Assembly: GCA_016181965.1 (NCBI GenBank)
Contig: JACOYH010000008.1
Location: 1-46,169 of the forward strand
Direction of reading: 5' to 3'
Source: Candidatus Nealsonbacteria bacterium
GTDB lineage: Bacteria > Patescibacteriota > Minisyncoccia > Minisyncoccales > MHMH01
DNA: 46,169 bases
In this document: piece after piece, positions 1-46,169 of the stretch
Layout of the letters: the number at the start of each line of letters is the position of its first letter
Position numbering within the stretch: the first letter of the stretch is position 1
Program-made: the position numbers and the translations under genes
Notes under the pieces: generated by a model
Databases searched by the model: none
What the model was told of the DNA's origin: nothing
What the model saw: the letters and a program-made list of their open reading frames with translations, nothing else

Positions 1-1669
1 CTTCCCTGCCTCCCACTGAGCCGATAACTGCCTTCTCCTTGCCGACTATGTCTTCAAAATTATAATCAATTTTGCCGTAAGGAAAACCCAATAAAAGTAT
101 CGTGGCATTAATGCGGCTCTCTCGGAGAACTCTTTCCAAAACCTGGGCGCTGCCGGTAGCTTCTATAATAAAATTGAAGTCGCCGAGGCCTTGAACCTCT
201 TGCCTTATCGCGGCAAAATCCATAACAAAATTCAGCCGGTCTTGGCTTTTGTCAAAAACAGTAATCTTATGGCCGCGCTTAGCCAATACCTGACTGCAAA
301 GATTGCCTATGGGGCCTGCGCCCACTACGGCAACTTTTGCGCTCTGCTCAATACGGTGCTCGACTCTCTTTAATGCCCTCAAAACAACCGCCAGGGGCTC
401 GGCCAACGAAGCTGTTGTCAAATCCAAACCTCCGGGAATTTTATGAACATATTCTCCCGGTATAACCACAAATTGACCGTAGGCCCCATTGTAATTTATA
501 ACTCCAACCTCCCGCCTTTCCGATTTCTCGCCATTGGAAAGAATGCACTCGCCCACAACCATATCGCCCACCTTAAAACGCTCGCGATATTTGCTGTTAG
601 CGCCAATACCCGCAATAGTGCCCGAAAATTCATGGCCGGGAACAATGGGGTATTGGGCAATACCCGAAGCATAGTATCCCAACGAACCCTCGTAGACCTC
701 CAAATCGGTCCGGCATACTCCGACATATTCCACTCTGATTAAAATGTCTCCGGGTTTTAGTTCCGGCAAAGGCATATCTATAATTTCAGCCCGATGTTTA
801 TCTGCGATCATTACGGCCTTATTGCCAGCGGAATAAAATAGGGCGTATTTCTCTCTATTCAAATCAACTTCTTTATCGTGAATCCATCCCTGCCGACTTC
901 CTTTCCACTGGAAATATCTAAATTTGCCGATTTCTTCCAGTCGAGCCAAGGAAATATTAGGAAGAGAACTTAAAATATCCCCAAAGATATTTCTAATAAT
1001 CCAAAGGTGACTAATTTTAGCTTGAGTTGGATGAGGCAAGCCGATCCTCGCGGCGGCTATTGCCTCGCGCCGATAACGGTTGAAAACCTGCGCCCATTTT
1101 TCATTATGCAAATGATAGACCGCCGCCTTTGGTTCGCAGCGCACCAAAAAATCTTGGGCCTCAACATATTTAGCCCAATCCACATCTTCCAAACCAAAAA
1201 GATATTCATCAAAAGGCCGCATCTGCCAGAGATCTTTTCTGATTGCGGCATTAGCATTGTTGGGATAGCTTGTTTTTTGCAAATCCCTTTTTTCAGAAAA
1301 TTTTGAGTCGGCACCTCCTAATTGTCCCCCGTAAACCATAGCCACTTTCCTATCGGCAAAGGGAGATAATAAATTCGCAAGCCATTGATTGTTGACCGGC
1401 AAAGTATGAGCCGATACAAAAACCAGATATTCACCCGAAGCCGCTTTGCAGCCGACGTTCAAAGAATAGCCAAAAGTAAAATCGCGGCTTTCTATTTTTA
1501 AAATTTTATCCGCCAACTTTCCGGCAATTTCCAGCGTCCTGTCGTTCGAGCCGGAGTCCACCACAATGATTTCGCAATCTCCAAAATCCTGCGTTTTGAT
1601 TGCGTCTAGGAGATTACCGATGTGTCTTTCCTCGTTGAAGGTCCTGATGATAACGCTGGCCTTAGGCAT
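1..1669 (-). CDS. Fusion protein: N-terminal GT2 glycosyltransferase plus C-terminal Zn-dependent medium-chain dehydrogenase (ADH/threonine-dehydrogenase-like). The C-terminus runs off the window.
   Basis: Absent from the ORF track because there is no stop inside the window. Hand translation from the ATG at 1669 gives MPKASVIIRTFNEERHIGNLLDAIKTQDF..IIVVDSGSNDRT (GT2). It continues without a stop into ..ILIRVEYVGVCRTDLEVYEG..IVPGHEFSG..VAVVGAGPIGNL (MDR GHE motif and GxGxxG). Confidence 0.75.
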   Translation of the reverse strand, partial: MPKASVIIRTFNEERHIGNLLDAIKTQDFGDCEIIVVDSGSNDRTLEIAGKLADKILKIESRDFTFGYSLNVGCKAASGEYLVFVSAHTLPVNNQWLANLLSPFADRKVAMVYGGQLGGADSKFSEKRDLQKTSYPNNANAAIRKDLWQMRPFDEYLFGLEDVDWAKYVEAQDFLVRCEPKAAVYHLHNEKWAQVFNRYRREAIAAARIGLPHPTQAKISHLWIIRNIFGDILSSLPNISLARLEEIGKFRYFQWKGSRQGWIHDKEVDLNREKYALFYSAGNKAVMIADKHRAEIIDMPLPELKPGDILIRVEYVGVCRTDLEVYEGSLGYYASGIAQYPIVPGHEFSGTIAGIGANSKYRERFKVGDMVVGECILSNGEKSERREVGVINYNGAYGQFVVIPGEYVHKIPGGLDLTTASLAEPLAVVLRALKRVEHRIEQSAKVAVVGAGPIGNLCSQVLAKRGHKITVFDKSQDRLNFVMDFAAIRQEVQGLGDFNFIIEATGSAQVLERVLRESRINATILLLGFPYGKIDYNFEDIVGKEKAVIGSVGGRE

Positions 1670-1677
1670 AAAATTAT

Positions 1678-2583
1678 TTATACTTCCTCAAAATCAAAAT
1701 ACCTGATTTGGTTAAATTGTTTTTCTACACTGCCGATTGTTTCAACGAGATGAGGATTAGAATAAAAGGCCTCTTCCGGGGAAAGTTCGGTAAATTTTCC
1801 CTCAGCCGCGTCTTTTCTGATAAAAAAGGCGTCGTGGCCGTTGGAATCGCAGGCGACCAATATATAGCCCTTTTCTTTGGCTAACTTGGCAAAGGCAAGC
1901 AAGGAAGCCCCAAAATATAAGTCCTTTTTGTAATGGAAATCGGGGTTGTATTTAACGGTTATAGGCCTCAATCCGAAAGAAGCATTATATTCTGCGACAA
2001 TCACCCGGGGGTTGACCGCATTAATGGCTTTTAAAACCCAATAATCGTTGCCGTCGATATCTATAGAAAGCAAATCAATCTCCCCCGAAATGCCATTCTG
2101 CAGAATGGTTTCGTTGATATTTTTGGCAGTAATAAAACAAGGAACCGTTTTGACATTGTCGGCGTTTTTTCCGAGCTTGGCGCGGTAAAATCTTTGGGCG
2201 CTTTCCATCCAGTCCTTATCGGCGTCAATTAGAATACCCCTCCATCCAAAATTCAAAGATAGATTAGCCGTATTGCATTCACGGCCTTGCTCAACGCCCA
2301 TTTCAACAAAAGTACGATTAGTGGCTCCGATCTTGGAAAAAATATGCAGCAGCATGCCATCTCCCCCGTTCTTGGAATAAACCTTGAACTCGGCATTTCT
2401 CATGGCAATCTTCTGGCTCAAGTCGGAAGACGCTATTTTTTGATAATGCGAACAAAATAAGGAATGCAAATTGTCCTCAACAAGATTTATTTTTTCGGGG
2501 TAGATAATTTTCCTGAAAAAAGAAATAATATTCCGAGGCAAGAATTTCTTGGCTAATTCTTTTTCTTTTGCTGGCTTAATCAT
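1678..2583 (-). CDS. FkbM-type SAM-dependent methyltransferase-like protein
   Basis: TFVEMGVEQGRECNTANL..GWRGILIDAD and IDLLSIDIDGNDYWVLKAI resemble the Methyltransf_21/FkbM pattern. Translationally coupled to neighbouring genes. Confidence 0.55.
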   Translation of the reverse strand: MIKPAKEKELAKKFLPRNIISFFRKIIYPEKINLVEDNLHSLFCSHYQKIASSDLSQKIAMRNAEFKVYSKNGGDGMLLHIFSKIGATNRTFVEMGVEQGRECNTANLSLNFGWRGILIDADKDWMESAQRFYRAKLGKNADNVKTVPCFITAKNINETILQNGISGEIDLLSIDIDGNDYWVLKAINAVNPRVIVAEYNASFGLRPITVKYNPDFHYKKDLYFGASLLAFAKLAKEKGYILVACDSNGHDAFFIRKDAAEGKFTELSPEEAFYSNPHLVETIGSVEKQFNQIRYFDFEEV

Positions 2584-3775
2584 GTTTTTTTTGTTGTCTT
2601 AAGAATAAGGCCTTTTGATAATAATCCAATGTTTGGTTGACATGCCCGGTGAGATTAAAGTCATCCTGAATTCTTTGAAAACCGGCTTCCCCAAACGCCT
2701 TTGCTTTGCCGGGATTTTTTAGCAGGTCTAGAATTTTTTCCGCGAATAAATCGACATTCAGGGGGTTCACGATATAGCCGGTTTTCCCGTCTTCAACAAC
2801 CTCAGCACTGCCGCCAAAACAAGTGGCAACTACGGGCTTTTTGCAAGCCATCGCCTCAAGATTACTGCGAGGAAAGGCGTCGAGGCAAATTGAAGGCATT
2901 ATAACAATTTCAGAGGAATGATAGGCGGCTTTCAAATCCTCGCCTTGCAGCCAGCCGACGCTGCCGCTGTCTCCAACAACTAACAAAAAAGCCCGTGGCA
3001 CTTCTTCTTGCACCTTTTCCATAGCTCTTCTTGCCTGCTCACAGCCCTTGAGACCGCTGACTCGGCCGGCTAAAAGAACTATTTTTTTATCGAGGAGCCC
3101 GTATTTTCGCTTAAAATTCATCACTTTTTCGGGGCTTATTTGCCAATCATTAACATCCAACCCGGTATGGCTAACCTCAACATTATTGATGCCGTTCTGC
3201 CCAAGAGCATTTTTCAACGCGAAACTAACCGAAAATATCTGATCGACATTTTTTAAATATCTTTTGATGAAAAAATTCCTCCAGGGATTATATCTTTTTT
3301 GAACCTGCCCAAGATGATCCAGCCAATTTGTTCTTGCGTCAAATCGCTCCAAATACTTTCTGGTAGCCAATTTACCAAAACTGAAAAGCATAACATCGCG
3401 AGCTGTTAAAAACAAGGGTTTGTTAAATTCCTTGGCTATTTTCAGGCAATAATAGGAGAGATGTTTTTGAATATCCTGTGAATGAATTATATCGGGGTCT
3501 ATCTTTTTAATTATATCTCTAATCTTCCCGACCGTCTGGGGGTTATATAAAGCAATATAGGCATGCCATCGCAGATTATATTTGGCATAAATCCTGAATA
3601 TTTTTAGGCCCTCGTGAATAAAATTCTTTTCGCCTGACTTTTCCTGGCAAGTAGTAATAATAAAAACATCGTGCCCGGCATCTTTTAGCCCCCGAGCAAG
3701 ATAAAAACTGGAAAAGCCCGCCCCGCCGCAAGTCCCCTGCGGCGGAAAATTATCCGACAAAAATAGAATTTTCAT
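2576..3775 (-). CDS. GT4-family (GT-B fold) glycosyltransferase
   Basis: N-terminal MKILFLSDNFPPQGTCGGAG and C-terminal E-x7-E region EAMACKKPVVATCFGGSAEVVEDGKTGYIVNP. Confidence 0.85.
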   Translation of the reverse strand: MKILFLSDNFPPQGTCGGAGFSSFYLARGLKDAGHDVFIITTCQEKSGEKNFIHEGLKIFRIYAKYNLRWHAYIALYNPQTVGKIRDIIKKIDPDIIHSQDIQKHLSYYCLKIAKEFNKPLFLTARDVMLFSFGKLATRKYLERFDARTNWLDHLGQVQKRYNPWRNFFIKRYLKNVDQIFSVSFALKNALGQNGINNVEVSHTGLDVNDWQISPEKVMNFKRKYGLLDKKIVLLAGRVSGLKGCEQARRAMEKVQEEVPRAFLLVVGDSGSVGWLQGEDLKAAYHSSEIVIMPSICLDAFPRSNLEAMACKKPVVATCFGGSAEVVEDGKTGYIVNPLNVDLFAEKILDLLKNPGKAKAFGEAGFQRIQDDFNLTGHVNQTLDYYQKALFLRQQKKHD

Positions 3776-5178
3776 ATTCTTTTTACCATGCTATACCCCA
3801 AGCGCGCCCAATAGATGAGTTCTCCCGGCGTTTTAATCTTGATTAGTTGTTTAAGGATATAACTGGGACGCAGATAAAAACGCTTCATAAGGCCGGCTTG
3901 GAGCTTCAATAAATCATCTCCGTCAAAATATTGATAGCTCCATGAAGGTTTTCCGCCGTATAAAATAAAGTCGTTCCAGTTTTCTTGAATCAAATAATTG
4001 CCCTCTTTCATAATTCTGTTTAATTCAGTGCCGGGAAACGGCACGGTAATGAAAAAAGCCATAAAATCCGGGTTTAACTCCATGATTAAATTCATAGTGA
4101 GCTTGATATCTTCTGTTGTTTCCAACGGATGATTGCCCAGCATAAAAGTCGCATCAATGTATCGCAACCCTGTTTTGCGGCAAAGCGCAAAGGCCTCTTT
4201 AATTTGTTGAATTGTAGTTTGCTTATTAATCAGCTTCAGAATTCTCTCGCTGCCGGACTCTATGCCAAAAGAAACTTTCTCGCAACCGCTGTCAACGGCT
4301 TTCTTCAGAATATCTTCTCCAACCAAATTAACTCTCATATAGCAGTCCCAGGTGACTTTTTTAGATTTTAAATAATCGCAAATCGGGTAAAACAAGTCCT
4401 TCCTGAAGGCGAAAGTATCATCCATAATTGAAAAATGATTCGTCTGATGTTTTTTAATGCACTCGTCCATCTCCGCGATGATATTTTCTACGCTGCGATA
4501 TCTGACCCTTCTATTAAAATTCACATTAACGGCGCAAAAAATGCAATTAAAAGGGCAACCTCGGGCGGTTATAACTTCAGCTATGTTTTTGACGGTTCTG
4601 GAAAAACCGCGGCTGGCGTGGGTTTTTTTATATAACGCCATATCCAGGAGTTCTCTGTCGGGGAAAGGCAAGGAATCCAAATTTTCTATCAGGGGCCTGG
4701 CTCCCGTATCAACGAAGCCGGAACCATTGCGGAACAACAAGCCCCTAACCCCCGATAGGTCACCGTTACAAACCAATGCGTTATGCAGTTCCAAGAGAGT
4801 CAGCTCTCCCTCTCCTTTCGCGATAAAATCAAAGCAAGGAAACTCTTGCAGAGTTCTTTGCGGCAAAGCCGTAGCATGAACTCCGCCAACTATAATTTTT
4901 ATGTCCGGAAATCTCGCTTTAATGATTTTAGCCAAATCGTGTCCGGCTATTATATTAGAAGTCACACAGCTCATTCCTATTAAAATGGGGTTGCGCTCTT
5001 TAATAAAATTCCCCAAAGAATCGTCGGCAAGGTCTTGGACTTCGCAATCCAAGAGGTCCACTTTCACATTATTTTGCTTTAAATAAGCAGCTAAATAACC
5101 CAAGCTTATGGGATATTGGGTTGAGACAATCTCGCGCGGCACTAATTTGTTCCGTGGCCTGATAAGAATAACGCCCAT
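3772..5178 (-). CDS. B12-binding-domain radical SAM enzyme (class B), paralog 1
   Basis: N-terminal B12-domain layout (GMSCVTSNI..IIVGGVHAT) and CxxxCxxC in RGCPFNCIFCA. Start moved to the internal ATG (MGVILIRP) at 5178, just past the upstream stop at 5183. Confidence 0.85.
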   Translation of the reverse strand: MGVILIRPRNKLVPREIVSTQYPISLGYLAAYLKQNNVKVDLLDCEVQDLADDSLGNFIKERNPILIGMSCVTSNIIAGHDLAKIIKARFPDIKIIVGGVHATALPQRTLQEFPCFDFIAKGEGELTLLELHNALVCNGDLSGVRGLLFRNGSGFVDTGARPLIENLDSLPFPDRELLDMALYKKTHASRGFSRTVKNIAEVITARGCPFNCIFCAVNVNFNRRVRYRSVENIIAEMDECIKKHQTNHFSIMDDTFAFRKDLFYPICDYLKSKKVTWDCYMRVNLVGEDILKKAVDSGCEKVSFGIESGSERILKLINKQTTIQQIKEAFALCRKTGLRYIDATFMLGNHPLETTEDIKLTMNLIMELNPDFMAFFITVPFPGTELNRIMKEGNYLIQENWNDFILYGGKPSWSYQYFDGDDLLKLQAGLMKRFYLRPSYILKQLIKIKTPGELIYWARLGYSMVKRI

Positions 5179-5182
5179 TTTG

Positions 5183-7195
5183 TTAGTTGATTTTATATAT
5201 TCTCGCAAATTCGTTGGCTTCGGAATTATCAAATTTTAATTCCAAACGGCTATTTGCCAAACATTTTTGCTCTAAATCCCGGGGCCAATATTTATTCACG
5301 TATAAATAATGATAGCCCAAGGATTTTAAGGACTCGGTCTCGCAATTTTCCAGAATATTTTTATAAACAGATACTTGGGGAGCGAAGGCGTCATAGCGGC
5401 TTTCCATATTTTTTTGAATGTTATACCAGTAAAGAAAGTCCGGAGCAAATCTGCCCGTCCGAATGATGAAAGAAGAATTATGATAAGTCCCGGCATTAAT
5501 CTCTCCAAAAGTGAAAAAGATATCGGGAATTTCGGTTTCCTTTTGAATCCAGTTAAACGCTTCTTTTTCCACCGCGTTCAAGGCGGGCATTTGTCTTCCT
5601 AAAAATGGCCGTCCGAATTGCAAATCGGGAAAAACAGAAAATAATAAGAGGTAGATCATGCCTTGAAAGATAACCACTAAAACAAACAGTCCCAACAAAA
5701 TTTTCTTCCAATAAGACCTAAAATGTAAAATCAAAACAGCCAAAACAAAACCAAAAATTAAATTCCAGAAAAGCGCAGATAAATAATTTATGTCAACGAA
5801 ATCACCTTGCGATATGCCGGCGTTGACAATCAGGGGGATGGCGAAAGAGACGATAATAAGTAAAACCAAGAATGAACCGACCTGAGGATGCCGCGCGATT
5901 AGATACGCGGCCGCGGGGATAATAAAAAATATCAGCCAGCCCCAACCGAAAATAAAATCCTGGCCAAAAATCGGAACTGCAACGTTCTCATTTGTAACAT
6001 TAATTAGCGCTAAACCCTTGAAAAGATATTCCGGACTTATTGAAAAATTATGGCTGATGGGCGAGGCATGGCCAAAAAATACCTGCCTCGCAGTTTGGCT
6101 GACAATGCCGCCCTGTAAAAAAGCGAATAAAATACCTAAAAATAATATCAAAAGAGAGATTTTAAAATATACCCTGCCCAATTTTAGGTCCTTTTTAAGG
6201 AGAGCGTAAATCGCGGGAAAAGCGATAAAAACCGCCGCAAAGACGCTAAAGAAAAGTTCGGCAACTAACGCGAGAACAGCAAAAAGAACTGCGCAAAGCA
6301 GAGAAATCTTGAGCCAATGATTTTGCTCGTGGGCGGCTCTGAAATAAAGATGCATTATCGTTAAAGATAGGGCGAAACCCAGCAATACCCATGGAACTTC
6401 AAAATAGATTGTTATGATACTGCCGTGAATTTCCTTGCCAAATATCATATCGCTGACAAACCTAAAGGGCGCGTCAATCGGCTGAGCTAAAATAAATTTT
6501 CGGTATAGCGACGACAATCCGTCTATGCCATAAAGAAAGTTCAGATTACCGCCGAAAAGCATCACTAGGGCGCCAAGAAAGGCCTTAAAATTGCTTCGGC
6601 AAAAATTTCTTATCAATAAAAATCCCAATAGAAATATTGCGCCTATAAGGATGCCGTTCTGAAGGTCGTGGCCAAGCCAAACTGGCAGGCCGGTCACCCT
6701 GGCTATGGCTGCCAAAAATAAATTATAACCATAATGGTATTGGGAAGGAAATTCGGGCGCGAATACGGCCCTAACCGGAAAATTGCCCTCGGAAATAGTG
6801 GCCGCCAAGGGCAAGTGATCATAAAACATTTGGTCTGAAGATTCGCTGCGCAGAGCGATGACTCCGGCGACGGCGATGATTAAAAAAGTTGTGCCCAGCA
6901 AAATCATGCGCCATTTCTTCGTCATCTCCCATTTTGGCGCTTCTTTATTTTTGTTAACAACGCTCAAGACGCCGGCAGTCGCGGCCAAAACGGCCAAGAG
7001 CAAATAAAAATTAACGCGGATATCGATAAAATACGATGACAAATTCAGAAGGAAAATATAAGAGGAAAAACCGATGGTAATTGCCAAGGGAATTAGCATC
7101 TCAATGCTTTTTTCATTCATCAAAAACCTGACTGCCTGCCAGCCAAACGCAAACAATATGGCGAAAAAAATAATTAATAAAAATAGAGTCAGCAT
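5183..7195 (-). CDS. Large polytopic membrane protein with a C-terminal soluble domain, possibly a GT-C-like glycosyltransferase
   Basis: 670 aa with more than 12 hydrophobic segments and a roughly 140 aa polar C-terminus. Lies between a radical SAM gene and a methyltransferase in the glycan operon. No family motif recognised with certainty. Confidence 0.45.
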   Translation of the reverse strand: MLTLFLLIIFFAILFAFGWQAVRFLMNEKSIEMLIPLAITIGFSSYIFLLNLSSYFIDIRVNFYLLLAVLAATAGVLSVVNKNKEAPKWEMTKKWRMILLGTTFLIIAVAGVIALRSESSDQMFYDHLPLAATISEGNFPVRAVFAPEFPSQYHYGYNLFLAAIARVTGLPVWLGHDLQNGILIGAIFLLGFLLIRNFCRSNFKAFLGALVMLFGGNLNFLYGIDGLSSLYRKFILAQPIDAPFRFVSDMIFGKEIHGSIITIYFEVPWVLLGFALSLTIMHLYFRAAHEQNHWLKISLLCAVLFAVLALVAELFFSVFAAVFIAFPAIYALLKKDLKLGRVYFKISLLILFLGILFAFLQGGIVSQTARQVFFGHASPISHNFSISPEYLFKGLALINVTNENVAVPIFGQDFIFGWGWLIFFIIPAAAYLIARHPQVGSFLVLLIIVSFAIPLIVNAGISQGDFVDINYLSALFWNLIFGFVLAVLILHFRSYWKKILLGLFVLVVIFQGMIYLLLFSVFPDLQFGRPFLGRQMPALNAVEKEAFNWIQKETEIPDIFFTFGEINAGTYHNSSFIIRTGRFAPDFLYWYNIQKNMESRYDAFAPQVSVYKNILENCETESLKSLGYHYLYVNKYWPRDLEQKCLANSRLELKFDNSEANEFARIYKIN

Positions 7196-7199
7196 TTTG

Positions 7200-7955
7200 T
7201 TATTTTTTAGCTAAACAAAAAACACTTAAGCCGACCGGCATTTTTATATTCGCGGCTATCAATTTATTTTCGGCCTTAATCAGGTTAAGTAAAATTCCGT
7301 TAAAAAGGGGGTTGACCCGCCAGAGCTGGTCTTTTGCCTGACTTTTTTCCACAAATAATTTTTGCAAAATCCTAACTAATCCCACCGGGAAAAATAAAGG
7401 AAAATTCCAATAAGAGGATTTTTCCGGCTCAAAACCGCCGCCGCGCAATAATTCATTGAGTTGTTTTTTTGAATACCTTTTTTGATGCAAATTAATCTCG
7501 TCATGATTGCTCCAAAGAAACCCGAAGGCGGGCACAAAAACAATCAGTTTGCCGCCCTTTTTTAGGATTCTTCTCCATTCGGAAATTGTCTTCTCTTGTT
7601 CGGCAACATGCTCTAAAACATCAGAGGCCAGCACGATATCGAAATAATTATCCTCAAAACCAGTGTCTTTGGCGTCGGCCAGTTTGACGTTGGCGATTCT
7701 TTTCGTTCTGCAAACGTCAAGCGCGTCTTGGCTGATATCTATGCCGAAGAGATTGAGAAACCCCCTATTTTTTAATTCCTCGAGCAAAAGCCCGCCCGAA
7801 CACCCGACATCAAGTATTTTAGCGTCTTTGGGCATGGACTCCGTTAAACGCAAAATCATATCGCGTCTTCCGCGAAACCACCAATAGTTTTCTTCCAGAT
7901 TATGCATTTTTAATTCGTAGCTTTTCTTCATTTTATTGGAATAAAAACCAGACAA
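7200..7955 (-). CDS. Class I SAM-dependent methyltransferase
   Basis: Motif I ILDVGCSGGLLLEEL and post-I/II FDIVLASDVLEHV. Confidence 0.8.
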   Translation of the reverse strand: MSGFYSNKMKKSYELKMHNLEENYWWFRGRRDMILRLTESMPKDAKILDVGCSGGLLLEELKNRGFLNLFGIDISQDALDVCRTKRIANVKLADAKDTGFEDNYFDIVLASDVLEHVAEQEKTISEWRRILKKGGKLIVFVPAFGFLWSNHDEINLHQKRYSKKQLNELLRGGGFEPEKSSYWNFPLFFPVGLVRILQKLFVEKSQAKDQLWRVNPLFNGILLNLIKAENKLIAANIKMPVGLSVFCLAKK

Positions 7956-8622
7956 GCATATTTTTTACGCAGCTAATTGAGTTTGAGAAATTTACCGTTG
8001 ATTTTCCTCTCTTTCTTTCAAGAGGAACCACCGGCATTTCCATAATCGAGAAATTATTGCGCTTAGCTTTAATGAGTATCTCGGCGTCAATAAAGAAGTC
8101 CTTGGACACAAGTTTGGCGGTTTCATAAAAATGCCTGGTGAAAATTACAGGGCCTCCGTCTATATCTTTTGAATTGACTCCGAACATGACGCGGAACAGC
8201 ACATTATAACTCTTACTGATGAATTTGCGAATAAACCCTTCGGCCCGATTAATCCTTACGCCTTTGCATATATCTAAATTTTTATTTACCAGTTCTTTAT
8301 AAAGAGAAATCAGGTCCGCGGATCTGGCCTGTCCGTCGGAATCCATAAAAGCCAAAATGTTGCCCTGGGCGGCGTTCATGCCCTGAATTATGGCATTGCC
8401 GTAGCCCCCATTGTTCTCTATATTAATTGTTTTCAATTGGCTTATCTGCTTTTCCAGGGATTGCAAAACTTCTTTTGTATTATCGGTAGACCCGTCATTA
8501 ACAACAATCATTTCCGATTGCAGGCCAAATGCATTGAGAGAGTTTTTTAAATCAGTCAAAACTTCAGAAAGATTTTCCTCCTCATTGTGAGCCGGCAGAA
8601 TAATCGAAAAAAATGTGTTCAT
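7933..8622 (-). CDS. GT2 glycosyltransferase (soluble, DPM1-like)
   Basis: FSIILPAHNEEENL..VVNDGSTDNT..FMDSDGQ (DxD region). Confidence 0.85.
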   Translation of the reverse strand: MNTFFSIILPAHNEEENLSEVLTDLKNSLNAFGLQSEMIVVNDGSTDNTKEVLQSLEKQISQLKTINIENNGGYGNAIIQGMNAAQGNILAFMDSDGQARSADLISLYKELVNKNLDICKGVRINRAEGFIRKFISKSYNVLFRVMFGVNSKDIDGGPVIFTRHFYETAKLVSKDFFIDAEILIKAKRNNFSIMEMPVVPLERKRGKSTVNFSNSISCVKNMLVWFLFQ

Positions 8623-8626
8623 TGCG

Positions 8627-9280
8627 TTATATAAAATCCGAGGCCTTCAGCTCGATTAAACTTTTAATTTTAATATCTGGTGAATATGCTTGCTCTCCAA
8701 AATCATCATCATTGGTCAGCCAAACGCATTTCATTCCAGCCCTTTTGGCGGCTATAACTCCGTGCCTGGCATCTTCTATAACCCAGCATGTTGAGGGAGG
8801 AACTTCCAATCTTTGGGCCGCCAAAAGAAATATATCCGGCGCCGGTTTGCCAAATTTAACTTCTTGCCCGTTAATAATCGTCTCAAAGCTGTCTTTTATG
8901 CCAAGTTCGGACAAAACGAGCTCAATAAACTCCGGCCTAGAGGAAGAGGCAACAGCCAAAAGGAAGTTATCTTTTTTCAATTGGTCAATTAAACCGAAAA
9001 CGCCATCAATGGGCGCAATCTTGCTCTTGGCGAAATCAATTAACCTGGTCCATTTCTCTTTGACAAATTTATCAAGATCAACCTCTTTGCCGTGTTCTTT
9101 GAAAATAATTTCAGCGCAGTCCCTATCGGGCACTCCGGCATATTTCCGCGTAAGCTCTGCGGCTGGGATCTCGATGCCGTGCTCTTTTAAGAGTAATTCC
9201 TCGAGCCCGGCGTGCAATGGCTGGCTATCTGCAATAACTCCGTCCATATCAAAAATAACAGCTTTTATTGTTTTCCCCAT
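8627..9280 (-). CDS. HAD-IA hydrolase (beta-phosphoglucomutase-like sugar phosphatase/mutase)
   Basis: Motif I VIFDMDGVIADS, motif II LAVASSS, and a C-terminal CWVIEDARHGVIAAKRAGM (E-D in place of the usual D-D). Confidence 0.85.
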   Translation of the reverse strand: MGKTIKAVIFDMDGVIADSQPLHAGLEELLLKEHGIEIPAAELTRKYAGVPDRDCAEIIFKEHGKEVDLDKFVKEKWTRLIDFAKSKIAPIDGVFGLIDQLKKDNFLLAVASSSRPEFIELVLSELGIKDSFETIINGQEVKFGKPAPDIFLLAAQRLEVPPSTCWVIEDARHGVIAAKRAGMKCVWLTNDDDFGEQAYSPDIKIKSLIELKASDFI

Positions 9281-10716
9281 TGATGGAATGCGTTAACGAA
9301 TCTAATAATATTCTCGGTGGTCTTGGGATGCGTAGCCATTTTTTCTAAAACATCCAACGGGGTTGCGACAATGTGCGCGCCTGCTAAAAATGCGTCCACA
9401 ACATCTTTCATATTCTTGGAGCGAATGCCTCCCACAATTATCTCGGTATTCGTACTTTTTAGAAGTTGAGAACTGTTCTGAACCATCTTAAATGGGTCAA
9501 CTCCCATATCCTTAATGGCCGAAGAATTGATATAAAAATAACTCGCTCCGGCGTTGGCTGCTACGATTGCCTGGGCCTCATTCATACCGGAAGCGCACTC
9601 AACATTAATTTGATTTTCAGACAATTCCTTAATAATTCTTGCCTCTTCCCACCCCAACGGAATCCTTATGGTCAAATTGTTGTATCCAATCTGATTAATG
9701 ATATCTTTGGCCCGCTGAACAATATGTTCGGGGTCTTTTTCCGTCATCATAAGGCCTATGGGAATTTCCTGATGGTATTTTTTACACAAATCGGCCATTT
9801 CTTTTACAATATCAATATAGCCGTTGGCCATAATGTCCGGACTGGTAATAATGCCCGATAGAATATCTTTTTGAAGAGCTCTCTCCACTTCTTCGGGCGC
9901 ATTCGTTTCTAAAAATAGCTTAAGATTGTTGTTTTGCATAAGTTTTTTATTAATTATTTTGTGATTATTAAGTTGCGGCATTTTTGTAAACTCGCTCTCG
10001 ACCAAAAAAGCGTCATTGTCGTAGTCCCGGGTTGAAATTTCAATAACAACAGTATCTTCCAAACCTCCCGCCTGATGTATCAATCCCGGAGGAATATCTG
10101 CCGCCTGACCCGGATCGACGGCGAGATACTTGTCCTCCCCCTTGCCCGCCCTGAAACGCAATAAAAGTTTCCCGGAATGAACAAAATAGGTTTCTTTTTT
10201 TTGACAATGGAAATGAAAGCTGGAATTGTTGCCCTTTTTAAAGAATATCTTCTTGCCGGCATAAGCTCGGTTTACCATAGTCCAAAGAATGTCGGCCCAA
10301 TATTGGTCGCGGAAATTAAAGACCGTTGACTTCTTGAAAATTCCCTCTCTCAAATCATCGCTTGATGGAGGGCCGGAAAATAAGTAAAGGAAGGCATCTT
10401 CATTAGCTGTTATATCGATGTTTCCATTAATCTGATCGGCTGAAAATAGCAAGGTTTCTTGAGGCATCAACTCTTCTGATTTAAGAGAAACTTGGCCGCT
10501 CTCAATATAAACAGTCACTTCTCTGCCATGGAAATCTTGAGGATTAAGCAAGAAGACCGAACCCTTCTTAATATAAACCTGCGACAATCCGTACTGGTCG
10601 TTTTCGACGACCTTGCATAAATATCCCCACGGCGCTGCCGCTAATTGCGGAGTATAAACTTGCTGTTCTACTTCATTAATATCATAACCGTATTGATATA
10701 TTTTTGGTTTATTCAT
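9265..10716 (-). CDS. Bicupin domain fused to a transaldolase/fructose-6-P-aldolase-fold domain. The Schiff-base Lys position is Arg.
   Basis: Residues 1-250 hold two cupin barrels (SSFHFHCQKKETYFVHSGKL..IPPGLIHQ). Residues 265-483 match the TalC/FSA pattern LFLETN..GIITSPDI..NLTIRIPLG..VGGIRS. Codon 9664-9666 reads AGG (Arg) where the family has the catalytic Lys. Confidence 0.6.
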   Translation of the reverse strand: MNKPKIYQYGYDINEVEQQVYTPQLAAAPWGYLCKVVENDQYGLSQVYIKKGSVFLLNPQDFHGREVTVYIESGQVSLKSEELMPQETLLFSADQINGNIDITANEDAFLYLFSGPPSSDDLREGIFKKSTVFNFRDQYWADILWTMVNRAYAGKKIFFKKGNNSSFHFHCQKKETYFVHSGKLLLRFRAGKGEDKYLAVDPGQAADIPPGLIHQAGGLEDTVVIEISTRDYDNDAFLVESEFTKMPQLNNHKIINKKLMQNNNLKLFLETNAPEEVERALQKDILSGIITSPDIMANGYIDIVKEMADLCKKYHQEIPIGLMMTEKDPEHIVQRAKDIINQIGYNNLTIRIPLGWEEARIIKELSENQINVECASGMNEAQAIVAANAGASYFYINSSAIKDMGVDPFKMVQNSSQLLKSTNTEIIVGGIRSKNMKDVVDAFLAGAHIVATPLDVLEKMATHPKTTENIIRFVNAFHQWGKQ

Positions 10717-11665
10717 AAATTTTGATTAAATCCTGTTTATTAGCGGGGCTGGTACCGAGAATAGTGGTTGATAAAGCCGCCCAGGTATTGGCTATGCCAA
10801 TGCTGTCTGCTGGCTTTTGCCTATCGCCGAGACTGAAAGCCGCCAAGAAAGCATCTCCGGCCCCGCATGGGTCGACAACTTGCACCTGATGGGCCGGATG
10901 TATTATGAATTGGCCATTAAAGAAAACCGCTGACCCGCGCGCTCCCAATTTCACTACCACATTGGATAGTTCTAATCTTGCCTTGATTTCTTTTACGGAA
11001 AATTCCGGATTATCAGCATCAAATCCGGCGTAGACGGTTCTGGCCTCTGCCTCGTTTAAAAACAAGCAATCTGCTCCCTGATACAACCGGTGATTGCCGC
11101 CCTTGTGTGAGATTTGGGAATCAACATACATCGGTTTATTATATTTTTTGGATAAATCGATTAATTGCTGAATCAAGGCTTCGGTCATAAGGCCATGCCT
11201 TGCATCAAGAACCACAATAAGGTCTGCTTGATTCAAGATGGGCTCTATTTTAATGATTAAATTTTTCTCGATTTCCGGAGAAATATCTTGATTATTAACC
11301 CGATTGGCTTGAAATATTTTTTGGCCGTTAATCCAGAATCTCTTTTTCACAATTGTCGGACGTTGAGTATCAACGATGAAATACTTCTTTAGATTAGGAT
11401 GAACGAAGGAATCGTAGGATTGGGCCGCGGCATCATCTCCCACAATCGAGAAGAAAATAACCTGTCCCCCAAGTTCCAGAATGTTATTGGCTACTCCGCT
11501 CGCCCCGCCAAAACTTAGCGCAACTTGTCCCTCCTCAATTTCCGCGGCCCGAGAATCAGAGGATTGGCAAACCTCTTGCCCGGTGCTGTAAACATCCAAA
11601 ATAGTGTCGCCTATTAAAAGCACCTTCTTCTGTTCAAAATCTTTTATAATATCAAGTTCTCTCAT
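10709..11665 (-). CDS. PfkB-family sugar kinase, RfaE/HldE domain I-like (heptose-7-phosphate kinase candidate)
   Basis: KVLLIGDTILDVY.., GGASGVANN, and the C-terminal DPCGAGDAFLAAF anion-hole motif typical of ribokinase/PfkB. Confidence 0.8.
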   Translation of the reverse strand: MRELDIIKDFEQKKVLLIGDTILDVYSTGQEVCQSSDSRAAEIEEGQVALSFGGASGVANNILELGGQVIFFSIVGDDAAAQSYDSFVHPNLKKYFIVDTQRPTIVKKRFWINGQKIFQANRVNNQDISPEIEKNLIIKIEPILNQADLIVVLDARHGLMTEALIQQLIDLSKKYNKPMYVDSQISHKGGNHRLYQGADCLFLNEAEARTVYAGFDADNPEFSVKEIKARLELSNVVVKLGARGSAVFFNGQFIIHPAHQVQVVDPCGAGDAFLAAFSLGDRQKPADSIGIANTWAALSTTILGTSPANKQDLIKIYE

Positions 11666-11686
11666 ATGATTTCTGAAAAACTTGCC

Positions 11687-12751
11687 CTACTTTTTGCCTT
11701 GGGCCCTCCTGATAATCTCCGTAGTTGAAAATTCGGCCAAAATCGGGCAAACGCGGACTTCTACTTCTGCCGGCACTTTGTCTATTTCTCTAAGCCGTTC
11801 CGGCGTCAAATCAACTGCTTTGGCCAAAATATGGGGCTTTAATTCGTTAATAATGTTAATTGTTTCAACATCATCAAAAATAACCACCTGGTCCACATAA
11901 TCCAAGGACTCGAGAACCGACTGCCTCGTTCGTTCATCGTTAATCGGCCGATCGAGACCTTTTAATATTTTTACGGCTCTGTCGGAGTTGATGCCCACTA
12001 TCAGTTTGTCTCCCAGGGATTTGGCGAATTTCAGCAAACTGATGTGGCCGGGATGCAGTATATCAAAGACCCCATTCGTGAAAACAACTTTTTCTTCTGT
12101 TTTGGCCTGATTACCGGATAATCTTTCCAAAATATCAAGAGGAACCGTAACAATATGCGCGCCGGCCAAAAAAGCGTCGATCAGATCCTTCATATTCTTG
12201 GGGCGGACTCCGCCAACGATAATCTCGGTGTGCGTTCCTTCGAGCAATTTACGGCTTTTCCTGATGACCTCGAAAGAATCGCCGCCCATATCCTTGATAT
12301 GGCAAGAAAAGATGGAGAAATAGTGTGCTCCGGCGTTAGCGGCTAATATTGCCTGGGCCTCATTCATGCCGCAAGTACAATTTACCTTAATGCCGCTTTT
12401 TTCCAATTCTCTAATGACTCCCAACTCTTCCCAGCCAATGGGAATTTTCACATTGAGATTGCTGTAATCAATTTTAGAAGCAAATTCCCTGGCCTGGGCA
12501 ATCATTTTATCCGGCTCTGATTCTGTCACCATTATGCTGATGGGCACTTCTTGAGCGTATTTCTTGCATAAATCAGCCATCTTTTGAACATGGTTTATAT
12601 AATCGGCCCGGGGATCATTTCCCGCCCGTTCCTTGGCGATAATATCCGGGTTGGTAGTTAAACCGGATATAATTCTTTGCTGCAGGCACTTTTCAATCTG
12701 CCCTAAGTCCGCTGTATCTAAAAATAATTGGAGTTCTTTAAAATGGTTCAT
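11687..12751 (-). CDS. Transaldolase/FSA-fold domain fused to an RfaE/HldE domain II-like nucleotidyltransferase
   Basis: N-terminal LFLDTADL..GLTTNPDI..NLNVKIPIG, with Lys retained at codon 12446-12448. C-terminal VVFTNGVFDILHPGHISLLKFAKSLGDKLIVGINSD..RP is the cytidylyltransferase HxGH family, closest in pattern to heptose-1-P adenylyltransferase. Confidence 0.8.
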   Translation of the reverse strand: MNHFKELQLFLDTADLGQIEKCLQQRIISGLTTNPDIIAKERAGNDPRADYINHVQKMADLCKKYAQEVPISIMVTESEPDKMIAQAREFASKIDYSNLNVKIPIGWEELGVIRELEKSGIKVNCTCGMNEAQAILAANAGAHYFSIFSCHIKDMGGDSFEVIRKSRKLLEGTHTEIIVGGVRPKNMKDLIDAFLAGAHIVTVPLDILERLSGNQAKTEEKVVFTNGVFDILHPGHISLLKFAKSLGDKLIVGINSDRAVKILKGLDRPINDERTRQSVLESLDYVDQVVIFDDVETINIINELKPHILAKAVDLTPERLREIDKVPAEVEVRVCPILAEFSTTEIIRRAQGKK

Positions 12752-13890
12752 ATTTTATAGCCCTTAGGCAGTAAATTAATTTTTAATAATATTTTTTTGT
12801 ATGCCGGCGTAATTTCCCATCTCTTTTTGCTCGCTTCGAAATCGCACGCCTGCGTGATAAAAAAGCGGTTTTTACAATACAGGCAATCAACCGGATACTT
12901 GCCCCCTATCATATTTTTTCTGAAATTTACCATCAAGGAGCTATTGAAATCATAGCCCTGGAATATATTGCCTATCTCCGGCCTATCTTTTAGATGACAG
13001 CAGAAAGCCACATCGCCCCCCTGGCCCATAACAACGTAATGCCACAATTGCGGGCAGGCCTGTTTGGCGAAAAAATCGGAATCCGGGTCAAAAATAATCG
13101 GCATCCTGATTGAAAAAGGATAATCGTCTCTTTTCAACACCTCTTTTAGAAAATTCTGCACAGCCGGAGCATTGGCCCTAAGCGGCGTCCATTCCTTTGA
13201 GCCGTGCGGATTGCCGGATTCAAACTGGAGTCTTTCCGGTTTTACTTTTTCGGCAAATTCCAAAATCTTTTTAACTTCCGGCAGATTTTCTTCAAATAAG
13301 AGAAAACTGATGCGAAAAGGAATACCTGCGTCCCGGAGCAGATAAATACCTTCAATAATATTGTTATACTGTTCCCTGGTGGCGCCTCTTATTTTTCTAA
13401 ATGATTCGTAATCAACTCCGTCCAAGCTGATGTTTATTTTATCAAATTTCTTTAGGGCCTCAATTCTTTGTTTTATTAATGTCCCGTTTGTCGGCATCAC
13501 GAGCTTTAGGCCCCTGTTTTTGACGCTCTGAACGATCTCGGAAAATTGCGGATGCATAGTCGGTTCTCCGCCCGTCAGGCCAACAATGCGTATTTCCTTT
13601 TGATATTTATCTAAAATCCAATTAAACTGCTCCAGCGTCATATCTTTTGCATTATCAAAGGTTTTTTCGTCTCGCAGCAAAAAGGTGCAGGCCGGGCATC
13701 GAAAATTACACTTGAATGTAATGCCGATATTAAATTCATCTGGAACATAGGATATTCTTTCTTTTCTCCCGAGTGACATTTCCACTAAATATCGTTTCCA
13801 ATAAAATTTGGCGTTTTGAAAATTTCCGGCGGCATTCCTAATAAATCTCGTCAGCGGCTTATTAAAAATTGATTTTAGTTGGCTGACCAT
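12748..13890 (-). CDS. Radical SAM protein with a C-terminal SPASM/twitch-like Cys-rich domain
   Basis: CNFRCPACTF (CxxxCxxC), GGEPTMHP, and C-terminal cysteines CPQLW..AFCCHL..CLYCKN. Start placed at the ATG at 13890 (MVSQLKS), 4 nt after the stop of the small upstream ORF. The track start at 13965 is a TTG overlapping that ORF. Confidence 0.75.
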   Translation of the reverse strand: MVSQLKSIFNKPLTRFIRNAAGNFQNAKFYWKRYLVEMSLGRKERISYVPDEFNIGITFKCNFRCPACTFLLRDEKTFDNAKDMTLEQFNWILDKYQKEIRIVGLTGGEPTMHPQFSEIVQSVKNRGLKLVMPTNGTLIKQRIEALKKFDKINISLDGVDYESFRKIRGATREQYNNIIEGIYLLRDAGIPFRISFLLFEENLPEVKKILEFAEKVKPERLQFESGNPHGSKEWTPLRANAPAVQNFLKEVLKRDDYPFSIRMPIIFDPDSDFFAKQACPQLWHYVVMGQGGDVAFCCHLKDRPEIGNIFQGYDFNSSLMVNFRKNMIGGKYPVDCLYCKNRFFITQACDFEASKKRWEITPAYKKILLKINLLPKGYKI

Positions 13891-13894
13891 ACGC

Positions 13895-14068
13895 TTACCA
13901 TTGTTTAAGGGTATTTTTCGCCCTATCTTTAAATTTTTTATAGACCCCGTAAACCCCATCCTCAACCTCCGGTAGCATCCGTTTAATGGTACTTTCAGAA
14001 ATTTTCAGAAAGTCCCGGGCCTCGCTAGTGGTATATATTTGGTTTGGTTTTATTTCTTCTGGCGCCAT
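13895..14068 (-). CDS. Small (57 aa) helix-turn-helix-like protein, a possible local regulator
   Basis: Below the ORF-track size cut-off. Hand translation: MAPEEIKPNQIYTTSEARDFLKISESTIKRMLPEVEDGVYGVYKKFKDRAKNTLKQW. The segment TTSEARDFLKISESTIKRML resembles the excisionase/MerR-type HTH_17 pattern. Confidence 0.4.
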   Translation of the reverse strand: MAPEEIKPNQIYTTSEARDFLKISESTIKRMLPEVEDGVYGVYKKFKDRAKNTLKQW

Positions 14069-14074
14069 ATTTTA

Positions 14075-14103
14075 ATCATATGTTAGCCCAACAAGGGTGT
14101 CAA
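14075..14103 (-). promoter_or_regulatory. Sigma70-like promoter placed for a leaderless transcript of the small HTH ORF
   Basis: On the minus strand: TTGACA (14103-14098), a 17-nt spacer, then TATGAT (14080-14075). The ATG at 14068 lies only 6 nt after the -10 element. Confidence 0.4.
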
Positions 14104-14125
14104 TAGGTGTCAATAGGTGTCAAAA
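14096..14125. repeat. Three tandem 10-bp repeats, GGTGTCAATA GGTGTCAATA GGTGTCAAAA
   Basis: Read directly. The array abuts the stop codon of the epimerase gene (14126). Each unit carries TTGACA on the minus strand. Confidence 0.9.
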
Positions 14126-14914
14126 CTAAGGAAAGTGACGAGTTAAGTAATCCTCAATGCCCTGCTCTAAACTGTATTCGGCCTTAAATCCCCAGCTGAC
14201 ATCGGCCTTAGTATATTGCTGATAAGCTCCTTTATAGGGATTCTTTATGTAAATGGGTTTCAAATTAGTTCCCAGGGTTTTTCTAACAGCTGCCAACACG
14301 TCGTCATAAGTTCTTGGTTTGCCTGTCCCCACATCATAGATGCCGTTTTTCAATTTAATGGCTTGCATAAAGGCCCTGACCGCGTCTTTGACATAAATAT
14401 GGTCTCTTTTGGATTTTCTTTCAGAACCAAAGGCCTTGGGTCTCTGGCCTTTCTGGATTTGCAGAGCCCACTGCGCAATCACGCTGGCCATATTTCCTTT
14501 TTGAATTTCATTTGGCCCGAAAACATTAAACGGCCGCAAACCGACTATGGGCATTTTGTCAAAAAAATATTCGGCTATTTCGTCGCCTGTTATTTTGGAT
14601 ACGGCATAAGCGGTTTTTGTATATTTGCCGTACACGGCTGCGCTTGAAGCATAAATGAGTTTTGATTTTCCCTTTAAGGCAAATTCTATAATATTAAGGA
14701 AACAAAATAAATTGTTTTTCAGGGTCACTATCGGTTCGTCTCGGGTGGAACTAATGGCGGCCAAGTGGAAAATCACATCAAAATCATTCTTAATTTTAAT
14801 GGGTTTCCGCAGATCGCGATTATAAACAATCACCTTGTTTTTGCGATTTTTCTTTAATTCCTTTGCCAGATTTGACCCGATAAATCCCTTGGTTCCGGTT
14901 ATAAAATACTTCAT
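14126..14914 (-). CDS. hldD: ADP-L-glycero-D-manno-heptose 6-epimerase-like extended SDR (short form, 262 aa)
   Basis: GTKGFIGSNL Rossmann motif and YAVSK (YxxxK). LIYASSAAVYG, RPFNVFGPNEIQKGNMASVIAQ, RDHIYVKDAV and YQQYTKADVS parallel the HldD motifs [43 protein letters not shown] and YQAFTQADLT recalled from E. coli HldD. Confidence 0.65.
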   Translation of the reverse strand: MKYFITGTKGFIGSNLAKELKKNRKNKVIVYNRDLRKPIKIKNDFDVIFHLAAISSTRDEPIVTLKNNLFCFLNIIEFALKGKSKLIYASSAAVYGKYTKTAYAVSKITGDEIAEYFFDKMPIVGLRPFNVFGPNEIQKGNMASVIAQWALQIQKGQRPKAFGSERKSKRDHIYVKDAVRAFMQAIKLKNGIYDVGTGKPRTYDDVLAAVRKTLGTNLKPIYIKNPYKGAYQQYTKADVSWGFKAEYSLEQGIEDYLTRHFP

Positions 14915-14917
14915 AAG

Positions 14918-16276
14918 TTATATATAAATTTTTTTGTTTAATCGCTGTTTCCAGAAAGAATAAATTATTTCAAAAAAACCGTGGGGAGGTAAATTGACAA
15001 GAATCCTTGTTAGGGGCAATAAAAACGGGAAAGAAACCGTAATGGTAAACAACTTTTGCAGATTCTTGATTTTGTCTCGGTCGGGGATCTTCAGGGGACT
15101 TTCTCCAAAATAAGAGGTCTCCAAAATTCTGTTAAAATCTCCGTCATAGAGACCCATTTTGACAACCTCGTCTCCCAATTCGGTCCGAGGATATGGCTGG
15201 TAAATGGTTGGCCAAGCCATATCTGCCTTACAAACAATATTTAGCCCTAGGGTTTCAAAGTCGTCCTTAAGTGAGCCGTGAGGAATACCTAATATATTGT
15301 AAGTTCTTAAATACAAACCGGCTTTTTTGATATGTCTGGCGGCGCTGATGATTTGTTCTTTGGTGATATTCTTTTTAAGAATTTTATTGCGTAAATCATC
15401 ATTAGCCGTTTCAATCGCCATAGAAACTCCGGTGCAACCCGCTTCTCTCAATAGCCCGGCGAATCTTTCATTAATCGCATCGGCCCTCTCGTTGCAGTGA
15501 AATGGTGTGTTGACCAATTTTTTGTATTTTGAAGAAAACTCTTCCAGCCAATCCATGCGAAACCCGAGATTATCGTCTTGAAAGTAAAACATTTTTACTG
15601 GGTATTGATTTTTTACTTCCAGTATTTCTTCAATTAAATTATTAACGTTTCTGACGCGAAGGTAAACCCCTCCGTGCTGATTTTGATAAATTTCTTTTAA
15701 ATGATGGTTATAGCAAAAAGTGCAATTGTAGGGACAACCCCGAGAGCCGGTGACCCCCCTAATTGGATTATGATAGGACTTGGGATATTTATCGTAAACC
15801 AGTCCTCGGTCGGGGAAAACTATTGAATTAATATCGGCCAATGGCCTGACTGGATTCTTAAAAATCTTTCCGTTTTTTTTAATCCACAAGTTTGGAATAT
15901 CGGTAAAATCTTGTCTGTCTCGGCACCGGTCGGCCAAATCAACAATAGCTCCTTCGCCCTCGCCGACGCAGATGGCGTCAACGCCGTCTTCATTAATGAA
16001 CTCGCTGAAAAAAGTGGCGTGGGGACCGCCAAAAATAGAAATGAAATTGAATTTTTGCTTCAATTCCCGATTAAGATCGCGGAAATATACATGGGCTCCG
16101 GTAATGATACTGTAACCGACGATATCCGGCATAAAACTTTTCATCGTTCCCTCAATATCTTCCGTGTCGGCCTTAACAATATCGGTGTGGTGGCCTGCTT
16201 GCTTCAAAGCCGCCGACAGATACATAATTCCAAGCGGTTCAATAATGAAGTCCTTAGCAACGAATAAAATGCGCAT
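14918..16276 (-). CDS. B12-binding-domain radical SAM enzyme, paralog 2
   Basis: MRILFVAKDF..GYSIITGA..IFGGPHATF B12-domain layout. CxxxCxxC in RGCPYNCTFC. Confidence 0.85.
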   Translation of the reverse strand: MRILFVAKDFIIEPLGIMYLSAALKQAGHHTDIVKADTEDIEGTMKSFMPDIVGYSIITGAHVYFRDLNRELKQKFNFISIFGGPHATFFSEFINEDGVDAICVGEGEGAIVDLADRCRDRQDFTDIPNLWIKKNGKIFKNPVRPLADINSIVFPDRGLVYDKYPKSYHNPIRGVTGSRGCPYNCTFCYNHHLKEIYQNQHGGVYLRVRNVNNLIEEILEVKNQYPVKMFYFQDDNLGFRMDWLEEFSSKYKKLVNTPFHCNERADAINERFAGLLREAGCTGVSMAIETANDDLRNKILKKNITKEQIISAARHIKKAGLYLRTYNILGIPHGSLKDDFETLGLNIVCKADMAWPTIYQPYPRTELGDEVVKMGLYDGDFNRILETSYFGESPLKIPDRDKIKNLQKLFTITVSFPFLLPLTRILVNLPPHGFFEIIYSFWKQRLNKKIYI

Positions 16277-17445
16277 TAGGGTGATATCTGCTGATTATCG
16301 CTATTTTTATTAAGCAAAGAAACTGCGGCGCTGAATACATCTTCGGGATTGATTTGCTTAAGACATTGCAAATGTCCCCCTTCCTTGCAGAAAGAAGCGA
16401 ATGATGGACTAAATAAGCAGGGACAGCAATAGAGTTTTTTCTGAACTATCGCGCAACGCTCATGTATGGGGCTTTGTTCATAAATATCAACAGGACCGGG
16501 GATATCAACCGAGAGAATATTCAAGGCATCGGCAATATAAAGCGGCCCCGTATCACCGCTAATGAATAATTTCAATTCTTCCATTAAAGCGGGCAGTTCG
16601 CGCAAATTAAAATAGCCGGCAGTATCAATACTGTTATTTTGCATCATTTCTTGAATTTTTCCAATAACGACTCTGTCGCCAAGCGAGCCTATAAAAATTA
16701 TCTTGGCTTCCAATCTTTCAATTAATAAATCGGCGAGGGCGGCGAATTTTGCCGGCTCCCATTCTTTGAATTTAACGCCGGCGGCAACACAAACGCCAAT
16801 CAGTAAATCATTGGGGTTCAAATTTTTATCTTTAAGAAAATCAAACGCCTTTTTTCTCTCATCGGGCTGGATAAAAATTTCTTTTCTCTCCGAATAATTC
16901 TCAATTCCTATAAATTTCAATAAAGCCAAGTAATGTTTAATTCTTGATGTGTGGCTTTTATATTCCAGACGATAATTGTTAAAAATAGAAAGCAGGCCGA
17001 TTGTTTCGCCAAAGTATCTATGGGTAGTTATCGCTCGATTCTTAATTAAAGACCAAAGTCCCAACATATTGATGAAATAGTCGGGAAAAAGGCCGAATAC
17101 CCAATCGTAATGGTCGCGTCTTAATTTTTTAATGAGCCGCAATCCTCCTTTAATGCCGCTATAATCGTTAATCACTATAATTTCGTCAATTCTCGGATTA
17201 TTCTTCAAAACATCTTTGGCCTGAGCCAAAACCATAGCCGTCAAATAACAATTCGGAAAATTTTTTTTAATTTCGCGGAAAACCGGGGTCGTACAAACCA
17301 AATCCCCTATTTTTGCGGTTTGGATAACTAAAATTTTAGGCCTTTCATTTTGTTTTCTAAAAAAAATAAGGAAATAAAAGAGAGGCGCCAGGAGATAGGT
17401 AGCAATTAGCCAGAAAAAACTATTAAAATAAGCTTGAACTTTCAT
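16276..17445 (-). CDS. GT9-family glycosyltransferase (heptosyltransferase-like) with an N-terminal TM anchor
   Basis: KILVIQTAKIGDLVCTTPVFREIKKNFP (GT9 N-terminal signature), KEWEPAKFAALADLL, and GDTGPLYIADAL in place of the usual DSGPMHLAAA. Confidence 0.8.
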   Translation of the reverse strand: MKVQAYFNSFFWLIATYLLAPLFYFLIFFRKQNERPKILVIQTAKIGDLVCTTPVFREIKKNFPNCYLTAMVLAQAKDVLKNNPRIDEIIVINDYSGIKGGLRLIKKLRRDHYDWVFGLFPDYFINMLGLWSLIKNRAITTHRYFGETIGLLSIFNNYRLEYKSHTSRIKHYLALLKFIGIENYSERKEIFIQPDERKKAFDFLKDKNLNPNDLLIGVCVAAGVKFKEWEPAKFAALADLLIERLEAKIIFIGSLGDRVVIGKIQEMMQNNSIDTAGYFNLRELPALMEELKLFISGDTGPLYIADALNILSVDIPGPVDIYEQSPIHERCAIVQKKLYCCPCLFSPSFASFCKEGGHLQCLKQINPEDVFSAAVSLLNKNSDNQQISP

Positions 17446-17448
17446 AAA

Positions 17449-18867
17449 TTATTGTACCTTCGTAAATAGCCATCTTTTAATCGTTTGGCGATGTTGACGG
17501 GCGGTCTTTAAAAAATGCAGAGGGTGGCGGAAAAAATAGGCAAACTTTGCTTGTCTAACATACCTGAAAACCTGCTCGTAAGTCAAACCGGGCTGTTCAA
17601 AAATTGGCATGCAGGGCGAGGCCGACAGCGGCGGATAGGACCTGTCCATTTTATACGGCTTTGCCCAAGAAAAATCTTTGGGCAAATTCCCGGAATTTTT
17701 GGCGAGCATTTCCATTTCGGTGCCGGGATAAATTACGGAAATCCCCTGCGTCGTGCCCTCTACGCCCAATTCGTAAAAAAGATAGCGGCTTAGAAAAACG
17801 GTCTTTTTAATATCCTCGTATGTTTCGCCCGGCAGCCCGTGCATGAAAAACGCTTTCATGCCTATGCCCGCTTTTTTTATGACCTTAGCGGCTCTTATCG
17901 CCTGCTCAACGGTAATGCCTTTTCTGATATTTTTTAAAATTTTATCGCTGCCCGACTCAATACCCAAATCAATAAATTCGCAACCAGCTTTTTTCATGGC
18001 TGCCGCCACTTCCTCGTCGATGGTATTGGCCCGGGCTTCGCATTCCCAAACGAAATTAAGCTTTCGCCTGATAATTTCGTCGCAAATCGCCAAAACCCTT
18101 TTTTTGTCCATCGTAAAAACATCGTCAAAAAATCTGATGCCCTCAAAAAAGGGATAGGTCTTGAAAAGGTATTCTATTTCGTCGAGGACATTAAGGGGCG
18201 ACCTGTGACGAATGCTGTGGCCCCATTGCTCGGAAGTGGAACAATAAACGCAGTAATAGGGGCAACCCCGACTGGTCATAATATTAGTGCATCTTTTTTT
18301 GGAAAGAAAAGTTCTTTGAGTATATTTTTCTATTGGCAGTAAATCGCGAGCCGGCAGGGGCAGGGCGTCTAAATCCTGAATGGCTGATTCTCTGGGATTG
18401 TGGACGATATTTCCCTTATTGTCCCTAAACGAAATTCCCTTAACATCGAAAAAATCTCTGCCTTGCTCCATGGCTCTGACTAAATTTAAAAAAGAAATTT
18501 CCCCCTCCCCCTTAACGACCGCGTCTATCTCCGCAAGATTTTCCAAAGTGTCTTGAGCCGTGAGAGTCGGGTGGGGACCGCCAACCACTATTGAAATATT
18601 CGGCATTTCTTTTTTAATGCTCCTTATTAAATCAAAGGCGCTAAATCGAATTTGCGTGCCAAAAGATATGCCGATAAGATCGGGCGGATTCTTTTTCAGC
18701 AAACCAATAATATCTTCGTTAGAATAATTATTGGCCATGCTCTCAATTAGAGAAACATCGTTGAAGCCGTTGCTTCTTAAAACGGCCGCCAGCCAAGCAA
18801 TGCCCAAGGGAGGCATATTGGGCTTTGTTTGGAAGGTGTTCGGCGGAAAAATTAAAGTGATTCTCAT
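17449..18867 (-). CDS. B12-binding-domain radical SAM enzyme, paralog 3
   Basis: MRITLIFPPN..GISFGTQ..VVGGPHPT. CxxxCxxC in RGCPYYCVYC. Start moved to the ATG at 18867. The 33 upstream codons of the track ORF run into the promoter and palindrome. Confidence 0.85.
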   Translation of the reverse strand: MRITLIFPPNTFQTKPNMPPLGIAWLAAVLRSNGFNDVSLIESMANNYSNEDIIGLLKKNPPDLIGISFGTQIRFSAFDLIRSIKKEMPNISIVVGGPHPTLTAQDTLENLAEIDAVVKGEGEISFLNLVRAMEQGRDFFDVKGISFRDNKGNIVHNPRESAIQDLDALPLPARDLLPIEKYTQRTFLSKKRCTNIMTSRGCPYYCVYCSTSEQWGHSIRHRSPLNVLDEIEYLFKTYPFFEGIRFFDDVFTMDKKRVLAICDEIIRRKLNFVWECEARANTIDEEVAAAMKKAGCEFIDLGIESGSDKILKNIRKGITVEQAIRAAKVIKKAGIGMKAFFMHGLPGETYEDIKKTVFLSRYLFYELGVEGTTQGISVIYPGTEMEMLAKNSGNLPKDFSWAKPYKMDRSYPPLSASPCMPIFEQPGLTYEQVFRYVRQAKFAYFFRHPLHFLKTARQHRQTIKRWLFTKVQ

Positions 18868-18914
18868 GTAAATAACAACACCGCTAAATAGGTTAGCGTT
18901 AGCGAATTGAATAG

Positions 18915-18943
18915 ATTCTAACAAAATTTCGGCCGTCAGACAA
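18915..18943 (-). promoter_or_regulatory. Candidate sigma70 promoter for the 18867-to-1 minus-strand operon
   Basis: On the minus strand: TTGTCT (18943-18938), a 17-nt spacer, then TAGAAT (18920-18915). Confidence 0.4.
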
Positions 18944-18963
18944 GCAGACCGAGTTTCAACTAA

Positions 18964-18991
18964 CACTACTATACTATGTAGTATAGTAGTG
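18964..18991. promoter_or_regulatory. Perfect inverted repeat, 13-bp arms and a 2-nt spacer
   Basis: CACTACTATACTA tg TAGTATAGTAGTG, read directly. Lies 20 nt upstream of the candidate -35 in a divergent intergenic region. Confidence 0.8.
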
Positions 18992-19082
18992 CTGGTGTAT
19001 TAGACATCGAATATTTAACACGCACTGACACACTTTCCGGCGTAAGCGGAAATTTGTGTCACCGCAGCCGTCCCCATTGTCC

Positions 19083-19110
19083 TTGACTTTTTAATATTAT
19101 TATGTATACT
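19083..19110 (+). promoter_or_regulatory. Sigma70-like promoter for the GC-rich orphan gene
   Basis: TTGACT (19083-19088), a 16-nt spacer, then TATACT (19105-19110). Shine-Dalgarno AAGGAG at 19135-19140, 7 nt before the ATG at 19148. Confidence 0.55.
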
Positions 19111-19147
19111 ACTTATCAGCACCCGATTAAACTTAAGGAGTTGTGGC

Positions 19148-20083
19148 ATGAAAAACGTGGAGCTTACCAAGGGCAGGTGCGCGATCTGTCGTGCACCCAT
19201 CGACAAGAAGTGGGGCGGAGATGACCCCTCTCTCGGCACCGTGTGCCGTAACTGTCCCAATGAAGAGGTGTTCAGACCCGAGAACGTAGAGATCGTCGTG
19301 CAGAAGTGCCTGCGCTTTGATCCGCTACTCGGCGTTTACGAGTACTATTTCGATTGGCGAGGCTCGCGGATCATGGTGAATGGCAAGGTCGGAACAATCA
19401 ACTGCCCGCAGGCAGATGGCGATTTTGTGCGCTTTGAGGACGAAGAGACGCCAGGCCTCGGAACCTTCATCTGTGGTGTCGGCTATTGGGATCTCCTGCG
19501 CATTTATAGGGCGCAGGACGGTAAAACCGAACCGCCCGCGCTCAACTTCGAGCCATACACGCCAACCAAGGTGAAACTTCTTGATGGCCCGATTTTACTC
19601 ATCAAGGTGGACAGGCATGAGAATGGGAACATCCGTAGCGTCCAGATCGGCAGCAAGTCAATCTACGGCGGACCCGTACCTACCGCCACGGAATTACCCA
19701 ATCTCCCGACCCTTCACGCATTCGCCAATCTCTACGTGAGGCACAAGTTCGAGCTCAAGCCAAATTACTGCTCGGAGGGCGGTTTTCTTGGCAACTGTTT
19801 CGAAGTTCGCAACGCGGGGACATTCACCGGCGGCGTAGGTATTTATATCCGGGAAGGGTGGCCGGGGAGCGCCCAAGAGGCGGTTTCGACATGGATGGAG
19901 GTAATGAGGACCCTGCTACGGTACGATTGGCGAAAGTTCACCCTTAAGACCGTCGAGGACATATGGGGGCACTACTGCCGCATACAGGATGTGCTCCTCA
20001 ACATTATGTCGGCAGACGAACTCGCCGAGGCGCTGTCATACTGCCGCAACAACAAGATGACGCATTGCGGCAGTAGTTACTGA
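19148..20083 (+). CDS. Hypothetical protein with an N-terminal CxxC..CxxC zinc ribbon. Compositional outlier on the opposite strand.
   Basis: 311 aa ORF with a strong Shine-Dalgarno site, promoter and terminator. CAICRAPIDKKWGGDDPSLGTVCRNC. No family recognised. Visibly higher GC than both flanks. Confidence 0.7.
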   Translation: MKNVELTKGRCAICRAPIDKKWGGDDPSLGTVCRNCPNEEVFRPENVEIVVQKCLRFDPLLGVYEYYFDWRGSRIMVNGKVGTINCPQADGDFVRFEDEETPGLGTFICGVGYWDLLRIYRAQDGKTEPPALNFEPYTPTKVKLLDGPILLIKVDRHENGNIRSVQIGSKSIYGGPVPTATELPNLPTLHAFANLYVRHKFELKPNYCSEGGFLGNCFEVRNAGTFTGGVGIYIREGWPGSAQEAVSTWMEVMRTLLRYDWRKFTLKTVEDIWGHYCRIQDVLLNIMSADELAEALSYCRNNKMTHCGSSY

Positions 20084-20100
20084 TTTCTGAATCAACAACC

Positions 20101-20138
20101 AAAAGTGGCAACCGAAAGGAAGCCACTTTTTCTTTTTC
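20101..20138 (+). terminator. Rho-independent terminator
   Basis: AAAAGTGGC, a 12-nt loop, GCCACTTTT, then TCTTTTTC. A-rich on the other side, so possibly bidirectional. Confidence 0.6.
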
Positions 20139-20147
20139 GTTGACATT

Positions 20148-20170
20148 TGTGCAACACTCGGTGTCGCACA
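20148..20170 (-). terminator. Imperfect hairpin just downstream of the radical SAM paralog 4 stop
   Basis: TGTGCAACAC tcg GTGTCGCACA, with 9 of 10 pairs. Confidence 0.3.
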
Positions 20171-20181
20171 AGTAATGATTC

Positions 20182-21591
20182 TCATACAGACAATATGGCC
20201 ATAGCTCCCTGCCAGTATCTTTTGATGTCTTCAAATCCGCGGATAGAGAGGACTTTGGGCGCAATATAGCTCAAGCGAAAATGAAATTTCATATATGCGT
20301 ATTTCTTTGTTTTCTGTAATTCTTCCATACTTTTGTATCCCTCGGGCAGAAAGGTGGCAAAATATCCGGTCAGCTTATCGTATGACTCATCAACCATCCT
20401 GCCCCACTTGCCTTCTTTAATTTCTTTATAGAGCGCGGTCTCGGGATAGGGAGTCAGGATATTAAACTTTACATAGTCAGGATTCAGCTTACAAAGCGTC
20501 TTGAGCATTTTTCGGACTTTTTCCGGCGTTTCCTTGGGCAACCCCAAAATGAAATTCGCCCTGCTCTCAATTCCCGCTTCTTTGGTCCACGAAAGGGCTT
20601 GCGTAATCTGTTCAATAGTTATCCTTTTATTGACTGCCTCTAATATTTCCGGGTCCAAACTTTCTATGCCAAAAAAAATGCACCGGCAACCGGCCTTCTT
20701 CATCTTTTCTAACAGGTCTCGGGCGATCGTATTGACTCTGCACTCGCACGACCATGTCAGGTCGATTTTTTCCCGGAGAATCGTCTCGCAGAATTCCTCA
20801 ATCCATTCCCTATTTAAACCCCAAACATCATCCCAAAAATTTATCTCTTTTATGCCGTAATTATCTATGAGATGCTTTATTTCTTTGATAACGCTTTGAA
20901 CCGATCTTATGCGGTATTTCCTTGTCCAAATTGCCTCGGTATTGCAAAAAGTGCAATTGTACGGACAGCCGCGGCTGACCATCATCGTGGTCATTGGCGT
21001 TCGCTTATACTGATTTGGCGAAGGCCTATATGATAAAAGCGGCACCAAATGCCTGGCTGGAAAAGGCAGAGAATCCAATTCCCGTATCAATTCCCTGCGG
21101 GGGGTTATCACGGCTTCGCCGTTTTCCTTAAAGCCGATTCCTTTGACCGCCCTTAAATCAGTTTTTGTTTTGAGGCCATTCAGCAACTCCACCAGCGAAA
21201 GCTCGCCCTCGCCAATAACAATATAATCAACGCAATTATTGGATAAAACCTCAAGTGGCCTGATGGTAACGTGGGGCCCGCCAAAAATAATCGGGATATG
21301 CAATTTTTCTTTTATGCCTTGAGCCAGCTCTAAAGTGTGTCGGTAGTTGGAAGTGTTGCAGTATAGGCCCGCAACATCGGGACTCTGGCCGGCGCATCGT
21401 TCAATTGTTTCCTCCATCGTCCAATTGTGAAGCTGGGTGTCCAATATCTTCGGCTTAAAGCCATTGTTCTCCAGCGCCGCTCCTAAATATAAAAGTCCGA
21501 GCGGAGGCAAACAGGAACCGATTTTTTCAATCCCTCGGCCATACCTTTCCTTCATGGAAAATGGAGGCATAATGAGCAATATATTTTCCAT
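20182..21591 (-). CDS. B12-binding-domain radical SAM enzyme, paralog 4
   Basis: MENILLIMPPF..GLYCNTSN..IFGGPHVT. CxxxCxxC in RGCPYNCTFC. Confidence 0.85.
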   Translation of the reverse strand: MENILLIMPPFSMKERYGRGIEKIGSCLPPLGLLYLGAALENNGFKPKILDTQLHNWTMEETIERCAGQSPDVAGLYCNTSNYRHTLELAQGIKEKLHIPIIFGGPHVTIRPLEVLSNNCVDYIVIGEGELSLVELLNGLKTKTDLRAVKGIGFKENGEAVITPRRELIRELDSLPFPARHLVPLLSYRPSPNQYKRTPMTTMMVSRGCPYNCTFCNTEAIWTRKYRIRSVQSVIKEIKHLIDNYGIKEINFWDDVWGLNREWIEEFCETILREKIDLTWSCECRVNTIARDLLEKMKKAGCRCIFFGIESLDPEILEAVNKRITIEQITQALSWTKEAGIESRANFILGLPKETPEKVRKMLKTLCKLNPDYVKFNILTPYPETALYKEIKEGKWGRMVDESYDKLTGYFATFLPEGYKSMEELQKTKKYAYMKFHFRLSYIAPKVLSIRGFEDIKRYWQGAMAILSV

Positions 21592-21593
21592 AA

Positions 21594-23327
21594 TTATTCC
21601 TTTTCATAAACAACGAAATCACCGAACTCGGCAACTCTTTTTAAGAATTTATATTGGTCTAAATTCCACTTCGGATTTTCGCTCTTATTCCAGATCAAAT
21701 ATTCCACCTCATATTTTGTCCAGAGATTATTTAAAAATTCTTCGGCAGGCATGGTTAGGGTCTCTTTATATTTTTCGCTGAAACCAATAATAATATCGTC
21801 CGGCACTCCGGAATAATCGCCCGTTGTCTCGCGGTAAAACATACTGAAAATTATGGCGGATATCTGCCTCTTGTCTTTAAGGAACAGCTCTTGCGCCTCT
21901 TCGGCGGCCACGCCATCTAAACGGTAGTAGAGAAAAAGATTATTCAGCAAACGCTCTTTGGTGCTAACCAAGCAGTATCTGGAGCTTGAATGATAGAAGA
22001 CATTAAGGGGGGTAAAAATAACAACCATATGAGCCGTTTTATTATTGGAAAAGACAACCGCGTCTTTCTCCGCGTTCTCGTTGAGCCAGTCCATGACGGG
22101 CCCATATTTTTGCTTATCTATGATTTCGGCTTTATTAAACTCGTACGAACTCTGCTGGATGAAAATACCCATAGCCAAACTGCCCGCTATCATTAAAACA
22201 GGCAGCGCTTTATTGAAAAGCGGCCGCTTGATTTTGGCGAGCCAAAAGAATAATATGGCCAACAATAAAATTATCGCTAATGGCTTATGGTAGTACCAAT
22301 GATAATGAGCGTATCCCAAGACCTTTCCGGTAATAAGCTGTTGATTAAGCACGATGAACGGGGCAATAACCAGCGCCAAAGCGAATAAATACCGGTCTCT
22401 TGGTTTTCGGGGGAAAAACAGCAAAACGGCAACGAAAAGAAGCGGCACCACAAGGCCCAAAACCGGAGCGCGGCTCGCCAAAAGGCCCATTCTCTGGCCT
22501 ACTTCAAAATACATTGGGTAATTCACCGTCTGATACATATTGATAAAATAAGGAATGGCCATAATGAGCGACAGGCCGATAACGAGCATGATTCTTTTAA
22601 TGTCCTGAAATCTTTTTTGGATTAGAAATATTAAGCCCAGCGCCCCGCAAAAAGCGAAGATAAAAGTCCAGGTAAAAAAGTAATCGTAAAAACTAAGGCC
22701 CAGCGCCAAAGCGCTCAAAATGCCGTATTTCCATTGCTTTTTTTCTATGAATAGCCAGAAGAGGGAAAGAAAAGCAAAAAAGAAAAGGAATGTCAAAGAC
22801 GGATTAACCGGCCTTGTTAAATCCAAAAAATTGTGCGTTGGGCTTTGGCCGCGCAATAAAGAGAAAATTCCGCTGCGCGTAAAAAGCGTGCCGGCCAAAA
22901 TGAAAAATGAAGTAATAGCCAAAGCGATAAGCCGGCTTTTTAAGAACAGGTACAAAAAAGCATAAATAGCCAAAAAAGCGAGAAGGGAAAAGAAAAATCG
23001 CGCAGTCAGAATGCTATTATTGAAATCAGAAGCAAAAAACTTGCCCGCTTGAGCAAACATAACCGTGCCAAGCGGCTGGAAAAGATAAGGCGCGTCTTTT
23101 CCGTCTTTCAGGTAAACGCAGCTAAAAGTAAGATAACCGTCCTGCGCCTCTCTCGCCCGAGACAGCCAAGGGCTCTCATCGTCTGAAGCGCCAATAAATT
23201 CTATTCCCCGATAAGCGTCCGGCTGGTCGTAACGAAAATAGGCCTGAGGATAAGCGACAATCATTGCCGCCAATACAGCTATAAGAATGGGCCATTTGTG
23301 TTTTTTTAAAATAGGCAATATTCGCAT
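21594..23327 (-). CDS. Polytopic membrane protein with a C-terminal soluble domain, a GT-C-like glycosyltransferase candidate
   Basis: 577 aa with about 11 hydrophobic segments, an acidic first loop (GASDDESPW) and a polar C-terminal 170 aa. Adjacent to a polyprenol-phosphate GT2. Confidence 0.45.
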   Translation of the reverse strand: MRILPILKKHKWPILIAVLAAMIVAYPQAYFRYDQPDAYRGIEFIGASDDESPWLSRAREAQDGYLTFSCVYLKDGKDAPYLFQPLGTVMFAQAGKFFASDFNNSILTARFFFSLLAFLAIYAFLYLFLKSRLIALAITSFFILAGTLFTRSGIFSLLRGQSPTHNFLDLTRPVNPSLTFLFFFAFLSLFWLFIEKKQWKYGILSALALGLSFYDYFFTWTFIFAFCGALGLIFLIQKRFQDIKRIMLVIGLSLIMAIPYFINMYQTVNYPMYFEVGQRMGLLASRAPVLGLVVPLLFVAVLLFFPRKPRDRYLFALALVIAPFIVLNQQLITGKVLGYAHYHWYYHKPLAIILLLAILFFWLAKIKRPLFNKALPVLMIAGSLAMGIFIQQSSYEFNKAEIIDKQKYGPVMDWLNENAEKDAVVFSNNKTAHMVVIFTPLNVFYHSSSRYCLVSTKERLLNNLFLYYRLDGVAAEEAQELFLKDKRQISAIIFSMFYRETTGDYSGVPDDIIIGFSEKYKETLTMPAEEFLNNLWTKYEVEYLIWNKSENPKWNLDQYKFLKRVAEFGDFVVYEKE

Positions 23328-23328
23328 A

Positions 23329-24276
23329 TTAGAAATTTATTTTTTCCCTGACCGAATAAAACGACTTTCTTCCCGGCTCATAATAAATTCTGACTAAAAT
23401 CTCGGCTAAAAGACCCATTAGAATAAACTGGATGCCCACAATTATCATAAAAACCGTGAGCAAAGGCAATTGGCTCGAAGAAAGAGGCATATTAAAAAGG
23501 AATTTCAAAATCAAACTTATTATACCAAGCGCGCCGCCCAAAAACAACAAGATAAGTCCGGCCTGCCCGAAAAAATGAATCGGCCGGGTCAGGTAAGACA
23601 TTATAAATTTCACGGTTATTAAATCAAGAAATCCCTTAAAGAGCCGGCTAAAACCGTATTTTGATTTCCCGTATTTCCTGGCATTATGCTTAACCTCTAT
23701 CTCGGAAACCCTGTATCCCTGCCAATGGGCAAGGGCCGGTATATAGCGGTGCAATTCGCCGTGAATTTTGAGATTTTGAACCAGCTCTTTGGTGAAAATT
23801 TTAAAGCAGCAGTTAAAATCATGAATTTTGACTCCCGTCAGCATGGCGGTGAGCATATTAAAGATTCTTGAAACAGTCCTCTTGCCGATAGGATCCTGCC
23901 TGCGGGCTTTCCAACCGACCACCAGATCATAATTTTGGCCGAGCTTCTCAAGAAAACGGGGGATTTCTTCGGAATCATCCTGCAAGTCCCCGTCCATCGT
24001 AATAATCAAATCTCCTTGGGCATGCTCAAAGCCAGCCATTAAAGCAGCCGATTTGCCGAAGTTTCTTCTAAAACTAACGGCCCTTATCCTGCCGCTCCCC
24101 AGCCCTATTCCCTTAATAACATCGAGTGTTTTATCGGTGGAACCGTCGTCAATAAAAATAATCTCGTATGTCTTATTGAGCCGGCCTAAAACCGCCTCTA
24201 ATTTTTGAAAGAGTTCGTTGATGCTTTCTTCTTCGTTGAAAACGGGTATTAAAATGGATAATTCTATTTTTTCCAT
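23329..24276 (-). CDS. GT2 polyprenol-phosphate glycosyltransferase (GtrB/ArnC/DPM1-like) with two C-terminal TM helices
   Basis: LSILIPVFNEEESI..IFIDDGSTDKT..ITMDGDLQD, plus C-terminal hydrophobic helices. Confidence 0.85.
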   Translation of the reverse strand: MEKIELSILIPVFNEEESINELFQKLEAVLGRLNKTYEIIFIDDGSTDKTLDVIKGIGLGSGRIRAVSFRRNFGKSAALMAGFEHAQGDLIITMDGDLQDDSEEIPRFLEKLGQNYDLVVGWKARRQDPIGKRTVSRIFNMLTAMLTGVKIHDFNCCFKIFTKELVQNLKIHGELHRYIPALAHWQGYRVSEIEVKHNARKYGKSKYGFSRLFKGFLDLITVKFIMSYLTRPIHFFGQAGLILLFLGGALGIISLILKFLFNMPLSSSQLPLLTVFMIIVGIQFILMGLLAEILVRIYYEPGRKSFYSVREKINF

Positions 24277-25226
24277 AGAAATAAGGCGAAACCGGGTATG
24301 GCTATTAAAAAATTAGCAAATAAAGCCAGCAATGAAAAGGCGACCGCCTCTGAAGCCGAAATTCCAATGATGGAAAAGAAATATATGAACCCGGCCTCTC
24401 TGGCGCCGAGGCCAAAAAAGGTTAAGGGCAACATCAATATCAGCCAGACCATGGCCAGCACCAACAGTAAATACCAGAAAGGCAGGGGGATGCCAAGGGC
24501 CTTGGCGTTAAAGTAATAAACAAAGACCGCAGAAAGATAATAAAGAACGCTGTAAATAAATGTTTCAAAAATCACTCTCTTACCCGTAATCTTTAATCCG
24601 GAATCAAAGCCGGCAAAAAAATTATTCGTCTTTTCTTGCCAGGCAGAAGGCAGGAAAAAATTAACAAGTATTTTACCTATTTTTGCCAGCCCCATTTTCT
24701 GAATGAAGAAAAGAGCGGCCGATAAAAGTAAAAATAAGCAAATAATGTATATCCCCCATAGCAGACCGAGATTGAACTTCAAGTAAATAACAATCAGTCC
24801 CAATATGGTCACCAACCCAAGGATTAATAAATCCGAAAATCTATCCATAAAAGCCGTGTAGAACGCAGTGCCAAAAGAAATTTGGCCCTTTTGCGCCAAA
24901 TATTTTGCCCGCCAAAATTCTCCCAGCTTACCGGGCGTAACCACTCCCCAAAATACCGACTTCGCCATAATGTTCAGAACCTCTCGATTGCTAATTTTGG
25001 TAAATTCGCCGACCAATCTCTTCCACTTAAAGGTTCTGACTAAAAACCAAATCGCCAAGAAAAAGATGGATATTGAATAATAGGTCCAATTCATTTCTCG
25101 GAAAACGGCGACCAGCTGGCTAAAATCTATCCGGTAAAGAATATAAACAAACAAAATTATTCCAAGCACTCTAAAAATGCGGATAATAGAATTATTTGCC
25201 ATGCGCTTTTGATTGAAATTTTTCAC
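24264..25226 (-). CDS. Flippase-like membrane protein (LPG-synthase-TM/UPF0104-like)
   Basis: About 8 TM segments. The N-terminal pattern IFRVLGIILFVYILYRIDFSQL..FLVRTFKWKRL is typical of this family and commonly accompanies GT2 genes. Confidence 0.6.
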   Translation of the reverse strand: MKNFNQKRMANNSIIRIFRVLGIILFVYILYRIDFSQLVAVFREMNWTYYSISIFFLAIWFLVRTFKWKRLVGEFTKISNREVLNIMAKSVFWGVVTPGKLGEFWRAKYLAQKGQISFGTAFYTAFMDRFSDLLILGLVTILGLIVIYLKFNLGLLWGIYIICLFLLLSAALFFIQKMGLAKIGKILVNFFLPSAWQEKTNNFFAGFDSGLKITGKRVIFETFIYSVLYYLSAVFVYYFNAKALGIPLPFWYLLLVLAMVWLILMLPLTFFGLGAREAGFIYFFSIIGISASEAVAFSLLALFANFLIAIPGFALFLWKK

Positions 25227-26467
25227 AGATTATAGTCAAAAACCCGGTAAATGTCGATATTGGAAACAATAATGATGAATCCAATAAGCATAGCATATAA
25301 TAGAAGGCGAATCCATTGCCTGCCTCGCGCCGCATACTTTGCCGTCTCTTCAATGCCCAGTACGGCCGCGGGATAAATAAGCGGAAAAAGCAGGAAGACA
25401 TGGCGAATGTAGAAAAATTTAGCCAAAAAACCCAAACCGAAAACCGCCAAAATCGCGCTAAAATAAACTATATTTTTGTGCTTAAAATGCATCTGCCTCA
25501 AGCCGATAATAGAAAAAACGACCGGAAACAGCAAAAAAGCGTATATTAAAGCGCTAATGAAATTGGGCGCGAGAGCGAGAAAAATCTCGTATGTTTTCTG
25601 CCAAGGCATTGAAAAAATTCTAAAAATCCACACGCCCATATCCCAGTCGGTCATCTGGTGCGTGCGATAGGCGATATGCCAAATTTTAGTAGTCCAAATA
25701 TACCAAAATAAAAAAGGCAGTAAATGCATTACCGCAAAGACCGCTCCCTCTCTCAAGCGCCTGAAATAGAGAGCCAGCAGCAGTATGAAAAACGATATGG
25801 CAAAAAACATTTTGCCCAGCATAAGCAGCCCGATAATCAGCGAAAAAACAACTAACTTAACCGACGAAGCGTCTTTGGCATAGTTATAAAGAAGATAACC
25901 GGCCAGCACCACGGCAAAAGCCATCAGCATTTCAGCCAACGGCTGATTAATATAGCTATGAACGAATGGCGAGAAAATCAGCAAAATTGAAGAAAGCCAA
26001 GCCACTTTGGGCGAAAATATCTTTTGCAAAAGAAAGAAAAATAAAATAACGGCCGCGCTGATTAAAGCGAAATTCACCAGCATAGATGCGGCAAAAATCA
26101 TTCCGTAAGAAGCCGGCGCAAAAATTCTTAGGGGCAAAGAGGCAAGGAAAATCATCAAGGGATACAACGGCCTTTCCATAAAAGGACTCTCCGCAAAATA
26201 TTGCGGAGAAAAATCCTTGGCCAGTTCCAAATAATGCCCCACGTCGCTGTTGAGCCGGTAATTTGGCGAAACAAAAGAAAGGCCCGTGGACAAGAGAAAA
26301 TTATCAGACCCCTCAACGCTGAATTTCTGGAGATATTGTGAGATTGGCTGCCAGTTATCGTCTAAGCCAACCGAGGGATATAAAAAACTATAGACGAGCT
26401 GGCCGAACAAAAGCAGAACCAACACGGAAACAATGCCCCATTTTTTTGAAAATAAATCTTTTATCAT
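25223..26467 (-). CDS. GT-C fold membrane glycosyltransferase (ArnT/PMT_2, GT39/83-like)
   Basis: Polytopic. The first-loop motif SDVGHYLELAKDF..ERPLYPLMIFLAS resembles the PMT_2 family signature. Confidence 0.6.
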   Translation of the reverse strand: MIKDLFSKKWGIVSVLVLLLFGQLVYSFLYPSVGLDDNWQPISQYLQKFSVEGSDNFLLSTGLSFVSPNYRLNSDVGHYLELAKDFSPQYFAESPFMERPLYPLMIFLASLPLRIFAPASYGMIFAASMLVNFALISAAVILFFFLLQKIFSPKVAWLSSILLIFSPFVHSYINQPLAEMLMAFAVVLAGYLLYNYAKDASSVKLVVFSLIIGLLMLGKMFFAISFFILLLALYFRRLREGAVFAVMHLLPFLFWYIWTTKIWHIAYRTHQMTDWDMGVWIFRIFSMPWQKTYEIFLALAPNFISALIYAFLLFPVVFSIIGLRQMHFKHKNIVYFSAILAVFGLGFLAKFFYIRHVFLLFPLIYPAAVLGIEETAKYAARGRQWIRLLLYAMLIGFIIIVSNIDIYRVFDYNL

Positions 26468-26513
26468 TGCCTTGTTATCGCCCCTATTTAACTGCAGCGA
26501 AATTTATGCCGCT

Positions 26514-26774
26514 CTAATTTTCTTCAAGGATTTTAAGTGTTTCTATGACCGACGGGTTGTCTGTGGGCAGATACTTTATGCGATTTCCATACATATTTTT
26601 TAGCGCAGTGAAAAATTCATCCGCCCAAGATGGCGAAAGAGAAATAACGCCGGCAAAATCAATCTCCACCACTTCGGCATTCGGGTCAAGAGTCGGACGA
26701 ATTGCCGCAAACGCCTCCTTTCCAGCAGGACGCGAGGTAAGCACTTTTCCGAATTTTTTAAGCTCTATTCGCAT
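26514..26774 (-). CDS. STAS-like DUF4325 domain protein
   Basis: MRIELKKFGKVLTSRPAGKEAF..VVEIDFAGVISLSPSWADEFF matches the DUF4325 pattern. Start taken at the internal ATG. Confidence 0.6.
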   Translation of the reverse strand: MRIELKKFGKVLTSRPAGKEAFAAIRPTLDPNAEVVEIDFAGVISLSPSWADEFFTALKNMYGNRIKYLPTDNPSVIETLKILEEN

Positions 26775-26780
26775 AGTTAA

Positions 26781-26830
26781 ATCTACCAAAACTTGTCAAT
26801 ATCTACCAATGCTCTACCAAAATCTACAAA
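26781..26830. repeat. Four direct copies of ATCTACCAA-like 9-mers (minus strand TTGGTAGAT)
   Basis: Copies at 26781-26789, 26801-26809, 26812-26820 (CTCTACCAA) and 26822-26830 (ATCTACAAA). They lie immediately upstream of the DUF4325 gene, with a TTGACA among them. Confidence 0.8.
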
Positions 26831-26832
26831 AA

Positions 26833-27585
26833 TTATCCTTTTTTCCTTACCGCTTCTGTATAACTGCAATAATCGCAATTGGGGCTGGCGCCGGGAATTT
26901 TATCGCCGTTGAGGCAGTTATGAATATCAGCAATTGTTTTACCTATCCAAGAGTCATCGCCCTCGTAGGCAATCAAGCTGACCCTAAACTCCAATTTTTG
27001 GTCAAAGGCCTTGGCGTCGGCAATGCCGTTGCAGTAGACAAAATAACCGGTATCTGAAACCTTATAGCCATTTCTTCGTAAAAGCCACTGATAAACTTCC
27101 ATTTGCCTTTTGTAGCTATCGTGCCATTCTTTATCCAGCGCGGTAATCTCCTCGGCCTTGGCCGTTGACTTATAGTCCACCACAATATATTCGCCTTTTG
27201 AATTCTGCCAAAGGTCGTCAATGGCGCCGGAGACCAAAAAATTGGTCGGCTCGTGCAAAAACTGCACGCCCGTAAAATTATGCCTCCATTTGTCCAGGTC
27301 CTTATGGGGCACGGGCCGCGCGTCAACTCCATATTTTTCAATCAAAGGATGTTTTGTGCCGTTGGCCCGGTGCGTGTCAAACTCCTGCTTCAGCAAAGCA
27401 TCAACCGCCGAATTGAGGGCAAAGGGAAAGCCCGGCGGCCTAGCCACTCCCAGCCGCCGGTCATAATAAAAACACCTCGGACACTGCGAAAACAAATCAA
27501 TCTTTGAGCGCGACAGCTTAAATGGTTCTATCGCATTGGGATCGTATAATCCCCTCACTCTTTGAGAGTTATAATATTGGGACAT
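26833..27585 (-). CDS. PD-(D/E)XK nuclease, Cas4/RecB-like, with Cys ligands
   Basis: GAIDDLW, VVDYKST and QMEVYQ motifs. An N-terminal CPRC plus C-terminal C..CDYC suggest an Fe-S or Zn site. Confidence 0.7.
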   Translation of the reverse strand: MSQYYNSQRVRGLYDPNAIEPFKLSRSKIDLFSQCPRCFYYDRRLGVARPPGFPFALNSAVDALLKQEFDTHRANGTKHPLIEKYGVDARPVPHKDLDKWRHNFTGVQFLHEPTNFLVSGAIDDLWQNSKGEYIVVDYKSTAKAEEITALDKEWHDSYKRQMEVYQWLLRRNGYKVSDTGYFVYCNGIADAKAFDQKLEFRVSLIAYEGDDSWIGKTIADIHNCLNGDKIPGASPNCDYCSYTEAVRKKG

Positions 27586-27622
27586 AATTTAACTTCTAAC
27601 TTATGACGCATCATCATTCCTT

Positions 27623-27997
27623 TTATATCAGCTCTATCCCTCCGCCCGTCAAAAAAATGGCTATATTGGAAGCCAAAATTATGAAGTCCAGCTCCCAGCC
27701 GCCGGGCTCTGTGAATTTCTTTTTCCAAACGAAAATCTTAAAGTATATTGCTCCGGTCATCACTGCCGCCAAAATAAGAGCGGCCGCTTGGGTGTAAAAT
27801 CCCAAAATAATGGCAATTGCCGACAAGGGCTCCACTACAGACAAAGTCCTCATTATGCCTTTCATGCCCGGCTTCTCTGGAGAGGGCCCCCAAGAGCCGA
27901 ACTTGCTGGTACCGTGTACCAGAAATATTATGCCGACCGCCAATCTCAGCAAAAATAGACCGAGGTCGCTAAATTCCGCCAATTGTGGGAATATCAT
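27623..27997 (-). CDS. DoxX-family membrane protein
   Basis: LGLFLLRLAVGIIFLVHGTSKF and four TM segments. Confidence 0.75.
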   Translation of the reverse strand: MIFPQLAEFSDLGLFLLRLAVGIIFLVHGTSKFGSWGPSPEKPGMKGIMRTLSVVEPLSAIAIILGFYTQAAALILAAVMTGAIYFKIFVWKKKFTEPGGWELDFIILASNIAIFLTGGGIELI

Positions 27998-28113
27998 AGC
28001 TTATTTTTATTTTAATTATACTCCCTTTTATTTTAACACGCCAAATCATGCCCTCAAGCTCGCGGACGCCCATCGTCCGCAAACGTCTTCCGCAAATCGG
28101 ATAGAAAATAGAG

Positions 28114-28182
28114 TTGACCCCATTTTCCATCACATTTTCACATTTTCATCATTTTCACTCATTTTCTTGACCCCATTTTCCA
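28114..28182. repeat. Two copies of TTGACCCCATTTTCCA enclosing a run of CATTTTC heptamers
   Basis: 16-mers at 28114-28129 and 28167-28182. CATTTTC at 28121, 28133, 28141, 28150, 28160 and 28174. Confidence 0.85.
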
Positions 28183-28213
28183 GTTTTAATTCAAGCTACA
28201 AGCATTATCGTTT

Positions 28214-28636
28214 TCATAGTTTTTCTTGAAAGTTATTTGAGTCCTTAATACCCGCATTTTCAATAAAGTTGTTATAATAGAATATCTGTTTGCCTCGGGT
28301 GATAACTTTATACCTCATTCCCCGTGCCTTACACCACTCTTGCGCTGCGGCACGTTTCGCCTTCGTTGAGCACCAAAATAACAAGGGCAATCCCTTGCCT
28401 TCGTGTAGCTCTTTACTACCATCGTTGTACTCCACAAGAAAATCCGGCAGATAATTGCGCGTAAACAAGCCAAGAAAAGTGTATGGGATTTTGATGCCGT
28501 GTTTTTTTGTCCAGCTTCTTATCGCGGGGTCTTGCTCAAGTTCAATCATATAATCGCGCTCAAGTAATGAATCGTAGGATGCCGATTCCTCGGGATTCTT
28601 TTTCAAACCGCTCAATCTTCCTTTGATGCTGTCCAT
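28214..28636 (-). CDS. Small PD-(D/E)XK nuclease, TnsA-N-terminal-domain-like
   Basis: SYDSLLERDYMIELEQDPAI..YLPDFLVEYNDGSKELHEGKG parallels the TnsA_N pattern S-x-LE .. E-x-D .. Y-x-PDF .. E-x-K. The ATG lies 3 nt after the Res stop codon. Confidence 0.55.
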   Translation of the reverse strand: MDSIKGRLSGLKKNPEESASYDSLLERDYMIELEQDPAIRSWTKKHGIKIPYTFLGLFTRNYLPDFLVEYNDGSKELHEGKGLPLLFWCSTKAKRAAAQEWCKARGMRYKVITRGKQIFYYNNFIENAGIKDSNNFQEKL

Positions 28637-28639
28637 GTA

Positions 28640-30739
28640 TTATTTGTTCGTAAGAATGCCATCAATGAGTTCTGGTTTGAGGAAGTTATCGCGTATTTGT
28701 GGCCATGTGGCCCAAAGAATCTCGAGCATTGGCTTATTCGTACACTTACTGACTTCGCTACCAGCCAGAAAGCGCTTTTTAATGTGGTTTGAAATGACAG
28801 CGTAAATGTACTCTTGTCGGGCATCCGGATTGCCATCATACTCAATCAGTGCGTCTGCGGCAGTTTCAGCCATCTCTTTTAGGATTATACGCTGTAGTTC
28901 GTCCGTGGAGCGTGCGGCAGTAGTTTTAACTTCATCAACTTCAATCGCAGGTATTTCATCCCTATCAAGAGTGTTGAAGCCAGAGTCAAGATTTCTTGAC
29001 TTAATCTGGTTGATTCTTTCTTCTATAGAAACACCCTCCATTGTGTATTCGTACTCATCGAGGTATTTCTGCCATTCTGTGATTGGTTCTCTGGCCTCAA
29101 TAAAATCTGGTACTTCTTTAGCGACTTCGGCCCAGTCGGTATTTTCCATTTCTTCTTTTACCTTGTCGGCAGTATCTTCTTGAGTCGCTTCTTGTGGTGG
29201 TTCTGGGATATTTTGTTCATCAATAATATCTCCGGGGTTAAGAGGTGCTTCATACTTCGCGGCGTCAAGCAAATCCCAAAGCCAATCGTGCTTGAGAATC
29301 GGATGATCTACCACAAATAAGCTTTCCCATCTGTTTTTACTATGGATAATGCGCCTCAAGCCCCGTCCGATTACTTGCTGGCCATATACAGAGCTTGGTT
29401 TTGCGGTCGGATCCCTTTTTGCCACTTTCATGTGATAGGAAAATTTTCGAAACAGGCAAATGACTGAAATATTTTTTACGTCCCAGCCTTCGCGCAACAT
29501 CATAACTGAGATAACCACATCGTAAGGAACATTCTTCATGTCCTTATTAAGGGCCATCGCTGCTTCCTTGTCTTCTTCCGGTGATTTGTTCGTAACTACG
29601 AGAACTTGCTTTTTGAAGGTACTACTGCGCAGAGTTTTTGCGATGTGGTTTGCGTCTTCAATACTGAATGTAACTATAAGCAGAAGTGGTTTGTACTTCG
29701 GTTTACCGTCAGTATCAATCGGCACGGCTCGTTTTTGGTGTTCAAGGCACTGCAATGCCACTTGTAGTAGTTGTACCGATGGCTGATCGTCCATTACATA
29801 CTTTACGGCCGGAACTTTCACCTTTTTGCCGTCGTACGTGCGTTCAACCCAACCTTTTTCGAGTTGCTCCCACGGCACCTCGTCAACGGAATAAATTTTG
29901 CCCTCCTCGTCTCGCCAATTGAGTTTTACCATTTCTATATCCGGCTTGAAAACAACGATGCGTTTTACAACCTTATCTCGCATTGCCTCTCGGATGCTAT
30001 ATTCGTAAATCATTTCACTATCTGGATGCAGGCCGTCGAGTCGCTCTGGTGTAGCTGTTGTGTCAATGCGAATGAAGCGTTTTGGTTCGAGTTTCTTGAG
30101 GAGCAGATTATACTGCTTTGCCTTTGTGTTGTGCGCCTCGTCATTGAAAATCGCTATTTTATCAACATTGCGTTCATCCATCAGAAGTTTGAGATTCACT
30201 TTTCCTTCGTATATCTGATGTACATTCCCAAGAATAATGTTATTCGATATGATGCCCGAGGAATTTGAACCACGCTCCATAACATGCAAACTGAACCGGT
30301 CTTTGAGATAATCGTAGTGATTGAAGAAGAAATGAAAGACGTCGTACACGAATGTCGGCGATGATGGGTCAAAATCATCAACAAGCCGTTGTCGAACGAT
30401 AGTATTTGGTACAAGAATGAGGAACTTGTTGAAATCATGCACGATACGAAGGTAGGCGATAATTCCGCCAATAATGACGGTTTTGCCGCCGCCGGTAACC
30501 ACATCGAGAAGCAGGTCTTTTTTATTTAATACCTCAAAGGCGTAAATACTGCGTAGAATCGCTTGGCGTTGGTGTTTATACAAATCATAGGTTGAGGATT
30601 GCCGAAAGCTATCCGAGGAAAGATACTGTAAGAATTTCCTTGCCTTATCGTTTTTTGCCGGATCGTTAAACACGAATCGATACCCATCCTCGCACCATTT
30701 CGCAAAATCCTTTTCGTGTTTTAAGAAAGTGTTAATCAT
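28640..30739 (-). CDS. Type III restriction Res-like SF2 helicase/ATPase, short and without a recognisable nuclease motif
   Basis: Walker A VVTGGGKTVIIGG, DEAH box IFNDEAHN, and motif VI QVIGRGLRR. Confidence 0.8.
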   Translation of the reverse strand: MINTFLKHEKDFAKWCEDGYRFVFNDPAKNDKARKFLQYLSSDSFRQSSTYDLYKHQRQAILRSIYAFEVLNKKDLLLDVVTGGGKTVIIGGIIAYLRIVHDFNKFLILVPNTIVRQRLVDDFDPSSPTFVYDVFHFFFNHYDYLKDRFSLHVMERGSNSSGIISNNIILGNVHQIYEGKVNLKLLMDERNVDKIAIFNDEAHNTKAKQYNLLLKKLEPKRFIRIDTTATPERLDGLHPDSEMIYEYSIREAMRDKVVKRIVVFKPDIEMVKLNWRDEEGKIYSVDEVPWEQLEKGWVERTYDGKKVKVPAVKYVMDDQPSVQLLQVALQCLEHQKRAVPIDTDGKPKYKPLLLIVTFSIEDANHIAKTLRSSTFKKQVLVVTNKSPEEDKEAAMALNKDMKNVPYDVVISVMMLREGWDVKNISVICLFRKFSYHMKVAKRDPTAKPSSVYGQQVIGRGLRRIIHSKNRWESLFVVDHPILKHDWLWDLLDAAKYEAPLNPGDIIDEQNIPEPPQEATQEDTADKVKEEMENTDWAEVAKEVPDFIEAREPITEWQKYLDEYEYTMEGVSIEERINQIKSRNLDSGFNTLDRDEIPAIEVDEVKTTAARSTDELQRIILKEMAETAADALIEYDGNPDARQEYIYAVISNHIKKRFLAGSEVSKCTNKPMLEILWATWPQIRDNFLKPELIDGILTNK

Positions 30740-30741
30740 AG

Positions 30742-32754
30742 TTATTCCTCAACCTTAAGTTGTATTGATTTTATCGTTTCACCACCAAAGCTGTCCTGTA
30801 CTTTACATGCGATAGTGTAAGTACCTGGCCGTTCAAAGGTTTTTTCCACTTCAAGATCAGCTTCAAACCCATTGCCCTTAATAGCTTTGCGGCGAAGCGC
30901 ATACTCGGGATCAGAGAAGTTGCCACTCGCATAGTTGAAGTCCCACTGGCAGTTAATAAGATTGCCGCCCTCATTTAAGCTTTTGGCAAGTGCCTCAAGG
31001 CGATATGTGAATTTCTTGTCTTTATCTTTCTTCACTATAATTTCGTTGATGATTGGCGATTCCACAAACTGCATCAATTTTTCTTTATCTTCTTCCGGTA
31101 CGCCGTAGGTTGTTGCAATGCGCTCTCGGAATTGTTTGCTGCGTATGGGTATCAACTCAATTTCAAGAACTACTCCTTGCATTTGTAGCTTTTTGAAGAA
31201 GCCCTTAAGAAGTTGGCGACAGTAATCTTTGATAGAAGGATCAAATTGCCAAGCAATTATAGTAAGTGTATAGCGCTGGTTTTTTTGAATATGCTTGCCG
31301 ATAACAGCTTGTACAAATTCTTTTACTCGCTGGACATTTAGTTTCTTATGAGGTGATGCGGGGCCGATAAGTATTGGCTCAAATTGCGTTTTGAATCCAG
31401 TAACGTCATCTTCAACAGTATTTTTGCTTCCACCGAAGCACGTTAATACAAAAGTGTCGAAATCGTCTTGCGAAAGATTGTCAAACTTATCCGTTGGGTA
31501 AACGCCGTGGTAGTACACATAAATGTTTGGTACTTTTCGATCCGCCATAATCTTGCCCTGTACTTTTTCTAATTTTTTTGAGAAGGATGCCTTCTCGCCA
31601 GTCATTCCTTCAGCATCTTTCACAAGGCGATCCGAGGTTACTGATACTGCGACACGCGAAATGTCCGAACCTATAAAGCGACGGCCGAGCTTTTGCGCTG
31701 CCGCAAGCGTTGTGCCACCGCCCATAAAGAAATCTCCAACGACATCGCCCTCATTTGAACTTGCTTTGATAACTCTCTCTAATAGTGCCTCCGGCTTTTG
31801 AGTTGGATAACCTAATCGTTCCTTTATTGCTTCGCCGAAAATATGTACTGGCTTTATGTCATCCCAGACATTATCGATAATTTCTCCTTCTGTTTCGTCA
31901 AGATACTGTTTTCTATCTCCACCAGTCGTCTTTTTTTGAATTCTATAAATTCTTCCGTCTTTATCTTTGTGGGTAAAAAACTGTTTTAGGTATTGTTCAC
32001 GGTATGGTTTATATTGGTGGTTAAATATATAATTTGACGATTTGGAGTAATATAAAATTGAGTCAAATTTTCTTGGAAAGAACTTAGCGGTTCTTCTTTT
32101 CATGCCATGATATTTCCATATAATTTCTCCTAAATAATTTTCGTATCCGAAAATATTATCCATTTCGGTTTTGATATAATGACTCGCGTGCCAATCGCAA
32201 TGTACATAGATTGATCCTGTTGTTTTGAGTACGCGCTTCATTTCCCATAGGCGCGTATTGAGCCAGATGATGTACGTTGGCAAGCCCCCATCCCAGATGT
32301 CGTTGAAGGTGCGTAGCTCGTTATCGTCGCCCCAAACTTGATTATAAACACGGCCTGAGAAAAATGGCGGGTCAATATATATGAGGTCAATACTATTTGA
32401 TGGCAAGCTCCGAAGGATTTGCAAATTATCACCAAAGTAAATCGCATTAAGGGGGTGTTTTTTATTTTTCACATCAAGATACCCGGCATCCCCAAAACCA
32501 AAGCTTATATTGTCTTCCGGGGTCTCGGGGTGAAGAAACGGCAACTTTACGAATGGATAGACGTTATCGTAGCCACGTCCCGCCTCGTATCCCATGGGTG
32601 GACTTGTAGGATCGGGCAGATTGTGGAGTTTCGAGAAGCGTTTGCTTATACTGAAAACTTGCGCTTGCTCAGGTAGAACTTGCGCTTCCGATTCCTGCTC
32701 TATCTGTTTAAGCTCCTCAATTGATTGTGTTTCTGCCTTTGATTTTCTGGTCAT
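30742..32754 (-). CDS. Beta-class N6-adenine (or N4-cytosine) DNA methyltransferase, Type III Mod-like, with a C-terminal PKD-like domain
   Basis: Motif IV LIYIDPPFF precedes motif I GDVVGDFFMGGGTT. The last 77 aa, CQWDFNYASG..FERPGTYTIACKVQDSFGGET, resemble a PKD repeat. Confidence 0.8.
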   Translation of the reverse strand: MTRKSKAETQSIEELKQIEQESEAQVLPEQAQVFSISKRFSKLHNLPDPTSPPMGYEAGRGYDNVYPFVKLPFLHPETPEDNISFGFGDAGYLDVKNKKHPLNAIYFGDNLQILRSLPSNSIDLIYIDPPFFSGRVYNQVWGDDNELRTFNDIWDGGLPTYIIWLNTRLWEMKRVLKTTGSIYVHCDWHASHYIKTEMDNIFGYENYLGEIIWKYHGMKRRTAKFFPRKFDSILYYSKSSNYIFNHQYKPYREQYLKQFFTHKDKDGRIYRIQKKTTGGDRKQYLDETEGEIIDNVWDDIKPVHIFGEAIKERLGYPTQKPEALLERVIKASSNEGDVVGDFFMGGGTTLAAAQKLGRRFIGSDISRVAVSVTSDRLVKDAEGMTGEKASFSKKLEKVQGKIMADRKVPNIYVYYHGVYPTDKFDNLSQDDFDTFVLTCFGGSKNTVEDDVTGFKTQFEPILIGPASPHKKLNVQRVKEFVQAVIGKHIQKNQRYTLTIIAWQFDPSIKDYCRQLLKGFFKKLQMQGVVLEIELIPIRSKQFRERIATTYGVPEEDKEKLMQFVESPIINEIIVKKDKDKKFTYRLEALAKSLNEGGNLINCQWDFNYASGNFSDPEYALRRKAIKGNGFEADLEVEKTFERPGTYTIACKVQDSFGGETIKSIQLKVEE

Positions 32755-32852
32755 ACTATTTTGCGCTACTTTTCTTCAAAAACTTTTCAAAATCGAATCG
32801 TTCAATGCGAAATTCTTTGTCAATTTTTCCTTGAATTGTATTGTTGTCATAG

Positions 32853-33554
32853 CTATTCTTTATTGGGCATATCTTGTAAAAGCTGGGCGGTAAGTGCCTC
32901 TGCCTCCATCCAGTGTACCGTAAGATCAATAAGCTTTTTTAGATCTTGCAGGTCTTTTTGGTCCCACTTCCGCAGATAATGTGTTTCATCATTGCCTAAC
33001 CATGCCGCCCTTTTTGCAACTTCCTTTATGCTTGGATCTTTGATTCGATTCTTTATACACGTAGCTAGGGGTTCGCTTTTGATTTTTTCTTGTTCTTCAT
33101 CTTCCTTCACTTGCTTTAAGAGATAATCCTTTGCGAGAAATTCAAGCGCTTTTCTGTAACCTGCGCCGCATACCTGATCAAGTCCTGCATTTTCAGCGGC
33201 CAAAGATTGGTTGAAAATTCGAGGAAAATCAACCGAAAGGCCTTTTATGGTATTTGAAAATAATCGTTCAGAATAAGTTTTCGGTTCCGTGTTCCTTAAA
33301 TAAAAATCATTTCTGTCGGAACGTTTGGAGTAATAACCAATGAAAATTTCGTGACAATCATTATTTGGGCACCTAAAAACTACCTCTAATGTCTTATCCG
33401 AATCTTCGTTTTTCCTATTGAAAAACCCACCCCACTTAATGGGACTTATTTTTTCATGACATTGAGGACATTCATTGGGAACTTTATCTAGTCTGCCGTT
33501 ACCGCCACTTCTGCCCTCCTCGTCATTAAATTGTATATCTAATATATCACTCAT
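32853..33554 (-). CDS. Zinc-ribbon plus DUF4145 domain protein
   Basis: CPQCHE..FRCPNNDCHE at the N-terminus. C-terminal QSLAAENAGLDQVCGAGYRKALEFLAKDY..AAWLGNDETHY matches the DUF4145 pattern. Confidence 0.6.
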   Translation of the reverse strand: MSDILDIQFNDEEGRSGGNGRLDKVPNECPQCHEKISPIKWGGFFNRKNEDSDKTLEVVFRCPNNDCHEIFIGYYSKRSDRNDFYLRNTEPKTYSERLFSNTIKGLSVDFPRIFNQSLAAENAGLDQVCGAGYRKALEFLAKDYLLKQVKEDEEQEKIKSEPLATCIKNRIKDPSIKEVAKRAAWLGNDETHYLRKWDQKDLQDLKKLIDLTVHWMEAEALTAQLLQDMPNKE

Positions 33555-33691
33555 AGTTTTTACTTAATTGTACATTATAAATCACCGCAGAGCAAATGAA
33601 CCATCGCCGGGCAGTTTTTATTATTTTGGCTTGTTTTTCGAGTAAAAAAGTGATAGAAAAGAAACAAAACGAAACAAAACAAAACAATGCT

Positions 33692-35419
33692 ATGCAGATA
33701 ACGCAGTTACAAATAAAGAATTACAAAAGCTTTGGCGATTCGTCGGATCTTATAAATTTCTATGGTCCACATTCATTATTGGTTGGCAAAAATAATGCCG
33801 GTAAATCTAATATCTTATCCGCCCTCGGTTTATTGCTTGGCACAAAGAATCCGAACTACATCAAATTAGTCAAAGAAGACTTCTTTGATAGCTCAAAACC
33901 AATAAGGATACAGCTTGTTTTAGGAAACTTTACCGATCAAGATAAGCAAGAACTATTCGGATTACCGAATTTAATAAAGCAACAGAGAGGTGCTCTTTCA
34001 AGTAAGAACCCAGAAGACATAGAAATAACTTTTTCTTTTCAATATTCTGTTCAGAATGGCGCAGAAGCAGCAAGTGGCCAAGAAGAACAACAGCAATCGC
34101 AATTTGAGCTAAAACTATGGGGGTTTGCTGTTCGTAGGAAAATCGAGGAAACAAGATTCGCCCTCATTCGGATATTGAAGGTACCTGCTGTAAGGGATGC
34201 GTCAGAAGAATTGGCCGGATCAAAATGGACGTATTACGGACAATTAATGAAATCGATTTTAGAGGACTCTCCCCGTTATGGAGAAGTTAGGGGAATACTT
34301 GAAAACCTTAATGCAAAAATTCAAGAAATTTTTACCGGTCAAAAAACCCATTTACTTTCCGGCGCAAAAGTAGTTTCTTATGTGGACGATATAATTTTTG
34401 AACTTACAAAAGAAGGAGAACCGAGCGAGCTTTTGCGCAATCTTGAAGTTTTCATCAAGGAAGGAGACAGAAAAGTTAATATTCAGAATACCGGTACTGG
34501 CACGCAAAGTGCGGTTATTATTGGAATTTTTGAATTAGCACTCAAAAATAAACCATCTAAAACAAGAGTATTTTGTATTGAGGAACCAGAGGTATTCATT
34601 CACCCACATGGCATAAGATATCTGGGTGATTTACTCAGAAAAATTACTGAAGATGGCAAAACTCAAATTATAGCTTCCTCGCATTCCCCGGCCCTAATTG
34701 CCACGTTTAGCCCGCAAGAAATTATTAGAGTTGATAAATCAGGGGGAGAGACAAAAATATTTCAACCACCTCCAAGCGCTTTAACGGAGGGGCATTTCAG
34801 GAGATTTATTAATTCCGAGAGTGCGGAATTATTCTTTAGCGATAAAGTTCTTTTAGTTGAGGGTGATACCGAGAAACAAGTTTTGCCAACCCTGGGAAAG
34901 ATTACGCCACGAAATATTTCTACTCCACAAGGAGAAAATTGCGACTTTGATAAAGCAAATATAGGGATTATTAAACTGAACGGTAAAGAAAATTTGATGA
35001 ATTTTATTAAGATTCTTGAAGCGTTCAAAATCTCATACTTAGCATTATTGGATAAAGATTTCTTGCAGGGTTCGCAACTTGGAAATATCTGCCAGAAACT
35101 CAACATTCAAAGTTCTAGCAATTCTCAACTTATATCGGAGTTGAAGAACCATAATATAATTGTGAATACGAAGGGAGAAATAGAAGACTTGATTCCCGAT
35201 GCTGATTTAGCAATGATGATTGGCAAAACTGTCCAAGATATTCAACAAATTAAAGTCAGTAGAAAAGCAAGCACCGCATTTTCAGGAGGTATTTTCAACG
35301 TTGGAAAAACTGCCTACGCAATTAAGATTGCTAATTTTTACGAAAGTCAAAATAGAAATCCTATAGCTAATTTAATTAGGAGTCTATGCTTATTTGATAA
35401 ATCATCGATTACCTTTTAG
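33692..35419 (+). CDS. OLD-family ATP-dependent nuclease (ABC-type ATPase plus Toprim)
   Basis: MQITQLQIKNYKSFG..LLVGKNNAGKSNILSAL (Walker A), VFCIEEPEVFIHP (Walker B), ASSHSP, and Toprim LLVEGDTEKQVLP with LALLDKD. Start taken at the internal ATG; the 32 upstream track codons look non-coding. Confidence 0.8.
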   Translation: MQITQLQIKNYKSFGDSSDLINFYGPHSLLVGKNNAGKSNILSALGLLLGTKNPNYIKLVKEDFFDSSKPIRIQLVLGNFTDQDKQELFGLPNLIKQQRGALSSKNPEDIEITFSFQYSVQNGAEAASGQEEQQQSQFELKLWGFAVRRKIEETRFALIRILKVPAVRDASEELAGSKWTYYGQLMKSILEDSPRYGEVRGILENLNAKIQEIFTGQKTHLLSGAKVVSYVDDIIFELTKEGEPSELLRNLEVFIKEGDRKVNIQNTGTGTQSAVIIGIFELALKNKPSKTRVFCIEEPEVFIHPHGIRYLGDLLRKITEDGKTQIIASSHSPALIATFSPQEIIRVDKSGGETKIFQPPPSALTEGHFRRFINSESAELFFSDKVLLVEGDTEKQVLPTLGKITPRNISTPQGENCDFDKANIGIIKLNGKENLMNFIKILEAFKISYLALLDKDFLQGSQLGNICQKLNIQSSSNSQLISELKNHNIIVNTKGEIEDLIPDADLAMMIGKTVQDIQQIKVSRKASTAFSGGIFNVGKTAYAIKIANFYESQNRNPIANLIRSLCLFDKSSITF

Positions 35420-35470
35420 CATATGATCAAACTCTGGAAGTAGTTAGAATAGAACTTATTTTAAGACATT

Positions 35471-36415
35471 ATGTCTCTCATTTTTGGGGTAAACTTATGT
35501 GATCGGATATATCTTTCTGCTGATACCAGATTGACCACTCAAACGGAGGGAGGGGATTATCAATATAAGGATAAGCTATTAAAGATTCAGGCGCTTTCAA
35601 GGAACATTATTGTTGCAGCAGCTGGCCACGCAAGTATGGCAGCGTATATTATTAGGGAATTACTTAAATTAGAATTGGTAAAACTTGATATAAGGACGGT
35701 GCGTAAAGAAATGAGCGACGTTATTAAGCCAATAGTCGATCAGTATTGGCAGAAATATGACGGAAACCACAAGGTTTGTTTTATATTTGGAGGATTGAAC
35801 CATTCTGACAAGAAAGATTTGAACTTTAAGAATGTCTACCAGAAAGTGAAGTTTTTTAATAAGGTAGACATGGATAGTTCATCAATGAACCTTAAGCCAG
35901 CACTTTTTAACGCCATGCTCAAAACGGAGGGAATACCACCTCGTTATCCAGAACCTTCTGATTCTCATATTTTTTCTATATTGATTACTCCGCCAAATGG
36001 CTTTAATGTTGAAGATGCAGGGTGGGGGGAATACCTTGCGTATGGGCCAAAAGGAATAAATAAAGATGCATTACCTGAGATAACTTTTGGTAAACTTGAA
36101 TTTGAAACACGTGCTCTGGATTTTGACAGAGGACATGATCATACAGTAATAGCAGGTTTTATGCGCATGGTTGTTGAAAAATATCAAGAAAACACTATAG
36201 GTGGTTCGGTATTAACAGTTGTTATGAGCGATCGGGTATCCGGCGTTATCACTGGAAGGGTTGGTATGATTGATCCGATAACAGGAAGAGACATTTTGGT
36301 TTCGGAGGTATATCAAGATAAAAATGGTAGACTCTATAGAAAAGACGAAACAGGCACAATCTATAAAATGGTTCACCTCGCAAATTATAAGGATTTTGGT
36401 TCACTTGAACTTTAA
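35471..36415 (+). CDS. Proteasome-beta/HslV-like Ntn-hydrolase-fold protein (candidate), with a large insertion
   Basis: MSLIFGVNLCDRIYLSADTRLT..YKDKLLKIQALSRNIIVAAAGHASMAAYIIRELLKLEL parallels TTIVGV..VVLAADTRAT..KI..AG..AD of proteasome beta/HslV. That places Ser2 at the Thr1 position, Asp at 17 and Lys near 33. Later segments FIFGGLN, HIFSILI and IGGSVLTVVM fit the fold's beta strands. Confidence 0.4.
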   Translation: MSLIFGVNLCDRIYLSADTRLTTQTEGGDYQYKDKLLKIQALSRNIIVAAAGHASMAAYIIRELLKLELVKLDIRTVRKEMSDVIKPIVDQYWQKYDGNHKVCFIFGGLNHSDKKDLNFKNVYQKVKFFNKVDMDSSSMNLKPALFNAMLKTEGIPPRYPEPSDSHIFSILITPPNGFNVEDAGWGEYLAYGPKGINKDALPEITFGKLEFETRALDFDRGHDHTVIAGFMRMVVEKYQENTIGGSVLTVVMSDRVSGVITGRVGMIDPITGRDILVSEVYQDKNGRLYRKDETGTIYKMVHLANYKDFGSLEL

Positions 36416-36429
36416 CGACTTACTAAATT

Positions 36430-36873
36430 ATGGATAAAGAATATACCGAAAAACAGTGGGAAGAAGAAATGCGCCTCAGTGTTTTTTGTGGGCACCATAC
36501 AGATTCATTTCATAATGGTTGTATTCTACAATGTCCCAAATGTGGAGAGGTGGGGTTTTATGGGCCCAGAATAGATCCGGATTCTAAGAAATATAGGGCA
36601 TGTAAGTTTTGTGGTTGGTGGCAGGAAGTACAAGGAGAGGAGGGTCGTAATATAAATAATGGAGAACCTTATCGTTGTAAACATTTTTGTTGTGATCAGT
36701 GTGGGGTATACGATTGGGGCATAACAGACAATCTCAGATTTTGTCCCAAGGGTCACGAGACGAAAAAAATAGATTGGGCTTCGGATGACCCTAACCACCA
36801 TTTCCATCAATTGAAAAAGGACATGGATCAAATACACCAAAACTTAAATCTTCCACGCATCGCTACTGAATAA
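36430..36873 (+). CDS. Cys-rich multi-zinc-ribbon protein
   Basis: CPKCG..CKFCG and CCDQCG..CPKGH pairs. Lies 14 nt downstream of the previous gene. Confidence 0.6.
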   Translation: MDKEYTEKQWEEEMRLSVFCGHHTDSFHNGCILQCPKCGEVGFYGPRIDPDSKKYRACKFCGWWQEVQGEEGRNINNGEPYRCKHFCCDQCGVYDWGITDNLRFCPKGHETKKIDWASDDPNHHFHQLKKDMDQIHQNLNLPRIATE

Positions 36874-36889
36874 TTCTATTAAGTATCAG

Positions 36890-37160
36890 TAAAACAGGTT
36901 CTAATATCGTCCAGTCCGCGGACGATGTAATTATTTGGTACCTGTTCTCCACTCCGGCCCTCATAAGCGGATACGAATTCTTCACAGATGACTGGAATTA
37001 GCGGGCACAGATCGCCGGCCGACCCGTATGTACTGTAGAAGTCGGACTTCTACGAATTCAGGTTTCGATTTTGAACCTCTTTGTCCAACCGTTCCAAATA
37101 ATGGGTTTACGACATCCCACAGTCCGCCTTGCGGCGGATGTGTGATGTCGGAAACCCTAG
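36890..37160 (-). ncRNA. Candidate structured non-coding RNA, class unknown
   Basis: A 335-bp gap between convergent genes, richer in GC than other intergenic DNA here. Nested stems 36893-36899/36940-36946 around the hairpin 36906-36926. Perfect 8-bp hairpin at 37035-37053. Long hairpin at 37110-37150 whose apex is a GCAA (GNRA) tetraloop only on the minus strand. Confidence 0.25.
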
Positions 37161-37162
37161 AA

Positions 37163-37189
37163 TGTGAGGGATGTTTAACATCCCTCACA
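37163..37189. repeat. Palindromic element, copy 1: TGTGAGGGATGTT t AACATCCCTCACA
   Basis: 13-bp arms, read directly. Lies downstream of the phosphatase-TspO gene, so probably a terminator stem. Confidence 0.8.
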
Positions 37190-37209
37190 CCCTTCACGGA
37201 GCTAATACA

Positions 37210-38181
37210 TTAGTTGAGAAGCCAGATGGCGAAGTTTAGATAAGCGGCGAAGGTTACCCAAAGAATATAAGGGACGAAAAGAATCCCCGCAACCGTTCTT
37301 ATCTTCCAGAATTTAACCATAGTTAGGAGAATAAGCAACCAGAGAATAATAATCACCAAAAAAGCCCAAAAAGGACTTCTAAGCCCAAAAAACACAATAG
37401 ACCACGAAGCATTCAATAAAAGCTGAATAAGATAAATACAAAGGGCAATTTTTATTCTTTTTCGCGCTTGTCCGTCCGTAGCTTTAGCGTAGGATGACCA
37501 TACTAGAAACGCGGCGATGCCCATTAAGGTGTAAAGAGTAACCCAAGCGGGCGCAAAAACCCAGCTGGGAGGGCTCAGGAGCGGCTTTGCAAGAAAAGCA
37601 TACCATGTTTGTATGCTGGAAGTTGTAAAAAACGAGCCGATGACCCCGGCCATTTGAGCGATGATAATGGAAGCGAATAAAGTAAAAATTGTTTTTGGCA
37701 TATTCATTTTGGGTACAAGCATTCTGCCGTAGAAATCACGGAGAGCCGAGCGCTGTGTTTCTTCAAGGTGTATAGTCGGCCGTTTTGACTTAATGAGGGC
37801 TTCGGCCTGTTGCGGAGTTTTTCCCAAACTGATGAGGTAAGCCGCCACTAAGGTGGGCGCCCTGCCGTGGCCGTGTTCGCAATGGACATATATTTTTCTA
37901 TTCATTGCAACAAGTTTTTTTATAGCCGACACGCCAAAATCAAGCTGATCTTGAGCTGGAGGCGCGTGGTCTCCCACCGGAATCCATACATAGAAATCAA
38001 CTCCGAACGGGGCGTCCAGACGCTCTTTTTCCAGCGAAATGTCCGCGGTTATGCCTTTTGCCGTTAGCTCTTCCTCAAAATGGCCTCGGCAGCATTGGTT
38101 GGTGCCGATGTAAATGCCGTCAATAATTTCGTTGTATTCAAATTTCGGAGTGAGGTGATGAGGTAATTTCTCAATGGGCAT
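37210..38181 (-). CDS. Dual-specificity (Cys-based) protein phosphatase fused to a TspO/MBR membrane domain
   Basis: CX5R P-loop VHCEHGHGRAPT in the N-terminal half. The C-terminal 5-TM region, WYAFLAKPLLSPPSWVFAPAWVTLYTLMG..LNASWSIVFFG..VPYILWVTFAAYLN, is typical of TspO. Start set at the ATG at 38181, 4 nt past the rhodanese stop. Confidence 0.75.
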   Translation of the reverse strand: MPIEKLPHHLTPKFEYNEIIDGIYIGTNQCCRGHFEEELTAKGITADISLEKERLDAPFGVDFYVWIPVGDHAPPAQDQLDFGVSAIKKLVAMNRKIYVHCEHGHGRAPTLVAAYLISLGKTPQQAEALIKSKRPTIHLEETQRSALRDFYGRMLVPKMNMPKTIFTLFASIIIAQMAGVIGSFFTTSSIQTWYAFLAKPLLSPPSWVFAPAWVTLYTLMGIAAFLVWSSYAKATDGQARKRIKIALCIYLIQLLLNASWSIVFFGLRSPFWAFLVIIILWLLILLTMVKFWKIRTVAGILFVPYILWVTFAAYLNFAIWLLN

Positions 38182-38185
38182 ATCT

Positions 38186-38527
38186 CTAAGCCGCTTCTCC
38201 TTCAAACTTATATCCGGCGTTTTGCCAGCCGGCAAGGCCGTCTTTGTAGTGCGTTACATTTGTGTATCCGGCTTCTTCAAGAATGTTGGCCGCCTCCGCG
38301 CTAGCCATGCAATGCTCTGACGAACAGTAAACGATTATTTCGGCATCTTTAGGTGCTCCAATTTTCTTTTCAAATTCCCGGAGAAAGCCGGGCTCGTTGG
38401 GAACATTTTTTGCTCCCGGAATATGCCGGGCCTGGTAACTATTAACCAATAAGACATCAACAAGATAGAAATCACCCCCTTGATCGATTTTCTTTTTCAA
38501 TTCCCCGGTTGTAATAACTTTTACCAT
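38186..38527 (-). CDS. Single-domain rhodanese-like sulfurtransferase
   Basis: LVDVL..YQARHIPGAKNVP and the active-site loop IIVYCSSEHCMAS. Confidence 0.75.
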   Translation of the reverse strand: MVKVITTGELKKKIDQGGDFYLVDVLLVNSYQARHIPGAKNVPNEPGFLREFEKKIGAPKDAEIIVYCSSEHCMASAEAANILEEAGYTNVTHYKDGLAGWQNAGYKFEGEAA

Positions 38528-38578
38528 AGCATTATTTAACGTAAATTAAATTGAAAATTTTAATAGACCTTTATGTCT

Positions 38579-38587
38579 ATTATAGCA
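38579..38587 (-). promoter_or_regulatory. Extended -10 promoter element (TGcTATAAT) upstream of the rhodanese gene
   Basis: Minus strand TGC TATAAT. Overlapped by the inverted repeat AATAGAC/GTCTATT (38562-38581). The perfect palindrome ACACCGGTGT sits at 38613-38622. Confidence 0.35.
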
Positions 38588-38660
38588 GAAAATAGTTTCA
38601 GCATCATTAATCACACCGGTGTCACCGATGTATTTTGCGCGGGCGAGACGATATTTACAT

Positions 38661-38691
38661 AAAAAAGGCGATGCGCTAAGTTCGCATCGCC
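38661..38691 (-). terminator. Rho-independent terminator after the MBL gene
   Basis: Minus strand: GGCGATGCG, a 7-nt loop, CGCATCGCC, then TTTTTT. Confidence 0.7.
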
Positions 38692-38701
38692 TGTATTCTT
38701 G

Positions 38702-39556
38702 TTAGTTAAATATGTATCTGACTCCTTCTTCGGCCCAACCGCGAAATCCGCTGATATCCTGGCTGGCCCACTGATCCGGGTAATGCATCAGCAGGGTCTT
38801 TGCCTCCAATTCGGCCGGAAGAGTTTTTAGTTCTTCGAGGGAGGCATGGACGCCGCCTGTAAAGAACTGGACGTCGTGAAAAATAACTTCCGCTCCGGGT
38901 CCGTAGAACTTAATAAGCTCTGGATCAAATTGAGTATCGCCCGATACCAACACCCTGGCATCGATTAACAAACCGTAACTGACAAAAGATGCCTGCCACC
39001 CAGCCGCTTGTTCGGGCATGTGGTTTGTCCGGAACAACTCCAGATTGATACCGCCAAAGTTTATATGGAATATCTCCCGTGGCTGATGTGTTTTCCAGCG
39101 AGGCGTCACCGTATCGAAGTAATCGCCTAGCGTCAAGGTGGTATGAGTTCTGGATATTTCTTCGTTGCGCGCCAAGCCGCCTCTCAATGTTTCGTCCCAC
39201 AATATGCGCGCGTACTCTCCGGGCGTAATCATGATCAGCTTCGGCTTTCCTTGCCGCTGGCCGACATAGCGATTCATCAGGGCCAGGCACTCAATACCGC
39301 CGACATGATCGGCATGCGAGTGAGTCGGTAAAACTGTTTTGATGTCGGTTGGCTCTAAGCCAGCGTTGCTTCTTAGGGCTTCCGGGCCCGTCATGCCGAA
39401 ATCCACCATAATATGAGTATCGCCCTTGATGATGAGAAAGTTTGTCTGGCGATGCTGCGAGGCAAAGGCCGAGCCCACCCCCAAAAAAAATAGTTCCAAC
39501 TTGCCGTCATTAGTAAGACATAGTGGCTTTACGCACGATTTCGTGGCATAGCTCAT
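38702..39556 (-). CDS. MBL-fold metallo-hydrolase
   Basis: HSHADHVGG (HxHxDH). Strong Shine-Dalgarno AGGAGG at 39562-39567. Confidence 0.8.
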   Translation of the reverse strand: MSYATKSCVKPLCLTNDGKLELFFLGVGSAFASQHRQTNFLIIKGDTHIMVDFGMTGPEALRSNAGLEPTDIKTVLPTHSHADHVGGIECLALMNRYVGQRQGKPKLIMITPGEYARILWDETLRGGLARNEEISRTHTTLTLGDYFDTVTPRWKTHQPREIFHINFGGINLELFRTNHMPEQAAGWQASFVSYGLLIDARVLVSGDTQFDPELIKFYGPGAEVIFHDVQFFTGGVHASLEELKTLPAELEAKTLLMHYPDQWASQDISGFRGWAEEGVRYIFN

Positions 39557-39591
39557 GGTTTCCTCCTTTTGTCTTTGGTAAGAACTAAATA

Positions 39592-39620
39592 ATATTAAAA
39601 GATTTTAATCAAAAAGTCAA
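39592..39620 (-). promoter_or_regulatory. Sigma70-like promoter of the MBL gene
   Basis: Minus strand: TTGACT (39620-39615), a 17-nt spacer, then TAATAT (39597-39592). Confidence 0.5.
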
Positions 39621-39629
39621 GAACAAACA

Positions 39630-39652
39630 TGAGGGATGTTGAACATCCCTCA
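39630..39652. repeat. Palindromic element, copy 2: TGAGGGATGTT g AACATCCCTCA
   Basis: Same arms as the copy at 37163-37189. On the minus strand it is followed by T-rich sequence, consistent with a terminator for the 39674-40045 gene. Confidence 0.8.
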
Positions 39653-39673
39653 CATACCTCAGCGCTATGTGAG

Positions 39674-40045
39674 CTAGCCCTTGGTGGTTAGGAGAAAGAT
39701 ACCAAAGACAATCACAGCAATTCCGGCAATCTGCAAAATCGACAAGCTTTCCTTAAAGAGAACCCACGCGAGAAGCGATATCAGGATGACTCCCGAACTC
39801 GTAACAATAGGGTAAACCACGTTGAGCTGGAGTTTTGATATGACAAAAAGATAGACCAAGAAGCTTATGCCGAATAAAAACATTCCCACGAGAAGCCATG
39901 GGCTTTGCAAAATACGAGGGATGAGATTAAAGACGCCGGAAATGGAAAAATCCAACTGTCCCAGTTCGCTAACGCCTTTCTTGAATAGTATTTGGGCAGT
40001 GGCTGCTGTTAAAATTGGAATTAATATAATGAGAAATGGCGACAT
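39674..40045 (-). CDS. Small 4-TM DMT/SMR-type (EamA-like, ArnE/F-like) membrane protein
   Basis: 123 aa with four hydrophobic helices. Immediately downstream of a GT2 gene. Confidence 0.55.
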   Translation of the reverse strand: MSPFLIILIPILTAATAQILFKKGVSELGQLDFSISGVFNLIPRILQSPWLLVGMFLFGISFLVYLFVISKLQLNVVYPIVTSSGVILISLLAWVLFKESLSILQIAGIAVIVFGIFLLTTKG

Positions 40046-40056
40046 GGCTATTTTAA

Positions 40057-40713
40057 TTAATAATTAAATATAGATAAAAATATTTTTGAGCCGTGTTTGA
40101 AAGCGCTGACCTTGGCTTTGCCGCCGGCTCTTTTCCTTTCAAGCGACGGAACTTGGGTAATCTTAAAACCGGCCTTATGCGCTTTGATGGGCAGTTCAAT
40201 GCAATATTCAAAACCTTCGGCCGTGGTCTCAACCCTATCAAACACTTCTTTTTTTGCAGCCAAATAAAAATAAAGAATATCGCTGAAATGCGCGCCATGA
40301 ACCAAATTGGCAACAAAAGTAATGACTCGATTGCCGATATAATGGACAAAAGTATCTTCCTCGCTGCCGCCGCCTTTCATATATCGCGAAGCCATTACCA
40401 TATCATAGCCCTCTTCTATTTTTTTTAAAAACTTAGGAATGTCGGCTGCGTCATGAGAATAATCAGAATTAATAAACACCACTATATCGCCAGTAGCTTT
40501 TTTGGCGCCGGTGGCGAAAGCCGCCCCAAAGCCATTACCCTCCTCGGTGTAAACAGGGTAACCCAAACTTTTGACCAATTCTACAGTGCCGTCAGTGGAA
40601 CGGCCGTCAACAACCAAGACCTCGTCCACTATGTCTTTCGGCAAGGAATCCAGCACCATTTTAATGGTGCTGACTTCGTTGAGGGTTGGGATTACCACTG
40701 ATACTTTTGGCAT
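40057..40713 (-). CDS. GT2 glycosyltransferase (DPM1-like, soluble)
   Basis: VSVVIPTLNE..VVDGRSTDGT..INSDYSHD. Confidence 0.85.
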   Translation of the reverse strand: MPKVSVVIPTLNEVSTIKMVLDSLPKDIVDEVLVVDGRSTDGTVELVKSLGYPVYTEEGNGFGAAFATGAKKATGDIVVFINSDYSHDAADIPKFLKKIEEGYDMVMASRYMKGGGSEEDTFVHYIGNRVITFVANLVHGAHFSDILYFYLAAKKEVFDRVETTAEGFEYCIELPIKAHKAGFKITQVPSLERKRAGGKAKVSAFKHGSKIFLSIFNY

Positions 40714-40714
40714 T

Positions 40715-41578
40715 TTATTTCTCTTTTTTTAAAAATAGATTTACAGATTCTTGGCCGACGCTATCGATAGAGGTTAATTTTTCACGATCTTCATCAATGA
40801 GATAAATTGAAAATCCATAATTCTTTATCTCACGCAAAAATTCATCTGGAGAAGCATTGCACATCCTTAAAAATGCGGGGCAAAACTCCATCATAATAGA
40901 AAGGCGGGGATTATTCTCAATAATCTTCCTCATGCCGGAAAATACGAGCCGCTCGGCGCCCTGAACGTCTATCTTTATTATATCAACACGCGGGGAATTT
41001 TTAAAGAAATCATCTAAAGAAGTCGCGTTAACATCTATTTTATTCCGGCTCTTGTCTGATTTGTAAATCCGGTGGTCTCCCCTATTTTCCTCGCATAAAA
41101 AAAGCTGTATTTTTCCGGTTTTGTCGGTAACCGCCCAGTCGGATGTTTCAACATTATTGCATTGATTTGCCGAAACATTTTTACAAAGAAGCCGGAAGTT
41201 TTCGGGATCCGGCTCAAAGGCGAAGACCTTTCCCTGATCGCCTATTAATTTGGAAGCCATTGCGGTATACCACCCGATATTCGCCCCCACATCTACGACA
41301 ACCATGCCGGGCTCAATAATTGATTGAAAAAACTTATTCTCGAAATCCTCAACGAAAGAAAATTTCTTCAAAATCAAGACAATGATTCTATCAAGCGTGC
41401 TGGCGTATAGTGTCTGGCCATGCAAGCGAATCCGCACGTCTCTGCCGGGCCTCAAGCAACGATTCAAAAAACGGAGAACGCGCTTGATGACAGCGTTCTC
41501 GCATATAAAAATAGTAAAATTTGATATCGTCTGCCTGAAATGCAAGGAGTTAGGTTTTGTTTTGCAAAAACCAGTCAA
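40715..41578 (-). CDS. FkbM-family methyltransferase
   Basis: [33 protein letters not shown]. The true start is uncertain because the track start overlaps the fcl 3' end by 29 nt. Confidence 0.75.
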
Positions 41579-42428
41579 TTGTATTCTTTAATCCGTCTTC
41601 AATAAGGGTCTGGGCAACGAATCCAAATTCATCTCTGGCTCGTGAGACATCAAGTTGTCGCCTTGGCTGGCCGTCCGGTTTTTCGGCATCCCAGCGAATT
41701 TCTCCATTAAAATCCATTTGCCGGCAAAGCATTTCGGCCAAATCCTTAATTGAAATTTCGTTAGCCGAACCAATATTCACTGGTTCCGGCTTATCGTATT
41801 TTTCTGCCGCCAAAATAATGCCTTCGGCTCCGTCTTCAACATACAAAAATTCTCGAGTCGGCTCGCCCGTGCCCCACGCTTCTATATAATTTCTGCCGTC
41901 TCTTTTCGCCTCGTGAATTTTTTTTATCAAGGCGGCGATGACATGCGAAGAGGACGAGTCAAAATTATCGCCGGGCCCGTACATATTAACGGGCAAAAGA
42001 AAAATGGCGTTAAAGCCATACTGCTGGCGATAGGCCTGCGCCTGAACCAGCATCATTTTTTTCGCCAAGCCGTAGGGCGCATTGGTCTCTTCGGGATAAC
42101 CTTGCCAAAGATTTTCTTCGTTAAAGGGTACGGGAGTAAATTTTGGATACGCGCAGACAGTGCCAACGGCCACAAACTTTTGCACGCCCGCCTGCCTCGC
42201 CGCTTCCATAAGCTGCGTCCCCATTATTATATTATCATAAAAAAGCTCTCCGGGCTTTTCTTGGTTCAGGCCTATGCCCCCGACTTTAGCAGCCAAGTGA
42301 ATAACAATGTCCTGCCCCTTAACCGCTTGCTGGCAATTTTCCCATTTTCTTAAATCCAGTTCCTGCGCGGCAGGCAAAAATAAATTCTCCTTGGGCACGC
42401 CCCTCTTTTCCAAAAGATTTCTAACCAA
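41550..42428 (-). CDS. fcl: GDP-L-fucose synthase (GDP-4-keto-6-deoxymannose 3,5-epimerase/4-reductase) lacking the N-terminal Rossmann glycine motif
   Basis: [29 protein letters not shown] and [21 protein letters not shown] align with E. coli Fcl from about residue 19 on. The only start candidate is a TTG, and there is an in-frame TGA 22 codons upstream. Confidence 0.7.
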
Positions 42429-43474
42429 AGTTCCTTTATGAACGCATCGCCCTCGCCGGGCGCTTCGAGACCCAGATTCCTGAAATCAGAATCAATCATT
42501 ATTCTGACCAGCTCTCTGAATTTAATTTTCGGCTCCCAGCCCAACTTCTCCTTGGCCTTTGCGATATTGCCCTGCAGTATATCCACTTCGGTAGGCCGAA
42601 AATAACGGTCGGCAACTTCCACATACTGACTCCAATCGCCCATACCGGCATATTGAAATGCTTCTTCTAGGAAATCTTTTATAGAATGGCTCTCCCCCGT
42701 GGCAATAACAAAATCATCGGGCCGCTCGTGCTGCAATATCTTCCACATCGACTCAACATACTCTGGGGCAAAACCCCAGTCCCTCTGAGCGTCAAGATTT
42801 CCCAAATATATTTTCTTGTCCAAGCCCGCCTTTATTCTGGCAATGGCTCTGGTAATTTTTTTGGTAACAAATGTTTCGCCTCTTCGGTAGCTTTCGTGAT
42901 TAAAAAGAATGCCGTTTGAAGCGAAGACGCCGTAGGCCTCTCTATAGTTTTTGACGATCCAGTGGGCGTAAAGTTTGGCCACGGCATAAGGACTCCGGGG
43001 ATAAAAAGGGGTTGTTTCCGACTGGGGAATTTCCTGCGCCTTGCCGAAAAGCTCGGAAGTTGATGCCTGATAAAATTTAATTTTATCGCTAAGTCCAAGC
43101 AAACGTATCGCTTCCAGCAAGCGCAACGTGCCCAAAGCATCGGCATTAGATGTGTATTCTGGCGCGTCAAAAGATACCCTAACGTGCGATTGAGCCGCCA
43201 AATGGTATATTTCGTCGGGCTTTATCTTCTGCACTAAATCAATCAAGCTGGTGGCGTCGCTGGTGTCGCCGTAATGAAAAAAGAATCTGCCAGCCCGGGT
43301 TTTCTCCTCTTCGTCAATAAGATGGCTGATTCTACTTGTATTAAAAGTACTGGCCCTTCTGATGATGCCGTGAACTTCGTAACCCTTAGACAATAAAAAC
43401 TCGGCCAAATATGAGCCGTCTTGCCCGGAAATACCGGTAATGAGGGCTTTTTTCGCTGCATTTTCCATACACAT
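42350..43474 (-). CDS. gmd: GDP-mannose 4,6-dehydratase
   Basis: [52 protein letters not shown]. The last 25-30 codons overlap fcl out of frame and look non-homologous. Confidence 0.9.
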
Positions 43475-43508
43475 TTTCTACCAGATTTCCCGAGATTATT
43501 CAACTGGC

Positions 43509-43542
43509 AAAAAGAATGTGCACCTTGTTGAGATGCACATTT
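43509..43542 (-). terminator. Rho-independent terminator after the deacetylase gene
   Basis: Minus strand: AATGTGCA, an 11-nt loop, TGCACATT(C), then TTTTT. Confidence 0.6.
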
Positions 43543-43548
43543 CTAATT

Positions 43549-45306
43549 TCATTGATAAATAATCACGACTGGCGCCGGGTCGAGCGCTAAAACCTCGCTC
43601 GGCGTCATTAATGGATTGTCGGAGCCCCACTCTCTCCCATTCGGATAAAATAGCTTAAAGCCCTTCAATGGTATATTTGTGGCGAGCTTATTATACTCGT
43701 AGTGATAATTCTTAGTAATGGGATGTCCAAAGCCATCCATATCGTGCACGAGATCGACTTTTGAATAATCTGCTGAAATAACTTCTCTATCGGTGATCAT
43801 CATGGGAGCGAATTGATGCACTATCAGAATTTTCTTTCCGGGAATACCATTGGCCGCCATATACTCCTGCATAATTTCCTGCGCCCGGTTCACATCATAC
43901 CCGCTGATGCCGCCGATTTCCTCCATGGGAATAGGGGTATGCCATTCCGGATCGATCGCCAAATGAACATTGTCGTATTTTAGATACGGGAGCATTTGCG
44001 ACACGGCCTCGGCAACTGTTCCGCGGCCGATCTGGTGATCAAGGATGACAATCATATTATTCTGCTTGGCTATTTCAATATAACGGGATAGGGTCTCCTC
44101 ATCTATAATACCTATAATTCCCTTGGGCTGGACGGTTCCAAAAACAATATGAAACGCCGGAATTGCTCCTCTCTCGCCATTGACTGCATCATATTCAGCC
44201 GCTTTGGCTTTGAGCATCTTTACCAAGTCCTCGGCGGAATATTCACCCAAAATACCCATCAAAGAAGTGTAAGGATGGCCGTAATAAGCCACAATCTGAT
44301 TATCGGCCAGCACCGATTCATTGGCCCGTCTTGGCTTGGCTTTGCTTGCGTATCTTTCCATCTTCTCAACGAAAGAGGCAAAGTCCAATGTATTGACCAT
44401 ATTGACCCGATAAATCCAGTGAGGATCGCTGCCGTATTTTACTCCGCCGTCTTCCCACAAAAGGAAAAATGTTTTATATCCGGCGCGCTTTGCGGCATCC
44501 AAAACCCTATCATTGACAGACCCGCCGGGCGCAATAAAACCGGTAACAGATTTTTCGAGTTTTTGCTCAAGCAGCGTTTTTGAATCATAAAGCTCTTTCC
44601 ATAATGCCTCATCGGAAAATTGATGTAGCGCTGGGATTAGGGGATGGCTTACAGAATGCGACTGCACGTCGACGACATTCGCTTTTTGCATGGTCAAAAG
44701 CTCTTGCCACGTAAAAACACCCTTGCCCGATTCGTAGATGGCGTCTGTGTAGAGCGCGAGCGTCGGCGTAAAGCCGTACCTTTCCTTCATCACGGGAATA
44801 ACGCGCTTCATTACGCTTTCATACCAATTATCGTCGAAAATAGCCACGAATGAGCGGGGATTTTGGATTTTCCCGGTAGTCATAAAATCGTAAAGCTCGT
44901 CAACGGTAATGCTGGAAAATCCATTTTCCGCAAACCACGCCATTTGCTTTTCAAACTCTTCGTAGCTTGTGCTCCAATAGTCCTTGGCGCCTTGACCCGG
45001 AGGAGCAATATAATGGTACATCAAGACCGGGATAGAAATATCTTGCGGGCTAATATATTCGCCCTTAGGCCGATAACCCAAACTCAAAAGATATGCTGTT
45101 AGATTTTGCAAGTCCTGGGTTGTTTTGTGGGTTGATAGCCAATCTAAGGCCGTTTTGTCCGGGGTCAGCCCGGTCAGGCCCATATAAATCTCGCGGGCGA
45201 TAAAAGAGTCCTTATCCGGCTCGTCGGCCTCGGCGACGCCCGTGCTAAGCATCATCAGTAAAATCACGGTCAAGATAGAAAAAATCACCAATACTATTCT
45301 ACGCAT
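43549..45306 (-). CDS. Secreted polysaccharide deacetylase (CE4/NodB) with an unassigned C-terminal domain of about 250 aa
   Basis: Signal/anchor MRRIVLVIFSILTVILLMMLSTGVAEA. NodB-like VLMYHYI..FDDNWYES..QSHSVSHP. The C-terminal half was not recognised. Confidence 0.7.
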   Translation of the reverse strand: MRRIVLVIFSILTVILLMMLSTGVAEADEPDKDSFIAREIYMGLTGLTPDKTALDWLSTHKTTQDLQNLTAYLLSLGYRPKGEYISPQDISIPVLMYHYIAPPGQGAKDYWSTSYEEFEKQMAWFAENGFSSITVDELYDFMTTGKIQNPRSFVAIFDDNWYESVMKRVIPVMKERYGFTPTLALYTDAIYESGKGVFTWQELLTMQKANVVDVQSHSVSHPLIPALHQFSDEALWKELYDSKTLLEQKLEKSVTGFIAPGGSVNDRVLDAAKRAGYKTFFLLWEDGGVKYGSDPHWIYRVNMVNTLDFASFVEKMERYASKAKPRRANESVLADNQIVAYYGHPYTSLMGILGEYSAEDLVKMLKAKAAEYDAVNGERGAIPAFHIVFGTVQPKGIIGIIDEETLSRYIEIAKQNNMIVILDHQIGRGTVAEAVSQMLPYLKYDNVHLAIDPEWHTPIPMEEIGGISGYDVNRAQEIMQEYMAANGIPGKKILIVHQFAPMMITDREVISADYSKVDLVHDMDGFGHPITKNYHYEYNKLATNIPLKGFKLFYPNGREWGSDNPLMTPSEVLALDPAPVVIIYQ

Positions 45307-45343
45307 GGGGGAGTCCTCCCGTTTTTTTGTTAAGATACCACTT

Positions 45344-45580
45344 TTATACTACCTTAAAAACGCCATTTATTTCAAACACTTTGTTTCTTTCGCGAAAGCC
45401 CCTGACCAGCCGAACGTTGGCCGCGGAAGTGCTAAAATACCTGGCCAGGGCATCAATCACCGCTTTGTTGGCAAGCCCCATCACGGGCTTTTCTTTAACC
45501 CAAACCTCAAAACTATCTTCGGTTTTCTTTAGTACTTCCTCCTTTTTCGAACCCGGAAAAACTTTAACTTTAATTAGCAT
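45344..45580 (-). CDS. DUF167 (YggU-like) protein
   Basis: KVKVFPGSKKEEV..VWVKEKPVMGLANKAVIDALARYF..VRLVRGFRERNKVFEI. Confidence 0.7.
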   Translation of the reverse strand: MLIKVKVFPGSKKEEVLKKTEDSFEVWVKEKPVMGLANKAVIDALARYFSTSAANVRLVRGFRERNKVFEINGVFKVV

Positions 45581-45663
45581 ATTGTTATATTATAACACAC
45601 CAAAACTCACTATGTTCTATTGATTCGAAAATAGATAATTGTTAGCATTAATTTACATAAAAT

Positions 45664-46169
45664 ATGCAGAAGATTTCTATTATCATACCCGTATACAACG
45701 AAAGAAAAACATTGGAAGAAATTATCGCAAAGGTGGAAGCGGCCCCGGTTTTGGGATTAGACAAAGAAATTGTTTTGGTCGATGACGGCTCTACTGACGG
45801 CACCCGAGATATTCTAAGAAAATTTGAGGCAAGGCATCATATTGTCTATCATCAAAAAAATCAAGGCAAAGGAGCGGCTCTTCGCACCGGCTTTATGGAG
45901 GCAACCGGCGATATCGTCTTGATTCAAGATGCCGACTTTGAATATGACCCCGGCGAATTTCCCAAACTCTTACAGCCCATCTTAGAGAATAAAGCCGACA
46001 TCGTTTATGGTTCGCGAAACTTACAGCGCAATCCCCGCTTTCGCAGAAGTTATTACTGGGGCTCTATTATTATCAGCAAAATGACCAATCTTTTTTACGG
46101 TTGCCATCTGACCGATGTTTATACTTGCTACAAGGCCTTCAAGACGCCTATTCTCAAGAAAATGAAATT
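45664..46169 (+). CDS. GT2 glycosyltransferase (the 3' end runs off the window)
   Basis: Not in the ORF track because there is no stop in the window. Hand translation: MQKISIIIPVYNERKTLEEII..VLVDDGSTDGT..LIQDADFEYDP. Confidence 0.8.
   Translation, partial: MQKISIIIPVYNERKTLEEIIAKVEAAPVLGLDKEIVLVDDGSTDGTRDILRKFEARHHIVYHQKNQGKGAALRTGFMEATGDIVLIQDADFEYDPGEFPKLLQPILENKADIVYGSRNLQRNPRFRRSYYWGSIIISKMTNLFYGCHLTDVYTCYKAFKTPILKKMK

Follow-up and report, generated by a model that had tools for sequence, protein, structure and literature searches.

Genes and features of the locus

The window, that is, the whole stretch of DNA that was analysed (46,169 nt), belongs to a groundwater member of the Patescibacteria (CPR, Parcubacteria-type), and its DNA recurs in groundwater metagenomes from two studies. 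Its genes are packed as an operon, neighbouring genes overlapping by up to 4 nt or standing up to 4 nt apart (Table 1). The gene at 20182 begins 2 nt beyond the GT-C stop codon, the gene at 3772 lies 4 nt after the 670-aa membrane protein gene and overlaps the GT4 start, and the gene at 12748 shares 4 nt with the beginning of the TAL-adenylyltransferase gene. The best promoter-like site on the minus strand (14103-14075) lies by the HTH_17-like open reading frame (ORF). A previous sequence-only reading had described radical SAM genes interleaved with glycosyltransferases, and the GT4, GT2 and GT9 genes bear this out. It had also placed three conventional methyltransferase genes among them; one (7200-7955) does lie there, but the others are at 1678-2583 and 40715-41578.

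Table 1. Features of the locus, with the evidence for each
Position	Strand	Feature	Evidence
1678..2583	-	FkbM-like methyltransferase (weak match)	PF05050, 25.6 bits (cut-off 22.7)
2576..3775	-	GT4 glycosyltransferase	Orthologues with 60-61% identity in L086, L087
3772..5178	-	Class B radical SAM, GGVH variant	PF02310 + PF04055
5183..7195	-	670-aa polytopic membrane protein, possibly GT-C (DUF2298-like)	PF10060, 20.3 bits, sub-threshold
7200..7955	-	Class I SAM methyltransferase	PF08241, 83.9 bits
7933..8622	-	GT2, 229 aa, without transmembrane helix	Domain and hydropathy
8627..9280	-	HAD phosphatase, beta-PGM type	PF13419, 120 bits; HAD fused to bicupin in P0360
9265..10716	-	Bicupin fused to TAL-like domain	Likeness to cupin-type phosphosugar isomerases
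10709..11665	-	PfkB kinase, HldE domain I-like	TIGR02198, 167.6 bits (under cut-off of 345)
11687..12751	-	Transaldolase/FSA domain (TAL) fused to HldE-II-like heptose-1-P adenylyltransferase	Domain matches
12748..13890	-	Radical SAM with SPASM/twitch-like Cys-rich tail	PF04055, 88 bits; Fer4_12
13895..14068	-	HTH_17-like ORF, 57 aa (shortened), head of heptose sub-operon	48% identity to HTH_17 of L086:7255-7500
14126..14914	-	Short HldD-like SDR/epimerase, 262 aa	TIGR02197, 196 bits (under cut-off of 274.6)
14918..16276	-	Class B radical SAM, orthogroup W14918, conserved hydrophobic C-terminus	PF02310 + PF04055; hydropathy
16276..17445	-	GT9 (heptosyltransferase family), N-terminal transmembrane helix	PF01075, 72.8 bits
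17449..18867	-	Class B radical SAM, directly upstream of GT9 gene	PF02310 + PF04055
19148..20083	+	Inserted ORF, separates radical SAM pair 20182/17449	No Pfam match
20182..21591	-	Class B (B12-domain) radical SAM, orthogroup W20182	PF02310 + PF04055
21594..23327	-	577-aa GT-C-fold membrane glycosyltransferase	AF2 model, Foldseek
23329..24276	-	GT2 with two C-terminal transmembrane helices	Like Dpm1, GtrB, ArnC
24264..25226	-	LPG_synthase_TM (MprF flippase-domain family) membrane protein	PF03706, 125.9 bits
25223..26467	-	414-aa membrane protein, possibly PMT_2-like GT-C	PMT_2, E 0.25 only
39674..45306	-	Second glycan-locus part	Genes given in the text

The inserted ORF has a GC content of 0.48, compared with about 0.41 in the surrounding operon; it is missing between the orthologues in L005 and present in L001. 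Decayed GT2 and SDR fragments lie at 1-1677, and the locus also contains a 13-kb defence insertion.

Expected heptose-activation genes were found in the form of HldE-I-, HldE-II- and HldD-like genes, but all heptose enzymes score below their NCBIfam equivalog cut-offs and no GmhA (SIS) gene was detected within the window. The bicupin protein is a candidate GmhA replacement; in its TAL-like domain, the Schiff-base Lys is replaced by Arg. Cupin fusions occur elsewhere as PfkB + CTP_transf + cupin (P0499) and bicupin + HAD (P0360), and the HAD protein of the window is a candidate heptose bisphosphate phosphatase. The TAL domain of 11687-12751 keeps its catalytic Lys, and its fusion to an HldE-II-like adenylyltransferase recurs in P0361.

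Several GT-C membrane enzymes had also been proposed. For the 577-aa protein, the AF2 model (pLDDT 92.8) supports this fold: every significant Foldseek match (E up to 0.001) is to a GT-C enzyme (PglB, AftA, STT3, DPY19 and ArnT; probability 1.0, TM 0.45-0.57). The family is Patescibacteria-specific and outside Pfam coverage, and its modelled GT-C fold is first shown here. For the proteins at 5183 and 25223, the assignment stays at sub-threshold DUF2298 and PMT_2 matches; the relatives of the 25223 protein found in L003 and L085 are also flagged weakly as PMT_2, and hhalign gave no link between the 670-aa protein and the 577-aa family. The second glycan-locus part comprises SMR/ArnE-like, GT2, FkbM methyltransferase, GDP-fucose-synthase-like SDR, GDP-mannose 4,6-dehydratase and polysaccharide deacetylase genes. 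Both L003 and L085 have genes of these types contiguous with their 25223 homologues.

The five radical SAM genes, four of them class B-type

Four of the radical SAM genes encode class B-type enzymes by domains, motifs and fold, as had been proposed. In Pfam searches, all four matched PF02310 (B12-binding) at 72-88 bits (cut-off 32) and PF04055 (Radical_SAM) at 68-100 bits (cut-off 29.5). The cluster motif RGCP(F/Y)xCxxC (CX3CX2C), attributed to each gene by the sequence-only reading, is indeed invariant. GGPH, attributed to each as well, was found in three; the gene at 3772 has GGVH, and the cobalamin-relevant Gly-Gly pair is invariant throughout. The cobalamin motifs GG, GE and GxSxxT have been defined for OxsB, TsrM and TokK (PMC9204698). 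On alignment, the B12-binding residues are present in the whole quartet, and all three motifs are invariant: GG follows beta-4, GE opens alpha-5 and GxSxxT sits on the beta3-alpha3 loop. These motifs map onto the secondary structure of the 14918 AF2 model (pLDDT 93), whose best 17 Foldseek matches are all class B-type (TM about 0.7).

Pairwise identity among the four proteins is 28-37%, indicating old paralogues and not recent duplicates. None reached the NCBIfam cut-off for a characterised class B family (BchE, HpnJ, HpnR, PhpK, AprD4, TsrM, MgmA and others), and thus no function is transferable by homology. Comparison with homologues favours the ATG starts at 5178 and 18867 over the longer TTG/GTG ORFs; a 472-aa orthologue in L005 supports the second.

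The fifth gene, at 12748, had been called a SPASM radical SAM gene. Its radical SAM domain is clear, and a sub-threshold PF13186 match (17.3 bits, cut-off 21.5; E 0.006) covering the whole profile suggests a SPASM-like tail, with six Cys (CX17CC...CX2CX9C) as against the canonical seven. Among solved structures, those closest to it in sequence are BlsE (cytosylglucuronate decarboxylase), PqqE and MoaA. The correct start codon is the ATG at 13890, as the conserved small HTH_17 ORF occupies the adjoining interval.

Conserved neighbours of the radical SAM genes

Orthologues of 14918 (58-67% identity) lie directly after SIS-PfkB-(CTP_transf+HAD) genes, which are GmhA/HldE/GmhB-type heptose genes, in three Patescibacteria contigs (L085-L087), with a 4-nt overlap to the preceding gene in each. 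GT9 orthologues (56-62% identity) occur in the same contigs, and SDR orthologues (61-62%) adjoin GT9 in L086 and L087; orthologous GT9, short SDR and GT4 genes run through the heptose-linked related loci. The SDR gene directly follows 14918 in the window. The GT9-radical SAM pair of the window recurs in a Spirochaete MAG (L091), where a 44% homologue comes after GT9, and a W14918-type protein is fused to a class I methyltransferase in L092. Another homologue (46%) lies in a locus without glycan genes (L090). The W14918 orthogroup is thus tied to nucleotide-heptose genes and GT9.

The 20182 orthologues span bacteria and DPANN archaea, with 56-82% identity in L002-L005. The order GT2, 577-aa protein, radical SAM is kept in L002, L003 and L005, with GT2 orthologues at 52-66% identity, and archaeal L004 holds LPG_synthase_TM, a 20182-type enzyme, a methyltransferase and a PMT_2 GT-C together. 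As an indirect sign of the same link, for 15 of the 29 closest orthologues the longest contig has the same size as that for a 577-aa family member, and six of these 15 are on contigs of 8.2 kb or less. The 577-aa family also occurs in L088 with no radical SAM gene nearby. The GT2 resembles the polyprenyl-phosphate sugar synthases Dpm1, GtrB and ArnC, and the tie of W20182 to this GT-C/Dpm1-like GT2 module implies a polyprenyl-phosphate sugar.

Few or no orthologues of 3772 and 17449 were found in the sampled loci. A 17449 orthologue (76% identity) directly follows the 20182 orthologue in L005; the class B enzymes at its position before GT9 in L086 and L087 are only 34-39% identical. None of 11 related loci holds a 3772 orthologue above 40% identity. 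Homologues of the 670-aa protein (50-51% identity) occur in L002 and L086, where in L086 a class B gene follows, mirroring the 5183/3772 pair. Related loci carry two to seven class B paralogues each (41 sequences in 24 groups), and class I methyltransferases lie at most one or two genes from them in L003, L004, L005, L085, L086 and L089.

Two of the four paralogues keep their neighbours in relatives whose proteins are 50-80% identical, showing that the clustering is not due to chance. The link of the radical SAM genes to glycan/heptose genes, whose loss in relatives would have spoken against the sequence-only reading, is conserved and not accidental. That reading had named a sugar, possibly heptose, or its lipid carrier as substrate. 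This matches the context of one orthogroup tied to heptose/GT9 and another tied to GT-C/Dpm1-like GT2.

Proposed radical tailoring of envelope sugars

This context gives good support to the view that heptose or lipid-linked sugars undergo radical tailoring. We favour, with middling confidence, a cell-envelope glycan locus in which the four class B enzymes and the SPASM-like enzyme tailor the glycan, most likely by C-methylation. The conserved context agrees with the carbon-skeleton tailoring proposed earlier; its chemistry is extrapolated from characterised class B enzymes. GenK, GenD1 and Fom3, which catalyse cobalamin-mediated methyl transfer to unactivated carbons, serve as models and make C-methylation the most likely chemistry by analogy.

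The class B proteins would be cytoplasmic or membrane-peripheral glycan-tailoring enzymes, and the SPASM-like enzyme would be a fifth. TAL, cupin isomerase, PfkB kinase, HAD phosphatase and adenylyltransferase would produce nucleotide-heptose, the HldD-like SDR would then act, and membrane-anchored GT9 and GT4 would transfer the sugar. The W14918-type enzyme may act on activated heptose or on the first heptosylated membrane intermediate. Alongside this, Dpm1-like GT2 enzymes would load sugars onto polyprenyl phosphate, and the W20182-type enzyme and, judged by position, 3772 would modify lipid-linked sugars on the cytoplasmic face. LPG_synthase_TM and SMR-like (flippase-like) proteins may move the sugars outward, and GT-C enzymes would then transfer them on the outer side of the membrane. 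Cobalamin-mediated methylation of unactivated sugar carbons, jointly with the neighbouring class I methyltransferases, would yield C-methylated or chain-extended sugars. The window was found to contain neither a cobalamin riboswitch nor genes for cobalamin uptake or salvage; to our knowledge, CPR bacteria are generally unable to make B12.

The same glycan intermediates could undergo other chemistry, a tentative reading that we consider somewhat unlikely: radical 1,2-diol dehydration followed by SDR reduction, the AprD4/AprD3 route to deoxygenation; an HpnJ- or OxsB-like ring contraction or carbocycle formation; or oxidation or epimerisation. No sequence feature separating methylases from non-methylating class B enzymes was found here. 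AprD4, a cobalamin-independent sugar diol dehydratase, is the nearest solved relative and best PDB match by sequence (20182, E 9e-27; 14918 profile, E 2e-27) and the second by fold, but these sequence matches span the radical SAM core alone (residues 148-385 or 168-413). The N-terminal domains, by contrast, align with the true cobalamin binders TokK, TsrM, CysS and OxsB, with invariant GG and GE motifs. HpnJ, associated with modification of lipid-linked glucosamine, is a top NCBIfam match, yet its 84-223 bits compare with a cut-off of 577, and the AprD4 family reaches 59-118 against 500. The SDR next to 14918 and the kinship of the SPASM-like enzyme to BlsE, a sugar decarboxylase, also suit such chemistry, whereas the recurrent pairing and fusion with methyltransferases fits methylation.

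That the enzymes methylate a lipid or join it through C-C coupling, after HpnP, HpnR, GDGT-MAS and ladderane-type lipid enzymes, appears improbable; the target would be the polyprenyl carrier or membrane lipids taken up by scavenging. Matches to HpnR and rSAM_ladder_B12 (62-149 bits) point that way, as do the hydrophobic C-terminus of the W14918 group and the neighbouring membrane proteins and MprF-type flippase domain. All lipid-family scores are far under cut-offs, though; W14918 is most tightly linked to soluble nucleotide-sugar enzymes, and neither the window nor the related loci hold lipid or isoprenoid synthesis genes.

We see only a slight chance of a protein or peptide substrate, be it a glycoprotein acceptor or a RiPP. 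MgmA and Mmp10 methylate protein side chains, and MgmA, the glutamine C-methylase of methyl-coenzyme M reductase, is the top structural neighbour; ApyD and other RiPP methylase models score 81-186 bits, and OSTs, which glycosylate proteins, are among the best matches to the fold of the GT-C protein. But all RiPP-family scores are far under cut-offs, and peptidase, transporter or RRE-type genes are missing. No precursor-like small ORFs adjoin the radical SAM genes: the only small ORF is the HTH_17 regulator, and a 50-aa ORF in L092 resembles a radical SAM fragment.

That these genes are unrelated passengers or decaying, non-functional genes of a variable genomic island is very improbable: gene turnover (the ORF at 19148-20083, the fragments at 1-1677 and the defence insertion) and the fragment in L092 would fit, but all five radical SAM ORFs are intact, their catalytic motifs are invariant and they are packed in the manner of translationally coupled genes, while orthologues with 56-82% identity and conserved neighbours occur across bacteria and DPANN archaea.

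Tailoring of envelope glycans remains our preferred reading. Relatives keep their radical SAM genes beside heptose-making and membrane sugar-transfer genes, indicating that these loci probably encode uncharacterised radical chemistry on envelope sugars.

Class B features of the radical SAM proteins

The minus-strand genes are packed tightly over approximately 1.7 to 26.5 kb of the window, with neighbours in this run overlapping by up to 4 nt or lying at most 4 nt apart. The DNA of the window recurs in several groundwater metagenomes from two studies, so it is not an assembly artefact. Four genes of the run encode class B radical SAM (rSAM) proteins, named here 3772, 14918, 17449 and 20182 after their lower coordinates (see the table). 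In all four, PF02310 (B12-binding, N-terminal) scored 72-88 bits and PF04055 scored 68-100 bits. Mutual identity of the paralogues is 28-37%. The ATG starts at 5178 and 18867 that the sequence-only reading had chosen match the lengths of the homologues.

In an alignment of the four proteins, the cluster motif R-G-C-P-x-x-C-x-x-C (CX3CX2C, [4Fe-4S]) is invariant, in the form RGCP(F/Y)xCxxC. Structures of OxsB, TsrM and TokK define a base-off cobalamin site by a Gly-Gly after beta-4, a Gly-Glu opening alpha-5 and a third, GxSxL-type motif downstream, on the beta3-alpha3 loop (PMC9204698). The GG and the GEGE (Gly-Glu at the start of alpha-5) are invariant in the four paralogues, and the loop motif reads GxSxxT in three of them and GLYCNT in 20182. 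The B12-binding residues, whose absence on alignment would have counted against the sequence-only reading, are present as motifs; the GGPH motif ascribed to all four holds for three, and 3772 reads GGVH. In 14918, the motif positions agree with the secondary structure of its AF2 model.

This model, built for 14918 among the four paralogues with 40 homologues as input, has a mean pLDDT of 93. Its best 17 PDB matches in Foldseek were all class B-type (MgmA, AprD4, TsrM, OxsB, CysS and TokK; TM about 0.7, probability 1.0, identity 14-20%). A sequence search of solved structures placed AprD4, TokK, 9CCB, TsrM, CysS and OxsB nearest. The match to AprD4 is confined to the radical SAM core, and those to true cobalamin binders reach the N-terminal domain. 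No curated cut-off of an NCBIfam class B family was reached by any of the paralogues (best scores 100-223 bits versus cut-offs of 360-775). The top models were BchE and HpnJ, with cut-offs of 481 and 578; those for ApyD, PhpK, HpnR, AprD4, MgmA/MJ0865, BzaD, TsrM, ArsL, KedN5 and the ladderane rSAM scored lower. Since motifs and fold match while all NCBIfam cut-offs were missed, the four proteins are class B by architecture, motifs and fold (14918 being the one modelled), but belong to uncharacterised subfamilies. Every sequence and structure feature of class B that could be tested was present, and every test for membership in a characterised family was negative.

The fifth rSAM protein is SPASM-like. 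On its Cys-rich tail, PF13186 (SPASM) aligned over the full length of the profile with 17.3 bits versus a cut-off of 21.5, and the tail has six Cys (CX17CC...CX2CX9C) versus the seven-Cys motif for auxiliary clusters. The twitch model NF033640 gave 70 bits versus 170. The solved proteins closest to it in sequence are BlsE, which decarboxylates a sugar, PqqE and MoaA. The gene lies within the heptose sub-operon, which makes a sugar or a nucleotide sugar a plausible substrate. Its start was placed at 13890 because a TTG-extended reading would overlap the small HTH_17-like ORF, which is preceded by a sigma-70-like site, the best match of the strand (11 of 12 positions). In two related loci, L086 and L087, an HTH_17 gene heads the heptose gene string.

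Features of the window (coordinates of the class B genes are those of the ORFs searched with Pfam)
Feature	Coordinates	Strand	Remarks
Decayed SDR fragment	about 322-107
Decayed GT2 fragment	about 1663-1409	minus
Class B rSAM 3772	3772-5232	minus	PF02310 then PF04055
670-aa membrane protein	5183-7195		upstream of rSAM 3772
HAD	8627-9280	minus	beta-PGM type
Bicupin + TAL-like fusion	9265-10716	minus
TAL + heptose adenylyltransferase fusion	11687-12751	minus	catalytic Lys kept
SPASM-like rSAM	12748-13890	minus	PF04055 + Fer4_12
HTH_17-like ORF	13895-14068	minus	48% identical to HTH_17 gene of L086; 26-residue internal deletion
Sigma-70-like site	14103-14075
HldD-like epimerase	14126-14914	minus	262 aa
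Class B rSAM 14918	14918-16276	minus	PF02310 then PF04055
Class B rSAM 17449	17449-18966	minus	PF02310 then PF04055
Inserted ORF	19148-20083	plus	311 aa; Cys-rich zinc-ribbon-like N-terminal segment
Class B rSAM 20182	20182-21591	minus	PF02310 then PF04055
577-aa membrane protein	21594-23327
414-aa membrane protein	25223-26467
Insertion of about 13 kb	26500-39600		also PD-(D/E)XK nuclease, DoxX protein, TnsA-like endonuclease, DUF4145 protein, two unknown ORFs, rhodanese
ResIII helicase	28640-30739		type III-like restriction-modification pair, in insertion
N6/N4 methylase	30742-32754		type III-like restriction-modification pair, in insertion
OLD-family AAA_15 + TOPRIM nuclease	33596-35419		in insertion
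Dual-specificity phosphatase fused to TspO	37210-38235		in insertion
MBL-fold protein	38702-39556		in insertion; anti-Pycsar Apyc1 model 97.8 bits
GT2 gene	from about 45664	plus	runs off at 46169

Conserved neighbourhoods and paralogue turnover

For relatives, the neighbourhoods covered reached 10 kb to either side. A 58% orthologue of 14918 comes from a Nealsonbacteria MAG. Orthologues of 14918 (orthogroup W14918; 58-67% identity) were found on three contigs, L085, L086 and L087. In each, the orthologue overlaps by 4 nt the end of a string of SIS (GmhA-type), PfkB (HldE-I-type) and adenylyltransferase+HAD (HldE-II+GmhB-type) genes. Orthologues of the GT9 (56-62%), the short SDR (61-62%) and the GT4 (60-61%) of the window lie near the W14918 genes. 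In the Spirochaete MAG locus L091 (1587-3959), a GT9 gene is directly followed by a 44% homologue of 14918; therefore, the pairing of GT9 with a class B rSAM extends beyond Patescibacteria. A further homologue (45%; L092:10001-12361) forms one protein of 786 aa with a class I SAM methyltransferase, and this locus contains six class B rSAMs and a GT9. Beside the fusion lies a 50-aa ORF (L092:8258-8410), which looks less like a peptide precursor than like the remnant of a radical SAM core. As a counter-example, a 46% homologue in L090 is found among chaperone genes.

Orthologues of 20182 (orthogroup W20182; 56-82% identity) are located beside a large membrane protein in all of the related loci L002-L005. 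In L002, L003 and L005, this neighbour is orthologous to the 577-aa protein (identity 51-53%), and a GT2 with C-terminal TM helices is close by. In L004 (Aenigmarchaeota), the order is LPG_synthase_TM, rSAM, methyltransferase and PMT_2 GT-C. For 15 of the 29 closest 20182 orthologues, the longest contig is equal in size to that of a member of the 577-aa family (six at no more than 8.2 kb), which is indirect evidence of adjacency. A counter-example is L088, which has the 577-aa family without any rSAM. Pacebacteria likewise have orthologues of 20182, as do DPANN archaea (Aenigm-, Woese- and Nanoarchaeota). A contig profile search with the 20182 alignment, using generic patterns, gave L005 as the sole close relative among the matches listed; the other 79 loci among these matches carry general class B enzymes with identities of at most 41%.

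The single orthologue of 17449 (76%) directly follows the 20182 orthologue in L005. No orthologue of 3772 above 40% identity was present in the sampled loci. The sampled CPR or DPANN loci have two to seven class B paralogues each, and 41 class B proteins from 11 loci fell into 24 groups at an identity of at least 45%; paralogue sets therefore turn over quickly. By analogy, this may be likened to the tailoring genes of variable surface-polysaccharide loci, which tend to behave in this way.

The window also bears insertions. The two rSAM genes adjacent in L005 are split by the inserted plus-strand ORF, which has a GC content of 0.48 versus about 0.41, belongs to no Pfam family and is 100% identical in the independent Logan contig L001. 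Relative to L003 and L085, the glycan locus is split by the insertion of about 13 kb. Positions 1-1677 contain no long ORF, and the decayed GT2 and SDR fragments listed in the table lie there.

Membrane partners and heptose genes

The gene string of the window had been described as containing GT-C membrane enzymes. This was borne out by fold for the 577-aa protein, and for the 670-aa and 414-aa proteins it is suggested by sub-threshold matches. The 577-aa protein had no Pfam match above threshold (PMT_2 at E 0.015); its AF2 model has a pLDDT of 92.8, and all Foldseek matches at E up to 0.001 were GT-C (PglB, AftA, STT3, DPY19 and ArnT). In the first external loop of the family, E60 is invariant and D63 nearly so. 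As modelled, the protein has the predicted polytopic N-terminal domain, extracytoplasmic C-terminal domain and acidic loop residues of a GT-C enzyme. Named sources of its homologues are Patescibacteria only (Nealson-, Zambryski-, Vogel- and Portnoybacteria). Taken with the groundwater origin of the DNA and the Nealsonbacteria orthologue of 14918, this makes a CPR bacterium of the Parcubacteria group the most likely source of the window. Upstream of its gene, we found a Dpm1/GtrB/ArnC-like GT2 with two TM helices, an MprF-type flippase-domain protein and a protein that may be PMT_2-like. For the 670-aa protein, the DUF2298 match was weak (20.3 bits versus 27.8), and the 414-aa protein matched PMT_2 at E 0.25. 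Comparison of the three large membrane proteins by hhalign revealed no homology, leaving the latter two unlinked to the 577-aa family.

The heptose genes also scored below family cut-offs: the kinase gave 168 bits with TIGR02198 (equivalog cut-off 345), the adenylyltransferase 143 with TIGR02199 (181.5) and the epimerase 196 with TIGR02197 (274.6). The epimerase is shorter than the NCBIfam model (316 positions), which it matches in two stretches. This short form is conserved, with 264-269 aa and 61-62% identity, adjoining GT9 in L086 and L087. The GT9 of the window has an N-terminal transmembrane helix.

A SIS-type GmhA was not found in the window; relatives L085-L087 carry SIS_2 and PNK3P-type HAD fusions. 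The second barrel of the bicupin is similar to cupin phosphoglucose isomerases of archaea (E about 5e-5), and its metal motifs HxHxxxxE and PxGxxH are intact as read from the sequence. The attached TAL-like domain has an Arg in place of the catalytic Schiff-base Lys. In an exhaustive search of 1.84 billion representatives, the cupin-TAL fusion was detected in one other protein cluster only; the same search yielded a bicupin fused to an HAD phosphatase (cluster P0360) and a cupin fused to PfkB and adenylyltransferase (P0499). Such fusions connect the cupin with heptose synthesis, which makes the bicupin a candidate non-orthologous replacement for GmhA.

Proposed chemistry and relation to known systems

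We propose that enzymes of the W14918 type would act either on heptose in activated form or on the membrane intermediate that is heptosylated first. A membrane-proximal step fits because of the TM helix of the GT9 and the conserved hydrophobic C-terminus of the W14918 group. The W20182 type would act on polyprenyl-phosphate sugars before flipping and transfer by the GT-C enzyme, and 3772, judged by its gene position, may do likewise. The donors of GT-C enzymes are polyprenyl-phosphate-linked. Such a step would be comparable to the Arn pathway, in which ArnD modifies the sugar on its lipid carrier prior to flipping.

As to the reaction, we favour C-methylation of sugars, because the cobalamin motifs are intact, because class I methyltransferases repeatedly lie close by and one is fused to such an rSAM, and because this is the commonest activity among cobalamin-binding members. 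GenK, GenD1 and Fom3 are C-methyltransferases with the same B12-domain and radical SAM architecture, and they likewise work alongside class I methyltransferases. The substrate of Fom3 (fosfomycin) is nucleotide-linked (CMP). Compared by description rather than sequence, these enzymes serve actinomycete secondary-metabolite pathways, whereas the window genes lie in an envelope-glycan operon; window-type loci also differ in having several divergent paralogues linked to heptose genes and GT-C. GenK and GenD1 (gentamicin) act on unactivated sp3 sugar carbons (PMC4340712, PMC5819394).

Alternatively, the enzymes may carry out other sugar chemistry, such as AprD4-like dehydration or deoxygenation with the adjacent SDR, HpnJ- or OxsB-like ring rearrangement, oxidation or epimerisation. 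Among solved relatives, AprD4 (apramycin diol dehydratase, PDB 6FD2) ranks first by sequence and second by fold, and it acts on a sugar with the SDR partner AprD3. However, its NCBIfam model gave the window paralogues 59-118 bits versus 500, and AprD4 is cobalamin-independent, while the window enzymes keep their cobalamin motifs. HpnJ, encoded by a class B-type rSAM gene beside a GT2 (HpnI), probably remodels an amino sugar attached to a lipid. Though among the top NCBIfam matches, its model scored 84-223 bits versus 577.6; HpnJ is hopanoid-associated, and the window, which is from a CPR bacterium, has no hopanoid genes.

MgmA (PDB 9CCB), TsrM, TokK, CysS and OxsB have the fold (query-normalised TM 0.61-0.71) and cobalamin motif set of the window enzymes, but they act on protein, tryptophan, carbapenem and nucleoside, and their gene contexts are unrelated to the window. 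Lipid or protein substrates are less likely. Family-level matches are lacking for both substrate types, there are no lipid-synthesis genes in the window or the related loci, and small-ORF scans of the intergenic gaps gave no RiPP precursor-like peptide, so the RiPP hypothesis was rejected. Neither a cobalamin riboswitch nor tRNAs were found in the window.

In each of the systems GtrA/GtrB/GtrC, CsbB/GtcA/YfhO and ArnC/ArnE-F/ArnT, a Dpm1-like GT2 works with a GT-C and with a membrane protein that is small or of flippase type. The GT-C of the window differs from theirs in lacking a Pfam model and in its restriction to Patescibacteria, and we know of no three-component lipid-linked glycosylation system with a radical SAM tailoring step. 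Of the ADP-L-glycero-beta-D-manno-heptose pathway, homologues of the kinase, adenylyltransferase, epimerase and GT9 occur in the window, and its relatives have a SIS-type GmhA and a GmhB-like HAD in addition. Unlike the canonical pathway, it has a cupin isomerase-like domain, two TAL-domain fusions, a TM-anchored GT9 and scores below cut-off. To our knowledge, Patescibacteria are not known to make LPS.

A full-text literature search found no description of this system; many subscription papers were outside its scope, and novelty is thus not proven. Not found described in the searchable literature were multi-paralogue class B arrays inside an envelope-glycan locus, a conserved link of rSAMs to nucleotide-heptose genes and GT9, and one to the newly recognised GT-C family of Patescibacteria. 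The class B radical SAM group is very large and mostly uncharacterised, its known sugar substrates come from antibiotic pathways, and we are aware of almost no knowledge of the envelope glycans of CPR bacteria. Their conserved association with genes for nucleotide-heptose synthesis, GT9 and GT-C/Dpm1-type modules suggests that the window enzymes have substrates of a new class, and the sugars made may be new as well. W14918, with the heptose genes, and W20182, with the new GT-C family, are defined targets for biochemistry.

Four to seven B12-type enzymes in one locus of an approximately 1-Mb genome imply strong selection on surface chemistry and would imply dependence on external cobalamin. Very tentatively, arrays of fast-diverging cobalamin-dependent rSAMs might make higher-carbon sugars, C-methylated or extended in their chain, in Patescibacteria and in some DPANN archaea; nucleotide-heptose or polyprenyl-phosphate sugars might, for example, be turned into octose-like products. 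If so, class B radical SAM chemistry would for the first time be seen at work in the primary synthesis of cell-envelope glycan. It would also mean a strain-specific surface glycan code, with a bearing on how cells attach to hosts or evade phages, and an envelope of tiny-genome symbionts that depends on B12 scavenged from neighbours.

Follow-up and report, generated by a model that had tools for sequence, protein, structure and literature searches.

Which activated sugar is made by a CPR-type bacterium that combines heptose-pathway-like proteins with unusual domain fusions and no recognizable GmhA is the question raised by a gene cluster of a Candidatus Nealsonbacteria bacterium (contig JACOYH010000008.1; the window, i.e., the whole stretch of DNA analyzed, comprises 46,169 nucleotides). 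The host genome amounts to 603 kb on 15 contigs and is 99.15% complete. All parts of the cluster that the original prediction had listed are intact ORFs on the minus strand, and every domain named there was recovered by HMM, PDB and fold matches at the coordinates given below. The same interval (8627-17445) additionally contains two radical SAM genes and a small HTH gene that had not been mentioned. The features are as follows, in the direction of transcription:

16276..17445, minus strand: GT9 glycosyltransferase, heptosyltransferase family (PF01075, 4e-20; PDB 3tov, 1psw)
14918..16276, minus strand: B12-binding radical SAM enzyme; the contig has four such paralogues in all
14126..14914, minus strand: HldD-like SDR epimerase, short (262 aa), with GxxGxxG, Ser and YxxxK
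14075..14103, minus strand: promoter-like site TTGACA-17-TATGAT in front of the cassette, 11 of 12 consensus positions
13895..14068, minus strand: HTH_17-like (excisionase-type) small gene at the cassette head, 57 aa (PF12728, E 0.0015, under cut-off)
12748..13965, minus strand: radical SAM enzyme, MoaA/twitch-like, presumed sugar tailoring
12110..12751, minus strand: TAL1, transaldolase/FSA fold, aa 1-214, fused to NT (TAL_FSA match)
11687..12109, minus strand: nucleotidyltransferase (NT), HldC / HldE-domain-II-like, aa 215-354 (motifs FTNGVFDILHPGH, DRPIN, FSTTEII)
10709-11665, minus strand: PfkB kinase, HldA / HldE-domain-I-like (TIGR02198 rfaE_dom_I, PDB 4e84)
9943..10716, minus strand: bicupin, aa 1-258, metal motif H168, H170, E175, H214 in the C-terminal barrel
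9265..9942, minus strand: TAL2, transaldolase fold, aa 259-483, fused to the bicupin (PF00923, residues 301-470)
8627-9280, minus strand: HAD-IA hydrolase, beta-PGM (beta-phosphoglucomutase) family (PF13419, 1e-34; TIGR02009, 139 bits)
7933-8622, minus strand: GT2, polyprenyl-phosphate sugar synthase-like, downstream in the same operon
7200-7955, minus strand: methyltransferase, downstream in the same operon
5183-7195, minus strand: 670-aa polytopic membrane protein, downstream in the same operon (weak DUF2298 match)

Scored by consensus match alone, the promoter-like site ranks first across positions 8000-20200. HTH_17 genes of 81-85 aa also lie upstream of the NT gene in the comparison loci L004, L018 and L071, and in L004 a homologue of the 670-aa membrane protein follows immediately after the cassette (E 8e-112); in the window, the downstream genes of the operon span 5183..8622 on the minus strand. 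Read from the TTG at 13965, the MoaA/twitch-like radical SAM gene overlaps the HTH gene, which makes the ATG at 13890 its probable true start. Orthologues of 375-379 aa occupy the same position in loci L002 and L070. The B12-binding radical SAM protein is a probable C-methylating tailoring enzyme.

With regard to known pathways, the cluster most closely resembles that to ADP-L-glycero-beta-D-manno-heptose (GmhA; HldE or HldA plus HldC; GmhB; HldD; WaaC/WaaF), with which it shares the anomeric kinase (PfkB), the nucleotidyltransferase with HxGH, the SDR epimerase and the GT9 protein as well as the logic of the steps, i.e., isomerase, kinase, phosphatase and nucleotidyltransferase. Enzymes of this pathway are the closest solved relatives (4e84, 5x9q, 3sxp/1eq2, 1psw), whereas the scores with heptose-family HMMs all stay under the NCBIfam equivalog cut-offs. 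For the NT domain, TIGR02199 rfaE_dom_II is the top-scoring family (142.8 bits, cut-off 181.5) and Burkholderia HldC (5x9q) the best PDB match. Its HxGH, RP(I/V)N and C-terminal STT motifs read FDILHPGH, DRPIN and ILAEFSTT, with Glu for Gly in the last motif and Phe in the position of the arginine that Tang et al. (via PMC11461863) describe for STTR5. The kinase, predicted to act on the anomeric C1, matches TIGR02198 as its top family over the full length (167.6 bits, cut-off 345) and HldA as its best PDB entry (4e84, 1e-17). The SDR protein, about 45 aa shorter than HldD, scores 196 bits with TIGR02197 heptose_epim (cut-off 274.6), carries the motifs GTKGFIG, ASS and YAVSK and finds H. pylori HldD (3sxp) as best PDB match, while the GT9 protein reaches 72.8 with PF01075 (gathering score 22) and 104.7 bits with TIGR02195 heptosyltransferase II (cut-off 134.6). 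The cluster differs from the ADP-heptose pathway in that a metal-binding bicupin is present and no SIS-type GmhA, the predicted phosphatase is a HAD-IA protein and not of the GmhB type (HAD-IIIA), NT and cupin each carry a fused TAL-fold domain and radical SAM tailoring genes are embedded. Furthermore, the host belongs to the CPR bacteria, which are expected to be devoid of LPS. Of the features described earlier as a rearranged pathway, the fusions and the cupin are unusual, but a split HldE is in itself ordinary.

The absence of an SIS-type isomerase, noted before for the cluster, extends to the entire 603-kb genome, where the top match to GmhA (TIGR00441) amounts to 23 bits and falls into a bifunctional PGI/PMI that lies above its own cut-off and constitutes the sole SIS protein. 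A GmhB-type HAD (HAD-IIIA, TIGR01656) was not found genome-wide either, the only match (19 bits) being to the cluster's own HAD protein, whose classification as HAD-IA was confirmed by PF13419 and TIGR02009. This protein is predicted to be a terminal-phosphate phosphatase in the place of GmhB; as a member of the beta-PGM family it could instead be a mutase. In the phylum, GmhA-like genes occur in 31 of 301 genomes.

The candidate for the isomerase step is the bicupin half of the 483-aa bicupin-TAL_FSA protein (9265-10716; cupin signals at residues 131-235). An AlphaFold model of residues 1-259 (pLDDT 90) retrieved exclusively bicupins with Foldseek, all generic (oxalate decarboxylase, MncA, BacB, seed globulins). 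H170, K173, E175 and H214 are invariant across 28 cupin homologues. The best PDB sequence match of the C-terminal barrel is a cupin-type PGI, albeit at weak similarity (2e-5), and the family as such is best matched by models for cupin-type PGI, D-lyxose isomerase and PMI. Lyx_isomer (PF07385, cut-off 20.8) scores 24.0 bits with the full-length protein and 22.6 with the isolated bicupin over one short stretch, and a match to PF01050 (PMI) is seen in relatives only. Cupin-type PGI (cPGI, PF06560) from Pyrococcus/Thermococcus and type II PMI cupins are metal-dependent aldose-ketose isomerases of sugar phosphates that stand in for SIS-type isomerases in some lineages. They share the H-x-H...E...H ligand pattern with the protein studied here, which, on the other hand, is only weakly similar, is a bicupin, features a signature of its own (E-ISTxDxDxDSxLVEDG) and presumably acts on a C7/C8 substrate. 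We propose that it is a metal-dependent isomerase converting a ketose phosphate into an aldose phosphate and replacing GmhA.

Both predicted transaldolase/FSA-fold domains, one fused to the NT and one to the bicupin, are present and exceed the Pfam fold-level cut-off; the genome encodes none besides these two. Neither reaches the TIGR00875 cut-off of 245.95 (117.9 and 93.7 bits), and the full transaldolase/FSA catalytic set (Lys, Asp and Glu, with Gln plus Tyr for Glu in FSA) is found in neither TAL1 nor TAL2. In the TAL-NT protein (11687-12751; TAL_FSA at residues 9-221, CTP_transf_like at residues 224-349), TAL1 retains Asp12 and Lys102 (AAA codon, 12446-12448), and all orthologues compared keep this Lys and Asp. 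TAL1 carries Met74 at the catalytic Glu site (Glu60), His151 at the phosphate-binding Arg site (Arg135) and Phe instead of the FSA-type Tyr at position 132, and the NT domain has taken the place of its C-terminal helix. Given the change from Glu to Met74, TAL1 may be a weak transaldolase or one of altered activity. TAL2 has Arg351 (AGG codon, 9664-9666) in place of the Schiff-base lysine, exhibits the substitutions K86R, D6E (Glu270), N108E, T110A and F132N and is strongly conserved in its C-terminal helix. It is probably a non-catalytic scaffold, and of the two domains only TAL1 would be able to function as a Schiff-base enzyme. The part originally assigned to transaldolases is partly supported: TAL-fold proteins are integral to the cassette, as evident from fusions, gene order and the exclusion between cupin and GmhA. 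It needs correction with respect to the missing lysine of TAL2 and to Met74 of TAL1.

The comparison covered loci from CPR bacteria, viral contigs (IMG/VR) and cyanophages. TAL-NT proteins were found in 13 protein clusters (NCBI, JGI, ENA and Logan assemblies), and the order [TAL-NT]-PfkB-bicupin(-)TAL2(-)HAD is kept in four independent assemblies; the recurring block starts with a small HTH gene. Because of this recurrence with constant gene order, the non-canonical fusions, among which cupin-TAL also occurs in relatives, are not artefacts of assembly. Altogether, TAL-NT, RpiB-NT, RpiB-NT-PfkB, cupin-TAL, cupin-HAD, TAL-HAD and PfkB-cupin fusions were encountered, and since they join the enzymes of the cassette, these belong to one pathway. 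The cupin is present in 60 tabulated loci (10 cellular, 48 on viral contigs and two in cyanophages), none of which contains GmhA; conversely, it occurs neither in the four tabulated nor in two further GmhA-type CPR loci. Locus L015 (GT9-SDR-[NT-GmhB]-[PfkB-cupin]) stems from a genome without GmhA. Two earlier proposals are supported by the fusions between pairs of enzymes, by the constancy of gene order and by the lack of any locus with both cupin and GmhA among those compared: that of a single pathway akin to NDP-heptose synthesis, and that of a cupin in the position where the SIS isomerase is missing.

The cassette represents a variant, restricted to this lineage, of an uncharacterized but widespread cassette that encodes NT, a PfkB kinase, cupin, HAD and TAL and in some cases RpiB and AraD as well. 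Its sister from CPR and IMG/VR viral contigs encodes [RpiB-NT], PfkB, cupin, HAD, TAL and an AraD-like protein, with PfkB, bicupin and TAL of the same families as here and an NT of 64-68% identity, compared with about 40% for the NT of GmhA-type CPR clusters. The cellular copies fetched have GT9, and some copies have an HTH_17 gene at their head and the gene for the 670-aa membrane protein as neighbors. RpiB, which exceeds the rpiB cut-off, accompanies the cupin in most cassettes, so that either protein may be the committed isomerase there; the AraD-family epimerase lies above its subfamily cut-off. In contrast, neither RpiB nor AraD is encoded in the cluster studied here, NT is fused at its N-terminus to TAL instead of RpiB, and TAL is duplicated with both active sites altered.

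On balance, we favor the view that the genes from 14068 to 8627 together with the upstream SDR and GT9 genes specify a GmhA-independent route to an NDP-activated C7/C8 aldose for a surface glycan. The activated sugar is probably ADP-linked and beta-anomeric. TAL1, via its Lys/Asp pair, would move a dihydroxyacetone unit from fructose-6-phosphate onto an aldose phosphate, yielding sedoheptulose-7-phosphate with erythrose-4-phosphate as acceptor and octulose-8-phosphate with ribose-5-phosphate. The metal-dependent bicupin would then form the aldose phosphate, the HldA-like kinase would phosphorylate O-1, the HAD-IA protein would remove the terminal phosphate and the HldC-like NT domain would generate the NDP-sugar. 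Epimerization by the HldD-like SDR protein and tailoring by the two radical SAM enzymes would precede transfer by GT9, perhaps with participation of GT2 and the 670-aa membrane protein. TAL2, lacking the lysine, may tether the cupin (in relatives the HAD) to a TAL1-NT oligomer and may provide the C-terminal helix that TAL1 lost through fusion.

The precursor determines whether this sugar is a heptose or an octose. That it is strictly a heptose, with sedoheptulose-7-phosphate leading to ADP-D/L-glycero-beta-D-manno-heptose, the cupin as a non-homologous GmhA replacement and TAL topping up sedoheptulose-7-phosphate, is a possibility that falls somewhat short of an even chance. It is backed by the ADP-heptose enzymes as closest characterized relatives of four proteins and by canonical CPR clusters, in which TAL and a second transketolase adjoin gmhA-hldA-gmhB-hldC-hldD, so that supply genes for sedoheptulose-7-phosphate in heptose operons appear as a CPR theme. 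In addition, cyanophages whose hosts produce sedoheptulose-7-phosphate via the Calvin cycle carry minimal cassettes (cupin, kinase, mini-HAD, NT, SDR). However, as transketolase and phosphoketolase are absent from the genome, no source of erythrose-4-phosphate is evident, and the availability of sedoheptulose-7-phosphate is therefore not clear; the claim of a self-contained route to it from central sugar phosphates was not upheld. Moreover, cupin-type cassettes combine RpiB and AraD with TAL, while transketolase, a companion of TAL in GmhA-type clusters, is rare in them (two of 48 viral and no cellular loci).

In the sister cassettes, the companions of TAL are RpiB and AraD and not transketolase. 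The sugar may therefore be an octose instead of a heptose, a serious alternative that we nonetheless hold tentatively. TAL1 would add C3 from fructose-6-phosphate to ribose-5-phosphate like LmbR, the cupin would isomerize octulose-8-phosphate and the remaining enzymes would lead to ADP-octose. RpiB and the AraD-family epimerase of the sisters are pentose-phosphate enzymes, and the host genome contains PGI/PMI and a ribokinase-like PfkB besides lacking transketolase; on the other hand, RpiB and AraD are absent from that genome, and the replacement of Glu by Met in TAL1 may have consequences for this reaction. The lincomycin-type NDP-octose pathway likewise clusters a dedicated transaldolase with isomerase, anomeric kinase, phosphatase and NT and is a precedent for heptose-type enzymes acting on a C8 sugar from ribose-5-phosphate and a C3 unit. 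Its enzymes, on the other hand, stem from different families (SIS isomerase, GHMP kinase, HddC-like guanylyltransferase), and its product is an actinomycete antibiotic and not a surface glycan. Five roles parallel LmbR, LmbN, LmbP, LmbK and LmbO (PMC4351081; PMC5854111), and transaldolases are known to form octulose-8-phosphate out of ribose-5-phosphate plus fructose-6-phosphate (PMC5854111).

That the cupin acts on sugar nucleotides, as an epimerase or ketoisomerase like RmlC, DdahB, MlghB, WbuC or Cap5F, with isomerization left to another enzyme such as PGI/PMI or, in relatives, RpiB, is improbable. It has conserved metal ligands, in contrast to epimerases of the RmlC type, which do not depend on metal; its fusion partners are sugar-phosphate enzymes (TAL, HAD, PfkB) and never NDP-sugar enzymes, the cassette has no 4,6-dehydratase/reductase pair, and the cupin is the sole isomerase candidate in the host cassette, L015 and the minimal phage cassettes. 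This outweighs weak matches to WbuC and the Cap5F cupin, the frequent neighborhood of RpiB and the use of cupin C3/C5 epimerases in heptose modification (PMC7949155). A chance juxtaposition, in which TAL-NT is a housekeeping pentose-phosphate enzyme joined to a TagD/RibL-type cytidylyltransferase and no heptose-like pathway exists, would fit the sub-cut-off heptose HMM scores and the occurrence of HxGH and STT motifs in the whole cytidylyltransferase family, but is hardly credible and largely refuted by the comparative data, as TAL has no pentose-phosphate pathway to serve without transketolase, synteny and fusions are kept across CPR and viral loci and heptose-pathway families rank top for NT, kinase, SDR and GT.

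Returning to the GmhA-independent route, its most far-reaching version, which we regard as rather unlikely, is that the cupin-type cassette including the TAL-NT variant represents a widespread, undescribed ADP-octose route in which TAL1 joins C3 from fructose-6-phosphate to ribose-5-phosphate, the bicupin is an octulose-8-phosphate isomerase and, in this lineage, the duplicated TAL has split into catalytic TAL1, devoid of the C-terminal helix, and a lysine-free scaffold, TAL2, that retains it. If true, octoses would be regular building blocks of CPR surface glycans and also targets of phage-encoded glycan remodelling, and TAL1 and TAL2 would hold the transaldolase, the isomerase and the nucleotidyltransferase together in a single complex.

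The interval singled out by the original prediction is part of a long minus-strand operon on the 46-kb contig, i.e., the entire contig C15 of a host genome that comprises 603 kb in 15 contigs and is estimated to be 99% complete. Pfam and NCBIfam scans of the window, from which the domain calls stem, recovered every domain named by the prediction where it had been placed, together with two radical SAM genes and an HTH_17-like ORF that had gone unmentioned:

8627-9280, minus strand: HAD-IA/beta-PGM-family hydrolase
9265-10716, minus strand: 483-aa protein, N-terminal cupin region and C-terminal TAL_FSA domain
10709-11665, minus strand: PfkB kinase, best family rfaE_dom_I
11687-12751, minus strand: 354-aa fusion of TAL_FSA and CTP_transf_like, C-terminal domain best matching rfaE_dom_II
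12748-13965: MoaA/twitch-like radical SAM gene, likelier start ATG at 13890
13895-14068: HTH_17-like ORF, 57 aa
14126-14914, minus strand: 262-aa SDR, best match heptose_epim
14918-16276: B12-binding radical SAM gene
16276-17445, minus strand: GT9 transferase

The TTG start assigned to the MoaA/twitch-like gene falls within the HTH_17-like ORF, which is preceded by the region's best promoter-like site, a near-consensus TTGACA-17-TATGAT (13895-14103 together). The window gave no Rfam or tRNA hits. The closest PDB entries by sequence are HldA (4e84) for the kinase, Burkholderia HldC (5x9q) for the nucleotidyltransferase (NT), HldD of H. pylori (3sxp) and E. coli (1eq2) for the SDR, and 3tov and WaaF (1psw) for GT9. 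None of the heptose-type enzymes of the cassette reaches an NCBIfam equivalog cut-off, so that they are relatives of heptose enzymes and not certified members.

With regard to the two transaldolase/FSA-fold domains, the proposed fusions to NT (TAL1) and to a bicupin (TAL2) both exist; TAL2, on the other hand, is devoid of the Schiff-base lysine. Both domains were aligned to Thermoplasma acidophilum transaldolase, whose numbering is followed here; the reference sequence agrees with the PDB chain except for the engineered T30D of that entry, and the roles of the aligned active-site residues are those of the transaldolase literature. TAL1 retains Asp6, Lys86, Asn108, Thr110, Phe132 and Arg169 and carries the changes Glu60→Met, Arg135→His and Ser167→Gly, a pattern identical in four orthologues; its Met and His also occur in a stand-alone Nealsonbacteria protein of an analogous cluster. 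TAL1 may thus be a Schiff-base transaldolase with altered acid/base chemistry. In TAL2, Lys86 is replaced by Arg (AGG at 9664-9666), with the further changes Asp6→Glu, Asn108→Glu, Thr110→Ala and Phe132→Asn, and this domain is accordingly no Schiff-base transaldolase. Among its orthologues the lysine is kept in two, the aspartate survives in just one of the five copies, that of the relatives' locus L071, and Asn108→Glu is found in all copies. The C-terminal helix of the fold is replaced by the NT domain in TAL1, while TAL2 orthologues are variable at active-site positions yet keep this helix highly conserved. From these patterns we infer complementary degeneration after duplication, in which TAL1 would be the catalytic, helix-less copy and TAL2 an inactive, helix-bearing scaffold.

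The sugar-phosphate metabolism of the organism is extremely reduced. The predicted lack of a SIS-type GmhA was borne out by a search of the whole genome, in which the sole SIS protein is a bifunctional PGI/PMI passing its own cut-off. The hydrolase is of the HAD-IA and not the GmhB type, as had been suggested, and no GmhB-type HAD was found elsewhere in the genome. The same search yielded no RpiB, AraD-like protein, transketolase, phosphoketolase or PRPP synthetase, and no TAL-fold gene beyond the two of the cluster; a ribokinase-like PfkB is present (contig C13, 184305-185297). A housekeeping pentose-phosphate role of the TAL domains was rejected because transketolase, phosphoketolase and RpiB are absent. 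As the first two are missing, erythrose-4-P, the acceptor for sedoheptulose-7-P, has no evident source, and the postulated self-contained route from central sugar phosphates did not hold in this respect. A second, stand-alone cytidylyltransferase-like gene lies on contig C8 (14221-14730, a 170-aa open frame); its product matches CTP_transf_like and, weakly, FAD_syn and shares 34% identity with the cluster NT.

The nearest homologues are encoded by MAGs that carry the names Candidatus Nealsonbacteria, Taylorbacteria and Saccharibacteria, and phylum-level relatives have genomes of 0.5-2 Mb, which together point to an organism of the CPR/Patescibacteria. Thirteen protein clusters with at least 76% identity contain the TAL-NT fusion, and the gene order around it is constant: HTH_17 or SDR–radical SAM, then TAL-NT, PfkB, bicupin, TAL2 and HAD, with GT9 and B12-radical SAM genes nearby. 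TAL2 is fused to the cupin in our genome and in L071, fused to HAD in L070 and free in L002. The NT domain shares 64-68% identity with that of RpiB-NT fusions, which are found in several of the related cassettes:

L004: [RpiB-NT]-PfkB-bicupin-TAL-AraD-like, and then a homologue of the window's 670-aa membrane protein
L005: [GT9-GT2]-[RpiB-NT-NT]-PfkB-AraD-like-HAD-HAD-bicupin
L006 (Saccharibacteria): SDR-GT9-NT-PfkB-[bicupin-HAD]-TAL
L008: Taylorbacteria sister cassette with an RpiB-NT fusion
L019: GT9-[RpiB-NT-PfkB]-[bicupin-TAL]-HAD

These fusions and the conserved synteny place TAL, cupin, PfkB, HAD and NT in a single pathway, as the original prediction had proposed. The variant in the window is lineage-restricted: NT has TAL instead of RpiB as its fusion partner, the two TAL copies have lost complementary features, and neither RpiB nor AraD is present. 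HTH_17 genes (81-85 aa) head the cassettes in L004, L018 and L071, and B12-radical SAM genes flank those in L002, L018, L019 and L071. Other fusion proteins of CPR bacteria, in loci L013, L014, L015, L019 and L017, comprise NT-GmhB (361-392 aa), PfkB-cupin (439 aa), RpiB-NT-PfkB (647 aa) and also a tandem NT-NT protein (412 aa).

A GmhA-like gene is present in 31 of the 301 sampled CPR genomes, and these contain canonical, cupin-free gmhA-hldA-gmhB-hldC-hldD operons. In one CPR family, a split transketolase and TAL are located directly upstream of such an operon (L072, G209 C2, and L073, G296 C1: transketolase-N, a 308-311-aa ORF that is probably transketolase-C, TAL, ORF, gmhA, hldA, (gmhB), hldC, hldD). 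Both genomes encode another transketolase elsewhere, and the arrangement marks a heptose operon with its own sedoheptulose-7-P supply. NT-GmhB fusions occur in three fetched CPR loci, L013, L014 and L015. The last stems from a genome without GmhA and reads GT9-SDR-[NT-GmhB]-[PfkB-cupin], by its domain order the canonical set with a kinase-fused cupin in the isomerase slot.

Cupin and GmhA were found together in none of the fetched loci. Scanning of IMG/VR with the cupin signature yielded 48 viral loci, all of which encode NT, kinase and RpiB; TAL is present in 47/48, a mini-HAD in 46/48 and an AraD-like protein in 44/48, while GmhA occurs in none of the 48. The cultured cyanophages S-CAM1 and P-TIM68 possess a minimal cassette of NT, PfkB-like kinase, HAD-like protein, cupin and SDR. 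Here, the HAD-like protein of 107-112 aa is annotated "phosphoheptose isomerase" (phrog_1238; L068 5691-6351, L069 5941-6710) and adjoins the cupin, annotated "cysteine dioxygenase" (phrog_7851). This pair was rejected as a case of cupin and GmhA co-occurrence: the short "isomerase" genes gave no Pfam SIS match and, in addition, match the PHROG of polynucleotide kinase, an enzyme that carries a HAD-type phosphatase domain. Their products look like mini GmhB-like HAD phosphatases, and neither annotation is likely to be right.

Residues 1-259 of the cupin protein were modelled as a bicupin (pLDDT 90). Foldseek and profile searches of the PDB matched only generic bicupins (OxdC, MncA, BacB, DR1152, seed globulins), so that the fold does not discriminate between functions. 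The full bicupin is present in only one of 301 GTDB representatives of the phylum, namely our own, which renders phylum-wide presence/absence correlation uninformative; locus-level co-occurrence was used instead. A mono-cupin matching the C-terminal half occurs in 12 other genomes of this sample. Given the lack of any locus shared with GmhA, the invariant metal ligands H170, E175 and H214 (position 168 is H or E) and a sequence that leans to cupin-type PGI, lyxose isomerase and PMI, the cupin is the best candidate for the predicted ketose-phosphate to aldose-phosphate isomerase. It would have taken the place of GmhA without being homologous to it, in parallel to Thermococcales, where a cupin-type PGI displaces a SIS-type sugar-phosphate isomerase.

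Following the cupin, the remaining steps would proceed as in the heptose pathway: PfkB would phosphorylate C1, HAD would then strip the terminal phosphate and NT would activate the sugar. The nucleotide is likeliest ATP, as the cluster NT lacks the "STTR5" arginine, which Tang et al., as summarised in PMC11461863, link to CTP/UTP promiscuity. As for the sugar, we tentatively place a heptose first, at less than even confidence: the nearest characterized relatives are all heptose enzymes, and the recruitment of transketolase and TAL by canonical CPR operons shows that sedoheptulose-7-P supply is a real need there, but our genome offers no route to erythrose-4-P. That same gap, next to the presence of PGI/PMI and a ribokinase-like kinase, speaks for an octose, which we consider possible and rank a close second. 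In cupin-type cassettes, TAL is accompanied by RpiB and an AraD-family epimerase (above the rpiB equivalog and its own subfamily cut-off, respectively), almost never by transketolase. Precedents exist in the formation of octulose-8-P by transaldolases from ribose-5-P and fructose-6-P and in lincomycin biosynthesis, which proceeds through the same series of roles as the cassette, i.e., TAL, isomerase, kinase, phosphatase and NT (PMC4351081, PMC5854111). The remaining probability falls to something else.

Downstream, the operon encodes a polyprenyl-phosphate-sugar synthase-type GT2, a methyltransferase and a 670-aa polytopic membrane protein (5183-7195, weak DUF2298 match). A homologue of the latter (E 8e-112) directly follows the cassette in L004 (4686-6695), an unrelated metagenome contig, which suggests a putative dedicated transferase or acceptor-side partner. 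GT2 and the membrane protein suggest lipid-linked export and extracytoplasmic transfer besides GT9. Another GT2, at 2-1669, is fused to a Zn-dependent MDR dehydrogenase, a Pfam pair also seen at the edge of an analogous Nealsonbacteria cluster (613 aa, L018 20582-20726). The glycan operon contains four paralogous B12-binding radical SAM genes (3772-5232, 14918-16276, 17449-18966, 20182-21591), and the locus is interrupted by a defence-type block (26468-39673) of Res-like helicase, N6/N4 DNA methylase, OLD-family AAA-TOPRIM, Cas4-like PD-(D/E)XK nuclease, Apyc1-like MBL hydrolase and a phosphatase-TspO fusion.

A full-text literature search returned no account of TAL-NT or cupin-TAL fusions, of a cupin that isomerises sedoheptulose-7-P or octulose-8-P, or of CPR bacteria with ADP-heptose. 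NDP-heptoses are building blocks of LPS and other glycans as well as innate-immune agonists, and a recent study reportedly used homology to GmhA, HldE and GmhB to trace their biosynthetic enzymes across kingdoms. Such surveys miss a cassette with a cupin for GmhA and a HAD-IA for GmhB, which is distributed over CPR bacteria, 48 IMG/VR viral contigs and cultured cyanophages. Should the cupin be the isomerase, a SIS-type sugar-phosphate isomerase would have been displaced by a cupin for the second time, the first case being the archaeal cupin-type PGI; an octose, if this is the sugar made, would represent a new class of glycan precursor. That a 0.6-Mb genome lacking the pentose-phosphate pathway retains about 20 kb for this glycan suggests that the glycan is important at the cell surface, probably for interactions with host or phage.

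Follow-up and report, generated by a model that had tools for sequence, protein, structure and literature searches.

Nucleases of the OLD family join an ABC ATPase to a Toprim domain and have been sorted into classes by the partners that accompany them (class definitions in PMC10568477 and PMC12392090). Class 1 genes, whose studied members include P2 Old, TsOLD from Thermus scotoductus (6P74) and Vc OLD from Vibrio cholerae, have no UvrD-like helicase, reverse transcriptase or ncRNA downstream, and according to the literature they stand alone, at a distance from other defense genes (PMC10568477). Related proteins work in company: GajA of Gabija (Class 2) has the adjacent GajB helicase, the Eco8 retron has a reverse transcriptase and an ncRNA, and AriA of PARIS (Class 4) is paired with the DUF4435 Toprim protein AriB.

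Proteasome beta subunits and HslV share an Ntn core with an N-terminal nucleophile. Beyond them, 22 uncharacterized families of proteasome homologs have been reported, with no informative gene context found for them, and phage-encoded members are known (Fuchs, Alva and Lupas 2021, PMC8665760). One characterized relative, Connectase, is a monomer and has a single, specific protein as its substrate (PMC7980362).

A first-pass annotation of a 46,169-nt stretch of DNA from a Candidatus Nealsonbacteria bacterium (hereafter the window) proposed that an OLD nuclease, a proteasome-beta/HslV-like protein and a cysteine-rich zinc-ribbon protein make up a candidate new three-gene defense cassette. Here we compare this locus with its homologs and with the systems described above.

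Results

Organization of the locus

The features of the locus are given in Table 1. The predicted ORFs bear out the arrangement first reported, with three genes on the plus strand separated by gaps of 51 nt (gene 1 to gene 2) and 14 nt (gene 2 to gene 3). No terminator-like site is found on the plus strand between the three genes, and the hairpin that follows gene 3 is the only one downstream of the OLD gene. GC3 is 0.32-0.34 in genes 1-3 versus 0.45-0.59 in the flanking host genes. Because of this tight packing, the position of the hairpin and the low GC3 common to the trio, the three genes probably arrived together and are co-transcribed. Another terminator-like site on the plus strand lies within the OLD gene itself.

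Table 1. Features of the locus and the evidence for their assignment (positions refer to the window)
Feature	Position	Strand	Evidence
140-aa TnsA-like endonuclease	28214..28636	-	Pfam Tn7_TnsA-like_N 9.5e-10; PADLOC REase_III positions 758-828 of 871
Res-type helicase subunit (ResIII)	28640..30739	-	Pfam ResIII 2.4e-18; PADLOC REase_III 2.1e-10
Mod-type N6/N4 DNA methyltransferase, Type III-like R-M	30742..32754	-	Pfam N6_N4_Mtase 3.6e-45; PADLOC MTase_II 4.8e-67, MTase_III 2.6e-41
233-aa protein, N-terminal zinc ribbon and DUF4145-like domain	32853..33554	-	phrog_1305 'DNA binding protein' 1.5e-40; Pfam DUF4145 4.8e-4, below threshold
Gene 1, OLD-family nuclease (ABC ATPase and Toprim, Class-1 type)	33692..35419	+	Pfam, PADLOC, PDB relatives, motifs
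Gene 2, 314-aa proteasome-beta/HslV-like Ntn protein	35471..36415	+	AF2, Foldseek, residue conservation
Gene 3, 147-aa Cys-rich zinc-ribbon-like orphan protein	36430..36873	+	20 homologs and alignment
Terminator-like hairpin	36904..36928	+	31 nt past gene-3 stop

The divergent Type III-like R-M operon that had been noticed next to the cassette is indeed present, and its first gene, divergent from OLD, encodes the 233-aa DUF4145-like protein. The Res subunit has no nuclease domain of its own, and the TnsA-like ORF is in frame with it, with a TAA and one codon between the two; the TnsA-like endonuclease probably represents the nuclease domain of Res, now encoded separately. Neither a helicase nor a reverse transcriptase was found within or immediately beside the cassette by ORF and Pfam analysis, as the first-pass annotation had stated, and the sole helicase nearby is the Res subunit on the opposite strand. 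Rfam and tRNA scans of the window gave no match, a search for the island boundaries via repeats returned short chance matches only, and Shine-Dalgarno motifs are absent in the window.

Gene 1 is a Class-1-type OLD nuclease

Although the longest ORF of gene 1 begins at 33596, it is the ATG at 33692 that corresponds to position 1 of the profiles, and from there a single fused protein of 575 aa with an OLD-like Toprim is encoded. The OLD hallmarks claimed for this protein can all be read in the translation: the ABC ATPase motifs GKNNAGKS (Walker A), CIEEPE (Walker B) and SSHSP (H-loop), and the Toprim acidic residues in EGDTEK and LLDKD. Profile searches agree with the motifs, with matches to Pfam AAA_15 (124 bits, cut-off 32; 1.2e-35), AAA_21 (77 bits) and OLD-like_TOPRIM (62.3 bits, cut-off 23.2; 6.3e-17) and to the PADLOC 'Old' model (E = 1.2e-51). 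The PADLOC models of GajA and AriA also match this ATPase-Toprim protein, and the NCBIfam Eco8 effector model scores 56 versus a cut-off of 250. The best PDB relative is TsOLD 6P74 (1.6e-18) versus 7e-9 for GajA, and the Toprim region aligns with TsOLD. Judged from its sequence, gene 1 encodes a complete OLD nuclease of the Class-1 type. Like Class 1 members it has no downstream UvrD-like helicase, reverse transcriptase or ncRNA; the GajB helicase of Gabija and the reverse transcriptase and ncRNA of Eco8 are absent here, and the protein is fused, in contrast to the AriA and AriB pair of PARIS. A Bacteroidetes OLD is 80% identical to gene 1. Taken alone, this match and the lack of Shine-Dalgarno motifs would hint at Bacteroidota.

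The OLD clade adjoins R-M genes of differing type

Homologs of gene 1 were compared at 4 ortholog loci (68-79% identity) and at one further locus (49%). At all 4 ortholog loci the OLD gene directly adjoins R-M genes, the type of which differs from locus to locus. It starts 14 nt past an Eco57I/N6_Mtase-type gene in L022 and 68 nt past Type III Mod and Res genes in L023/L024, it is divergent from a cluster of HTH, methyltransferase and R.Pab1 genes in L025-27, and in L028/29 its start is overlapped by 4 nt by the stop of a HinfI-type methyltransferase gene. Members of the OLD clade of gene 1 move together with R-M modules, whatever the type of these, with four other loci (n=4) as support. Unlike the described Class 1 OLD genes, members of this clade adjoin R-M genes, often in the same operon, and in the window two extra genes follow.

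Genes 2 and 3 are absent at all 4 ortholog loci and at the 49% locus. The OLD ortholog of L023/L024 is followed by a gene of 314 aa and the OLD homolog of L030 by one of 317 aa; both were considered as counterparts of gene 2 and rejected as unrelated to it.

Gene 2 has the fold and active site of a proteasome-like Ntn enzyme

The N-terminus of gene 2 reads MSLIFGV..SADTRLT..KDKLLKI..AAAGHASMA, in which the first-pass annotation had recognized a proteasome beta/HslV-like protein. The AF2 monomer model (pLDDT 90.6, pTM 0.90) agrees with this assignment, showing an alpha-beta-beta-alpha Ntn sandwich, and Foldseek places the model in the Ntn proteasome fold and not in a non-Ntn one. It returned 689 PDB matches at E <= 1e-3, and the 50 listed all come from 20S proteasome entries, with probability 1.0 and a TM normalized to the target of 0.43-0.66; its viral matches include phage homologs of the proteasome and of HslV. 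At the sequence level, Pfam Proteasome (PF00227) reaches 14.1 bits on gene 2, under the cut-off of 22.4, and matches 15/38 members of its family at E <= 1 (best 3.4e-6). The gene-2 profile found marginal proteasome matches only among PDB sequences (E ~0.07), and hhalign of this profile with a single HslV and a single Thermoplasma beta sequence gave the expected register at low probability.

Gene 2 has no propeptide, and its catalytic set consists of Ser2, Asp18, Lys38 and Gly52. In an alignment of 181 relatives at <=50% identity, position 2 is Thr or Ser in 165/165 aligned sequences, Asp18 is kept in 175/175, Lys38 in 177/177, Gly52 in 164/181 and Arg20 in 168/181. Since the catalytic residues are so conserved at this level of divergence, the active site appears to be under selection. 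On the strength of the model and of this conservation, gene 2 is a proteasome-like Ntn enzyme with intact catalytic residues.

Gene 2 shares with proteasome beta and HslV the Ntn core, the N-terminal nucleophile and equivalents of Asp17, Lys33 and Gly47, and like HslV it starts with Met-Thr/Ser and no long propeptide. It differs from them in being ~110 residues larger, in having Ser for Thr, in its subthreshold PF00227 score and in having no HslU or AAA+ unfoldase nearby: none was found among the Pfam-scanned genes around gene 2, nor beside its homologs. The extra residues had been described as an insertion of roughly 100 aa, which holds for their number but not for their placement, since they are distributed over several sites: in the AF2 model the S3/S4 hairpin is longer by ~4 residues, two helices are inserted at ~115-160, and strands are added toward the C-terminus at ~270-300. 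Ring assembly activates classical proteasome subunits. The insert at ~115-160 and the C-terminus of gene 2 might, judging from the model, interfere with such assembly (PMC8665760).

Judged by their description, the homologs of Fuchs et al. 2021 (PMI-1 to PMI-6, 'proteasome homologs with multiple insertions', and others; PMC8665760) resemble gene 2 in its conserved triad, absence of a propeptide, several inserts, C-terminal extension and uninformative context. Connectase, in contrast, has neither helix H1 nor helix H2, carries a two-helix S3/S4 insert and comes from methanogenic archaea, whereas gene 2 is from bacterial CPR, keeps H1 (54-65) and H2 (74-96) in the AF2 model and has an S3/S4 hairpin longer by just those ~4 residues.

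The gene-2 family comprises 275 clusters at 50% identity (E <= 1e-3), nearly all of which align from residue 1. All named members of the gene-2 and gene-3 families are CPR (Parcubacteria, Nomurabacteria, Saccharibacteria, Portnoybacteria). PADLOC-DB v2.0.0 has no family for gene 2 or gene 3 at E <= 0.1, so that the two genes correspond to no system named there, as had been surmised. NCBIfam and PHROGs gave no match for either gene, and no relatives of either family were found among IMG/VR viral contigs.

Genomic context of genes 2 and 3

The context of gene 2 was compared over 12 loci, the window and 11 others. Gene 3 is absent in 11/11 of the other loci and OLD in 10/11. At the remaining locus (L008) an OLD-family gene directly adjoins the gene-2 homolog, but the two are convergent and this OLD is distant (~22% identity over the best 190-residue BLASTP segment); the same island also has Schlafen/AlbA_2 and DUF3800 genes. 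The expected synteny of gene-2 homologs with OLD is therefore largely missing outside the window. An NgoFVII-type restriction enzyme lies near the homolog of L004, serine recombinase, Rep-O-like and amidase genes near that of L019, and the neighbors at the other 8 loci are housekeeping or uninformative. No neighbor is conserved across the 12 loci. An all-against-all BLAST of the neighbors found two items in common, a small downstream gene in L001 and L004, and similar upstream proteins in L002 and L019, both with a PG_binding_1 domain.

Gene 3 has 11 Cys residues and is Cys-rich as first described, but the four Cys pairs then counted are three CxxC pairs together with CxxxC and C..H arrangements. 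Its 20 homologs share the invariant motifs CPxC..GFYGP..YRACKxCGxWQ and a conserved WASDDPNH. Pfam and PDB sequence and profile searches found no match for gene 3, and structure prediction, which had been suggested for this protein too, gave a poor model (pLDDT 56) whose best Foldseek match has E = 1.4. At 3/3 other gene-3 loci OLD and gene 2 are absent and the gene-3 homologs stand among housekeeping genes. The gene-2 and gene-3 families do not co-occur within ~7 kb at any of the 11 + 3 other loci.

The trio is known only from the source organism, of which two more assemblies (L016 and L017) have the same sequence. It is not repeated in the 11 gene-2, 3 gene-3 and 5 OLD-homolog loci inspected, many of whose contigs are short, and a recurrent cassette is not borne out by these comparisons.

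Discussion

We consider, with moderate confidence, that the locus is a horizontally acquired defense island made of a Class-1-type OLD and a Type III-like R-M system with two orphan CPR genes behind, and not a three-protein system. The core of the island would be the R-M operon, with its DUF4145-like DNA-binding protein, Mod, Res and split TnsA-like nuclease, and the divergent OLD gene. By analogy with studied relatives, OLD would most likely act alone. Once activated by phage infection, a homo-oligomer of this ABC ATPase would nick or cleave nucleic acid at its two-metal Toprim site, forming a second line of defense after restriction. Such action has precedents in P2 Old, TsOLD, Vc OLD and PARIS. 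Genes 2 and 3 would be orphans transcribed behind OLD, members of families that occur singly in unrelated contexts. After removal of Met, a peptide bond would be attacked by Ser1 of gene 2, with its free amino group, together with the Asp17 and Lys33 equivalents, and the outcome could be hydrolysis or, as in Connectase, transpeptidation.

It is rather unlikely that genes 2 and 3 are a two-gene module of their own that came to stand behind OLD by chance, with the Ntn enzyme processing, ligating or degrading the zinc-ribbon protein or its target. The 14-nt gap between them is much tighter than the 51 nt to OLD, the named members of both families are all CPR, and Connectase, as a monomer with one specific protein substrate (PMC7980362), would be a precedent. 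However, the two families were never seen together within ~7 kb at the 11 + 3 other loci.

We think it unlikely that the products of the three genes work together as one anti-phage system, encoded by a functional operon of the source organism. In such an operon the Ntn enzyme would serve as the effector or would regulate the nuclease; it might, for instance, activate the nuclease by proteolysis or destroy a phage or host protein. The shared strand, the 51- and 14-nt gaps, the single terminator-like hairpin after gene 3, the low GC3 of the trio, its site within a defense island and the failure of genes 2 and 3 to match a system named in PADLOC are all consistent with it, as is L008, whose island has Schlafen/AlbA_2 and DUF3800 genes and a gene-2 homolog beside an OLD-family gene. 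The trio, however, comes from one organism only, both partners are missing at 4/4 OLD orthologs of 68-79% identity, and gene-2 homologs occur without gene 3 in 11/11 loci and without OLD in 10/11. The L008 exception is convergent with an OLD of 22% identity over that best segment, and gene-3 homologs are found among housekeeping genes. As a system, the trio would add to the OLD classes a fifth one linked to a protease, seen once so far and perhaps loosely echoed in L008. It would couple peptide-bond cleavage or ligation to an ATP-driven Toprim nuclease, and the link between a proteasome-type active site and nucleic-acid-targeting immunity would be unprecedented.

We give little credence to gene 2 acting on its own in conflicts or belonging to a mobile element, as a single-gene defense or as a protease derived from a phage or other element. 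Its context is defense- or element-like in 4/12 loci (the window, L008, L004 and L019), the family is patchy in distribution and variable in context, phages are known to encode proteasome homologs (PMC8665760) and viral proteins are among the Foldseek matches, but the neighbors at the other 8 loci are housekeeping or uninformative, and neither IMG/VR relatives nor a PHROG match was found. It is highly improbable that gene 2 has lost catalysis and keeps the proteasome fold as a structural relic, as its subthreshold Pfam score and large inserts, which may prevent ring assembly, could suggest, given the conservation of Thr/Ser2, Asp18, Lys38, Gly52 and Arg20 in the 181 relatives.

Two findings stay useful under the reading that we favor. 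A Class-1-type OLD clade has repeatedly been built into unrelated types of R-M operon, which contradicts the textbook view that Class 1 OLD genes are isolated and suggests a back-up role to restriction. The gene-2 family, with its strictly conserved, propeptide-free Thr/Ser1 site, is a candidate for Connectase-like biochemistry.

Results

The first-pass annotation had proposed that the OLD nuclease (gene 1), the 314-aa proteasome-beta/HslV-like protein (gene 2) and the 147-aa Cys-rich protein (gene 3) form a candidate new defence cassette. This was tested from three sides, through gene-2 homologs, gene-3 homologs and OLD orthologs, and it was not borne out in the 11 gene-2, three gene-3 and four OLD-ortholog loci compared from other public sequences. 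Gene 3 was absent from all 11 other gene-2 loci (L001-L009, with L002 and L007 the same; L018; L019; L020/21) in an HMM search of all six-frame ORFs. The expected synteny of gene-2 homologs with OLD was essentially lacking, since an OLD-family gene was found near a single one of them, in L008, where it is convergent, shares only 22% identity with the window OLD in the best BLASTP segment (190 residues) and is missed at E <= 1e-3 when the window OLD is used as phmmer query. OLD and gene 2 were both missing from the three distinct gene-3 homolog loci (L010, L011/12, L013-15), two of which are surrounded by ribosomal and replication genes, and HMM searches found neither gene 2 nor gene 3 in the four distinct loci of OLD orthologs with 68-79% identity (L022, L023/24, L025-27, L028/29). 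The trio is confined to this organism; two more assemblies (L016 and L017) carry the same sequence. No named defence system was matched in the trio and restriction-modification (R-M) region beyond OLD and R-M.

The neighbours of gene-2 homologs vary and include a MacB-type ABC transporter, YchF with SSB, TsaD with SET, a cation-efflux protein with endonuclease V, pyruvate kinase, an NgoFVII-type restriction enzyme and a serine-recombinase element; all-against-all BLAST of the neighbours across gene-2 loci revealed no conserved partner, and four of the 12 gene-2 loci have a defence- or element-like setting. One of the two similarities found among these neighbours is a small gene shared at 57% identity by L001 (7964-8272) and L004 (2271-2480), 3' of the gene-2 homolog. 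The island in L008 (464-6628) holds a gene-2 homolog, Schlafen/AlbA_2, DUF3800, a weak HEPN-like match and the distant convergent OLD/AriA-like gene, and a 161-aa ORF ends there 1 nt before the gene-2 homolog starts.

Coordinates of the trio, the neighbouring R-M operon and the OLD-ortholog loci
Feature	Coordinates	Strand	Remarks
Gene 1 (OLD)	ORF 33596-35419; 33692-35419 from profile-matching ATG	+	ORF reading
Gene 2	35471-36415	+	314-aa ORF
Gene 3	36430-36873	+	147-aa ORF
Terminator-like hairpin	36904-36928		Just 3' of gene 3; consensus scan
Zinc-ribbon + DUF4145-like protein, 233 aa	32853-33554	-	phrog_1305 "DNA binding protein", 1.5e-40
Mod (methyltransferase)		-	N6_N4_Mtase, 3.6e-45
Res (helicase)	28214-30739 with TnsA-like ORF	-	ResIII, 2.4e-18
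TnsA-like endonuclease, 140 aa	28214-30739 with Res	-	Same frame as Res
OLD, L022	5001-6773		SNF2/PLD + Eco57I-type enzyme; 14-nt gap to OLD
OLD, L023/24	5001-6782 (L023)		Type III Mod and Res; 68-nt gap
OLD, L025-27	5001-6782 (L025)		Divergent from HTH, methyltransferase, R.Pab1 cluster
OLD, L028/29	5001-6761 (L028)		HinfI-type R-M; 4-nt overlap of methyltransferase stop and OLD start

The local description given by the first-pass annotation stood up better: ORF reading confirmed three co-directional genes separated by 51 nt (gene 1/gene 2) and 14 nt (gene 2/gene 3), and Pfam, PADLOC and PHROG matches confirmed the divergent Type III-like R-M operon beside them. The ATG chosen as the start of gene 1 corresponds to position 1 of the ATPase profiles. 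A consensus scan placed no terminator-like site between the trio genes, and no Shine-Dalgarno motif stands ahead of any of their starts. GC3 is 0.318 in OLD, 0.321 in gene 2, 0.338 in gene 3 and 0.346 in the DUF4145-like gene, compared with 0.40-0.45 in Mod and Res and 0.45-0.59 in flanking host genes; the resulting low-GC3 block (32853-36873, range 0.32-0.35) looks like separately acquired foreign DNA.

It could be argued that the trio is a genuine one-off operon of three functionally linked genes. Tight spacing with a single terminator, a shared low GC3 (0.318-0.338) against that of the flanking genes, and the echo in L008, where the independent adjacency to OLD, seen once among 11 loci, exceeds the expectation for a random gene, are the reasons why a small probability is therefore kept for this explanation. 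However, the L008 adjacency is unremarkable for a gene sometimes located in defence islands, and the arrangement does not recur outside this organism; a functional operon of this kind is improbable. The locus as a whole is a set of known kinds of genes in a one-off arrangement.

Downstream of gene 3, a non-coding gap of ~340 nt (36874-37209) whose only ORFs are short (61 and 71 aa), with no tRNA, Rfam match or flanking repeat, may be the island boundary. Beyond it a dual-specificity protein phosphatase domain is fused to a TspO/MBR membrane domain (37210-38235, - strand), followed by an overlapping rhodanese gene. Elsewhere in the window, two paralogous B12-binding radical SAM enzymes (17449-18966 and 20182-21591, - strand) lie amid glycosyltransferase/envelope genes, with a 311-aa + strand ORF between them in a locally GC-rich kilobase (0.537).

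Every OLD motif previously quoted is present in the gene-1 translation, Pfam AAA_15 and OLD-like_TOPRIM both score above their cut-offs, and the top PADLOC model is "Old" (1.2e-51). Of the solved structures, 6P74, a Class 1 OLD from Thermus scotoductus, matches best (1.6e-18), with GajA behind (7e-9). As had been stated for helicase and reverse transcriptase, no such partner and no Rfam-detectable RNA accompanies gene 1 in scans of the window ORFs, Pfam and Rfam. Class 1 OLDs are defined as a single ATPase-Toprim gene with no helicase or RT partner (PMC10568477, PMC12392090), and gene 1 is a Class 1 OLD by this published definition. Members of this class have been described as isolated genes, but the window OLD and its 68-79% identical orthologs adjoin R-M genes, in all four ortholog loci and with a different R-M type in each. 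Gene 1 is an additional Class 1 OLD, atypical in its association with R-M. A 49%-identical Patescibacteria OLD homolog stands alone in a conjugative-element-like region. Directly 3' of the OLD ortholog in L023 (6981-10231) and L024 (3030-6295) is a CBASS-like set comprising a membrane-like protein (169/174 aa), a SMODS cyclase, a bacterial HORMA protein and an AAA ATPase, giving a chain of R-M, OLD and CBASS.

In the window itself, the R-M operon opens with the 233-aa protein, whose N-terminus carries a CxxC...CxxxxC zinc ribbon and whose C-terminal part is DUF4145-like; Mod follows 98 nt downstream. Res ends at an in-frame TAA, and the ATG of the 140-aa TnsA-like ORF follows one codon on; this ORF aligns with the nuclease region at the C-terminus of Type III Res enzymes. 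Because relatives with at least 90% identity are 700 and 701 aa long, the split seems to be conserved rather than a sequencing error.

Gene 2 by itself gave a sub-threshold Pfam Proteasome match (E = 0.036). A word-indexed search retrieved 38 relatives, 15 of which match Pfam Proteasome (best 3.4e-6) and at most two any other family, and an exhaustive HMM search extended the family to 275 clusters at 50% identity (E <= 1e-3), nearly all of 300-380 aa and aligned from residue 1. The AF2 model (pLDDT 90.6, pTM 0.90) had 689 Foldseek matches in the PDB at E <= 1e-3, the best 50 of the 689 all being chains from 20S proteasome entries, with probability 1.0, and phage proteasome and HslV homologs were among the matches in the viral library. 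Profile alignments, among them those with HslV and Thermoplasma beta sequences, equate Ser2, Asp18, Lys38 and Gly52 with Thr1, Asp17, Lys33 and Gly47. Position 2 is Thr in 91 and Ser in 74 aligned relatives without exception (181-member alignment), and Asp18 (175/175), Lys38 (177/177), Arg20 (168/181) and Gly52 (164/181) are conserved. Methionine aminopeptidase is expected to remove Met before Ser or Thr. The Ntn catalytic constellation is intact, and judging from the conserved residues the active site looks functional. The proteasome-like fold first suggested for gene 2 is upheld by model, structural matches, family Pfam matches and catalytic residues together, and gene 2 is a member of the proteasome-like Ntn superfamily. 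The reported insertion of about 100 aa holds as to the extra residues (~110), not as to a single insertion; the AF2 model distributes them over an S3/S4 hairpin that is slightly lengthened, a pair of inserted helices at ~115-160 and additional C-terminal strands.

Gene 2 is distinct from HslV, being much larger and having no unfoldase partner among the neighbouring genes scanned, and it falls short of the Pfam threshold; its helices H1 and H2 exclude Connectase. It resembles the uncharacterised "multiple insertion" proteasome homologs (Fuchs et al. 2021). In L018, a 139-aa ORF (6358-6792) just upstream of a full-length gene-2 homolog matches the gene-2 profile (E = 1.8e-15) and is a partial tandem duplicate.

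For gene 3, searches of Pfam, PADLOC, PHROGs and PDB sequences all came back empty; its structure model was poor, and the Foldseek search with it was uninformative. The motifs CPxC, GFYGP, YRACKxCGxWQ and WASDDPNH are invariant in 20 homologs, and by sequence it is an orphan, zinc-ribbon-like protein.

Discussion

The OLD protein would work on its own, as an ATP-dependent Toprim nuclease that becomes active during infection, for which P2 Old, TsOLD and Vc OLD are precedents (PMC10568477, PMC12392090, PMC12445682). Since R-M neighbours are habitual, it may serve as a second line once restriction is evaded, with a conceptual parallel in PARIS, which senses the anti-restriction protein Ocr (PMC10802454). 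In mature gene 2, Ser1 with its free amine, together with Lys33 and Asp17, would cleave or transfer a peptide bond. Connectase (PMC7980362) and the PMI families of proteasome homologs (PMC8665760) suggest, as analogues, that the inserts may make it specific and give it a quaternary structure unlike that of the proteasome. Gene 3 probably binds zinc and, in addition, nucleic acid or a partner protein. What is noteworthy here, rather than the proposed cassette, is an orphan proteasome-like family and the coupling of OLD to restriction-modification.
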